Shown: positions 1 through 64,000 of the stretch, piece by piece
Numbering within the stretch: position 1 is the stretch's first letter
Layout of the letters: every line of letters starts with the position of its first letter
Assembly: GCA_951406725.2 (NCBI GenBank)
Contig: OX597838.1
Coordinates: forward strand, 1,178,001 to 1,242,000
Direction of reading: 5' to 3'
Length of the DNA stretch: 64,000 nt
Origin: Octopus vulgaris
Taxonomy: Eukaryota
Made by a program: the position numbers and the translations under genes
The notes under the pieces: generated by a model
Databases searched by the model: none
Told to the model about the DNA's origin: nothing
What the model saw: only the letters and a program-made list of their open reading frames with translations

Positions 1-743
1 CATAAATGTGGTGGGCTGGAGTGGAGGTGCCTTTTGTGGAATCAGCACAGTTGGCAGTTTGCAAAGCAAAAGAGGGAAACAATGACAGGGTATTATCAGA
101 ATTAGTGTGAAGGGGTACAACAAAGCAGTAACCGGGTGGGTTGAATAAGTGAGCCCAAAATTGAGGACATGGTTAAGTTTGCTTGCCTGAATGGATCATC
201 AGGGTCCAAGTCAGTTCGTACTGAAGTTACAGATGTTTATTGAGAGGAGACTCAGGGACGGTGAGTAAACGTAGCCAAAGTGCTTTCTTCCCTCCCTCCA
301 GCATCCATGATTCAGTAGGACAGGAAGGAGTTACAAGGATATTCAAAAGGTACACATCAAGTCTTTTCTTCTCATTTATGGGTGGCCCTTTACAGTGAGT
401 TGAAATGATGGTGGCGAGATGTGAAACTCTCGTTATTTCACCAATTTTACGTCTTCTCTTTGTGTCATCAATTAACAGGTTATTTTCTTTTGATAATGAA
501 TCAATGTCTTGAGATCATCTTTTCACCCCCCCCCTCTTCCACAGATACCATTGACTTTGAGGTGCTCAGCACTTCCTCATGCCACCCCCATCACAGTCTT
601 GTATCCCTTGCACCTAGTTTCTCAGCTCATTTATTCTTAGTCGCTCATGCACACCCTACCATCTCACTTTACTGCCATCACACACACACACACACTTCGT
701 CAACTGAAAGAAACACAAATTAAAAAGACAAATATGTTCTTTT

Positions 744-753
744 TTTATTTATT
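744..753 (-). terminator. Candidate polyadenylation signals (two overlapping AATAAA) for SPT4
   Basis: TTTATTTATT on the + strand about 90 nt after the SPT4 stop codon. Confidence 0.55.
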
Positions 754-841
754 TACACTGGAAGGAGTGGGGGGGGGGGCAATGATTTGAATGAGAGATG
801 AAAATACGATGAGGTGACAAAGATGATCAGGGCTTCCTCCC

Positions 842-963
842 TTAGGCTCTTGTACTGGTGTCTCGGGGTCTGTAAGAGATTCCTTTTCGTTTCAAATCTT
901 TTACAACATTTGGAGGAAGACGACCGGTCACAGATATTGCGTAGCAACCTTTAGAAAAACGAC
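842..963 (-). CDS. SUPT4H1: SPT4 last coding exon (SRFSKGCYAISVTGRLPPNVVKDLKRKGISYRPRDTSTRA*)
   Basis: TTTCAG acceptor; 122 nt to TAA at 844-842; GxYAISVTGRLP and YRPRD motifs; total CDS 354 nt = 117 aa. Confidence 0.97.
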
Positions 964-1120
964 CTGAAAGAAAGAAAGAATTTATATAAGAGACCAGAAA
1001 ACATGATTTGATGATGTTCATGCATTTCCCAAAATCATCTAAAGTAGAAAGGTAACAACACTGAGTGACAACAGATTTAATTGAACAAATTACCTAAATA
1101 TTCTCACATACCACTAAATC

Positions 1121-1224
1121 AAATTTTTTCATTTTTGACACTTTAGAGACATCAGATCTTGTAGAACCATCAGAACTTGTGAAATGACCTGATGTCTCTA
1201 AAGTGTCAAAAGTGAAAAAAATTT
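1121..1224. repeat. 38-bp inverted repeat in SPT4 intron 3 (MITE-like remnant)
   Basis: TTTTGACACTTTAGAGACATCAG ... CTGATGTCTCTAAAGTGTCAAAA; 27-nt spacer. Confidence 0.8.
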
Positions 1225-3221
1225 CATAGAAGGGATGTGAAGAATTTTTTTTTTAAACTCATTTTTGAATTACCCCCTTCCTCTATTAGTGTACAAAAGG
1301 TATAAAAATTCAGCGTAACCCTATGCGTGCCTCACCAAAATATTACCGTGCCCCACATTGGGAATCATGGATTTGACCATAGTATATTACTGGTATGAGA
1401 TTGTAATAAATTTATTTAAATGTCAGCAGTGAGCTAAATAGCAGTTATTAGGGGTTGAGAGCCGTAATATTTATGCCTTTTCCAGACACAGTAAACACTT
1501 GACCTAATGTCATACACCCCCAGCCCCCCCCCCCCCCCGTCATTTACGTCCTCCAAACTCTGCCCCCCCCCCCACCAATTATACTGATGTCAACAAGTGG
1601 GTCCAAGACTCAGTAAATCCTAAGCCAGTCCCAACTCTGATTCCAGCCACGACTATCCCTTCTGTTTTGTATATCAAGCATGGCCTAATGTACCCTTCTT
1701 TAAGACACTAGGGTTAAGTTTGAGGGCTGCTATTTTTTAGGAGGCCAAACACGTCCAGCCTCCTACTTTATATAACGGAGACGAGTGGCAGCTGCACCAC
1801 CACCAAAACTTCAAATCCTAATGAAACCAACTTTTCGTTTGAGGTTAGTGAACAACAACAACAACAACAATACACTGAGGTATATGGGGGGGGGGGAGTT
1901 TATTACTCCTTTATTTCGTTTTTTTTTACCCCTCTTTGTACAGAAATATTGAGGCAGTGGGGGGGGGGGGGGCTTTCTCCCATTCACTGGTTCCATATGA
2001 GTTTATAGCTATTGAGTCAACATTGAGAGTCCGTAAGAAATACCAGTGAAATGTCCCTCAGATCAGTCTATTTTCAAAAATTAAGCCCTGCAAATAAGAG
2101 AAGGATGGGCATGGTTGAAATACTTTTGCCCAAGGGTCAGCTAGCCCAGGGTTGACCGTATCCTGTCTAGAGTACAATTACACCTGCCCCTAGTAAATTG
2201 GATTGTGGTCCTTTGATTGATTTCCCAAAACTGGTCATAGGGGTTCATGTTGATTATTTCCAACAACTATCAAACTGGAGTGGAACCTATTGCCAGTCAA
2301 GCAAACTGAGGGGACTTTTATACCTTAACAAAGGAACCTCAGAAAAGATGATAGCAGCCCATTTAATCCCCTCCTCCACTTAATTAAAACAACCACAAGA
2401 CGCCAACTGACCTCCACATTCTTGATGGATTATTATTATTATTTATCACAAAACCACAACTTTTCTTCAAAATAACCATTTTTCTCTCTTTGCAGCTAAC
2501 AAGTTTTTCCCGCTGAGATCTGAGACCAACAACCAACGATTGTTGTGTGAAAAAAGCATCTTTTAATTAAAGTATTTGTTGAAGACTTGCTCCATTTCCA
2601 AACCATTTCCTGTTGTAAGCAGTCTCTCTCTCTCTCATTCTGAACGGTTCACATTCCATTCATACCATCTTTGCTTCATAATAAAGTTTTGTTACTTAAA
2701 ATATCTCGTTATGCACCTCCCCTCCCACACAATCATCATCATTTAATGTCCACCTTCCCTGCTGATCAAAGAGGTCGTCGGATGGTTTGACAGGAGCCAA
2801 AGAGTCAGGATTGCATCAGGCCCCAATGTCTACAGAGGCAGGGGTCTATGGCTGGATGCCAGAGGTGGGTGGAGTTGGTAGAAGAACAGGTAAGTTATGG
2901 GGACTAAAAGCAACAAAATGTTCCTCAAAACGTAAAGTAGCTCTGGATAATGTGATACAAAATACCCTGGATATTGTTTATTACCAGTTTAGCCCTAATC
3001 CAGCAGAGCTAAGATCAAAGGGAATCCAGCCATGACCAAACACACTAAATCTAGCAATGGATTGGCTGATATTTCTAGCTGGTCAGATGAGCATGTAGAG
3101 ACTCTTAGACATTGCTGAATGAGGAGTACAATGCTTAGTAGGATTAAGAGTATACCAGTGATATAATGGGGCTAACTGAGTTGACAGTTGTTACCATTAC
3201 TAGAAAGAGAGAGATACTTAC

Positions 3222-3277
3222 TGATTCTCTGCCATTTTGCCACCCAACTGTCTTCAGGTCCCATCATTGATATTAAC
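3222..3277 (-). CDS. SUPT4H1: SPT4 coding exon 3 (LISMMGPEDSWVAKWQRI)
   Basis: TTCTTCCAAG acceptor and GTAAGT donor; 56 nt; phase-compatible; PxxSWVAKWQR signature. Confidence 0.97.
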
Positions 3278-4789
3278 CTTGGAAGAAAGAAAAACATAGA
3301 AAATCAAGACAAAGCAGACCAGAGGGGGTGGAGGGAGAGGATGCAATTGGGAAACTGTATTGGATGAAAATGATTACAATTAAGAGAGGAAACCATCAAA
3401 GTAGACAGGCTGAAAGCTTATGAGAGACTTCTCACTGTTGGGGAACGAAAAGATGAAGCTGTGTTGCCCAATTATTATTACTATGGCAACCAGTTACGTG
3501 TGGTTCTCGGACAAGGCTGGAGAATGCAATCCAAATACACTCAACACACAACTTATAAAGCATCTCGTTTCTCTTTGTACAGAGGAAAATGAAGGAGATT
3601 ACACTTGAATACCCATTCAAAGACGGGTGGCCCAAAGAAGGTCTCTGTCTACTTCAAATTTACCTTAGGTTTTTTTTATATACGTCTTGTGTCCATCCAC
3701 TTCATTGTCTTAATAATATCCACGTTGCCATGACAAAACTTGTTTGAGGCAGATTCTTTTTAAGGCCAACCTTCATCGGTTTCCAAACAAGATAGTATTT
3801 CCTCCAGTTCTTTGACTGGAGATGTTTCCTATGTAAGCAAAAACAACCCTTTATAGGAAGACGGTTTTCAATCAATGAGGGGAGACATAAACACACACGA
3901 CAGGCTTCTTACAGTTTCCAGTTTGAAAATTTCACTCACAAGGCATTGGTCAGCCTGTGACCATAGAAGACACGAGCCAACATAGCCATGTAGTGAGACT
4001 GAACCCTGAACTTCACTCTGCACCCATGTTTGCACCGTCTTCTACACACACACATTCACTGAACAGTTTTCTTTTCTTATTCTGGGAATTGGTTCTGAAG
4101 CAGGTTCTTAACAGCTGGATGCTGTACCAGTAATCAACCCCCTCATTGTTTTCCCGTTTTATAAGCCACAAGTTTCTAAGATCAAACACTGGCCTCAGCA
4201 CACAACGTCAACATCAACATTCATGACGGTTAATATACAATTCCCATCTACCAAATTCAACCCCAAGGCCCTGGGCTGAGCAGGAACAATAAAGTAGCAG
4301 ACACCTCCCCAAGGTGCTGTACAATGGAACTGAAACCCAAACTATATTGTTGCAAAGTGAGCTTCTGAACCATTCAACCAGGCCTGCACCTATCCTTAAA
4401 AATGTTTTAGCCCGAAGGCCGCGGCCATGCTGGGGCACCACCACCTATATATATATATGTATACACTGTTATTAGGAACTACACAATGTCCACCACCCAG
4501 AACTCGGCTAAGCTGATCAAGCTGACAACACATGGATTAATATTACAATACACAATAATAATAATTTGAAATATTTACATATTTTGAAAGAGACATGGAA
4601 TTTTAGCCTCACCATGAAGTGTAAATGAAGCAGTCACATGACATGTTTCATGTGTGTGGTGCACCTCGCATTTCATTTTGTATTAGGGTACAATGGATGA
4701 AATAAATCTCTGATGTCAACATGGATCCATTCATATGCACTATAAAATAGGTGTAATTTACTGATTCCTAGTGAGACAGATACAGGAGA

Positions 4790-5480
4790 ACTATCTAGAG
4801 AAACCCCTATACCTGGCTTTTGTTAGCCTAAAGAAGAAGGCTTTTGAAAGGGTTCCTCACTCTGTGATCTAATGCTTAAAAAAAAGAGAAGGGAAGTCTG
4901 GAACAGATGAATGGCCTGTGCAAAGTGTGAGACAGAGTAATGAATTCAGCATGAAGGTGACCATAGCAAACCTCCAGCTGCCCATAAAGAGAGTTTCTTT
5001 ATGCTGATGACCCTGCTTTTGGAGTTGAATGTGTAGTAGAATTGGAAAAGGAATTCCAGACATTGGAATCAAGAGGTCTCAGAGTGAATTTAGTAAAGAT
5101 TAAGGTATTTGTTTGGCAGGATCCTGTTACCATCAGGGAAATGGCCAGGTTTGATATGTAGGGAGCTCACAGGGCGAAGATAACAGAGAAGGTAAACTGT
5201 GGCAGGTGCACAGGGGCAGAAAGTACCAAGAGCAATTATGAAATGGACTTTCCAATGCTCAGGGGGCTCCCTAGAAGTAGCTGATAGCTTCTGTTACTCA
5301 GGGACCTAACTAGTAGTGGGGTAGGTGTTCTGAGGCCAGAGTGAGAGCTAATTGGGAAATGTTCAGGGAGTTGTTACCTCTGCTAGCAACAAAGCGAAGG
5401 TCTGGGTGCAAAGTGTGATGCTGCATGATAGAGAGATGTGGGCCTTCAACAGAAAAAGGTCTGCATAAGCTAGAAAGAAG
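4790..5480 (+). mobile_element. Highly decayed RTE-type LINE RT fragment
   Basis: LYADDP (YADD) at about 4998 and remnants paralleling the adjacent younger copy (KGLRVNL, FCY.G, W.K.RELLPLL). Confidence 0.7.
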
Positions 5481-5745
5481 GTAAGCAGGGAATGCTTCGT
5501 TTTAGGAGCAGAAATGAGTTGAGAGGAAAACAGCAGAAAAAGGAATCGGCTGAAGACTGCATTGGTTTGGAGCTGAAGGAAGGGAGATGTGAGCGCAAAG
5601 GGAAACCGTGGTGGACTTGGGACAAAAGAATAATTGGCAACACACAATATGGGAGAAGAGTTGCTCACCTGTCTGAGCAGGGCAAAATGGATGCATAAAT
5701 GTTATGTATGTTTATACACACACACACACACATATATATATATGC

Positions 5746-6720
5746 ATCAGGTGTGGAAGCAAGGATTAGAATCAAAGGGCCTTAGAGTCAACCTAGCTAA
5801 AACCAAAGTCCTAATAAGTAGGAAGGCAGGCAAACCACAAATCCCTTCAGGTAGATGGCCCTACTCGATCTGTAGAAAAGGCGTAGATAGAAACTCTATA
5901 AGATGTACCCATTGTAAGCTATGGACACATAAAGAGGTGCAGTAATATCAAAGGAAGGCTAACTGGGAGGATAGTTTTTGCATGTGGCAGATGCTCGGGA
6001 GCGATAAACACTGAAAATGCGCAGAGACCATCTTCCGCCACATCCCAGAGAGAAAAACTAGAAGTAGTTGATAGCTATGGTTACCTAGGTGACCAAATCA
6101 GTAGCGGAGGAGGGTGCACTGAAAGTGTAGCTGCTAGAATAAGAATAGCCTGGGCAAAGTTCAGAGAGCTCTTACCTCTGCTGGTGACAAAGGGCCTCTC
6201 GCTCTGAGTAAAAGGTAGACTGTATGACGCATGTGTACGAACAACCATGCTACACGGCAGTGAAACATAGGCTGTGACTGCTGAGGACATGCGTAAGCTC
6301 GCAAGGAATGAAGCCAGCACGATCCGATGGATGTGTAATGTCAGTGTGTATACTCGACAGAGTGTAAGTACCTTGAGAGAAAAGTTGGACTTGAGAAGCA
6401 TCGTGCACTGGTATGGTCATGTGGTGAGAATGGATAAGGACAGCTGTGTGAAAAAGTGCTACACCCTAGCAGTTGAAGGAACCTGTGGAAGAGGTAGACC
6501 CAGGAAGACCTGCGATGAGGTGAAGCATGACCTTTGAAAATTATGCCTCACCGAGGCAATGATTAGTGACCAGGACCTTTGGAAATATGCAGTGCTTGAG
6601 AAGACCTGGCAAGCCAAGTGAGACCATAACCCATGGCCTATGCCAGGGGTGTAACCAGCCCACTTATGCGTACCTTTCCTTCATTGGACATTAAACTCTG
6701 CTTGCAAAGACCTGTTGAGG
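5746..6720 (+). mobile_element. 5'-truncated RTE LINE (RT C-terminus with embedded PHD-like finger), pseudogenised
   Basis: GLRVNLAKTKV, YLGD, ARIRIAWAKFRELLP, KGRLYDACVRTTMLHGSET, WYGHVVRM and GRGRPRKT motifs; stops and frameshifts. Confidence 0.92.
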
Positions 6721-8500
6721 CAAGTGAAAACTAAATTGAAATCAAATTCGGGCTAGTGGAGTGCTAAGAGCGCCATCCAAGTGTGATCGTTACCAGCGTT
6801 GCCTTACTGGCACGTGAAAAAAAAATTCGAGCAAAGTTGTTGCCAGTGCCGCTGGGCTGGCTCCTGTGCAGGTGGCATGTAAAAAATACCATTTGAGCAT
6901 AGTCGTTGCCAGTACTGCGAGACTGGCCCTCGTGCCAGTGGCACGTAAAAGCACCCACTACACTCTCGGAGTGGTTGGCGTTAGGAAGGGCATCCAGCTA
7001 TTACCAGCATCCCCTATTACCCAGCATTCTCAATAGCACCACCACCCTCATCACATACCCTATGTTATTGGTGACTACACTGGACCACTTGTATCCGAAA
7101 CACTCCACCACCACTGCGTGTCATCACCCTTCATTACCATCATACTCCTGCTCTCTTATATCCTGGGCCTCTGTCACTGCCCAATTCCCCGTGTCACCTC
7201 CCCACCATCTCGCCTTGTCTATATGAAGCTACTCAGAATACTGAGTACTCATTCCTATCACCCCCACTCAGTAGAGGGGCCACTGAGGAAGAAGAGACGT
7301 GGAGTTGGGAGGTCCTTTGTTGAGGGCATGGTTACCCTTCTGGTGCCCATGCACCCAACACACCCTAAGATGAAGTCAGAAACCACACCAAAAACAAGAG
7401 ACAAGACACCCTGATCCCATAAGCACAGGGCTCCCTCAAACATGCGCTGATTCTAACCATAATGATCAGCTCAACCTGTGCCAGTAGAGAAAGTGGATGA
7501 TGATGATGATGATGAGCAGAGAAAGGTTCACATGTGATAAGAGAGAGAAGCATGTATAGCAGCCCCCTTGCTTTTATCACTAAATGAAAAAAAGGCCTGG
7601 AGGTGGTGGAGGAGGGCCTATGCCAAACAGACTCTACAGGGACCAGCTGTACAGTTATAAGAGAGCAAGTAAAGATAAGAAGTGAGGCAGATGGTTGACT
7701 GTTCCAGCAGGAATAGTTGGTTGCTGAGATGAGTGAATAGATAAGGGTGGTCATGGCAGGGAGAAATGTGAATAAACGGAAGCCAAAGAAATCTTGAAGA
7801 GAAACAAAAATGACCTTCACAGTTGTTTGTCAGATGGCCATAATCTTGATGTCCATCAGTTCAGTAGGTGATGCATTTAGGGTCAGGAGTGGTAGCCATA
7901 GAAACACACTGATTGGTCTCTAAAGCAGGGACCGTATCTGATCCAAATATCTATGGCTTCTGATGGCTCCAGGACTCTGACTCCACAAGCAATGGCTGGG
8001 AGAAGTTCAGTTAAATAAGTTTATCATGGAAACTGAAGCAAACAATATTCATGAAAAGAAGCCATTGACGTGTGTAGAAAGGCTGATGCCAAAATCTTAT
8101 GACCACCACCACCAAGGGGGCCAGGGATTTGTAAAACACTCCATGGACATGCAGGTGTGGTTATGTGGTAAGAAGCTTTTTCCCCCAACTGTGTTCAGTT
8201 CCCCATCGTGACACCTTGGGCAAGTGTCTTTCACTATAGCATCGGGCCGACCAAAGCCTTGAGAGTAGATTTGGTAGACGGAAACTGAAAGAAGCCCATC
8301 ATATGTGTGTGTATGTCTGTTTACATCCCCTTAGCGGTTCGGCAAAAGAAACCGATAGAATAAAAACCAGGTTTAACAACAAAACTAAGTACTGGCATCG
8401 ATTCATTCAACTAAAAGCAAATTGTTCAAGGCGGTGCCCCAGTATGGCCACAGTCTAATGACTGAAACATGTAAAAGGCAAAGATTTAAAAAATATTTAC

Positions 8501-8607
8501 CCATCAAAGTTGGAACTGGTGCAGACATAGACTGCATCTCGGTTGTTCTTCATGTGTAAATGGTCATCACAATTGTCACAGCCTTCATACTCAAACTGGT
8601 CAAAGGT
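8501..8607 (-). CDS. SUPT4H1: SPT4 coding exon 2 ([36 protein letters not shown])
   Basis: TTTTCAG acceptor and GTAAAT donor; 107 nt; second CxxC (GCDNC) and the CTSxxFDG motif. Confidence 0.97.
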
Positions 8608-9207
8608 CTGAAAAGAAACAGGGCAAAGCATTCAGTTGAGGGGATTTAACTGTTCTACCCCTCCCCCACCAGTGTTTATCCTCATCTGCATCTGTTCCTC
8701 TTCAACTTGCTGACAAGATGGAAACCTCGCACTCCCCACCCCCCGGCTTCATTTTCGGTTCTTCTTGTACAACACAACCATGTTATTAGCTGCCACCACA
8801 TGTTTACCCCCTCCTCCCACCTGCTGCTGCTGTTGTAGCTAGCATCCTCCACCATTGCCCACCACTACTCTAGCTGCCTCTTATACCATCGGAGACTAAA
8901 TCTTATCATCAGAAGCAAGGAGCTGTACCCCGAGGAGATCAGCTGGGTACTCAAAAACCCCACGATGCATGCACCATGCAGCAGGTATTTAATACATCCA
9001 CACCAGTTGGTGAGTGGCTGTGCAATATCAGCAGAAAGGAACAACCAGGTATATGGGATGGAACAGAGAGAGGAATGTTGTGGGACAATCTGAGGATTTT
9101 CAGAAATATTGATTTCAGGAGACAGAACCTCAGTCTCAAAGAACTGATGAGGAACTGCATTAAACAGAAACCCATCCAATGAATGACAATTTGGAAGTAG
9201 ATATAAA

Positions 9208-9297
9208 ATGACGATGACGACGACGATGATGATGATGATGATGATGACGACGATGATGATGATGATGATGACGACGATGACGATGATGATGATGATA
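9208..9297 (+). repeat. (GAT/GAC)n microsatellite
   Basis: About 30 triplets. Confidence 0.95.
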
Positions 9298-10702
9298 TGG
9301 TTAAGTTTCTCTCTTTTGCAAGAGTTTGCCTAACCTTGGTTTTGTGTTGCTAAATTGACGGATCCAACATGGTTAAATGCCTGTAAATCACTACCATAGC
9401 CCACCTGACTATTTACCCTTTACCTAAACATCCCTAAAGGGTCAGCAACTAACCTTGGAAAAAAAAGAAAAGAAAAAAAACCCTGAAATCTGAGCCTGTC
9501 AACCCTACGAAGAAGCAACTTCCAGTAACTGGTCCCTCTTCCTTCAACAACCATTGATATTCAAAACTTTACAGACCAAAAGCCATGTCCTTCTTCACTT
9601 GACTTGATAAACTTTTAAAAACTTCAATGGAAATTGTCTGAATTTGTGAGAGGAGTAATTGTCATTATATAATAACGATAGATTTGAATTGGTATCATCG
9701 TCATTGTTAATTAAATCCATGGATTGCCGTCTTTTATGTCATAATGGAAGGTTTTGTGGGTGAATGATGTCTACCAATAGCGAAGGGCTACTCAATGAAG
9801 TCGAGGTGGGTGGAGAGTGTGGTGCCCCAATTGGGAGGGAGTAAAATTTTGAGAAGAAACAGCCAAAAGCACATTAAGTTGAAGATAAAATAGTTGTCAT
9901 AGCAACGAAAAAAAAAAGATGAAGTGAGAATACAAGAGCAGATGAAGTCCTAATAAAATTGATAATGAGGTAACAAGTTTAATTAATTAATGAAGGGTGG
10001 TGGTGATGTCTTCCCAATGGGACCTAAAGTTGATCAAAATATTCACACACGACCTCGCTTCCACTTCATTAACACCAGCTGTTGTTTCTAGCATCAATTA
10101 GCTGCCGGGAGAGCATCTGTGTGGTTGATAGCTTTTTCCCTGATAACTTTTGCATATTTTGGTATTTTTAGACAAATTTTGCGAATTTGTTCTACACACG
10201 GGAATTCATACGATTATGCAGAATTCCGTCGATACACGAAATAGTGGAGTCCTAGATAAACTATGACGGGGGGGGGGGGAAGGACAGGATAACCACAGCT
10301 GGACCTGGATTGACTCCAGAATAACAACCGAGATTTCGATTTGAACTCGTATACTTAAGGATTAGTTTAATTCTTCCACAACCAGGATCAAGAGAACTGT
10401 TTATTGTAGTGTTAAGAGGATGAAAGATAATTCCCCCCAGGAGAGATCGCTAGTCCATCAAAACAGCAGAGAAAGCTAACTCTGCTGAGTTTTAAACCGA
10501 AGCAAATCTAACCAAGAGGAGGAACAAACCACAAAAACAAAAGCAAATTCCATAAAAGACTTTTTAATGTCAGAAACTCGGTGGATTTGTGTCGTTCGTG
10601 AAAAGCGTCGAAGTAAAACAGGACCTGTTTGAATTTCATCGGGATTCGATAAAACACAAATACTTTGAAGTACAGAAAAGGTTTACACCAAGTTTACACT
10701 AT

Positions 10703-11149
10703 GATTAAAAGGCGTTCTAGCCGTGACCATCTTTTATATATATAAGAAGAACTAACATGTTTAATATGTCTGTTTTTTAAGAATGTAATTTGAGAAGTAT
10801 GACTGTTGTTTCTAGCAAACTAAACAGCCTCGTTACTCCACGTACATAAAAGTTACTTATATGTATGTGTGTTATATCATACCTCCACAAAGTGTGTTGT
10901 GGGGCACAGATGTGCAGGTATATCTATCTATCTATCTATCTAAATATACATACATACATACATATATACACAGGCGGACATCTCTACACAGCCACGCGCA
11001 CCGCTTTTATATACGTGGATTAACGAGGCTGTTTAGTTTGCTAGAAACAACAGTCATATTTCTCAAATTACATTCTTAAAAAACAGACATATTAAACATG
11101 TTAGTTCTTCCTATATAAAAGATGGTCACGGCCAGAACGCCTTTTAATC
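10703..11149. repeat. About 150-bp inverted duplication in SPT4 intron 1
   Basis: 10703-10852 is the near-identical reverse complement of 11004-11149; spacer about 150 nt. Confidence 0.9.
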
Positions 11150-11183
11150 CTATATATATCTAAAGAAAAAGTTTGTAGTCAGA

Positions 11184-11233
11184 ATTTATTTCGCCTTTTC
11201 CTCTCCGAAGCGAAAGGAAAAGGCGAAATAAAT
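11184..11233 (-). other. 22-bp stem / 6-nt loop hairpin in SPT4 intron 1
   Basis: Minus strand ATTTATTTCGCCTTTTCCTTTC-GCTTCG-GAGAGGAAAAGGCGAAATAAAT; 21 Watson-Crick pairs plus one G-U. Confidence 0.8.
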
Positions 11234-11457
11234 AATTATCAGAATTCTGACCATTTGCTTTTTCTGAATATATAAACCCTGTTCACCATTTCAAACGTTA
11301 TATACACTCATGCGTAGAATATAATAAAACACAACGTGTGTGGGTGTATAATAAACATCCTTAATTACTATTATTCTGGTCCGGTAGAAAGAGAGAGAAA
11401 GGAGTTTACCGAACTCCTTTGAAAAAGGAGCAGTTTTAATAAAAGAAAAGAGTTTAC

Positions 11458-11526
11458 CTTAACTAAGGAACAGAGCAGGCAAGCCCGCAGGTTCCTCATA
11501 TCTTTCGGGACCGCATCCAAAGACAT
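11458..11526 (-). CDS. SUPT4H1: Transcription elongation factor SPT4, coding exon 1 (MSLDAVPKDMRNLRACLLCSLVK)
   Basis: ATG at 11526; 69 nt closely matching the SPT4 N-terminus with the first CxxC; donor AAG|GTAAAC at 11457. Confidence 0.97.
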
Positions 11527-11595
11527 TTTTTCTTTCGGCTTCGGACAAAAACCAACAAAATCCGCCACAGAAAACTTCCAACCTTTCTCTCTGCT

Positions 11596-11802
11596 CACTT
11601 CCGTTCAACTGAAAAAACCTCACAACAATAAATAGTTCCGTCCATCAGAATCAAATATTAAGGGGAAAAATTCAAAGTTTTGCAATGTAAGATTTTAAAT
11701 AAAAGCAAAAATAGCAATACATGTTAAATTATTTCTTTATTTTCTTCATCAATTAGTTTTTTTTGTAATTAAAATATTAAACTGTATATAAGACGTGCGC
11801 AT
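11596..11802 (-). promoter_or_regulatory. SPT4 proximal promoter: ETS-type CGGAAGTG site and an NRF1-like TGCGCA motif
   Basis: CACTTCCG at 11596-11603, about 70 nt upstream of the ATG; GTGCGCAT near 11795; locally raised CpG. Confidence 0.4.
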
Positions 11803-12044
11803 TGATACAGAAACCTGTAAACAGGCCTTCCGCTACACCGCACTTTTTCTGATTTCAGATTTCTGTAATTGCGGTTCAGGGTTTTGGAATTTAGGTGTTT
11901 GATGTATATATGTGTGTGTGTGTGTAGATAGGTTGATGTTGTTTCGTGCACGACAGCAATATATGCCTAAGCTATTTAAGTAAATGCAAACAAATGAGAT
12001 TTAAGAAAAACAATTCATTTTTAGATGGAATTGTTACTCAATTA

Positions 12045-12210
12045 TATATATACATACACATATATATATGTGTGTATATATATATATATGTGCATATATA
12101 TATATATATATATGTGCATATATATATATGTGCATATATATATATATATATATGTGCATATATATATATGTGCATATATATATATATATATATATGTGCA
12201 TATATATATA

Positions 12211-12248
<38 letters not shown>

Positions 12249-12290
12249 CATATATATATATATGTGCATATATATATGTGCATATATATA

Positions 12291-12351
<61 letters not shown>

Positions 12352-12433
12352 GTATATATATATGTATATATATATATATGTATATATATGTATATATATA
12401 TATATGTATATGTATATATATATGTATATGTAT
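12045..12433. repeat. Compound (TA)n / TGTGCA microsatellite
   Basis: About 390 nt; source of the spurious YI-repeat ORFs. Confidence 0.95.
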
Positions 12434-12626
12434 ATAATTTATTATATAGAAGGAGTTTACAGGACTAGTACTGTTTCATTCAAGAGAAATCTTCCTGAAG
12501 ATTTCTCTTGAATGAAACAGTACTAGTCCTGTAGAAGCTCCTTCTATATAATAAATTATTTTTACTCTGCTATGTATTGAGTACCTTACTTACTGTGGTT
12601 AACCCCGAATCAACCCGGGACCTACA
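12434..12626. mobile_element. Penelope pLTR/retrozyme-like fold-back element between (TA)n tracts
   Basis: About 60-bp near-perfect inverted arms (12434-12494 / 12497-12559) with a hammerhead at the centre; TA microsatellite on both sides. Confidence 0.6.
12491..12537 (+). ncRNA. Minimal type-I hammerhead ribozyme motif in a fold-back repeat
   Basis: CTTC-[CTGAAGA]-TTTC-TCTT-GAAT-[GAAA]-CAG-TACTAGTC-CTG-[TA]-GAAG: stem I CTTC/GAAG, stem III ACAG/CTGT, GUA cleavage triplet; the first stem II pair is a U-U mismatch. Confidence 0.7.
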
Positions 12627-12636
12627 TATGTATATG

Positions 12637-12684
<48 letters not shown>

Positions 12685-14761
12685 ACAGATGAACAACTTA
12701 TATTGTAATTTATAATAGAAAGAAATCAATTCTAACGACGTGTTATCCACTGGTGAGGCATCTTTATTAACGCAACTTGTTCAGTTGTGTGTGATGTGTT
12801 GTGTTTGAAGATAAACGTGAGTCAGTTTCCAGATCGTAAACAACACTCCTCTCTTTCTCTCTCCCTCCCTTCCTTCCTCTCTGCAACCCCAATACTAATG
12901 CCTACTGCTACTATCCCTCTGGTCAGAGGTCGTTGCCACGACACCATATTAACCCTGCTCTTACCATTTTATAAACACAATCTAAATACCAGATGGCGCC
13001 TTGGCTGCTTTTATCGAGCCAGATGTTTGATTTGAAGATCTTGCCACCAGTCCTTAAAGACCCTGGTAAAGGAGTGTTCGGAATGATGCTGCCAAGCGAT
13101 GCAGCATGGCGCGTGGTGATGAGAATCTGATGGCAGTGGAAGGTCAGGCGACCTCAATATTATCTCAAACCGGAAACATGGCCCGCTGCAGGGACCATGC
13201 TGTGCTACTTAGACCCAGGCCAAATCTGCGTTTGCAGACATTTTGTTGATAACGGCTCACTTGTTTCAGACGAGTAACAAACTGGACAGTGGTGCTGTCC
13301 AAGTTGGCACGGTTCTTCACGTGGGCACAGACGTGTGTCAAAGGTTAAGATAGATGTGATCAAACACGTGTTCTCGTGCCAGAAGGTTACCGAAATTCAC
13401 TGAAATAATATATTTAAACTAACCCCAACGTCAGCCAATGTCGAAACAAGATAGTCTTAGCTTGCAATGACACACACTCGGACGAGATGATCTTCTCAAT
13501 ACTGGTGGGTATCCTCTGGTGGGTGTCGTCCGGAAACTCGAAGACAATTTTCCTCGATGCTATCAGAGCAATGATTCTTCAAGTGGCCTCAACATCGAGG
13601 ATGGGGAAACGAATTGCTCCAACAATCGCTGGCTGCAATGTTTTGTGTGTCAATGGATTGACTTTATCTTTCCATTTTGTTTTATTAAATATTCATTCCG
13701 TTTTCAATTTCGAATTTACCTTCAATCAAATAGATTGGTAATGCAGTGTGTGTGTGTGTGTATACTCTTTTACTTGTTTCAGTCATTTAACTGCGGCCAT
13801 GCTGGAGCACCGCCTTTAATCGAACAAATCGACTTATTCCTTGTAAGCCTAGTACTTATTCTATCGGTCTCTTGCCGAACCGCCAAGTTACGGGGACGTA
13901 AACACACCAACATCGGTTGTCAAGCGATGTTGGGGGGGGGGGGGGGCAAACACACACACACATATATATATATATAGAGAGAGAGTGGTATATAGTCAAT
14001 ACTAGTGCCCTCCACTGTACAACGGTAAAGCGAGAGCTATTAGTCTTGTATACAAGCGCTCAGATTGTATGCTGTCCACTAGTTTTAAAATGAAGACCTA
14101 TTAAGCTATTCTATTTTTGAGAACCTATGTTAAACGGTATAAAGTAGATTAAAAGCTATTCGTCACACGTAGCTACGTTGTGCAGTGGTAGCAAATCGTT
14201 TTGGGCAGTAGGGTTTCGATTCACACTTGAGCCAGTTCACTTATTGTATCTTTGTATCAGGTGAAGGCGGTCAACACCGCTTATTCACAGGGAGTGAGGT
14301 GGGGGTGACTGAAGACCCAGTGTTCCATTAGTATTTATGTATCCGCCACCAGTTCAAATAGAGCCTCACATACACAATTATACTCACACACCCACATGTA
14401 GTTTTTATGTAAATATATGTCCAGTTCACATAAAAGAAAAAACAATTACGCACACACACACACACAGCACATATACTCTCATATACACAGACACACAGTT
14501 GTCAGATCAATTTCATAAGAGTGACAAACTTTTTAGAAAGTTGCCCAAGACGAAAATGTGTCAATGTGTGAGTATACTTTCTGCTACACGCAAGGCCAGA
14601 TTTTTGTTTGTAGGGAAGTCGATTACATCGACCCGGTTTTCAACTGGTATTTATTTTATTGACCCCAGAAAACATGAAAAGTCGACCTTGGCAGAATTTG
14701 AATATCGCATTCATGTGAATTCATTGGAACTCACTTGTATCTTAATTGTTTTTACTGAAAT

Positions 14762-14819
<58 letters not shown>

Positions 14820-14865
14820 AGAAAGTAAAAAGTTCAACACCGGAACATAGCATTAAATTATTAAC

Positions 14866-14941
14866 ACGCTTACACGTGTTTCGGTGACACACGATTATTA
14901 CGTATGAGTAACATTCTGCACGCGTTACTTCATCAGAAGAT
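14866..14941 (-). ncRNA. Decayed hammerhead motif
   Basis: Minus strand reads CTGATGA-AGTAACGC...GTGTCACC-GAAA-CACGTG-TA-AG; perfect palindromic stem III ACACGTGT; stems I and II are mismatched. Confidence 0.5.
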
Positions 14942-15394
14942 TTCATAAACGATTTAACACAACATTCTCCTATGTTGGACTTCTTATCTATGACCAATAT
15001 ATCCGATGAACTTATAATATTGAAATATCTACGTAACACAAACTCTCTTCCCAGGCACCTGTTTTGGATTTTAGTGGGGCACATGTGTTTCGAAGTCAAT
15101 GGGTTGCAGTTATGCACATTCAAAGACGCTACACACACACACACCAAAGTAGTGCGTGTAGGAAGGTTCTAGTAACTCAAGTTGGTAAATTAATGAGACT
15201 CCGAAGGATTTTCACTAAAAAAAAAAAAAATTAAGATTTTAAAGTAATTTATGCCTCCCCACCCAATAACACAGATTTAAGTTAATCAGTTGGTTGAGGT
15301 GCTTTTTTTTTACAATCCCTGCTAACTTCTTAAGTAGCATGTCTCGTCGCTTCACTTAAGTTTCATCCTATTATCCTCTTAGTTATAAATTTCG

Positions 15395-15745
15395 TTGTTC
15401 GTTACCAGCGTCACCTTACTGACACTTGTGGTCGGCGGCACGTGAACAAAACATTCGAGGTCGTTGCCAGTGCCGCTGGACTGACTCCTGAGCAGGTGGC
15501 ACGTAAAAAACACCATTTTCGAGCGTTGCCGTTGCCAGTACCGCCTGACTGGCCCCTCGTGCCGGTGGAACGTAAAAGCATCCACTACACTCTCGGGGTG
15601 GTTGGCGTTAGGAAGGGCATCCAGCTGTAGAAACTCTGCCAGATCAGATTGGAGCCTGGCGCAGCCATCTGGTTTGCCAGACCTCAGTCGAATCGTCCAA
15701 CCCATGCTAGCATGGAAGGCGAACGTTAAATGATGATGATGATTT
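15395..15745 (+). mobile_element. Retroposon with RTE-like (GAT)n tail; other copies at about 6750-7000, 21780-21918, 23790-23980, 32300-32457, 32465-32680(-), 34260-34435, 34470-34710(-), 47480-47642, 56940-57140, 63350-63530(-)
   Basis: Shared GTGGTTGGC.TTAGGAAGGGCATCCAGC...TCCAACCCATGC.AGCATGGA...GATGATGAT. Confidence 0.85.
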
Positions 15746-17899
15746 CTGAATGGCGATATTTAAGGCCGTGTGGTTAAGAAATTCACTTGACAGCTGCATG
15801 GCTTCAGATTCGATCCTGCTGGCTAGAACATTAGGCAAGTATTTTCTACTGTAAGCCTCAAATTTCTGAGTGGAATTTGCTGACGGAAATTGCATGGAAA
15901 CCCGAGGGATCGTTCAAGTCGTTGGGAAGGGGTCTTGAACCACCCTTCTCCATCTAACATGGCTTTCAAGTACCTTTCGTAATGTCCACATCGGTTGCAG
16001 GCATTGTGGTGATGTCCCGCAGTAATTTTCTCCTACCCAACTCTACTTAACGGTCTCGGTTACGCTGCAAAAGGGACAAGGACGGGAAGATGGCGGTTAG
16101 AAACAAATACGTTTTCAGGACAAATACAGACACCATAATTATTTTCTCGTATTTCTGAAATATAAAACGCACGAGTTACAGAAGCAATTGTTGATCACGG
16201 TTTCGAATTAAGGTTCAAAGTATTTCCTGTTATCTCTTTGAAACCTATTTGATCATCCATGAACATCACAACTTGACATTTTCAGCTTTTGTCAAACTGT
16301 GGAGCTAAATCATTCGCAGACTCTTATGTCTATATAAGGAAATAATTTCATGTCAGCTGGACGAGGTCAGTGACTCGTTAGAGCATCAAGATGCAATGTA
16401 GAATTTAATTATAGTTCTTCATATTCCGAGTTCAAATCCCGCAGAGGTCAAAACTCAAGAAGTGAATACAATTAGAACAGAAAACAGTATTGGTGATTGA
16501 TGGGAGAATGATGAATTGTAAGATGCAAGACCTCACCTAGATAAGAGGGAGGTGGTGAACAGGATGTTGTGATGGTCATGCTATTATTTAAGTGTGTTAG
16601 TAATAATAGTGAGAGCTCTTCGATAAAAGAAGGCCACCATTCTGGCAAATCCCATCAAAGTTGGTCAGTTTTCGTGTCGTCAGGCAGGAGAGAAGATTTG
16701 AGGAGAAGAAAAGAGAAAAAAGCCATTTTTGAAACCATGTTCAACAGCCGACAGAGTGGCAGTGTGAGTAGAGCTGATTAGAGTGGTAGCAGTGAGGGGG
16801 GCACAGTAAGAGGAATAAATAAAGAAGTGGTAGCACAAGTATTTAGAAAACTAACCAATTCAATAAAAAACAAAATATTTTAACAACAAACAACAAAAAC
16901 AAAACACTGCTTCTACTCTCTCTTACTCCCACTTACTTTTTCTTTTACTCTCTCTCTCTTACTCCCACTTACTTTTTCTTTTACTCTCTCTCTCTCTCCT
17001 CACACAAATATATACACATGTGTGTGAAGGGATTTCCCTATTCACTCTTTTTCATTATCTTTCTCTGTCTGTCTCTCTCTCTCTATATATATATACACAC
17101 GCGCATGGATATACATTCTCACATATAAAACAAAAACTGTATATATATATGTATGTGATATTTGTACCACAAAATAAACAAGGGCCATACTCACATTTAT
17201 GTGTAGGTGGTGTTGAAGTAGCAGTAGTAGTCGAAGCAGCAGCAGTAATTACTAATTAAAAATATATCAATAACAAAAGGAAAAATAAAAGTTCTATATA
17301 TACACACACACACACGCGTATGTATATTGCCTTAATCTCTCTCTCTCTCTCGCAACTTCTTTTTTTATCTCTAATTCATTAACTTTCTCTCATCACTTCT
17401 ATCTCTCGGCTTCGCTCGCTTAACTACACACTCTCTCTCTCTCTATCTCTCTCCCTCTATTCATTCTCTCACCCTCACTCACTCGCTCTATTCATTCTCT
17501 CTCTCTCTCTCCCTCTATTCATTTTCTTTTCCTCTCTCATTTATTTCCTGTCACCCTCTCTCAATTGCTTAATATTCTCCCTCCCTCACACACTTAATCA
17601 ATCACTCTCTCTCTCTCATTTACTCAATCAATCACTCATACTCTCTCTCCTAAGTGCATCTTAGTTCTCACTCTTACGCATATACGCACGCAAACCCACA
17701 CACACACGTACACACCCACAGTCTCACACACACACACACACACACCTTATTTGTCATCCTCTCATCTTCTTTCTCTCTTTCCTTCCCTCCTCCTTCTCTC
17801 TCATCATATCACAGGTTTTTCTTTTCCTAAGCCTCTCCCCTTCTCTCTCTCTCTCTGTCTTTCTCTCTTCCCCCCCACCACCTCGTTACGATTTGTCTT

Positions 17900-18181
17900 T
17901 CCTCCTCTCTTTCTCAACCCGCCCCGCCCCCATCCGTGTACGTGTTCCTGCATATGTATACACACAGCTCGCCTCTCTATTTGCACACACGCATACTGAC
18001 ACATCCACAAACCAACCCGTATACACACGCCTGTCCACATCCACCTTGTCGATGGCTGTGCGAGCCCAGCATCATCCCACGAGCTGCTTGTTGTTCACGC
18101 GCGTGTTCGAACTCTCAGCTCACACACAACAAAGATAAACAATATGAGGAGGAGACCAGCTTGGAGTACAGCAGACATCGG
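17900..18181 (+). promoter_or_regulatory. Putative promoter and first (mostly non-coding) exon of the SUR-like gene
   Basis: (CT)n-rich block followed by tandem GC boxes CCCGCCCCGCCCC (17918-17931), CpG-rich unique sequence and a consensus donor GG|GTGAGT at 18181/18182. Confidence 0.5.
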
Positions 18182-20631
18182 GTGAGTGCTTCCAGTATTG
18201 TCTTTTTCATTCCAGCTTCATAAACACACACACACACATATACACATGTGTGTGTGTGTGTGTATACACAAATATATATATATACATGTGTGTTTTCTAC
18301 GAACGTAGATGAGGTGATGTTGACTCAGATTTATACGACTCTATGAACACACACTCGTATGTGTGTATATATATATATATGTATATATATATACATACAG
18401 TCATACCTTGTACGCACACATACATGTATGTGTGTGACGTATACATAATCATACACATATATTATTATTTTGCATACAATCTGTGTATGTGTGTGTGTGT
18501 GTACACACACAAACACAAATACAAGCTTTAGTTTGTGTGTATATCTCCCTCCATATGTATGTTTGTACGCATACATATATGTACACACACACACACACAC
18601 ACGCATGCAGTCTCGTCTCCATGTGGCGGGCACCCGTCGTTAAGTTTGTTATCAGTTAATGGAGCCGTGGCAGAGTAAGGGGATGGGGCTGGGCAGTTAC
18701 CCCTCGGGCGCAGGTGTGAAGGGGCACAAAATTTCTTACGGGCTTTCATGTTTGTTAATTAAGGGTTTGGGGCGCCAAAAGTGTATGCCCCCTCCCCTCC
18801 CATCGGGCGCTGTAAACATTTGCTGTGTTAAATAGAATGGAGCCAGTATCTAGGTTTCGATTCCTGGACGGAATTGCTTTATTATTTTCTTTCCTTCTCT
18901 CTGAAAGTAAGGGTCATGCGTGTGTGTCTATCTCTTCCCCCCTCTACACCTGTTGTTTCACCTTTTTTTTTTATAAAATAAAGAATGTATGAATTTCTGT
19001 GTGTGTTCCGCCAAACTTTGTTCCTCTCCAACATACACTGCACTCTGCCTTTTCTAGAATACCCTCAAGACCACCCTTTAAGTAGTCATTCGACCTGCAA
19101 GAAATAGCAGCCAAATATTCCTAGACCACACCTTACATCCCTAAAAATCGAAGTACACCTTCCAAGCAGTACATAAAACCGAATGGTTATGACTGGAATC
19201 GCCGTCTTACGTGGGGTTGAACTACGGCGACACTAAAAAGAAACTCCATGCTCTCCACCTGCCCTTCAGGTAGTTCTCTCCCTCACCGTTATTAAACATT
19301 ATTTAATCCATGTTACTTGTCATAGACAGCCTACCCGTTAATGTTCATGTTCTTTCGCCACCCTAAATGTCTGTGCGTTCACCACCCTTTCTACAAACAC
19401 GCCACTTTCCATTTAATGTCCGCTGCTGATTCTAAATATACCTTTACGAACCAGTGAAATAGCCTTTAAGTTTGACCTACTGGAAATAGTAGTCAATTAT
19501 CTCTCAAAAATCACTCCCTATCGCCATGAAAGGAGAAAGACACTCATAGTGCAATACGCAATAAAAGGAGGGCCTCAAACAGGGCTGACGAGGGCCGCCA
19601 ACAAATATATTTTGCTTTACACTTTCCTGGTTTTATCAGACGACGAAAGGTCGGAATCACAAACTTGAGTTCAATTCTCGCCAGAAAGAAATTCTGTGTC
19701 CCTCTCGGCGGATTTCAATAAAGGCAGAATGTGATGTAAGATTCTTATTAAATGAAACTGCAATTCTCAATTCACGACGCTCTAAGTTCTATTCCCGTCT
19801 TGGCCAACTCTACCTTTCGTCCGTCGAGGACGGATAAAAGAAAATGCCGTGGATTAGCAGAATTAGTAGAGAGAGAGAGAATCGGATAAGGTACCTTGTG
19901 GTGTTTGCTCTATTTCTGGGTTGGGGATAGGGATAAATCCGTCACCCCCACCACCTTGTCCCTGGGTCAGTACAGGGTTCATTCTCTAGCATCAGGTCTC
20001 TAGTTTGAGGGTAACTTCAGCTTCAACAGGGTCCTCGGTGGCTGCCCTCCCCCTCTCACGAAGCGGGTAAAATAAAAGAAATTTTCATTTAATTTCAGAT
20101 CAGGTGTTAGTCATGGCGTCTGTAATGATTTTTGGGAAAGTGTGAATGTCACAAACTCACCTGTCTGTACAGCATAATCACCAACTCTTGAAAAACCTAA
20201 AATACCAGTAATATACGGTGTTTTTACACCTCCCGTCCTTTGTGATTCCACAGGAAAAGTATTGAATATTTTTTTCCTGGAAACCCAGTTTGCAAGTGTG
20301 TGTGTGTGTGCATATGTAAGTGTACGTGTGTATGTATGTGTATGCATATGTGTACGTGTGCACAAGTGTATGTTTATGGTGGTGGTCGTGTAATCCCGAT
20401 CCAGGCCATACTGTAGCACTATCTATGGTGGTGTATATTGACCGGGTCAAACGCTTTGGTTTGACCTATGATTCATCGAAGGATCACTGTCCTTCACCCT
20501 GTTTCCCCTTCTAGTGCCACTCCTTTAATCCCATACCCCATATAGCAACCCTCACATCCGACAAATCAATAATATATCGATATACGTTTACATGTTGATG
20601 TATAGCATTAAATTACACGTACGTATGTATT

Positions 20632-20668
<37 letters not shown>

Positions 20669-21150
20669 TTATTTATATTATGTATGTGTGTGTGTGTATA
20701 TATATATATATACACACACATATACATACATACAAAGAAAAAAGATGACAAGAAGAATAATCGTTATGTTATGAACTTGGTTAGCTCACAGCTGTTTTTG
20801 CTATAAGATGCAGTGGACTTTTAGTTGAGTGCCTTGTGACCATTCTATAGCTTCATCAGAGCCTCAAATATGAAATGCAATTTATTTAGGAAAAAAAAAA
20901 CATTTTTGCAACATATATACATATATATATATATAATGTTGGCAGTGTAACGACACGTGCTGTTGGCTATTTCTTCTTCTCCTTTGGACTTTTCCCTTTC
21001 TCCTTTCCAACAAAGAGTTATGCTCAAAACATTAACTTTCTCCTTTCAGCTAATACACTTCTTGTGCACATTCTTACGTTCATTGTTTTCCATTTTTTTT
21101 TGTTTTTTATTTGTTTATTTGATTTGTCATATATATATAACCCATTTTCT

Positions 21151-21187
<37 letters not shown>

Positions 21188-21215
21188 TAGATAGATATAG
21201 ATAGATAGATATATA

Positions 21216-21505
21216 TAGTGGCAGACTGGGTCTAAAAATATTGGTTGCCAGGAGACTAAGGGGACCCACCCACAACTACAATGCTATCTTTTAATTTTTT
21301 CTTTTTTGTTAAAAGTCTTCTTTTCAACTGTCTACAAACACAGCCAGGATGAAATAATTAATGTATTCTTCCAGGAGTGAACAGAAAATTCTCAAACCTG
21401 AGGGGATGGGCCCCTTAGATACTAACATGGTCCCCCATATATGGATTCTAATGGCGCAGGGACCCACTTACCATTGAGCAAGCTGGCAACCTGGCCAGTC
21501 TGCCA

Positions 21506-21508
<3 letters not shown>
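21216..21508. mobile_element. MITE inserted in (TA)n
   Basis: TIR (T/C)AGTGGCAGACTGG / CCAGTCTGCCACTG. Confidence 0.8.
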
Positions 21509-21546
<38 letters not shown>

Positions 21547-21548
<2 letters not shown>

Positions 21549-21724
21549 AGAGTAAACACATAAATGTGAAACAAGGTGGAAAAAGAGTACTCAAATACCA
21601 GAGGTAGAGTAATATGCTTTATTTCAAAGCAGCAGAAATTTAACAAAACTGTCCGACGAACGGGAATGTGAAACTCCGAGTAACAGCTTTTGTTAAATTT
21701 CTGCTGCTTTTAAATAAAGTATAT
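21547..21724. mobile_element. Second pLTR/retrozyme-like fold-back element in (TA)n
   Basis: Inverted arms about 21612-21652 / 21683-21724 enclose a hammerhead core; TA tracts on both sides. Confidence 0.6.
21649..21686 (+). ncRNA. Minimal type-I hammerhead motif with a U4C core variant
   Basis: CTGT-[CCGACGA]-AC-GGGAAT-GT-[GAAA]-CTC-C-GAG-[TA]-ACAG; near-palindromic stem III ACTC(C)GAGT. Confidence 0.65.
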
Positions 21725-21736
21725 ATATATATATGA

Positions 21737-21781
<45 letters not shown>

Positions 21782-22899
21782 AAGGGCATCCAGCTGTAGA
21801 AACATTGCCAGATTAGACTGGAGCCTGGTGCAGCCTTCTGGCTTCCCAGAACCCCGGTCGAACCGTCCAACCCATGCTAGCATGGAGAACGGACGTTAAA
21901 CGACGATGATGATGATGATATATGTATTTATCACCTCCTTTATTTCATAATTAAGTTCATAGCTAGGTAGGTGGATGGTTCAAATCTCTTATCTAGCTGT
22001 AACTCAACCTTTCCCAACTGTCTTGCCCTTCCCCCAAGGGCATCTAACTGATGTCCTCCCAACACACTACAAGATGTGCCCCCCCCCACTCTTTCTCTCT
22101 TACTACTTATAACAGCTCCTGTACATATGAACTAATAAACTGTTCTACCATTTCCGTTGTCATGTTCCTCACACTCCATGCTAAACACTCAATCCTTTGT
22201 CTCCAGAACTAAAATCCTCTGCAACTTGCTCTCCCTCCATTCTCTCTCTCTACTGATATTCTTACTGACAGCTGAAGTTCAGGCTTAACCTGAACTCCAG
22301 TGAGCCTGCCGAGGTCATAGGGTCTGTTCAAAGTCCACTAATCACTTTCTTTGGTGGGGCTTACAAAACCGTGGACACTGTCCAGTATCTGCTCATCATT
22401 TCAGTCAAACGTGTCATAAGATCTGAAGTGATGGGCAATTGGGTCTAATGAAGGCCTGAATGAGATCACTGATGTTCTCCACAACCTGTTTCCAACACCA
22501 AATCGGTATCTTTGTCAGACTGCGAGGCATTCCATTACAACATTGCTTTTCATTCATAGTGTCACTTGTCTTATATTTTGATGAGAATTTGGGTAGGATG
22601 ATGATGTAAACACTGGCTTAGTCTCTGGTCATTTGAGACACTGCAGTCCATTGTATTGTCTATCACCATGTTCGGTCTCAACAATATGATGTTGATCCCT
22701 ATGGAGGGTTAGTGGAGTACTAGAGAGAGAGGAAGGTGTAACTATGGTGCTTTCTGGTGAGTTGTGATGCATAAGTTGAGAGAGAGAGAGAGAGAGTTGA
22801 TGGTTTGGTAGAGTTCCCTGTAGGGGATCAGTTGCAAAGATCTGTCTGATGGTGGTTTCTGATGTGCTGCAGAATCTAGTTGAGGGCCAGAGTGTAGAG

Positions 22900-23159
22900 T
22901 AATGATTCTCAACCTTTTTTTTTTTTGTTACCTTTGTACCACCTTTAATTCCTATTTTACTCTGCTCCACCCTTATGACCGTTTGATGTTTAAAAAAAAA
23001 ATCATTTTTAGAATTAAATATTATTTGGAATTGTATAAAAATATTGTCAGATTATTTTGTGCATTGCAGAAGTTTAACCAATTTATTGCACTTAAATTTT
23101 TAATAAGAAAATCTTATATGGCTCCGCAATGGTCATGTGGACCCAGTTGTGACCCACTG
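22900..23159. mobile_element. Charlie-type hAT MITE
   Basis: Perfect 8-bp TSD GTGTAGAG; degenerate TIRs. Confidence 0.8.
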
Positions 23160-24779
23160 GTGTAGAGGGTTAGTTGAAGGTCAGAGAAACAATGATATGA
23201 TGGTGGTGGGCTGAGGAATGACCGTTGTAGTCCAGCTATGACTGTGCTTGTATGTCTGCAGCGCTGGATGTCTTTTGTGTTTTGTATAATCTTGTATATA
23301 TGTCATATGTCTGTATTGTGTTATGTGTAAAAAACATTGGTGTATCTCAGGCAACATGGTCATGGTCTACTACAGAGGGATGCGACAGGGTGACACCTTT
23401 GTAGGAACGTGAGAGAGGGTGCTATGCTAAGAGAAGTAAAGTTGAGCTGGGGGGAAAGAATGAACAGGTACTTCTCGTTCTTTCTTCCTAGCTCAGCTTT
23501 ACATTTCTTAGCATAGCACCCCCCTCTCACTGTATCACATCCCTCTGTAATAGAATGTATATCTATAACTGTTGTGTTCTGTGTCTGTGGAAGGGTGAAA
23601 GGAGAAGTTGACATAACTAAGACGTTTTATATCCAGAAGAATGAGCTCAGTGTGTTTTGATGTTTAGATCTAACTAAATGTTACTCTACCAGTTCTACCA
23701 CTTCAGTACCACATCTGGTCATCTACCGGTTCTGTGTCTCCATATTTTTAATTTTCATTTGTGCTGGTGCCACATAAAAAGCACCTCTGCCAGTGATGAG
23801 TAAATGCACCTGTGCTGGTACCACATAAAATGCTCCCAGCACACTCTGTAAAGTGGCTGGTGTTAGGAAGGGCATCCAGCCATAGAAACCATGCCACAAT
23901 AGACAGTTGGAGGCTGGACAGCTCCATGTCGAGCTGTCCAACCAATGCCGGCATGGAAAGTGGACATTAACTGATGATGATTTCTTTCTGGATGGATTAA
24001 ATCTACCAATTCGGACTTGAAACGCTTATAATATTTTGGTTTACCTGGGACTTTTGTAGAAGACATTAGTGCAAGATGCTGTGTGTTGGGATTGAAACCA
24101 TGCAGTTGCTTAGCAAACTTCTAAACACCTTAGTTCGTGATCTGTCATGTATACAACCCTACTAATCAAGAGAGCCCCCATATTCTAGTTTTTCTCTTTC
24201 TTATAAGGTGGTGGTGAAGTGGTGGAGCAACAGATAAGGTAGCATTTGAGACTAAAGGAGTGGTAGAGTTTCTTCATGTGTGTGGGTGGGTGTGTGTGCG
24301 TGATCGTTTCAACATCTACTTTTCCCTGCTGGCTATGGATTACATGGAACTTGTGGAAGATCTTTCTACAACTGGATGCCCTTCCTGTCACCAACCCTCA
24401 CCTATTTCTGAGTAAAGTAATATTTCTCCATGACCAGACATGTTTTCATGGAAGATTGGAAACTGAGGACATCACTTGCGTGATGGTGACATTCGTTTAC
24501 AACAATCATGTGATGTCAAAGCAAGGAAACAGTAACTTTCTCACACACACACACACACACACGCACATTTGTATACAATGGGCTTCTTTTAGTTTCCATA
24601 TAACAAATCCATTCACAGGGCTTTAGACTACAGTAAACAGTTGTCTGAGATGCCATACAGTGGGACTGAACTGAGAACGATGTAGTTTGCAAGCAACATT
24701 CTTACCACACGACCATGCATATGTGTGTGTGTGTTTCTTGGTATATGACCTGTATTTATGCATGTTGTGTGTGTGTGTA

Positions 24780-24824
<45 letters not shown>

Positions 24825-25349
24825 ATATATCATGAATGGTGCAAAGCTACCATCTGGTTATCTGGTTGATAACTGATGAAGAATTAGGGACATTCTGTGT
24901 CCGTTTTCTGTTTGTGCATTTACTATACATTTTCTCACTTATTAAGTAACAGAACGCAACGCACCCTGGTTTTTATTAACAGTAAATTATATATATATAT
25001 ACACATATGTATATATTTATCTGTATATGAGTGCCTGGCCATTTATACACACAAACACACACTGAGGAACCCATGTGTGTGTATTTCTGTGCATGACAAC
25101 TCCCCATCATCCCATGTCTTATGCAAAGAAATATTTGTGGTGTATTTCTGTTTGTTCTTTACGTTCTGAGTTCAAATTCCACCGTTCAGCCTTTCGGGGT
25201 TGATAAATTAAGTACCAGTTGCACACTAGGGTCGATCTAATTGACTGGCCACCTCCCCTAAAATTTTGGACCTTGTGCCTAGAGTAGAAAAGAATATTTG
25301 TAGTGTATTTCTGTTCTGTCAATCTTTATTTCTCTTTTCCTGGCTCCAG

Positions 25350-25545
25350 TCTTTCAGCATCGGTTCATGGAGAAGCCAAAAAATTTAATAAAAACAGGGG
25401 TCTGACCAGCCATGATTGGTTCGTGCTGGTCGATGTCATGATCCCATGTGTTCTTGGAACCTACGTTACTGATTTACTCCACAGATTCAAGATAAATGGT
25501 GGTGCGTCTTAGAAATGAATTCCATGAGGTGGAGTGGCTGCCACA
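25350..25545 (+). other. Candidate internal 5'-leader exon
   Basis: Polypyrimidine tract with CCAG acceptor (alternative TTTCAG at 25357); unique sequence; donor CA|GTGAGT at 25546. Confidence 0.4.
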
Positions 25546-26366
25546 GTGAGTGCTACTGACCATTCCTTGTGACAAAGCCATCATGGTCATTACCGTGGAG
25601 CATGGCCATGCTCACCAGTTGTTCCGGGGTGGGTGGCCCACCACCCCTCCTCCTCCTTCTTCTGTTGCTTAATCCATATCCATTTTTTAAATTTCATTTC
25701 CTATTTTATCTTGTTTTTTTTTTTTCGTTTCTTCATATTTAATTAAAAATGTGATCTGTTGTAGAATTAATTGACTGCAGAAATAAAGCACATGCTGTCC
25801 ATATACTTCTATTCCCCCTCCCCCCCCACCTCATAATTCTGACCACTTCTGTAACATACATTCTTAACTCTTTCCATTATTTACAGCCTCTCCCCTTTTT
25901 ACATGATGACCACTCCTACTGATGGACTCCTGGATTCAACCCCTCTCGTCCCCTCGCCTTGTATTGTATTTGTCTTTTATAGATTCTCATCACTTCATCT
26001 ACCACCCCCTCCCCTGCAACCTAGATATTACACCTCCTCTTCCTCCATCCTCCACTACTGACACCATCTTTCCCCCTCCTCCATCTCCCCCACATCCTAT
26101 ACTTCATTCATTTTCTTATCCACAATTTTTCATCCCAGACAAGAAGACCTGTCTATACTCCCCCTCCCTCTCTCTCTCTCCTTTCCTCCCTCCCTCCTTG
26201 GAACAGGATAAATGTCCAAAAGGTTAGAGTATTACATGGTTTGCTTCCCAACCAAATGGTTCCATGTTCAGTCCCCCTGTGTGCTACCTTTTCGCAAGCC
26301 CTGAGCCTTCCAATGTCTTATGAATGGATTTGGTAGATGGAAACTGAAAGAAACCCATCATATATA

Positions 26367-26449
<83 letters not shown>

Positions 26450-26777
26450 GGTTGTGTGGTAAGAAGTTTGCTTCCTAACCACATGGTTCTGGGTTCAGTC
26501 CCACTGTGTTGTACATTGCGCAAGTATCTTCTACTATGGCCATTCTGACCAAAGACTTGTGAGTGGATTTTGTAGATGGAAACTGAAAGAAGCCCATCGT
26601 ATATATTCATATATATATATATATATATATATTTAGTTCAAATGTACAGAAAACAAAAGACAAAGACAGGTGAGGGGACTACAAGCAGGTGTATTAGTGT
26701 TTGGTGCTTGGGGAGAATGGAAAAGTCTTTGATGTTTTGAGACTATGCTCTTCAGCAGAAAAGGATGGGAGAAAGAA

Positions 26778-26823
<46 letters not shown>

Positions 26824-27198
26824 GTGTTGGGTTTAACATGTGTGTGTATGTGCGTGTACGTGAGGAGTCAGGCCAGCAAAGAGTGAAATATAAGGAGAGA
26901 TGGAAAAAAAATTGCCAAAAAGAAAGATAGGACTGTACAATAGAGGGAAAAGATTGGGGAAGGATTGAACAAAATTTATTGTGTTTGGGCGACATAGGAT
27001 ATGTATAGAGGCAGAGGTGTAGCTGTGCACTTTATCAAGTTTCCTTGGCAAACCATGTGGTTCTGGGATTGATCCCACTGCACAGCACTTTGTGTAAGTC
27101 TCTTCTGTTCTAGCCTTGGGTTCATTGATTGCTTCTCACTTCAATTTGGTTGAGAGAAACCATACAGAAACTTACACGTGCAAATGCATGTGTATGTA

Positions 27199-27251
<53 letters not shown>

Positions 27252-28186
27252 AGAATGTTTGCAATGCCAATCTCAGTGGTGCTGGAAGGCCTGTGGAAGC
27301 CATAGGCACTGACTACACCCAGCAAATAAAATATATGATGATGTGGGGTGGTGAAGCCAAAGTATACACACACACACACACACACAACTTGCTATTTCGT
27401 TGTAACCCTTTCTCTTTTGAGTTGAAACTCTGCAGGGTTCGGCCTTACTGTTCATCCTTCTATTATCAATAAAAGATCAATCAGGTCCTGGGGTCCTTAT
27501 TCCTAAAGAAGAAAAAACAAGAAAAACATTCTAAGGGCAGATTCGCATGAAATGTAATGACCCGTGGTAGTTTTACCAGTTCCATGCAACCTGGCAGTCT
27601 GATTCTATGCAATCCACTGAGGTGAACTTAGCCATTCCTCTTTCTGGAGTCAATAAACAAGGCACTTGTCATGTATTGGCGGAAGTGGTTGATTGTTTTC
27701 ATTCTCTCCCCGTTAAGGTTCATAAGAACCCCTCATTATCTTATTTTCTTCAGAGATGATGAAGGGTTGAGCATGGATGACCACCATCTTTTCTCATTGC
27801 GAAACGGATGACTGCATCTGTCCAAGGACAGATGCAAGTTGTTACCACAGAACGGAAATCGAAGAAAACAATGAAGATATAATCATTATTAGACATCTAT
27901 GCTGCTTCCTTTAAAATTGTGGCTTTTTGCCAAAGTCACAAGTCCTTTTCTTCTGACTTGTTACTGTGATTATTATTATTATTGTTGTTGTTTTTATATG
28001 GTGAGAGGTACAATGACTGTTATTTGCAACTGCCAAAGTAAAACACTTAATTCTACCTGCCCATGTATTCGTGTCTAATTAAAAATTCATTATTGCTAAT
28101 TAATTAATGCTATTGATGTTAATGAGTCTTATATGTTAACCTGTTAGTTAATTAATTAACCTTTTAATTCCATTCTTCTATTTCAG

Positions 28187-28760
28187 TCTGTTTACCTTGG
28201 CTCTCCCGTTGTACTTTTGTGTGGACAAGACTGGACATAACTGCACTCTGTCTCCGTTGTAACTGGACGACATGGACATTACGCTGGACTCACAGCTCTC
28301 ACGGAACACCTACCACAGCAGCAGCAGCAGCGGCAGTTGTTGTTGTTGTTAGCCTTGACTACAACTGACTGCTGTTGCTGCTGCTGCTGCTAACACAGCA
28401 GTAACAACAACATCATCAACAGTAGTACCATCATCATAAACCAGATTAATATTGTTCAGTCTTTCTTCCTCGACCTGCCCGCACCCCTCTAGTTTCAAAC
28501 ACCTACGTGACAGAAACACACACACACATACACATACACGCAACAGACTATGTAGACTTTGCCATCCTCTGGATTGCATCGATGAAGATTGGAAAGGATT
28601 GATTTCCCCAGCAACCCAACCTTGGCACAAATATTAAGAAGAGGAAGAGGTGGCACTGTGCCATGCACCAACCTGTTCCAGTTAATCGCTCCATTGCACA
28701 TGTCAACTGTTTTGGCTTCGCACATCATTTTACTTCATTGCTTTCAAATTAAAAAAAAAA
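28187..28760 (+). other. Candidate 5'-leader exon start (3' limit unknown; may run into the first coding exon)
   Basis: Strong acceptor CATTCTTCTATTTCAG at 28186, then unique sequence with CAG/GTT triplet runs and short ORFs. Confidence 0.4.
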
Positions 28761-29564
28761 TCAAGAAATAAACTTCAAAATAAACCGAAACCAAGCGCCA
28801 ACCCTCCCTCCACCCCAGAAAAGATTTTCTTTATATATTTAAGGTGTTTTCTTGGTTTCCCTAATTGTCTTGATGGATGTTAGAATGGTAAAATTTTAGG
28901 ATGGCCTTCACAGACACCTGTTAAAAAAGAAAAAATATTACCGTTTCTGAACTATATTTATTTGATTATTTAAAATCATTATTGGTGCTGTCCCTCCATT
29001 GCTCTAACACTTTTCGTCAACATACCTCTCTCAAGAACAGAACGAAATACCTCAACACACACACAAAACACAGACACAATCAAAATGAAAATACTAATGA
29101 AATAGTATTATCTACTACTACTATTACTACTACTACTGATAATGATGATGATGATATCTTGATATAGAAAATATAAAATGAAATTATTTCTCATAAATAA
29201 AAAAAAATAAAATATCTATTTTTCTTTACTTTCTTAAGAATTAGTGATTACATCTTTTAGAACCCCCCCCCATCCTTCAACCCCCCCCCCACCAATATCT
29301 ACTTAGCTGTTTGTCTGTCTGGTATCCCGCTCCTCTCCTTTCTATCCCAAGACTCACCTTATAGATTGCCAATAAGTAAGCTGCTATGGGGGTTGGCATA
29401 CACCCACCCCCCAGTGCTGCCAGCTCCACCACCATTTGCCAAAATATCTCTGACATTTCCACACACACACACTCACACAGATCTGATCAGCTGTCGTGTT
29501 AGCTTCGTGCTGTAACATTCAGGTGTATTTGGTTATTGATTCAACCAACAGCAACAGCAACAAC

Positions 29565-30215
29565 ATGACCCAGCAGACACCTTTAAATGTCACCTGGCCT
29601 TTGATAACAACAAAGACTTTACCAAAGCAGGTTGTCGCTGCCAAGAAAACCTATGGCTTTTGTGGTTCACGTTTGGATGCTTTGAGCGTTGCAAACGGTG
29701 TCCTTCAGAACGACTGTTTCATTGATGTTCTCAACATCATCCCACATTGCATATTCCTGCTGTTCAGTGTCCCAATATTGATAATATGGAGCAAATCTGT
29801 GATCGGAACTAAGAAAGTGAAAACATGGGTACATTTTCGAGTGCATGCCTTTCGTTGGGTGGTCACTCTTTTTCTGATTGGGGTGAACCTCATGGAAATT
29901 GCCGAGGGTTTGACTTCCGATGCCCATGACCCCGACTCTGTCAACTATCATGTTTTTATACCCCCTTGTGCTGCTCTCATTGGATCAGTTATGAGCATCA
30001 CATATTACCACAATGTTGAAATCTGGAACTCACCAGGATTCCTGCTCATCTTGCTCGGCTACTGGTCAGCTGCCTTTGTACTCCGAGTTTTCAAACTGAT
30101 CTCCCTCTACAGGAACAACATGGACTTCACTGATCTTCGACTTGACCTTACATGGGTTGTGACTGTTGTCTATGGTATCCTCATCTTTGTTGAAATGGAT
30201 GTACTCCGAGTACAG
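29565..30215 (+). CDS. ABCC8/9-like: Sulfonylurea receptor-like ABCC transporter (ABCC8/ABCC9-like), first coding exon, whole TMD0
   Basis: GFCGS...GVLQNDCFIDVLNIIPHCIFLLFSVPIL matches the SUR N-terminus; YYHNVE and LLxYW motifs; donor CAG|GTGAGT. Start at 29565 is inferred as the first in-frame ATG. Confidence 0.93.
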
Positions 30216-33124
30216 GTGAGTGTCATCATTTTTTTTGTTGTCAATGTGTTATATCATAGCCAGATTCTTATACAAATATATATATACATTCACACACACA
30301 CACAAAACATTTTATAACTTTATACATGCACACAAACAATCCTTTGGTTCTTTGGCAGATTCTGGCGTAAGGGTCTATAAAAGTTCCCATGCACAGACAA
30401 TCTGTCCCAAGTTCTTGTGTTATAGTCTCTAGAATTATGAATAGTAAAGGAGTGAAGACAGAGCCCTGTTAAGCATCTAGCTGTGCCCTAAATTCTTTAC
30501 TTTCAATCCTAAAAGCACCCTCATCCATGCCTTCCTTCTGTGGTGCCTGTCAGGACAACAAATTACAATATTTGAATTCCATTTAACCTGTTACAAGGTC
30601 AGTCTTTCCCAGTGTTTAGTAAATACTCTTGTTTTATTCTGTGCTATATTTTGTGAAGTCCCATGGTCTATTGGTTAGGGTTTTTCACTCAAGATCACTA
30701 GAGTGTGGGTTCGATTCCCAGACCTGGCTGCATGCTGTGTTTTTGAGCAAAACACTTCATTTCACATTGTTCCAGTCCACTCAGCTGTAAATAGACTGGC
30801 CCTCTCACCAGGGGGCATGTTGGCCTGCTCACCTAGCCAGTGGGGTGGTGTTATTCAAAAGCTAAAACGGCTGCAAAAGTGCATTGTGACCAGTGATGTA
30901 TAACATCTGATAGTCTGGTCAATCATGTGACATTTTGTTAATTACTAATATCGTGGTCCAGACTGAACCACAAACTTTCTCCACTGTAGCAAGACTCATG
31001 ACTATTCACATACCAGTGGACTGACATAGCAATGGACTCACATAGCAATGTCTTTTCTTTAAACTAATTACAATATTTTAAAAGAAAATACAGATGAACT
31101 TTTTGCCACTTCTTTCTAGTGAATAGCTTTAGAGGCATTTTGTTAGAGTGAAACATTTCTTGTAGTGTACAGTTTTTATCATCTGGCTCTGATCATCATC
31201 ATCATCATCCTTGAATGAATGTTAAAAGATGATCTTCCAAATCTATTATAAATATGGACTGTATCATTGTTTGCATTAAATAAGGAATTTTGATCACCTT
31301 TCTTCAAAAGATGTTTTGTCACCATTTTCTCAGGGGATTTTCAACCCTTTTTTTCATTCCAAACTGCCTGAGGCCACTCTCGGTTGTATAATACAAACTT
31401 CCTGCATCGTATAACACTGATCTAAAAATCTTCCATCAAAATTTCCTGTTTGTGTTCCAAACACCAGCTGAATAACAACAATTTTATTTTACTAAATTCT
31501 TCATTATTTTCAAAATTGATTGAAACAAAATGTATTTCAAAAGAAAAATGGTAAGAAAAGGGTTCAGCCCAAAGTGCTTCAAACAGTTTGAAGAAATTCA
31601 TGTGTTATTCTTGAAATGTCTTGTAATGTTAGATTAAACTCCGACATCAGCTGGGAGAGTTACTCGTTAACGAATACAGCAAAATGCTGTGGATTATATT
31701 AACATTCAGGAACATTATTTTTGTTGTGAGTTAAATAGTTGCAGACAAAGGCGAGAACTTTGGACATGCTTTATGTCACCCATATTTTACTGGTTCCAGA
31801 GGAAATGGCCTTTTGTTGTGCTTTTCCTTTGTTAGTCTTTGTGATAATTCTAACATCATCATCACACACAGCTATTACTAAACACCACCAGACCCTGTCA
31901 CAAGCCAACCATCCTTATTGTTAACACCTACCACATGACGTATTGGAGGGCCCTATTAAAGGAGTTCCCCAAATCAAAAGTAGCAGATTTAGCATTACTG
32001 AAGACTGTGTCTTTGGATTATATTTTGTCACATTATTTGTTATAAAAATTGTTAACGACACCCTGTAGTTAGGTCTTGTGCCAAACAGGACAGATTTTTA
32101 ACTGACAAAACATGGTGTTCACATATATGTATGTGTGTATGTGCTTATGTATGTGTGTGTTCTTATGTATGTATGTGTACACATATTTGTCTGTGTTGTG
32201 TGTTTGTAAAATTGCTGTCATCCATACATACAGGCTTCTCCTTTACAGGTGCCAGTGTTAGGTAAATGCACCCCTTGTCATTGACATGTAAAACATACCC
32301 ATGTAAAGTGGTTGGCATTAGAAAGGGCATCCAGCCATACAAGCTATGCCACGACAGACAATTGGAGTCTGGACAGCTCCCGGCTGGCCAGCTCCATATC
32401 AAACCGTCCAACCCATGCCAGCATGGAAATCGGATGTTAGATGATGATGATGATGATATATCTCACCGTTTAATGTCCATTTCCCATGCTGGCATGGGTT
32501 GGACAGTTTGACAGGAGCTGGCCAGCCAGAGAGCTGCACCAGGCTCCAGTTATCTGTTTTAGCAAGGTTTCTATGGCTGGGATGCCTTTCCTGATGCCAA
32601 CCACTTTACAGAGTGGCACTGGGTGATTTTTATGTGGCACCCTCAGCAATGAGGTCACTGAATAATTTAGAAGATCCCTCAACTGAAGTGGGAGTAGTTT
32701 TGAGGGAAGTAATTTTGTGCCAGGTGATGAAAGGTTAGAGGATGAATAAAGGGACAGAAATAGGGGTCCTGTAGTAGAGGAGATACAGGGATACTTCAGT
32801 AGGAGAGAAAGAGAGAGAGAAATGAGATGGGGGTGGGGTGGGGTGTACACTGAAGTTATGGGGGGAGGTGTATATAAGTGGGACAAGGGATTGGAAAGGG
32901 TGAGTGTGTGGGTAAGTTCATGAGAGTGGGAGGTAGAGAGGAGAGAATGTAGTGAATGGACGCAAGTAGAAGGAGGTGGGGTGTTATGAGGATATATTGT
33001 GGGGGAGTGATTCAAGAGGGATACATTGTGTGTGGAGTAAGGTTTGCAAGGAGAGGGAGAGTGGGAGATAGAGGGGAAGGGAATACAGCGAGTGATGAAC
33101 TTGGGTAAGGGACTGGGGAAGGCT

Positions 33125-33345
33125 GTGAACTGGCAGAAATGTTAGCTGGGCAAAATGCTTAGCGGTATTTCATCTGCTGATACGTTCTAAGTTCAAATTC
33201 TGCCGAGGTCAACTTTGCCTTTCATCCTTTTGGGGTTGATAAATTAAGTACCAGTCATGCACTGGCGTCGATGTAATCAACTTATTCCATTTGTCTGTCC
33301 TTGTTTGTCCCCTCTACGTTTAGCCCTTGTGGGCAATAAAGAAAT
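33125..33345 (+). mobile_element. SINE family with GAGTTCAAATTC / CCTTTCATCCTTT-GGGGTTGATAAATTAAGTACCAG core; other copies at about 25130-25295, 43550-43730, 45420-45580(-), 46180-46400(-)
   Basis: At least five recognisable copies in the window. Confidence 0.8.
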
Positions 33346-33379
33346 AAAGGAACTGGGAAAGGGTTAGAAAGCTGGGTTG

Positions 33380-33800
33380 TGATTTTGCCTCTCCTTCAAA
33401 GTGAAAGGCCGATAGTATTGTGCTTGTGTATGAAGAGCCATGTTGCATGGCAGTGAAACATGGAGTGTGACTGCAGAGGACATGTGAAAGCTTGAAAGAA
33501 GTGAAGTTAGCAATGCTCCGATGGATGTGCAATGTCAGCATTCATGTATGGCAAAGTACAAATGTGTAGAAAAGAATTGGGTGTATGAAACATTAGATGT
33601 AATGGGCAAAAAAACTACTGTGCTGGTATGGTCATGTGATGTGTATGGATGAGGGCAGCTGCATTAAGAAGTGCCAATGGCTTAATGTGGATTGGAAGGG
33701 TTGGAAGAGGATGTTGGGACAAGGTGGTGGAAATTGACCTTCAGAGAAGATGAGGAAGGACTGAGATGATTGGCATTTTGCTGTGCTTGAGAAGACCCAT
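33380..33800 (+). mobile_element. Decayed RTE LINE 3' fragment
   Basis: MLHGSETW, MLRWMCNVS and WYGHVM remnants, same family as 5746-6720. Confidence 0.75.
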
Positions 33801-35044
33801 CCATCTTCTATAAAACCCTACAAGGCCCTAGAAGCATGATGTTTATATATATGCCCCTGCATGCAATCTATCCCTGACAAATCCCTCCTCCACAACTCAT
33901 CTTTCTAACACCTCCTCCCTCCCACTTGTGTTCTCTCACTGCAATCCTTTCCCCTCCTTCCATCTCCCTCCCTCCTTTCACACCCTCACAAACTTACCCA
34001 CCTGCTCACCCTCTGTGCCACATATATACTTCCCTGTAATTTGAGGGTTTAGTATACCCTAACATATCTTCATGATCTTTTTCTCTCTCCTCTATTTCTC
34101 TCCAACTGGGGTAGCCATGTCTCTCCTCAACAGCAAGGTCCCTATTTCTTTCCCTCTCTTCATACTCCAACCTCTAGTCCCCTGGCACAAAGTCGCCTCT
34201 CTCAATACTCACACGAAGGGTCTTATCTTGCAAAGTACTTGGTAACTTTGCTGGGTGCTTGTGCCATGTGAAACGGCACCCAGTGCACTCTGTACAGGGG
34301 TTGGTGTTAGGAAGGGCATCCAGCTGTAGAAACTATACCAAAGCTGACAGTGGAAGTTGGTGCAGTCTTCTGGCTTGCCAGCTCCTCTCAAACCATCTGA
34401 CCCATGCCAGCACAGAAATTGGACATTAAATGATATATGTGTGTGTGTGTGTGTGATCATCATTATCATCTTCTTTTATCGTCTGTTGTCCTTGCTGGCA
34501 TGGGTTGGATGGTTTGACCAGGGCTGGCAAGGCTGGAAGGTTGCATCAAGTTCCAGTTTGATTTGGCATGGTTTCTATGGTTGGATGCCCTTCCTATCAG
34601 CAACCACTTGGAGAGTGTAATGAGTGCTTCTATGTGCCACTGGCCCAGGTGCCAGTTGTGTGACACCATTATCTACCATGACTACAGTTTCACTTGGCCT
34701 GATGGGTCTTCTCAATGTGTGTGTGTGTGTGTGTGCGTGTGCATGTATGTATATATGTATATGGTTGTCTGTGTGTATGGTGGTTGGTTGTATTTGTTGT
34801 GTTTTAGTGCTGCTGGAAAGAAGGGAAACAGTTTTTTAGTCTCAAGTCAGCTCTGATCAAACAGTTGGCCTATGATAAGATATTTCACATAGGACCATCC
34901 CATCTTTTTCTAAGTTGGTAAGATGTAATTTGAGGGAATTTGACTGTTATTTCTATGTGCTTGAAGGACTACATTGAGGCACACTTGATTTAGCAGGGGC
35001 TACTTCAAGTACAGTTTCTCAGGTGATGGTAATAGTGGGGGCAT

Positions 35045-35185
35045 CTGTACATGCATTACACGGAGTGTTATGTTATCTGCATACGAGGTTGTATGTATGT
35101 GTTGTGGAGGTATGGAAAAGTTGCCAGGGTATAAGTTGAAAAGGGTGGGTGAGCGGGTGGATCCTTGCAAGAAAGTCTTGTTCAA
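35045..35185 (-). mobile_element. Non-LTR reverse transcriptase remnant
   Basis: LQGSTRSPTLFNLY...SYADNIT resembles PQGSxxSPxLFNxY...YADD. Confidence 0.7.
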
Positions 35186-37556
35186 TTTACAAGAAATCTT
35201 CCTCAATTATTTCCATTCCATCTTTAAAAAGAATGGTTAAAAATACTGGATAAATTGATACTGAATAACATGGCGGTGGTGTTGGTTAAGAGGTTATTGA
35301 CTTCAGAGAAGCTTGTTTCTCATTCAGGAAATTAATCTGCATGCGCGTGCATACACACACACACACATCATATAATAAACACACACATGCAGATACACAT
35401 TACACCGTACATACATACATTCCACATATGCGCATTAATGAAGGAACCTCATTCTGCTTGCTACAAATAACAGCTAAATCTCCCTCAAATCACCCCCCCC
35501 ACCACTACCATCTTAAAGAAGGATATGTATGATGTGATCCTATGTTGTGGGATAGTTTCTTCTTCAGCTGCCAACAGGAAATCATAATAATTTTGATACC
35601 TTCCAACTATATCCGTTCTTGTGCTGATGTTGAGTAACATAGATGCTGCCTAGGAATACATGGGTTCTTTCGGCCCAAATTGTAGCATTCCTTTTCCCCT
35701 CCCTCAGCCATACAAACACTACACCAAACAAGACAGGATTAATGAAGACTCCTGCACAATTGCACAACGATATACATGTAACCCATGGGGTAACTCTGGA
35801 CAATCCTTCATCATGTGGCAAGGAATTGTCCAGTGGTTGTCTCTGAAAGCTGTGGCAAGCTCGTTGGAGTGATGTTAAAGTTTACCCTTGGTACCTTGGA
35901 AAATGGTGGATTACAAAAATTGCAGAAATCCTGATGTATGCTGAGGAGGCTGATAATCTCTATGAAGTCATTAAGTCACTCTAAAGCCCCAGGAATTGTT
36001 CCATGGTACCCCTTTACTTATTGGAATTGCAATTCTCTAATGAAAGACCAGTCAGCAATGGAGTGGACACCTCAACCAGCTCCTAAATTGTAGACCCAAT
36101 AATCTTGTTGGAATTTTGTAAATTATACCATAATCCACCGTTAATGAGTCATCAATGTTAGGAGTTGGGTGGGGTGGGGTGCTGCTGCTGTCAAAATTAA
36201 ACAAAATCCCAGGAAATTTCCCTGGCTGAGGAACATTCTGCAGTGATCCTGAAGGAAAATGGTCCAATAGCTTTTAATTATCTATTTTTCTTTTACCTTT
36301 TATTTTTTTCAGTCATTAGTGGCCATGCTAGAGCACTGCCTGGAAGAAATTTTAGTCAAATGAATCAACCTCAGGACTTTTGCTGAACTGTTAAGTTACA
36401 GGGACATAAACACATCAACACCAGTTGTCAAGGGGAGGTGGGGGACAAACACGCATACATATATATACAGTGGGTTTCTTTCAGTTTCCATGTACCAAAT
36501 TCACTTGTAAGGCTTTGGTTAACCTGAGGCTACAGTAGAAGACACTTGCCCAAAGTGCCATGCAGTGGGATCGAACCTGGAACCATGTGGTTAGGAAGCT
36601 AGCTTCTTAGCTGACAACCACACCTGTGCCTACAATACAGCCACTACGCAAAACAAACAATGCAGAGCTGTTTGTTCCAACCGTAGAGCTACAGCTCTCT
36701 TGTTCATTGGCAGCCGTAGACTTAAAACTCAATTCCAACCAGCATCGGAAAATCTCTAACCCGAGTCAAAGGGACCGAGGCAGAGTTAACACGAGCGTCG
36801 TAACAAAGTAGCTTCGGCAGAAATGAGAATTGTTGCAAACAGCTTTGGAACCTGTTCACTTCTGTGGAATCGTCTACAAAAGTTTTGTTGTTTGTACAGG
36901 TTCAGGGATCTCTTCCTTTAGTTCCACATAAGGAAGATGGTTGTTGTTGGCAGACAGAGCTGTTCCATGTAAAAATGATAGGACAAGGCCTTATATTGGT
37001 CCCTCTATTATTTATTATTGTTTGTAGGACTCGGTCAAGACTTACTATCAACTTCCAATTTGATGAAAACTTTTTCTCCATTAAAAGAATACAGACCACC
37101 CCTGAGTTGAGATCGAAACAAAATCATCTGGTTACAGTACCCTGAAATCTGACAAGTGATTACCTCAGCGGGTCACCACAATTAGTCAAAAAAAAAAAAA
37201 AAAAAAAGAAAAAAGTGGGTCTGACATTGAATGTCCAGCAAACTGAGGTCATCTGTCAGTGGTGCCCTGCACTATCCCACCTCTCTCTCTTCCCCACTTT
37301 CTTGGTGCATCCGTTAACAACTAACCACAACTTTCTAATTCAGACACCTGGGTAGCATAATTTCCAATAAGTGCATACAAGATCAGGAAATTATAAATTG
37401 CCTCAGACATTCCTCTGGGAAGGCTAAGGAAGTGGGGGTTTTCTAAATAACTGTCTCAACCTCCAGACTAAGGTCCTCAACCACCGGTCATTTTGTGCTT
37501 CTACTTTCTTGTCTGGTTGTGACTCATACTTTATATACAGCCAACGCATAGACCTA

Positions 37557-37591
<35 letters not shown>

Positions 37592-37599
37592 TGGTAGTG

Positions 37600-37814
37600 G
37601 TATGTATGTATATGTGCAATGTGTATTATAAATAGAGTGTATTGAATAATTTGTGTGTGTGTGTAAAAGTATATGTGTGTATGTGCATGTGTACACACAC
37701 ACACAAACATATATGAGTGAGAGAAAAACTGTATTGCTTGAGTGGTGTGTATGTATGTATATGTGCAATGTGTATTATAAATAGAGTGTATTGAATAATT
37801 TGTGTGTGTGTGTA
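37600..37814 (+). repeat. About 65-bp direct duplication
   Basis: GTATGTATGTATATGTGCAATGTGTATTATAAATAGAGTGTATTGAATAATTTGTGTG at about 37600 and about 37749. Confidence 0.85.
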
Positions 37815-38053
37815 TATATATATATATATAGTGTGTATTGACTAATGTGTGTGTATATAAATATATATGTATATATATACACATACAGTATGTATTTTGT
37901 AATATTTGTATTTTATAATTAGACTCTGTTCAAAGTTGAACACAGCATATATCGTAGTGTGTGTGTATATATGTTTGTACAGATGTGGCTCTTCCTCTGT
38001 GTGTGTGCATGACTATATATATATATATATATATATCATCATCATCATGATCA

Positions 38054-38087
<34 letters not shown>

Positions 38088-38125
38088 TCATGCACGCACA
38101 CAGAGGAAGAGCCACATCTGTACAA

Positions 38126-38157
<32 letters not shown>

Positions 38158-39463
38158 ACACACACACACACACACACATGTGCAGTGCTCTATGCATGTT
38201 GTTGTGGACTAGATCTGTGTATGCACACCTTCTGAATGCGTTATTTTGTGTTTGTCATGGTGACAATATATCACCCCAGTAAATTACTAGTACTTCATCT
38301 CCATGAGCATTGAAATGTGAACTCGGGGACTAAATAATGTGCATTGTCTGGATCACAACTACCATCACCCCATTATTACCACCACCACTACCACTACAAC
38401 CATCACCACCACCACCATTGGAAATTAGATTTCATAGTTCGTTAGCTTGAACACTGTGTAATTACAAGGAAATTAATTTTTTACACCTACCTGCAATTCA
38501 ATCAATTGCCCTACCTCCTCCTCCTTCTCCTTCAATTAGGGGCCGCAAAATACCCTTTGTTTATTTATTTATTTACTTATTCTGTTGTATTTAAAAACAC
38601 AAATGTTGGTTAATGTTTTCTCTGTTCGTTAGTGTTTGTTAATTATCTGTTTTCACTGCCAAATTGGATGATTATCCTCCCGCCATCTCTTCTCTTCATT
38701 ACTTCATCAATAAAGATTAATTGTGTTCGATTAATGAAGCTTATACACATATACACGCTCGTTAGATACTCAACAATGATCAGGTCACTTCTTTCTTTTT
38801 AGTTTTGTCGTTTTTTTAGCCCTAGGTCTGCCTTGATTCACAACACACCTATGTTCAAAGGCATTTCAGCCATGACCATCCTGCCTTACATTCTTCAATT
38901 TGTTTTTTTATTTTTGAAATATTAAGTTGTGATATGAGATTTGGCAGCTATTTCTAGCATTTTGAGTGACCCCATTCAGGTTTCTTGTGTGTCATTGTAA
39001 TTGTGAATGGTTATCCATCCTTAACACCACCTGTCACTACATCAACTCCACCATTCAAAATGTATGTAGGTGTGTGTGCATGAATGTGTGTGTGTGTGTG
39101 TGTGTGTGCATAATTGATTTGCTTTTCGCAGGAAGGAAAGTTTTCTTGTCGAAGATACGTCTCGCTTTTATCCTTCGAAACATAGAGTAGATGAAACCTT
39201 TAGCAACTGAAGAAGGGGTTTTTTCTTTGTGTTAATTGTCCTGTACTCTATTTTTTTACTGTTTTTAAAAAATGTCCAGTTCCTTTGGCTTGTGTCTATG
39301 TTTTCGTTTCTCATTGTGTTCGACGTCCTTTTGGTGTCCTGTACTCATATATGCGTGTATATGTACATGTAGAGGTAGGTACGTACATATATGTTTATAT
39401 ATATATGCATATGTTTTATTTTATTTATTAATATATATGTATATATATATATATATATATACA

Positions 39464-40733
39464 CAGGGTGCAATGGGTGGGTAATTTGTCGCCATTTTAT
39501 ATTTTTAATTTTGCACATGCACATTGTTTGTTTTTGATTTTGTTGACTACATAGTGTAGTAGGGTCAGTTGGGCACTCTCTGTGAGAAAAACAGTACCAT
39601 GATGCAATTCACACTCTGCCAGAAATTTGGAAACGACATGCCGTACTGCTTGGCATTCACGTCGGAAGCTCCCAACATGAACATTTCAGAGTGCTTGGGT
39701 GTGAATCTGAGGACAGTGCAGAGGATTCGGAAAGAGTTGGATGAATCTAATGGCGACTACAAAAGTACAGCAGCTCAAAAAATTCACTCTGATCGTTCTG
39801 ATATGAAAAGAACCCCTGAATTTGTTGATGAGATCCAAGCCGTGATGATCCCTCCAAGTAAATCAGGTCCATCGCCAAGAACATGGGAGTGTCTGAGCTT
39901 CTTATCAGGCAGGTAGTGCATAAAGACATTCGGTATTCCTCCTACAAGATGTGAAAGGGCCTATTTTTATCCTAAGCCATCAAGGACAAGAGGAAAGACC
40001 ACGCTACGAAACTTTTGAACAAACTTGAGAATCCCCTTCAACTGAACATGCTTTGGTTTTTCTCAGATGAGAAATGTTTCTGCTAAGAACACACAGAACA
40101 ACCGTTAGCTTGTTGTGTCCCCAAAACATGTACCAAGAATGATAAAGATCAAACTTCCAGTCAATATCATGGCGTTTGGAGTGATCACTAGTGATGGCAA
40201 CTTTATACCTCCATTTATCTTCAGACTCAACATGGAGGCCTACATCAAGTGCCTGGAGGAGGTAGTGCTGCCCTGGGTCAAGAGGGTAGCTGCTGGAAGA
40301 CCCTATGTCTGGCAACAAGACTCTGCACCATGTCACACAAGTAGGAGAACCCAGTCATGGCTGTCAGACAATTTCTGCAACCACATCACACCTAATATCT
40401 AGCCACCTAATTCCCCAGACTGCAACCTCCTTGATTATTATGTGTGGAGCACAGTTGAGTGAGAGACCAACAAAACTCCTTGTAACACCAAAGATGAACT
40501 GATGGCAAAGATTATGGCAGCATTCACCAACTTAAACAAGGAGACTGCCCAGAAGAGTTGCAGGTGATTCCGTAGTCGTCTGGAAGCTGTGGTTGAAGCC
40601 AATGGCAATTTTATTGAATAAATTTACTGTAGACTTTAGTATTTCAAGATCTTTTTATGTAATTTTGGTAAATATATCTGTTAAAATGAGATGTCAGTGT
40701 TATTTTCATTTTTGCGTAGTTTACCGCACCCTG
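39464..40733 (+). mobile_element. Tc1/mariner-superfamily DD37D (maT-type) transposon, pseudogenised
   Basis: Ends CAGGGTGC...GCACCCTG followed by TA; HTH (LGVNLRTVQRI); FFSDEK; WQQDSAPCH then 37 residues to the third D in PPNSPDCNLLDYYVW. Confidence 0.92.
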
Positions 40734-41221
40734 TATATATGTATGTATGTCTGAATATTTACCTTCTGTATGTGTTTGCATGACACAGTTTGAGCAAAGC
40801 AGTGACATCATGTTTGTAGCCATGATATCACATTGTGTAACTCAACACTTTCAGTGAATGAAAACCAGTCAATGGTTATCAACAGAAAGAGTCTCTGGTC
40901 ATAGATAAGACTTTGGCCAACACAAACCAGTAATGGGAAAAACAGACATAAAAACAGTGTTGTTGATAACAGTGGAGACTAACTTCAGAATATAAAGACA
41001 CTCAGCCAAAAACCATTTCTGCTATTCTGCTCTCTTTAGGTCAGTCTGAATATTAACAAATTGCACATCCATCTGCTAATCAAGCTCTTCTGTAAATATT
41101 GCCTTTTTTTATTTTAAGGGTCTCTTTTGTATTTAGGGATTGAGTTATTTAATGCAAGAAGGCTTTGTTATTCATAATGATCTCATGATAATGTTCATCT
41201 CTAATTATCTTTTCATTCCAG

Positions 41222-41401
41222 AAATATGCTTTTTTCCAAGAACCATGCCCAGTACACTCCCCTGAAGAACTGGCTTATCTCAAATACATCCAACCCTATG
41301 TAAGCTTCTTATCAAAGATTACCTTCTGGTGGATTACTGATTTGATAAGGAAAGGTTTCCGACATGTCATAGAGTTACACAACCTGGGTAAACTCCCTAT
41401 G
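41222..41401 (+). CDS. ABCC8/9-like: SUR-like exon, L0/lasso (KYAFFQEP...QPYVSFLSKITFWWITDLIRKG...LGKLPM)
   Basis: TTCCAG acceptor and GTAAGT donor; 180 nt, phase 0; LSKxTFWW and LGKLP motifs. Confidence 0.95.
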
Positions 41402-42288
41402 GTAAGTAAAGGATCTGACTCCATCTCTTTCACTTCCCTAACTCCTCTCTCAGTGGCCCCTTTCTCAAGGCTTGACTTCACTGCTGATGGTTTCTATTCT
41501 ATCGGACCCTAAAATGGCACGGCTCCACTCACTACACCAAATTCTCTCTCTCTCTCTCTCTTTCAAATCATATGTGATAAGTTTCTTGTTGCTAATGTAT
41601 CACACCATTGATATTTCTCTCACATTGGATGTGTCAAAACTGTGTGTATGTGTGTGTGTGTGTGTGTGCCTAAATGTGTGTTTGTATATATATGTATGTC
41701 CACTGTGTCTCTAAATAATGTGTTGTATGTCTGTACTTCCAGAACCTCTCCCACCATGACCACCACTACATTACATCAACTACATAGTGCATTCTTTAAC
41801 ACCCTAAGAACTGTAATGAACTCCGTTACATCACATCTGTGGAGGGTATTTCTTAACATAATGTGAACTGTGATGAATACCATCATACCACGTTTACTAC
41901 ATATGATATCCTTATAGAAACATATGCCACAGGCAGTGATAGAACATGCTGAAAGGAGCTTCAATACACTACCCTGTCCCCTGTCCCATCATCATCATCG
42001 TCATCATCATCACCATAGTCATTATTGTTGCATGTAGGATGAACCTAGCTGTCAGAGGTTTAACAAGATGGGGCAGGCTGGGGTTATGGTGACACAGGTT
42101 GTTTGGTGGAGAAGACTGAAGTTGACACTTTTCTCTTCATTCAAACCCTTATCAACTTTTTCAAGTTTCACTTGGAAAAGAAAGGACTGAAAGTGGAGGG
42201 GGAAGTATTTTTTCCCAGCAAATTTGTCAAAAGGTGAGTGATTCTGGCATAAAATGGTTAAGGTGACTGGACCCATCATCATCACCAT

Positions 42289-43500
42289 TATTATTATTAT
42301 TACTCATCATCATGGCAATCCCTCAAGGTCGAGGATGATGGTCTTCGCGCAAATTTACTGGGGAGTCCGTAGGTGACCGATAAGACCAATACTTGCTTGA
42401 AAAGATCGGTCGCAGTGCGAACATCTAGTGCCGGAAGGGAGAGTCGCACATGGTTGTTGTTGGCGCTCCTTCCGTCGTCTTTTCTCCTCCAGCTCTGCAG
42501 ACCTTTTGACTCGAAAGTCGCTGTTCCCTCATGGATGGTGGTTTTCCAGAGTGGTCTGTTTTTTGCCGTTTCCTCCCACTTAGTGAAGTCGATGTCACAC
42601 TTTTTGAGGTTTGTTTTCAGGGAGTCCTTGCAGCGTTTCTTCTGGCCTCCTTTTGTACGCTTGCCGTCTTTGAGTTGTGAGTAGAATATCTGTTTGGGAA
42701 GTCGTTCGTCAGTCATTCTGACCATGTGGCTGCTCCATCTTAGTTGGCCTTTGATGACATAGGCTTCGATGCTGGTCATTTTTGCTTCTTGTAGCACGCT
42801 GACGTTTGTTCTACCGTCTTCTCAGCTGATGTTAAGGATCTTCCGAAGACAGCGTTGGTGAAATTTCTCGAGCGTTTTCAGGTGGTGACTATACGGGGTC
42901 CAGGTTTCGGATGCATAAAGGAGGGTTGGAATACTGACTGCCCTGTCCACCATGAGTTTGGTTTCAGTTCGGATGTCCCGATCAGCAAAAACTCTTGTTT
43001 GAAGCTTGCCGAAAGCTGTTCCTGCACACTTCAGATGGTGTTGGATTTCATTGCTGAGGTCTACCTTTGCTGACAGATGGCTCCCAAGGTAGCAGAAATG
43101 GTTCACATTTTCCAGTGGAATTCCTTCAAGTTGAATCGATGGCGGGTTGTCAACACAGGTATTGGGAGGAGGTTGGTAGAGTAAGTGAGTCTTCTTGATG
43201 TTGATGCTCAGTCCAAGTTTAGTTGAAAAGCATTTAGGATCTGTTGGAGGTGATCCTCTCTGTAAGCTGCTACACTGTTGTCGTCGGCATATTGGAACTC
43301 TAGCAAGCTTCGCACCATTGTCTTTGACGTACTTTTGAGGTGAGCGAGGTTGAAAAGCTTGCCGTCCATTCTGTACGAGATCTCGATGCCAGGTAGAAGG
43401 TCATCTCGTATGACGTGCAACACTGTCGCGATAAAGATGGTAAAGAGAGTTGGCACTATCATGCAGCCTTGCTTCACTCCGGAGGTGACTTTAAAGGGCT
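42289..43500 (-). mobile_element. 5'-truncated RTE-clade (BovB-like) LINE, fairly young
   Basis: GVKQGC..PTLF, FQYADD, FCYLGS, IPTLLYASETW, FHQRCLRKIL, LRW..H..RM..RLPKQIFYSQL and GGQKKR.KD.LK motifs; (TAA)n tail at about 42290. Confidence 0.95.
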
Positions 43501-43732
43501 TTAAATTGTATATTGTGGTGATTATTATTACTATTATTATTATTCTTAAGACAGTGAGCCGGCAGAATCATTAGCACACCGGGCATACGTTCTGAGTTCA
43601 ATTCTGCCAAGGTCAGCTTTCCTCTTCATTCTTTCAGGGTTGATGAAATAAGTACCAGTGAAACACTGGGGTCATTGTAATCAACTAGTCCCCTCCCCAC
43701 AAATTTCAGGCTTTGTGCCTTTAGTAGAAAGG

Positions 43733-44150
43733 ATTATTACTATTATTTTGGTCTGTCTCAGGTTAGGTCTTATTCCTGGTAAGGATTCTGTTGATACCGG
43801 GTTTACTACCGGTGACCTTAGGTATCCACACGTTTTCAGCAGTCTTTCAAGTGCTTAGAACCCGAGCTCTACTGGGTATTCTATTCCAATCTCCTTTAGC
43901 CATTTGTCTATATCTTGGTTTACTGTTCCCAACACACCAATTATTATAGGCACAGCCTTTACTGTTCTCGTGCTCCGAATTCTTCCTATTTCAAAATTTA
44001 AGGGATTGTATTTTTTTTGCTTTTTTGTCCCCTTTCTTTTTGACCCCAGAATCAAACAGGCATGATGGGTCAATTAGTAAGCAGATATTATTATTTTGTT
44101 TATGAATTTGTGTTGCAAGACTCCTCATGTGAAACTGTGTGTTGAAACAG
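43733..44150 (-). mobile_element. R4/Dong-clade LINE 3' end (restriction-like endonuclease domain)
   Basis: LLIDPSCLFD...KKY..L..EI.RI....V..VPIIIGVLGTV...KWL..IGI; ends in a TAA-repeat tail. Confidence 0.8.
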
Positions 44151-44156
44151 ATATTC

Positions 44157-44525
44157 TTGTATTTTGGGATGGTCAATTTTTTTGTTTTTGTTTTTCCAAA
44201 TAAACACATGCGCCATATATTCATTCTTCACTTGCTTATCACTGTTATTATTCTAACGAATGTCCATTGTCCGGAAATCTTTCATCACACATCTGTGACC
44301 TCTTCAATGACATTTTCCATCCTCATGTGTCAATCATGGATTAAGCAGAGCAAGAGCACACACAAGAATGGAAAGTGTTGCTGAAGAGGTCACAGATGTG
44401 TGACACAGGATTTACGGACAAATGACATTCGTTAGAATAAGAACAGTAATAAACGAGTGGAGAACGAATATTTAGTGCCTGTGTTTATTTAGCAAAAAAA
44501 AAAAAAAGACCATCCTGAAATACAA
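44157..44525. mobile_element. Older head-to-head inverted repeat with a decayed hammerhead core in each arm
   Basis: Arms 44157-44330 / 44360-44525, roughly 80% identical by eye; both carry (C/T)TGAAGA-GGTCACAGATGTGTGA. Confidence 0.5.
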
Positions 44526-44526
44526 C

Positions 44527-44562
<36 letters not shown>

Positions 44563-45578
44563 GTCTACCTAAACTGTTTTAATCCTCTTAAAAACCAGAA
44601 CACTGTCATATTTACTGGATTTGGATTAATACATTCCCCCCCCCCCTATTTGTTCCATCTCTCTATCAAATCCACCCCTCACTCTATTGTACTTTGTCTC
44701 CCTCTTTCCCTTTTGCTGTCTTCTCTCTCTCTCCTCTCTTGTAACTCCTAATCTCCCTCCTCCTCTCCCACACTCTCTATTGCTCTTTCCCTCCAACTCT
44801 GTACTTCCTCCTACCTCTCACCTCTACTCACAATTCTGCGTCACTGACCTTGATATATGTAATACCAGCATGGCATTCTCACCACCACACACCACCAACC
44901 TCAACCTTCAAACTAACCTAATTGTTGTTGTTGTTGTTGTTAGCCATGGTCCATCCCATCGATGATGACAGGAAGATATTTAAACATCAACCAACTGTAA
45001 TCCACCAATCATTCACTCCAGATCTACCCATATCTCTCTGTAGTTGATGACTATTGAGTAACTGGGTGATGATGATGATGGTGGTGGTGGTGGCGATGGT
45101 GTTTGTAGTGTGATGGAAATGGTGGTGTTGGTAGTTGTAGTGATGGTGGTGGTGATGATGGTGTTTGTAGTGGTGGTTGCCGCTTAAGGCTTGGCTCAGC
45201 TCTGATCCAACTGATTTATGATTAAAGATGTTCCAGTTGTGCTTGTTACTCTCAGCCCTTAATAACCAGACCCTATTGTTAAAGGTTCTCCTGCCATAAC
45301 CACTCCGACGTTTATTTTCACAGTGTATCTTGGGCTGCAGTATTTATTGTGCCCCCTTTTTTTTTGAAGGAAGTAGAATGTGATTCAAGAGTTATTTGGT
45401 GGCTGATTGTAGTTAGCTGATCACATCAACCCCAGTACGTAATTGGTACTTAATTTATTGACCCCGAAAGGATGAAAGTCAAAGTTGACCTCTGTGGAAT
45501 TTGAGCTCAGAGATGGAGATTGGTGAAATGACACTAAGCATTTTGTCTGGCATGCTCAGGGTTTTGCCAGCCACTGCC

Positions 45579-45608
<30 letters not shown>

Positions 45609-45611
<3 letters not shown>

Positions 45612-46165
45612 GCCCTGATGCAGTACCAGGCAGTGGCTCTCATGGCTTCTGATCTTAACTGATTGGAAGTGTTATCATGTACATTGTTTTGTCTTGGTAT
45701 AAAAGATGGGCTACAGCAAATATTCTGCTCAATACCACAGATTTGCTTGTCAGTTGTTTGACCTTAACCAGTTGAGCATGTCCCTTAGTGGCTGACGATA
45801 TGTGCATCTCTGATCACGAGCAGAAGTAGTGGGGGAGCATCATAGCCATGTGTTGAGAGGGATTCTTTGGGGTTTGAATAGTTCACCTCTGGAAACATGG
45901 GTGGTTCTTTCAACATCCTTAAGCAACCCTTATTCAGGGACCGTTTGAGCGGGATGGGCTACTCAACCTGAAGAAAATTCTAACTGGGCCCCACCTGCAA
46001 GGTCATGTGCTGTTTATCTTGATATGAGATCACCATATCGCGCACATATGGTTGTGATGCATGTGCCTGGTGTACCTTTATCAGACGGGTAGTCATGATG
46101 GGTATATTGGGCTTCGTATATTTTACTCCAGTGTCACTTTGATGGCATAAACTGCTCTCTCACTC
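45609..46165. mobile_element. About 560-bp interspersed element inserted in an (AAT)n tract
   Basis: Non-coding block flanked on both sides by (AAT)n; no long ORF. The repeat call rests on this context and on recollection of a similar octopus repeat. Confidence 0.55.
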
Positions 46166-47687
46166 AATAATAATAATAATATTGATTTCACAATTTTGGC
46201 ACAAGCTGGTGATTTCAGGGGTGGGGTTAAGTTAATTACACCGACCCCAGTTCTCGACTGGTACTTATTTATTTGACCCCACAAAAATATGAAAAGCAAA
46301 GTTGACCTCGGCAGTATTTGAACTCAGAACGTAAAGATTAAAGATGGATGAAATGCCACTAAGCATTATGTCCAGTATGCTAATGCTTCTGCCAGCAACT
46401 TTTTTGCATTGGTGCAAAGCCAGAAATTTTCAAATGGAAATGGTCAGTTATGTCAATCTCAGAATTTGACTTTATTTACCCTTGAGGGACGAAAGGCAAA
46501 AGTGACGTCAGTGGGGTTTGAACATGAAAGGCCAGAACTTGACAGTTTGTCACCCAATACTAATAGTGAAAATGATGATAAAATTTTCATTAGGGAAAAC
46601 AGAAATATTGGTTATGGAAAATGTCTAATGATAAGAGAATGACATGGAATGGTTGTGTACATCACTTGTCTCTGCGTGACTTTAGGGTCCACTTGAAGTA
46701 TGAGGCATTTACTGTGACCCTATTATAGGTGGCCAGTGCAACCCTATAAAGGGTGTGGTATGTGTGTCTTTAGAAGGTTGGTTACGGTGACCCCATGGAC
46801 CTGACTGCATGTGGTTTGCAATGCCCCCATCATCATCATCACCACTCCTCCCCACTCTCTCCACCACCATCACCATTATCAATAATAGTTGTTTCTAACG
46901 TTGGCACAAGGCCAGAAATTAGTTGAAGGGGTTTACTTGATTGCATTGACCCCAGCATTTGTCCAGAACTTTATTCTGGAGGGATAAAAAGTGAAATTGA
47001 CATTGGTGGGATTTGAACTCAGAACACCCACTCATGATCACCACACACTGCAGGCCCTTCCGCTCACTGCAGACCCACCATATGCTCATCCACACACACT
47101 CTCCATGCCCTCACATATCTACCATCCTCTCCCCAGCTGCTCCAGTTTCTCTCTTCATCATTTGCTACAGTCACCTATTCCCCCATCTCTAAACACCTCT
47201 TCTCATGCCATAATGAAACAGCCCCCTCTATCCCGTCTCTACCACCTGTACCTTGTGGGTATGTTCCAATTCGTCTCCAACACCATCTGTTTCTTTCTGT
47301 CTCTATCTTTCCCTTGGACCCTATATCCTTTTCCTCTCCTTTCTTTTCCTTCTGGGGGAGCCAAGTATCTCCTTTATAGTTAGAAACCTACCGTTATCCT
47401 TGAGCTTCTCAACTGGCACAAACCTACCTCCTTCAGCACTACTCTCCTCTCCTGGCCAAAGGGTCTTTGTCTGATCTGGTGTGGGTGTCACATAAAAAGC
47501 ACCCAGTCCACTCTGTAAAGTGGTTGGCATCCAGCTGCAGAAACCAAAGCAGACAACTGGTGCCCCCCTCACTGACTTGCCAGCTTCTGTCAAACTGTCC
47601 AACCCATGCCAGCATGGAAAACAGACATTAAATGATGATGATAACATAAAGAGAAATACCACAGGGCATTTTGTTTGGCACTCTACC

Positions 47688-48113
47688 CAGTGCTGGATTA
47701 ACCATAAAGCAGAATAAGCACATGCTTAGGGTATCAAGGGAAGGAGGGGGTACCACAGAAATGGTAAAAGGTTTACAGCACAAAAGAAATCACTTTAAAC
47801 TTGCTAAAATAATATTTGGGATGCCTTTATCTCTACTAAATATAGATGCAGATGTGTTACCTAAGATTAATTTTGAGGATCTGATCAAAGACTTTAAAAT
47901 TCAGAAAAGTAGGAGGAAACTTTTCAAATCTGAATAAAGGAGAAGGAGACAAAAATAAACACTATTTTCCCTCTTACTGTTTTGTTTTGTTTTGAAAAAC
48001 AAAAATTTATTTTATGGTTTGTTATTGTTTATATTTTGAATTACATAATCTTTTATGGAGGCACCAAAATGTTTTAAGTGCTTAGGGCCTCGATGGATCT
48101 TAATCCAGCCCTG
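47688..48113 (+). mobile_element. Non-autonomous hAT element retaining the transposase C-terminus
   Basis: TIR CAG(T/G)GCTGGATTAA; perfect 8-bp TSD ACTCTACC; LSLLNIDADVLPKINFEDLIKDF..KSRRK dimerisation-domain tail. Confidence 0.92.
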
Positions 48114-48246
48114 ACTCTACCAATACTGCCAATCCATTGGTCAGTATTAATAATATTTTCACACAGGAGAGTCTGTAGTGGGGAGGGTCACAAAGTTCAA
48201 TATTCAAGAGGAATGAATAAAGTTTCAGTCTGTCCTATGTCAGAGG

Positions 48247-48282
<36 letters not shown>

Positions 48283-48510
48283 GTGGTGTTGTGTGAACTC
48301 CTGTAGACAAGTAAAGGAAGAGATGGAGAGATTCAATTTTGTCATTTATTTTGCCAGCTGTAACAGCCTCAGTGATTTTCTATGTTTCGTCCTCAATCCC
48401 AGATTGCAATACAACTCATTGAACTGCTTTTGTGACTATTTGGTTGCTTACGTAACCAATTGCTTCATATTTCAAATGTTTATCTAACGTTTTCACTTTT
48501 AATATTTCAG

Positions 48511-48567
48511 ACAGAGAAATCTACCTACAACTACAAGAAGATTTGGATTTCATTTGAAAACAACAAG
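48511..48567 (+). CDS. ABCC8/9-like: SUR-like exon (TEKSTYNYKKIWISFENNK)
   Basis: TTTCAG acceptor and GTTTGT donor; 57 nt; matches the L0 segment NYxxLxxxF. Confidence 0.88.
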
Positions 48568-49144
48568 GTTTGTTCTTGTTTTTACAGATGATCAGTTTTA
48601 CTAATTTAAATGATGAATACTAAGTGGTACAGCACAGTACCAGCTGGTACAATACAGTAGCTAGGAGTATAGTATTTATGTCATACACTAAAATATCTGG
48701 TACTGTACAGTGTCTGGTGGTTTAGTACCTACTCTGATCTAAAACTGAGGGGATAAAACACACGTGCAATGTTGAGTTAAACTTCAGTATTTCACTGAGA
48801 TATTCTTCCCAGAAATGGCTCCAGAAACTTTGTGTCACCTTGGTGTTACATTGTGACATATTTATGGTGATAATATGTAACAGCTTAAGGTGAAGAGCTG
48901 GCAGAATCGTTAGCATGCCTTACCTTCATGAGGCCCAACGCTCGAAAGGTGCTTTTTACGGGCCACCAGTATTGGCCATGACTACATCAGTCAGTTACGT
49001 GTCACCAGCATCGGCCATGACTGTGATTTCAGTTGGTTTGATGGGTCTTCTCAAGCACAGCATATTGCCAAAAGTCTCGGTTGCTTGTCGTTACTTCCAT
49101 GAGGTCCAATGTTCAAAGATCATGCTTCACCGCCTCACCCCATG

Positions 49145-49350
49145 TCTTCTTAGGTCTACCTCTACCACAGGTTCCCTCCACAGTTAGAGGTCTGTCCTTG
49201 TCCATACACATCACATGACCATATCAGTGCATTTGTCTCTCTTTCACACCACATCTGATGCCTCTTATGCCCAACTTTTCTCTTCAGATGCTTACACTCT
49301 GTCGTACATGCACACTGACATTGCACATCCAGTGAAGCATATTGGCTTCA
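49145..49350 (-). mobile_element. Short RTE LINE fragment
   Basis: Reverse complement gives WMCNVSVHVRQSVS..REKLGIRGIRC...WYGHVM. Confidence 0.65.
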
Positions 49351-49377
49351 CATCTATGTAAATATCTGTTTCTGTGC

Positions 49378-49573
49378 CAGTGGTTCTTTACCTTTCTAAT
49401 ATCCAAGTCAGATCCCAAACCTGGATTTTTTTAGGGGTTCACACCAGAAAAAGTTAGACACAAGTCAAGTAAATGAAACCTTGTTATACGTATAGAGGGA
49501 AGACTGTCAGGAGCTGCCGGGAGGATGCTTGTGGGTAACATGCGGCCCCAGGAGCCACACTTAAGGACCACTG
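49378..49573. mobile_element. Decayed hAT MITE
   Basis: CAGTGGTTCTT...AAGGACCACTG ends; imperfect TSD TTCTGTGC / TTGTATGC. Confidence 0.55.
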
Positions 49574-49651
49574 TTGTATGCTCTATTACAAATCTGAAGT
49601 ATTCTCCATTCTTTAAGTGAAATTTCTGTAATTATTCTCTTGTCATTTCAG

Positions 49652-49996
49652 CAATCAAAATTACGGTTGGGGCTGAAGCCATCTTTGTTAGTCAGCATGT
49701 TTAAAGCTTCCTGGCCGGCCATTATCTGGAGTGGTTGTCTTCGTCTAACAGCTGACTTACTGGCATTCATTGGCCCATGGTGGATAGAAGATATTCTCAA
49801 CTATTGTAATGAATTCAGTCAACCAATTGGTTCGACTAGCAGACACCACAATGCTACATCACGTGTAGTGTCTGTCACCCGACGTTCCCTGGAAGATGAC
49901 GTTGGAGCTGTTTATTCTATCTACAATGGATCGTCTACCACCACCACCGCCATTAAGACCACTGTGGCGGCACTCTTGCCTCTACAGGATAAAAAG
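49652..49996 (+). CDS. ABCC8/9-like: SUR-like exon, TM6 plus long loop
   Basis: ATTTCAG acceptor and AAG|GTAGGG donor; 345 nt; RLxADLLAFIGP motif. Confidence 0.92.
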
Positions 49997-50479
49997 GTAG
50001 GGATATGTGTGTGTGATTGTGTGTAGGTGTGCGTCTGTTTATTTGTGGTGAGTGTATGCTAGTTTGTGCGTTAGTTTGTGTGTGTATGCACATGAATCTA
50101 CATAAGTATATGTGCGTGTGTGTGTGTGTGTCTTCTACCCACATTTTATGCATAACAGTAACCCCACCCACCTTCATATCCACTGTCTTTCTCACAGAAC
50201 TACATCCTCCACCACCACATGCCTTCCACCCATGAAGCTCCCACTTCTACCTCCTCTCCACATGTGCCATATACATCACATGTCACACTCATAATTCCAT
50301 AATACCACATGTATGATAACCTGAAAGAATCACATGTACCATGGCCACCACTACATATTACAAAACACATCATGCTCCCTCCCCCATAGTGCCCCCATTT
50401 CCCCTACTCAGTACCACATGAACCATGCCAACCCCCAGTACAACATGTACACCATAACCATTATCTCTCTCTTTTGCAG

Positions 50480-50632
50480 GACAACTTAAACGTGTCTGTC
50501 ACTGAGTTCTTCTCCAATGGCTACATCCTCATCACTTTAGTGTTTGTACTCATGTTATTGCAGTACTCTCTCATGGAGTACCATTTTTTTATACTCATCC
50601 GAGAAGGGATGAGGATGAAAGCCGCTATACAG
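50480..50632 (+). CDS. ABCC8/9-like: SUR-like exon, TM7 (VSVTEFFSNGYIL...REGMRMKAAIQ)
   Basis: TTTTGCAG acceptor and GTAAGT donor; 153 nt. Confidence 0.95.
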
Positions 50633-51542
50633 GTAAGTCCTTACCTATTACTGCGTCCATCTTCTCTTACATCTTGTGTGCATGTGTCATATCACACACA
50701 CATTATAACTGAAAGGGTCCCATTTCCTGTTCTTAGAGTTGCTCATTTCCAGTCAGCTGGTCAACTGAACCTACTTTTCTTTTGAATATTCACTGTCTGA
50801 ATATTTTTTACACACACACACACACACACACCTATAGCTGGGATTCTGACTATCTGTTTAAGTGCAAAGGTGCTGAAATACCTTTGCTTGGGGTTAGGGT
50901 ATGCAGCAAAACCACTGAGAATGAGTGACCCTTAGCTGTTGTAACAGCATCCTTCTAGGAGAGGGAAACACCAAGGTAAACGTTGCAGCTTCACATGATT
51001 ACTGGTCTTCCCCTCTTCCCCCCTTCTGCCTGTCTCTAGATACTAAATCGTGACCCCATTTGTCATTCCATCTACTGAAAGTCTTATGGCGATAGAAGAA
51101 CGACCAAGTGTGCAGACCTAACCAGATGGAAGTGTACAGGAAGTTACAACTTTTGTCTGTCATCTAAACTTCAAACCATTCAGATCTGCAGTGAGACAAT
51201 AGTCATCTGTGAGGTCATGGATGGAAAGTCAGAAATGCCATTGACAACAAGGGAGCAGAAGGAGATGGCAATCAGCTGAGAAGATAAAGCAATCACCACA
51301 CACCCACACACACTGACATAGAGAGGAATTCCTGAAGAGAGGATAAGTCTAGGAGTAATTTAATTCCCACTTGCAACAATTTTCAACATATTTATGTCAC
51401 TAATATTCTTGCTTATCTCCTTAATTGTCATTGATTATTGATTAAGCAATTAACTGAGTCTGTACATATCATACACAAACATGTGATCAATAAGATATTA
51501 GTTTGATTGGTTGTTCTCACCTTTACACCCGGTCTTTTACAG

Positions 51543-51698
51543 GTGATGATATACAGCAAGGTACAACAGTTATCAACTCAAGCTTTGTCCCATGGAAGAA
51601 TTACAGAAACTGAAATAATGAACCACGTGACACTAGAATGTAACAACCTGATGATCATTTACAGTTTTTTGCACTATTTCTGGGCAATACCTCTTCAG
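51543..51698 (+). CDS. ABCC8/9-like: SUR-like exon (VMIYSKV...FWAIPLQ)
   Basis: TTTTACAG acceptor and GTAAGT donor; 156 nt; IYxK and WAxPxQ ABCC motifs. Confidence 0.95.
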
Positions 51699-52149
51699 GT
51701 AAGTCGTCCTGACATTCAGCCAAAGCATTTGTCTGGCATGAGTTTGCAATTAAAATATTGTTTTTGTCAACAGAACCTTTTATTCTGCAAGGTTTTAGCT
51801 CACCTTTCCATAGACACCAAACCAATGTAGATCCACCATAGATGGGTTTTACCAATAGGTACCAGGTAAAAAGAATGGCGATTTTCATCTTTAGACCAGA
51901 AACTATGAGTTTTGCCGATTGGATCCGGTTGTTGAATGTCCTAAATGGAACAATTTAATTATGACTGGCACTAAACAACAGGGGAGACTGTGGAGACCAA
52001 CCACCTGTTGTAAATATCCTCAGACAAGTTACTCTATGTTGTAGCCTCACCAATTTTAGTTCAAAAGTTCTGTAGCTTCTCCAGTTTCTGTTCCATATTT
52101 CGGTTGCCTCACCAATTCTATTTCCACAGTTATCAGTATTATCATAGTT

Positions 52150-52550
52150 GCAGGCATGGCTGTGGGGTAAGAAGCTTGCCTCCCAACCACATAGTTCTGG
52201 GTTCAGTCCGAATGTGTGGCACCTTGGGCAAGTGTCTTCTACTATAGCATCAGGCTGACTAAAGCCTTGTGAGTGGATTTGATAGATGGAAACTGAAAGA
52301 AGCCTGTTGTGCATGTGTGTGTGTGTGCGTGCATGTGTGTGTGTGTGCATGTGTGTGTGTGTTTTCCTATCACTGTTTGACAACCAGTGTTGTGCTTACA
52401 TCTCCATAGCTTAGCAGTTCTGCATAAGTGACTGATAGAATAAGTACTAAGCTTAAAAAATAGGTCCTGGGGTCAATTCGTTTGACTAAAACCCTTCAAG
52501 GTGGTGCTCCAGCATGGCCACACTCAAAAGACTGAAACAAGTAAAAGAAG
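52150..52550 (+). mobile_element. tRNA-derived SINE family; other copies at about 8150-8480, 26230-26605, 26990-27170, 3890-4012(-), 24570-24720(-), 36300-36626(-), 61670-61905(-), 13765-13950(-)
   Basis: Recurrent head GGTAAGAAGCTTGC...GGGTTCAGTCC...GGCAAGTGTCTTCTACTATAGC...GGAAACTGAAAGAAGCC. Confidence 0.85.
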
Positions 52551-52711
52551 GATAAAAGAAGAATCACCTTTCTATTATTGTTATCCCTCTCCTAGCTGAT
52601 GTCCAGTTTACTCTTGACCGCCCAACTCCGTTGCCATAGTTACATGTATGAGATGCTCACCACCTGTTTCAACCTGTTGCTCTCTCTCTCTTTTTGTTAT
52701 TTCTTTTCCAG

Positions 52712-52846
52712 ATTGTTGTCGGTTTTATCGTGGTCTTCCTAAAACTCGGTTCCAGTGCAGTAGTGGGCTTTTTCATCATTGCCGTACACACATGTATGCA
52801 CATTGCCACTGCACGGCACCTGTTTAGACTCCAAGGCAGCATAATG
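52712..52846 (+). CDS. ABCC8/9-like: SUR-like exon (IVVGFIVVFLKLGSSAVVG...LQGSIM)
   Basis: Long polypyrimidine tract with CCAG acceptor; GTATGT donor; 135 nt; LGxSAxxG motif. Confidence 0.93.
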
Positions 52847-53020
52847 GTATGTTGGATGGGTGCTGGCTGATATTCCTCAACTGCACTCCCCACTTGTTAC
52901 TTATCACCGTACAGCCTAAATACCATTGTCACACCAAACTACTCTACTCTCATCTATATGTCATTGTTCAACTCTACTGCCCTGGCTTTCTCTCCTATAT
53001 ATGTCATTATCCCATTAGAG

Positions 53021-53348
53021 CAGGGGTTCTCAACCATTTTTTATCTATGGACCCCTTTGATTGCTATTCTTTTCTGGTGGACCCCCACAATCGTTCCATG
53101 TTTAAAAACTAGTTTTATAGAAACTTCTTTCAAATTCCTATTTTGTTTTTCACTCATGAACTTGTGTCGGTTGAATAATGGAAAATGTCAGAGAAAGAAA
53201 CCTCGCTGTTTCTTGCAATACACACCAATACAAACATCTAAAGCAAAACTTTTTCAGGGACCCATAAAAGACTATTGTGGATCCCCGATTTACTATTTTT
53301 TGCATGGACCCCCAAAAATCTTATACAGACAGCGGTTGAGAACCACTT
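53021..53348. mobile_element. Charlie-type hAT MITE
   Basis: TIR CAGGGGTTCTCAACC / GGTTGAGAACCACTT; TSD CATTAGAG / CATTAGAT. Confidence 0.85.
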
Positions 53349-53454
53349 CATTAGATTGTCTGTGTGACTCTACCACTTTACTCTGTTATACCCATTATAC
53401 CCCACTTCTCTCTCTCTCTCTCTCTGTTACTGCCTCATTCTTTCTCTTTTTCAG

Positions 53455-53617
53455 AATCTCAGTGAAAGGAGGGTGAAGAAAGTAAAACAACTAATAAAAG
53501 GCATCAAGCAGATCAAGTTAAATGCCTGGGAGAAATGTTTCAGCCGTTTGGTCTGTAAGGACCGAAAGAAGGAGATGAAATTGTTGTATCGTATTGCCTA
53601 CCTCAAGTCTATCATCG
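53455..53617 (+). CDS. ABCC8/9-like: SUR-like exon (NLSERRVKKVKQLIKGIKQIKLNAWE...)
   Basis: TTTTCAG acceptor and G|GTCAGT donor; 163 nt; GIKxxKLxAWE motif. Confidence 0.95.
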
Positions 53618-53702
53618 GTCAGTTTGTACACTTTCACGCTCACACACACTTTCTCTCTCTTTTGTGTGTATGTATGTGTATATATATATATATATATACA
53701 CA

Positions 53703-54576
53703 CACAAAGTTTTGTCTAAAAGTGTTTGGCCTTTGGCCAAAAAACAAATAATATTAAAAAACTCACCATTTTAATTTAGTCCCCTTCAAAGTATTCATCT
53801 TGGGTGTCAACACACTTTTGTCAGCATTCCTGCCACTGCTGGAAACATTCCTGGAAATCACTTTTTGGGATGTTGTAGAGGTGTGCCGTTGAATTTTGCT
53901 TAATGTCTTCTGTTGACTCAAATCTCTCTTTGAGTGGTTTTTTTTTTTTTGAGCTTTGGGAATAGGCAAAAGTTACATGAAGTCAAGTCTGGGGAGTAGG
54001 AAGCCTGACGAACAAGTGGTGTGTTTCGCATGACGAGGAATGCTTGGATGACGTAGGTGGAATGAGTAGGTGCATTCTCATAGAGTTTCCAGTTCTTTGC
54101 TGCCCACAGGTCAGGTCGTTTTTGCCACACAGCTTCATGAATGCGACAAAGAACCCCCAGGTAGTATTCTTTGTTAATTGTCCGGCCACAACATGGCTCA
54201 CTGTCCACTAAGGTGCAGCCATCTTTGAACCGGTTGTACCACTCCTTTATTTGTGTTTTTCCCATAGCATCATCTCCAAAGGCCTTCTGAATCTTCTTGA
54301 TAGTCTGGGCTTGCGTATCACCAAGTTTTTGGCAGAATTTGATGCAGTATCTTTGCTCAATGCACTCGGTCATCTTGACTCAAAGAAAAATTGCACACTC
54401 TTCATGTTTCTATTCAACACATCACTGCAGGTGAAATGTGCAACCTACAGACACGGAAATTTTTGCACATGCTCAGGAAAGACATGGTTACCTCATACCC
54501 ATGTGGATTTTGCTCACGCATTAATATTTTGTGCCAAAAAAAAATCAAGGTCAGATACTTTTTGACTACAGATCGT
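53703..54576 (-). mobile_element. Mariner element with internal deletion
   Basis: EQRYCIKFC...WYNRFKDG HTH joined to TINKEYY...NAPTH...YSPDL...LFPKLK; degenerate TIRs. Confidence 0.88.
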
Positions 54577-55610
54577 ATATATAAAATGCGAGGTATATTT
54601 ATGTGTATGTACCATGATGCATTGCTCAATGGTGAGTGTCGGGCCCACAATCATAAGGTAGTGAGTTCAATTCTCAGACTAGGCTGTGTGTTGTGTTCTT
54701 GAGCAAGACATTTTATTTCACTTTGCTCTGGATCACTCATCTGTAGAAATGAGTTGCGACGTCACTGGTGCCAAGCTGTATTAGCCTTTGTCTTTCTCTT
54801 GGATAACATGGGTGGCATGGAGAGGGGAGGCTGGTATGCATGGGCGATTGCTGGTTTCCCATATGCAACCTTGCCCAAAGTTGTGCTTTGGAAGGGAACT
54901 TTCCAGGTGCAATCCCATGGTCATTCACGACCGAAGGTGGGTATTTTACTTTTGCATACCAGTTACCAGGAATGTGTTTAATATGTAAACTGGTTTATCC
55001 AGTTTATATATTAAACACAAAACTTGGTGGGTATTTAAGCTATGTGTTCATGGATAGTTAATGGGTTTGATGTAGGGCTGATGAAAAAGCAATAACTCTT
55101 GAAATATCACCTATTTGTTTCTGTCTTTCATTGCATTCTTTGCATTCATGTTTTCTTATATGAAATGTTGTAACTTTCAGTGTTGGCTCTGAACTTTAGA
55201 AAATCTATAGAGATAGACTTGTGTGTGTATTCTACTCCAATTCAATTGTTGGTCAGTTTATACACTCTTTCTCTCTTATCCCTCCCTACAATGTAAATGA
55301 ATTCTTTTGCAGTTCCAAACTGGTGTCATTGATGTAACTGATGATGTCCATCATGAATAACCAAAGAAAAACTAAACACAATGATAAAACACTGTTTTTT
55401 TTTACATTGAATAATTTCACAAAAGACAAAAAAAAACAAAACAATAATTATCTCTGAACTTAGAGAACAATGGTTTGTAAGGGGGCTGGTGGTAATGGAT
55501 GAACACCACTGCATCCATAAGATATCAATGTCCAATGTTTATAAATTTTGATAAAAATGAAGGAGCACCAAGTGTAGGGGTTAAAATTGTAGTCAGTTAG
55601 GTCTATTATT

Positions 55611-55648
<38 letters not shown>

Positions 55649-55800
55649 GGAACAAAAACGCAATAGAGTACAATAAAACATTCAGACAGAAAGACGATAC
55701 AAGGCGGACAAGAGAAACAACAATTTGAAAGACAGGTCATTTGTGGCCTTCTTTCCTCAGTCAGAATCCCAGAAGTCATGACCGTTTTCGGCAGTTACTG

Positions 55801-55843
<43 letters not shown>

Positions 55844-56065
55844 TGTATATATGTATATAGATAGATATACCTATGTGTTTGCTTACAAGCAAGTCCCCCT
55901 ACACCCCTCTTCATTTGAGCAATCCTAATCTCGTGGGTTTGTGGCTGCTGGTGTCACATAAAAGCACAAGGTCTTTGATGGGATAACCTAACGACTCTAC
56001 CAGATTATTGTTTTTGTGCATTGATTTCTGGCTTCTTAATTAACTTTTGATTGTTTCTCTTGCAG

Positions 56066-56106
56066 AGTTCCTTGTTACATCAGCCCCATTATTGTCAACA
56101 GCTGCG
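56066..56106 (+). CDS. ABCC8/9-like: SUR-like 41-nt exon (EFLVTSAPLLSTAA)
   Basis: TTGCAG acceptor and GTAAGT donor; converts phase 1 to phase 0 as the flanking exons require. Confidence 0.9.
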
Positions 56107-56783
56107 GTAAGTTCCTGTGATTTGAACCTACATATCTTTGTTTAATGTATCTCTCTAAAGAACAACTCCAACTGAAGAATTTTAATGCAATAACATACCT
56201 TGCCATTTTTACCTGTTCTTCTTGTAATACTACTAACATCTTCTTGCTTTACTTACCAAGTCTTGTCACACCTCCACATATTCTTGGTCCGGTCCAGTGG
56301 TTGTTTGCTATTGGGCAGGTCCTGTGGATATGAACCAGCTCCAACTCTCTTTATATGACCTGGGAAGGGGGGGGTCTGCAGCTACCCCTGCTGTCATTAA
56401 GCAGAATACACATTCTGGTATCAGAAACCAAAGAAAGGGACTTTTATCTGACAAGACCCATTCTAGGAAGTCCCTGAGGTGAGAGTTAGTACGCAGGCTA
56501 CTGTGGACCCTTCCACTCTGAGGGAGAGTCAGGATGTAAATCATTTGGAGTCCTTTCACTGTGAAGGAAAGTTAGGAGACATACCATACTGGTGAGTCTG
56601 GGGAAGACGGGAGCTGGGAGGAAGTTCCAGAAAGTGACAGTTGTGGGGACATGTTAAATGTAGGGTTTGCAGGAGAGAGGAGTGGGTGGGTGAGCTGAAT
56701 GGGTTTAGCAGTAGAGGGACACAACAACAACAACAACTGTATGTACAATATCTGCAAGTGATCTATCAGAGCAACAACTAAAA

Positions 56784-56835
<52 letters not shown>

Positions 56836-57195
56836 TATAAATATGTGTGTTCTCTCATCACATCGCATAAATCCACCTCCCTCAATATCACTCTCTCTCT
56901 CTCAGTTGAGGAATGTTTTTCATGCAAGTTACTCGGTAACCCCATCAGTGCTGGTGCCACACAAGAAGCACCCAGTCCACTCTGAAAGCGGTTGGCATTA
57001 GGAAGGGCAACCAGGCATAGAAACCACACCAAAACAGACAATAGGGCTTGGTACTGTCTTCTGGCTTGCCAGCACTGGTTAAACTGTCCAACCCATGCCA
57101 GCATGGAAAACAGACGTCAAATGATGGTGGTGATGATGACTAGTTCATTCTCTATGAATTCTCTTCTAACGTTTCAATCCTATTTCTTTTTTTAG

Positions 57196-57444
57196 ACCTT
57201 TCTCTACTACCATATTTCAAAGGAAACAGTGCTGACTCCCGGCCAAGTATTTTCTGTTGCTGCCACCTTCCAAGTGATGTGTTATCCTTTTTACTTCCTC
57301 TGTGTTATTTACATATCTTTACTAAATGCAAAGAGCAGCAGCCGAGAGTTGACATCCTTCTTACAATCCAGCCAAATATGCCAACACCCCAGTGCCTTCT
57401 TCACCAAGTGCCACCAGACAAGCAATGTACAGAAAGATGCAGAG
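57196..57444 (+). CDS. ABCC8/9-like: SUR-like exon, TM11 and start of linker (TFLYYHISKETVLTPGQVFS...FLQSSQI...KDAE)
   Basis: TTTTAG acceptor and GAG|GTAATT donor; 249 nt; LTPxxxF and FLxxxxI motifs. Confidence 0.9.
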
Positions 57445-58109
57445 GTAATTTTTGCTTTTACCGTTTCTCTTTTGAATTACCAGTCACATATTACACGATA
57501 CACCATCACCGTCACCGTCATCATACCACTGAAGCAGTCAGTGTCAGTTCCACAAAATACCATTTCCATCACATCATCACCATCACTATAATCATCTTTA
57601 CCACTGTAACACCATCACCATCACTATAATCATCTTTACCACTGTAACACCATCACCATCACCATCACTAACATCAATGTCATTGCTATAACACCATCAT
57701 CATCATCATTGTCATCACTACCACTCTAGTCATCATCATTGTTGTAACAACTTGTCTTTCAGTTGTCCTTCTCCATGTCTCGATTGCGATCAGTTGTCCA
57801 GTCAGCCAAGTCCATGTTCTGCTGTATTGATTGTAAGGTGAGATGTGCACAATGATGCACCATACACTGCACTCTGTTGCTTTGTTTCTGCACATCTGAT
57901 TTATTGCCTTAACACTTCAATGGCAGATAGGATTAATGAGTCATCAGATGGGATTAAGTTCCCCATCTCATCTGGCCATGTGGTCCCTTCCCTCCTACAA
58001 CAGTATATACACCCCACATTCTATACACATACACACATGACCTTCTCAATACTGTGATGATGTATATATATATACATACATACACACACACGACTTTTCC
58101 TTACAGTGA

Positions 58110-58145
<36 letters not shown>

Positions 58146-58149
<4 letters not shown>

Positions 58150-58450
58150 ACCGTGACTGACGAGGTTATCAGATGTTGTTACACATCGCTGGTCACAATG
58201 CGCTTCGCATTGTTTTAGCCTTCAAATGACGCCACCCTGCTGGCTAAGCGAGCAGGCCAACAGAAGAAAGAGTGAGAGAAAGTTATAGTGAAAGAGTACA
58301 GCAGGGCTCGCCACCATCCCCTGCCAAAGCCTCGTGGAGCTTTAGGTATTTTCACTCAATAAACACTCACAATGCCCGGTCTGGGAATCGAAACCATGAT
58401 CCTACGACTGCAAGTCAGCTGCCCTAACCACTGGACCATTGTGCCTCCAC
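58146..58450 (-). mobile_element. tRNA-derived SINE; related copies at about 30654-30930 (+) and 61388-61640 (+)
   Basis: Minus strand has an A box (TGGTCCAGTGG) and a B box (GGTTTCGATTCCC); shares its tail with the 30.7 kb copy. Confidence 0.85.
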
Positions 58451-58994
58451 ACACACATATAGTTTACAGATCTAATAGAGGTAAAGTCAAGAAAAAAAAG
58501 CACTCCATCCAGTGAGAGATAAATATGAATTTAAATACACAATCGAAAGAGCTACCAATAGTTTCATGCTGTTATAATCCTGCTGCCTGTCTGGTTTACA
58601 CACTCGTGCTTCCCTGACTGCTGATGTGAAATATGTTTAGTTTTCTGTTTACTCAATCTTCTGTTTTATAAGGAGGATATGGTACCCAATGTCCTATAGT
58701 AAAATGGATCACATGGTGTACTGTGCTGTGATGATGGTTCACATGGTACAGTATGTTCTATAATAGTTCAACCACATCATGCAGTACATTCTGTTGTATC
58801 TTTTGGGTAAAAGAAAACGCAGGCGGATCAGTTAATTATGATTTTATTCAGCGTATTCCCCTCTCAGATTCTCATACTTATTGCAGCGGTCCTTTAGGTT
58901 TTCTAAGCCCTGTAAAAGAAGTCGGAAGATTGGGCATTTAACCAGGCCTTTCACGATGCCCTTAAAGCCAGGAGCTTTTCAGCACCTCTTTGTA

Positions 58995-59150
58995 TGTCCT
59001 ATTGTATGTAGACCATGTGGTATCATATTGTATGTGGACCTCATGGTACACTATCCTGTTGTATGTGGACCTCATGGTACACTATCCTGTTGTATGTGGA
59101 CCACATGGTACACTATGGTCCTATGATGTAGGTGGGCTGCATGGTACATT
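58995..59150 (+). repeat. About 31-bp tandem repeat, 4-5 copies
   Basis: Unit approximately TCCTGTTGTATGTGGACCTCATGGTACACTA. Confidence 0.85.
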
Positions 59151-59212
59151 ATTTTGCAGGAGTTGGTAGTGTAGGAGGCTACAAATATTTTCTCCTCTGT
59201 AAACCAAATTAG

Positions 59213-59317
59213 TCCACATGGCTGACAACAGGTTCCACTCTTACTCCGCTGGTGATGGACTCAAGATCCAGTGATGTAGAAATGTCTGAATTTTCAAAAC
59301 CAATTCCACCCATGTTA
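59213..59317 (+). CDS. ABCC8/9-like: Candidate SUR-like linker exon (STWLTTGSTLTPLVMDSRSSDVEMSEFSKPIPPML)
   Basis: 105 nt, phase 0/0; strong GTAAGT donor but weak acceptor (AAATTAG); no family motif. Confidence 0.55.
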
Positions 59318-59354
59318 GTAAGTTTGGGAAAGCATCACTGCCACTCTTCCAGAC

Positions 59355-59645
59355 AGATCTCCTCTTACTGCTACTCTCTCTACACCTTCAACTGTTACAT
59401 CTCCTACTGCTACTTTTTGTACACCTTCAACTGTTACATCTCCTCTTTCTGCTACTCTCTCTACACCTTCAACTGTTACATCTCCTCCTACTGCTACATC
59501 TCTTATTTCTACTTTCTGTACACCTTCAGTTGTCATGTTTCCTCTTACTGCTACTCTTTGTACACCCTCAACTGTTATATTTCCTCTTACTGCTACTCTT
59601 TGTACACCCTCAGCTGTTACATATCCTCCTACTGCTACTCTGTTC
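59355..59645 (+). repeat. 42-bp minisatellite, about 7 copies
   Basis: Unit approximately ATCTCCTCTTACTGCTACTCTCTCTACACCTTCAACTGTTAC. Confidence 0.9.
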
Positions 59646-59836
59646 AACCTCAACTAATTCATCTCCTTTTATTGCTATCCTCTATACACCTTCGATTAAA
59701 ATATCTCCTCTTGCTTCTACTCTTTATAAACGTTTTGAGACCTGATATTTTGTCTCCTTCACTTTCTTGTTTGTGGTGTGTGTGTGTGTGTGTGTGTGTC
59801 TGATGTCACTCTTACTGATGTTGTTGTTGTTGTTAG

Positions 59837-60272
59837 AACAAGCTGGACACTCTGATGAAGTATGATGTAAAAACCAACCAGCTTAGTATGGCGTTCCACA
59901 ATGGAGCGATGCGTGGAAGTATCTCATCAGTGGAGAGTAGTCCCCCCTTGGGTCACACTCCAAACCACAGCCGGCAGAACAGCGGGGCATCTGTGTTGGA
60001 CATCCTCGACCCTGCCTTTCGTCGGCCGAGCTTTTCACAGCACTCAATCACTTCTGAAAACGACACCTACATCGCTGAAAGACGAGGGTTTCATTATCGT
60101 CGACGGAATACCAATGGCAACCTCTCCATCACGGAAGATGAGGGAGAAACAGCAGAAGCTGCTCCGACCTTAGAACACCGACTTGCCCTTGACATCACTG
60201 ACGCTTCTTTCTCTACAGACCTCTCTGATGAATCTTCCTGTTTAAAAGATATCAACATTAAAATCCCTCTGG
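59837..60272 (+). CDS. ABCC8/9-like: SUR-like exon, Ser/Arg-rich linker and start of NBD1 (...ALDITDASFS...LKDINIKIPLG)
   Basis: GTTAG acceptor and G|GTAAGT donor; 436 nt; LxDINxxIPxG motif that precedes Walker A. Confidence 0.92.
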
Positions 60273-61958
60273 GTAAGTTCTTTTAGCATCTCTACTCTCC
60301 TTACCTGTAACTGCATCTTAGTTTCTAGAAGTTTCTCCCTCATATTTTATATTATTGCAAAATTTCTTCTTCATCATCACTTTTGGCAGCAAAGTGTAAT
60401 AATGGTGGTGGTTGTGTTGCCCCACGTGAGCTCTGTTTGGGCAGTCGTCGCATAGCATTCAGGCCAAATTACCAACAGGGCCTTCATCTCAGTCATGCTA
60501 TGTTTCTGTGTGTCCCCAGGACCATAAAAGCATGCTTCAACGTGCAGTGATAAATTGGTAAGGGGTGTAAGTATGACGGTGGGGACTGTGCATTCTCTTT
60601 CTGTCTACCAGCAGATTCTGGTAGCAGCCACAGCAGCAGTGGTGGTGGGGTGAAGGACACTTGGTCACAGCACAACAGTTGCTCATCCTCCACACTTGGT
60701 GCTGCTGTACATCCCAGCAGAATGTTTGAGGCCAATGAAACAGTTGATGTTGCAGCTATTTCTCTGTGTGGTGTGGTGTGGTGTGGTGTGTGTGTGTGTG
60801 TTATGTTTGCCAGGGCTGAATAGCAGACATGGTGCTTTTAGGATGTTGTTCTGGACTGTTTTATATCTTTGTGTGTTGGGCTAGTTTAAGGTGACCATTT
60901 TTTTTTAACCCTTCAGCATTCAAATTACTCTGTCAAATGGAATCCTTATTTATTCTTATTGTTTTCAATTAATCATGCGTTATCTCATAGCTTTAAGATT
61001 TTGATGATATGACTGTTCACTTTTAGAATGACATTGTAGGGTAGGCGGGAGAGGCTGGATCTGGCCAGTTTCAACATAAAACTGGTAGAATATTTGGGCT
61101 GGTTTAAAAGTTACATAATGCAGGGTCTATGAAAGCCAAAGCTGTTGTGACAATAAACTGAGCCAGTTACAATTTTAATATTTTTATTTTGTTGTTGTAG
61201 TTGGTCTGTGGCTGTGCTCCCTATTGAACCAGTTATAAGGCATAGCATGTTGTTTTGTTATGGAGATGACAAGTCACAAGTAGGACTGCTGTTAGCCATG
61301 TGGGATCCAACATGTAGTTTGTCAGTTCTTTCTGTTGATCAAAAGTGCTACCTGTTTGTGTGTTGTTTTGCCCTCTTTATTGTCTCTGTGGAGGCACATG
61401 GCTTAGAGGTTAGGGTGTTGGACTCATAATTGTAAAATTGTGATTTCAATTCCTGGACTGGGCGATGCGTTGTGTTCTTGAGGGAAAACACTTCATTTCA
61501 CATTGGTCCAGTCCACTCAGCTGTCAAAAATGAGTTATCCTGTGAAGGACTGGCATCCCTTCCAGGTGGGGGAATATATATGCCATGGAAACTGGGAAAC
61601 CGGCCCCTTATGAGTCGGCAAGACTCAGGAAGGTAAACTTTACTTTGACTTTATTGTCTCTGATTATTCTGAATATTATTTTCTTAAAGCCTAGTATTTA
61701 TTCTGTTGGTTCTTTTGCCGAACCGCTAAGTTATGGGGATGTAAACATACCAACACCAGTTGCCAAGCAATGATGGCGGGTGGGGGTGGGACAAACACAG
61801 ACACAAATGTATATGCATATAGATATGCATGACAAGGTGTCACGCAGTGGGATTGAACCTGGAACCATGTGGTTGGGAAGCAAACTACTTACTATACAGC
61901 CATGCCTTTGAAACTTATGTATATATCTCCTAGTATTTCTGCCTTTTATCTTTCTCTT

Positions 61959-62023
<65 letters not shown>

Positions 62024-63196
62024 ATGCGTGATACTGAATGTAATGGTTGGCTGTATTTGGTTGTGTCTGGTGTTGCTGATAAGAAAGGAGACAGTAAATT
62101 TGGTAAGTGGAGCCAAGTTTCTCTGTGGTTTATATAAAAGAATAATTGTGCAGACGTTTGGTAAATGATAAGCAGATGTGAGTGTCATCTGCATTACGAG
62201 GCTGTGTAGTTGGGGGAGGTCATGTAGGGATAGGTATGAGGAGGATCATTGTGGTTCTCTGAGAAAATGCATGTTCTGGAAGTGTTGTTCATGTACACAA
62301 CATAGGCTCAGTGGCTCCACAGTTTGATGGGCAGCATTTTGTGCTGTTTCTTAACCATCTTGGGACACTTGGGCCGATTGATTGGCCCAAAGGATACAAG
62401 CTGAAAAGACTTTGAGGTTGGTGCATCAGACCACTGAAACAAATATTGTGAATGGTTGATTTTGAAGTGTAATAGCCAATCAGAAATCGTCTTTTGGTAC
62501 ATAATGTTTTGTTTTTTTTTCACGCACATTTATGCTTATTATTTTCTATATTTATATGTATTTTGTTGTAGGTTTTCTTATTGTGGTAGATATTTTGTTT
62601 TGTTTATAAGCTTTCATAATATATATTTAGTTTTACATACTAATAAAATAGTTTTAGGCACTTTATCCTTTGTTTTCTTCATGTACTCATCAGTTTCAAT
62701 CTCAACAAAAAAAAAAAAAAAACGATTTTGGTCTTTTTTTGGCTACACAAACCAAAACACCACGTGTCTCAAAAAGTTTAAGGCAGTTTCAGGTATTTTT
62801 GTATAAGTGGATTGTAGGAAAAGGAATTGAAAATGTTGATGTCGATGGTAAATTTGGGAAGATTATTGTTGAAACCACCATCTAATTTCTGCCAGGTGTA
62901 TGAGTTGTGTGGTGGTGGTGGTTGTATTAGATGGTGGTTGAGGGTGTAGAGGTCTAATTTGGAGCGGAGAATGCATGGGTTAGTGATGTGAAAGGTTAAC
63001 CTTTTAAGAATATTTGAGGGTTTGCATGGGGGATGAAGGATGGGTGGTGAAGGATGTGAATGATGTTGCTTCACTTGGACACTAATGGTGATGTTGGAGA
63101 TATTTGGTAGTCTCTGGTACCATCACTACTGTAGGCACCACCACCACGTGCTGCTGCCGCTGCTACTACTACTACTGTTGTTGTTCTATTCTGTAG

Positions 63197-63302
63197 GTAA
63201 GATGACAATAATAACTGGTCCCTCTGGGTCAGGCAAATCAACATTGTTATCAGCCATGTTGGGGGAAATGGTCTTGGATTCTGGAGTCATGGAGTGGAAC
63301 AG
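63197..63302 (+). CDS. ABCC8/9-like: SUR-like exon, NBD1 Walker A (GKMTIITGPSGSGKSTLLSAMLGEM...); gene continues beyond the window
   Basis: CTGTAG acceptor and AG|GTATGT donor; 106 nt; GxxGxGKS followed by LLxAxLGEM. Confidence 0.96.
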
Positions 63303-64000
63303 GTATGTTTCTATGTTTCTCTGTCTGTGTGTGTGTGTATGTTTTCATCATCATCTTCATTTAATATTCAATTTCCATGCTGGCATGGGTCGGATGATTC
63401 CACAGAAACTGGAAAGCCAGAAAACTGCACCAGGTTCCACTGTCTGCTTTGATATTGTTTCTATGACTGGATACTGCCCTTCCTAATGCCAACCACTTTA
63501 CAGAGTGGACTGCATGTCTTTGATGTGGTATCAATGCCAAATATATTGTTGTTTGTTGTGTTGACCTATCCTACCCTTGTGAGCTCAGACCAAACACATG
63601 CCCATGTCATGAACAAACATTAAAACAGTTTTTAAAAAGGTTTAATGATGTATTTTCATGCTTCATGTTAATTACTTTGTTTTGTATTGAACTCCTAACA
63701 TGTGGCAGTAATAAATAGCTTTACACTTAGTATGTTTATAGAGTTACAGAGACTGCAGAAATTATGTCCCTATCCTAATATGAAAATAAGTAACAGCTTT
63801 CTCACTTATTCACTAATTTAGCCAGCATTACGTTATATGTATGAATGGTAGCCTCTCACAAGTCTGAGAAAGACAATTCTGCAATTTCTTGCCGAACAAC
63901 CTTCCCAAATGATTTGTTTCTAGCAGTCAAGTGTTTGTGTTGCACCAAAGCTCTTACTCCCACCATCAAATTGTCATTACCTGTACAGGTGCACAAGTGT

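Follow-up and report, generated by a model that had tools for sequence, protein, structure and literature searches.

Our analysis of the window, i. e. the whole 64,000-nucleotide stretch of contig OX597838.1 of Octopus vulgaris, suggests that its three fold-back elements (E1, E2 and E3) are paired 5'-end stubs of protein-coding Penelope-like elements (PLEs), placed head to head in a microsatellite, and that they likely arose from two cDNAs joined by microhomology. We assign a probability of roughly 0.7 to this reading. It builds on family membership, linkage to ORFs, the pairing of a short with a tailed arm, the way in which arm ends gather at a single site per family, and the microhomologies at the joints. 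The original prediction, which had proposed a PLE origin, a pLTR hammerhead, an inverted truncated copy, microsatellite targeting and the presence of several families, was borne out in all these respects, and the E1, E2 and E3 families appear to be new members of known PLE clades.

Three fold-back elements and their coding families

Arm alignments revealed a fold-back at each of the three predicted places, and each belongs to a high-copy family (4807, 3402 and 391 exact 22-mer matches for the three families). As had been claimed, the three are unrelated in sequence, with no mutual similarity found in the window, and E1 and E2 lie within (TA)n while E3 abuts (TAT)n:

12043..12433, no strand: (TA)n-type target tract, left flank of E1
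12434..12494, minus strand: E1 short arm, inverted; covers the predicted transcript between offset +8 and the short RT-start site
12491..12626, plus strand: E1 long (tailed) arm, which begins at offset +2 and reaches the long RT-start site; Hydra-type family
12491..12539, plus strand: E1 type I hammerhead motif with its core at 12495-12501 and a cut predicted after 12533
12627..12674, no strand: (TA)n-type target tract, right flank of E1
21509..21546, no strand: (TA)19 target tract, left flank of E2
21547..21648, minus strand: inverted E2 long (tailed) arm with a 5' end in the 3' strand of stem I, just beyond the predicted cut
21639..21719, plus strand: E2 short arm with the entire hammerhead; its CCGACGA core is at 21653 and the cut is predicted after 21682
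21720..21779, no strand: (TA)n target tract, right flank of E2
44098..44330, minus strand: inverted E3 long (tailed) arm that starts at offset +25; Nematis-like family
about 44098-44150: E3 tail
44274-44307: decayed hammerhead of the E3 long arm, C3->U
44336..44528, plus strand: E3 short arm from offset +3
44381-44415: decayed hammerhead of the E3 short arm, GAAA replaced by ACAG
44529..44562, no strand: (TAT)11 target tract, right flank of E3

The two arms of E1 agree in 61/61 matched columns with 2 gaps, those of E2 in 39/41 and those of E3 in 144/174 columns. The E1 short arm lacks the first two core bases of the hammerhead, and both E1 arms have the 4-nt microhomology CTTC (12491-12494) in common. 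Tails measure about 55-70 nt in E1-E3; the left edge of E3, previously put at 44157, had to be moved to 44098 as a 59-nt tail had been overlooked. Most insertions are ORF-less stubs with both arms stopping at the predicted +1.

The families had been thought to be non-coding, and this view has to be given up: RT plus GIY-YIG partners, the search for which had been proposed, are linked to all three, in E2 and E3 as remnants. The E1 pLTR runs straight into a Hydra-type ORF in 12 copies (ATG 45 nt past the tail), and the 3' end of this ORF continues through the 3' UTR into a pLTR. The ORF carries the motifs RWR, SDKT, CNCHDKTTC (CxCx5C), YRDD and a terminal CDLC..E..N..CMH (CxxC/CxH), and CCHH is absent. 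An intact ORF near E1 arms (locus L170) was considered as the partner of E1 and rejected, being part of another, nested family (the fourth, N4) that has a pLTR and a hammerhead of its own. N4 is an intact young PLE family that encodes RT+GIY-YIG; the E1 protein is 21% identical to the N4 protein (E=2e-4), and one homologue is annotated as a GIY-YIG endonuclease. A Pfam search of the E1 ORF gave no significant match, a PDB sequence search with either ORF gave no match, and none of 20 sampled E1 copies had both the ATG and an open frame in the ORF. The E1 unit of about 5.2 kb (tandem spacing) includes a microsatellite-rich 3' UTR of more than 3 kb. E1 thus has the hallmarks of the Hydra clade, i. 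e. a pLTR-linked ORF for RT with a GIY-YIG-type EN at the C terminus, the clade motifs, a canonical hammerhead and (TA)n targets; only the length below 3 kb, which is typical of the clade and not defining, does not apply.

Long copies of E2 and E3 extend upstream into remnants of GIY-YIG-type ORFs. At two loci (L404 and L411), an EN end that is 38-44% identical to the E1 ORF precedes the E2 pLTR on the same strand, so that E2 is a second family with a linked Hydra-type ORF, every copy of which is broken. At a third locus (L406), an adjoining inverted arm, probably also of E2, contains an RT with the motifs RWK/SDKT. The E3 hammerhead is located 329-851 nt below an EN match in 9/15 loci; there is an RT-thumb-to-EN remnant of E3 (L421) as well as a sister ORF (L431), and an intact E3 ORF was not found. 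The pLTR-linked GIY-YIG domain, C-terminal to the RT, has a short CX2-5CxxC linker as in the Nematis clade, and we call E3 Nematis-like, a placement by linker length compared by eye. E3 is old, with about 85% identity between copies.

A minimal type I hammerhead at or beside the junction had been predicted for all three elements; this applies to E1 and E2, whereas the case of E3 is weaker than claimed since both window copies are decayed. A hammerhead descriptor had two matches in the window (E1 and E2), whereas 60 dinucleotide shuffles averaged 0.017 and never reached two. In Rfam, neither E1 (native copy) nor E2 nor E3 matched a hammerhead family, and there was none among the matches listed for the whole window (150 of 237); the many miRNA matches in Rfam were dismissed, being below gathering scores and mostly on (TA)n or hairpins. 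Two further hammerhead-like strings were rejected by eye: the one at 42843 is within an apparent LINE fragment, and the one at 9144 has no stems. At the family level, the type I core (CUGANGA, GAAA and NUH with stems I-III) is present. It is canonical in 53/57 E1 copies and in 4/28 E2 copies, and most E2 copies carry U4C (CCGACGA in 11/28). The E1 hammerhead in the window (CUGAAGA..GAAA..GUA) starts 4 nt from the junction and retains 4/6 bp of stem I, and that of E2 has a non-canonical core and all three stems, including a stem I of 14 bp with one bulge (21639-21652/21683-21697). In E3, 23 and 45 nt separate the cores from the ends of the arms, and an intact motif is seen only in the family majority, where it is canonical with a dimer-only stem III. 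Folding predictions retain stems I and III in the best E1 fold, the best folds of E2 and E3 are 3.8 and 4.7 kcal/mol away from the hammerhead fold, and hammerhead dimers are predicted to be more stable than two monomers.

Arm ends and the predicted transcription start

The 5' ends of the arms pile up at one site per family, the predicted Pol II start (+1). Per 100 nt at risk, there are 11.9 arm ends at +1 versus 0.36 inside stems II/III for E1 (n=81), 18.3 versus 0.65 for E2 (n=65) and 3.1 versus 0.19 for E3 (n=59); for these three families +1 was picked after inspection of the data, and for N4 alone it was predicted blind. This blind prediction placed the start 30 nt below a TATA-like box, and 25/37 truncated N4 arms end at -3 to +11 of that site, eight of them exactly there. 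A TATA-like box is present 27-30 nt upstream of the pile-up site in three of the four families; the E2 promoter has no good TATA at -30 and only a CCAAT at -71. The base preceding +1, if unexplained by the partner arm, is a G in 11/14 cases for E1 and in 4/5 for E3. Judged from the sequence, the pile-up site is a putative Pol II start. Loose contig ends at +1 were also seen in a public run; these could be genomic stubs that are transcribed, and we do not count them as start-site evidence.

The breakpoints had been proposed to be tied to the ribozyme stems, and it is conceivable that the ribozyme sets them: one cDNA would run off the self-cleaved RNA end or fold on stem I, and complementarity would join the arms. 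E2 in the window fits exactly, as its long arm ends in the 3' strand of stem I and its junction is a 10-nt microhomology (21639-21648) from stem I complementarity; by eye, most of the best 30 whole-element E2 matches have the same joint. Moreover, 6/16 E2 inner ends, the window copy included, are near the cut (p=0.09), 6/22 E3 inner ends gather weakly at stem I as a secondary cluster (p=0.02 for a fixed window, 0.16 in a scan), and the E1 and E2 peaks fall on the 5' edge of stem I. However, the pile-up site is the first base of stem I only in these two families; it precedes the core by 48 nt in E3 and, as predicted, the core by 46 nt and stem I by 42 nt in N4. The cut is no hotspot: 0/47 E1 pairs have an arm that ends there, and among the N4 arms 0/77 end at the cut and only two at the 5' strand of stem I. 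The 5' ends of 20 full-length N4 copies carried little information, as 11 of these copies are without an exact sense core and 7/9 of the others continue into a partial tandem copy. The window-type E2 joint, again by eye, is rare in copies found by a junction-free query. Finally, hammerhead mutants insert normally in vitro (PMC11167929), and Naiads, which have no canonical hammerheads, still form inversions (PMC8557442). The N4 result contradicts a general role of the ribozyme, and we regard this explanation as unlikely; what remains of the proposed tie are a minority class of joints, represented by E2 in the window, and the weak E3 cluster. The hammerhead has its central position in the fold-back because its place in the transcript is the 5' end or close to it.

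Pairing of the arms and a possible route of insertion

One short arm is combined with one long, tailed arm in 88/89 fold-backs over the four families (E1 47/47, E2 20/20, E3 10/11, N4 11/11). Either arm may reach further 5': among 27 informative pairs it is the long arm in 14 and the short arm in 13, and for E2 in the window the short arm extends about 50 nt further. This is a problem for self-priming, in which a single reverse transcript, or else an antisense template, would fold back and serve as its own template, with the EN trimming the tail from one end. Self-priming is the published proposal for head-to-head joints, with an antisense template for rotifer PLEs (PMC3846280), and the tail has been ascribed to EN resolution (PMC8557442). 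Palindromic joints are indeed common, and the same subfamily allele is present on both arms in 40/41 E1 pairs, so that two different templates are almost never visible. A copy cannot, however, exceed its template, and the tailed arm should thus always go furthest 5'. Since this is not so, a single self-priming cDNA is insufficient, and short-plus-long pairing with either arm further 5' favours two oppositely primed cDNAs; the extra G's at the joint moreover indicate a sense, capped template. We therefore consider self-priming improbable.

The joints consist of microhomologies and short templated inserts, and they were formed independently: simple joints recur across different subfamilies. A non-autonomous unit of single origin, MITE-like or a retrozyme, that spreads as such would account for thousands of short copies and for the few junctions that recur identically, up to four times. 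It is nevertheless very unlikely, as a MITE has a fixed interior and symmetric terminal inverted repeats, whereas E1 has 40 different junction sequences in 49 copies, the arms are asymmetric, the elements continue into ORFs, and the loci examined contain no tandem monomer arrays of the stub. Even less credible is an assembly artefact from palindromic reads. E1 is a near-perfect hairpin in a low-complexity tract, and no public contig spans the window's own junction, but the E2 and E3 arms are asymmetric and diverged, an E1-family fold-back joint occurs as a loose end in an independent public-run contig (X1, place 888), and chimeras are not expected to obey a strict short-plus-long rule.

For the two-cDNA reading, we suggest the following route: (i) The element's enzyme would prime both target strands at the microsatellite. 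(ii) The cDNAs, with uncleaved RNA as the usual template, would begin at two RT-start sites and extend as far as the RNA's predicted capped 5' end. (iii) The two cDNA ends would then be joined, likely by microhomology, and sealed by host end-joining, for which polymerase theta-like end-joining is a candidate. It is tempting to speculate further that PLE integration is a symmetric two-RNA, two-cDNA reaction in which stem III serves as an RNA dimerisation signal rather than as part of a nuclease. A dimeric enzyme would hold two sister transcripts, with the short start used on one target strand and the long one on the other, and the self-complementary stem III would pair the two RNA 5' ends. We consider this extension doubtful; if true, it would account for the retention of a ribozyme that insertion can do without, even with a U4C core.

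Comparison with known systems

The elements are ordinary for a PLE-rich genome, and the value of our work is in the arm statistics. The traits already published for PLEs include tails and hammerheads as well as inverted pLTRs and (TA)n targeting, and the formation of tandem and inverted structures has been named an open question (PMC8557442). A literature search, with subscription papers mostly outside its coverage, found no paper that maps PLE inversion joints to the start site. Three rules hold in four families: a short arm is paired with a tailed one, the joint is at the predicted capped start, and the cut is no hotspot. They favour two independently primed cDNAs and offer a testable account of how PLE inversions form.

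E1 and E2 resemble Hydra-clade PLEs such as Hydra-1_Obim, Hydra-2_Amil and Hydra-2_Ajap in the E1 ORF motifs, the E2 ORF remnants and the (TA)n targets. By eye, in comparison with PMC8557442 and its File S2, E1 shares the extra U-U pair and the acag/ctgt stem III of the Hydra hammerhead table, and E2 shares the ctgt/acag stem I and the actc-N-gagt stem III of Hydra-2_Amil; Hydra-1_Obim differs from both in hammerhead and ORF and is a different family. The published Hydras are given there as '<3 kb', in contrast to about 5.2 kb for E1 with its long 3' UTR.

According to PMC3846280, PMC8557442 and PMC11167929, a canonical PLE insertion (Penelope, Adineta Pen, anole PAc) has an inverted 5'-truncated pLTR and a 30-40 bp tail. 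The octopus elements have in common with it the head-to-head copy, the tail at one end, the pLTR TATA and the microhomology joints; they differ by being mostly ORF-less stubs with stops at the predicted +1, by their longer tails and by the near-strict short-plus-long rule. For the anole PLE in vitro, both strands are cleaved and extended, two internal RT starts define the tail, and the hammerhead is dispensable (PMC11167929). The non-LTR retrozymes, animal type I hammerhead repeats, are direct tandem repeats that are cut to monomers and form circles (bioRxiv 10.64898/2026.07.22.740005). The E1-E3 fold-backs are likewise short, non-coding, hammerhead-bearing and derived from pLTRs, but instead of direct tandem monomers bounded by cuts they form single inverted pairs with ends off the cut. 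Such hairpins should therefore be annotated as PLE stubs, and not as MITEs, miRNA precursors or retrozymes.

The suggested route is reminiscent of twin priming by L1, in which reverse transcription starts from primers on both target strands and microhomology joins the cDNAs, copied from non-overlapping parts of one RNA. Priming of both strands and microhomology joining would be alike; in the octopus elements, however, both arms copy the same 5' segment, so that two passes or two RNAs would be needed.

Head-to-head fold-backs of the window

Three fold-backs are present in the window, as the original prediction had said, each with two arms placed head to head and a hammerhead motif at or near the joint:

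12434-12626: E1, 61-nt left arm identical to the right arm at 61/61 aligned columns
21547-21719: E2, arms agree at 39/41 columns
44098 (start): E3, arms agree at 144/174 columns

The left boundary of E3 had been placed at 44157 and is corrected here. Compared within the window, E1, E2 and E3 have no sequence in common, which bears out the idea of unrelated elements, and their microsatellite setting was confirmed as well: (TA)n surrounds E1 and E2, and (TAT)11 adjoins E3. A hammerhead core at the junction holds for E1 (CUGAAGA core) and E2 (CCGACGA core), which match a type I descriptor (two matches in the window vs a mean of 0.017 over 60 shuffles), whereas in E3 neither of the two core copies is intact, and their distances from the arm ends are 23 and 45 nt. 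Rfam shows no hammerhead match for E1, E2 or E3, nor any among the 150 listed of the 237 window matches. Throughout the 2.8-Gb genome, exact 22-mer matches number 4807 for E1, 3402 for E2 and 391 for E3, with 0 for the reversed controls; the best copies are 96-99%, 87-97% and about 85% identical, respectively.

The window holds further inverted structures. The inverted pair 10700-10852 / 11004-11152 (93% over 153 nt, 150-nt spacer) is without a hammerhead core and is followed downstream by a 50-nt hairpin (11184-11233). The inverted repeat at 37966-38134 is close to perfect (91%), has a (TA)n/(ATC)n tract at its centre and is either MITE-like or an inverted duplication of the flank. Two copies of a SINE-like dispersed repeat (32302-32610 and 34276-34627), which has many further copies in the window, form inverted pairs around a short microsatellite. 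Imperfect fold-backs (75-89%) at 1096-1249, 23409-23530 and 54973-55019 have no hammerhead core, and the minus strand at about 42600-43200 resembles, by eye, a LINE (RTE-type) reverse transcriptase (RT) fragment.

Arm ends and the predicted transcript start

The 5' extent of the arms was measured at loci located by downstream patterns and taken in genome order: 60 for E1 (30 first matches, 10 picked as short pairs and 20 further, with 10 long pairs excluded) and 50 each for E2 and E3. In each of these three families the ends pile up at one base, offset 0, which was selected after the data were seen. For E1, 45 of 81 arms end at -3..+5 and 9 at +6..+12, 15 read through, 8 end within stems II/III and 4 just upstream; none ends at +42..+45, the anchor being blind to arms that begin past the predicted cleavage site (the cut). 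Here, stem I begins at offset 0, 29 nt below TATAAA. The 65 E2 arms split into 26 with ends at -3..+5, 13 at +6..+15 and 16 deeper inside, plus 4 that stop upstream and 6 that end at the edge of the anchor. Offset 0 precedes stem I by 2 nt; CCAAT is present at -71, but a good TATA is lacking. In E3 (59 arms, majority reference; 12 read through), the rate of ends is highest at -5..+11, where 14 arms give 3.1 per 100 nt, and a TATA-like box is located 27 nt upstream of this site; weaker clusters are formed by 7 arms at stem I (rate 1.5) and by 5 arms near the cut (rate 0.9), with a scan p of 0.16.

A fourth family, the Neptune-type N4, served as a prediction test. It was found nested inside an E1 copy, matches RVT_1 and GIY-YIG in Pfam and has a unit of 4271 bp with its own hammerhead (CCGAAGA core) and 1668 exact 24-mer matches (loci L245-L273, e.g. 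G000:C3:30327514-30329820). The family is young, with 58/58 scored copies about 100% identical at the protein level and most copies carrying an open 775-aa frame, and it is a promising candidate for a Penelope-like element (PLE) that is active today. Two outcomes were fixed before counting: a transcript start would place the ends 28-32 nt below the TATA-like box, and ribozyme-driven ends would fall either in stem I or at the cut. The 70 loci yielded 77 arms, 40 of them reading through and 37 truncated; 25 of the latter end at -3..+11, 8 of them exactly at 0, a site 42 nt above stem I. Only 2/37 end at the 5' strand of stem I and 0/37 at the cut; two of the inner 'ends' reflect internal deletions, the arm itself carrying on to +1.

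The pile-up base is the predicted capped Pol II start, and extra bases may be signs of the cap. Among cases unexplained by the partner arm, the base before offset 0 is G in 11/14 for E1 and 4/5 for E3, a generous count, as some lie inside templated inserts and two have one junction in common; two of the non-G exceptions of E1 are read-through of a subfamily variant. For N4, G was found once by script and once more by eye, vs C in two cases. In L1, the addition of a non-templated G opposite the cap is known.

As a rule, the proposed tie between breakpoints and ribozyme stems is therefore largely refuted by N4; in addition, the E3 peak lies 48 nt above the core, and with the downstream anchor 0 of 47 E1 pairs have an arm ending at the cut. 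In the window copy of E2, the long arm ends in the 3' strand of stem I and the joint is a 10-nt stem I microhomology. The 30 matches that score best against the whole element mostly show this joint too, but that query selects for it; among copies retrieved without the junction it is, by eye, rare. Inner ends fall near the cut in 6/16 cases for E2 (p=0.09) and 3/22 for E3 (p=0.39). Joint type and inner ends thus make a minor cleavage- or stem-guided joining route possible.

Pairing of short and tailed arms

Each family has two 3' ends, one short and one with a tail, a published PLE trait (PMC8557442, PMC11167929). Head-to-head pairs combine short with tailed in 47/47 cases for E1, 20/20 for E2 (four combinations stemming from two triple loci), 10/11 for E3 and 11/11 for N4. 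Self-priming, in which one cDNA folds back and copies itself, has been proposed for the head-to-head palindromic joints described in PMC3846280. However, a folded-back cDNA is unable to gain a tail that it lacks, and priming from the tailed arm predicts that this arm is always the longest. The tailed arm reaches further 5' in 14 pairs and the short arm in 13, with 31 within 4 nt; therefore, at least the 13 pairs led by the short arm require two cDNAs that were primed separately. The E1 joints are varied (40 types in 49) and show overlaps and templated inserts, all short, as is typical of microhomology end-joining. Since 40/41 E1 pairs carry the same subfamily allele in both arms, the two arms share a single source, which was either one RNA copied two times or a pair of sister RNAs. 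In vitro, an anole PLE was shown to cleave and extend both strands; its tail is set by two RT starts, and its hammerhead is dispensable (PMC11167929).

Coding capacity and relation to known elements

The families had been regarded as non-coding. This is wrong, since their copies run into PLE ORFs or remnants, the sought RT plus GIY-YIG partners: E1, E2 and E3 are 5' stubs of coding PLEs. The terminal repeat (pLTR) of E1 runs past the tail into an ORF in 12/20 ORF-bearing loci, the ATG lying 45 nt downstream. Pfam finds nothing significant in the E1 protein, and 0/20 sampled copies have an ATG plus open frame. An identical frameshift at a C-run in 15/17 readable copies (L294-L313), a sample biased by a query itself taken from a frameshifted copy, could mean that the subfamily is dead, that the shift is programmed or that homopolymers were systematically misread. 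Long E1 head-to-head insertions (L170, L166-L169) have arms of 2-3.5 kb and microsatellite-rich 3' UTRs that attract nested PLE insertions. Long E2 copies extend upstream into a second Hydra-type endonuclease (EN), 38-44% identical to that of E1, with RT remnants, probably of the same family, in an adjoining inverted arm. Long E3 copies extend into a GIY-YIG end whose linker, Cx4CxxC, is short, and the hammerhead lies 329-851 nt below the EN in 9/15 loci. A younger sister family of E3 has an intact RT-EN frame (L431:1440-4619; top protein match 99% identical, labelled Octopus vulgaris), an N-terminal region of low complexity that is rich in N and T, and a related hammerhead with stem differences that are, by eye, compensating pairs. 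U4C is the main core form in two unrelated families, E2 (11/28 cores CCGACGA) and N4 (displayed copies CCGAAGA).

PMC8557442 reports tails, hammerheads, (TA)n targets and copies that are both inverted and 5'-truncated, and calls the formation of inversions unresolved; further background is given in a retrozyme preprint (bioRxiv 10.64898/2026.07.22.740005), PMC6155905 and PMC8969392. Literature searches turned up no paper in which PLE joints are placed at the start site; subscription papers, figures or other supplements could contain such a mapping. The start site and the short/long pairing rules offer a modest new handle on this mechanistic question. The fold-backs themselves are new families of an already known kind, with an architecture that is ordinary for PLEs. 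The E1 protein has the Hydra-clade features of section 11 of PMC8557442 (RWR, SDKT, YRDD, CxCx5C and terminal CxxC/CxH, without CCHH) and is, by eye, like Hydra-1_Obim in its supplement; the hammerheads of E1 and E2 are, by eye, laid out as in the Hydra table in File S2 of that paper, and the linker spacing of E3 matches, by eye, the Nematis rows in the supplement.
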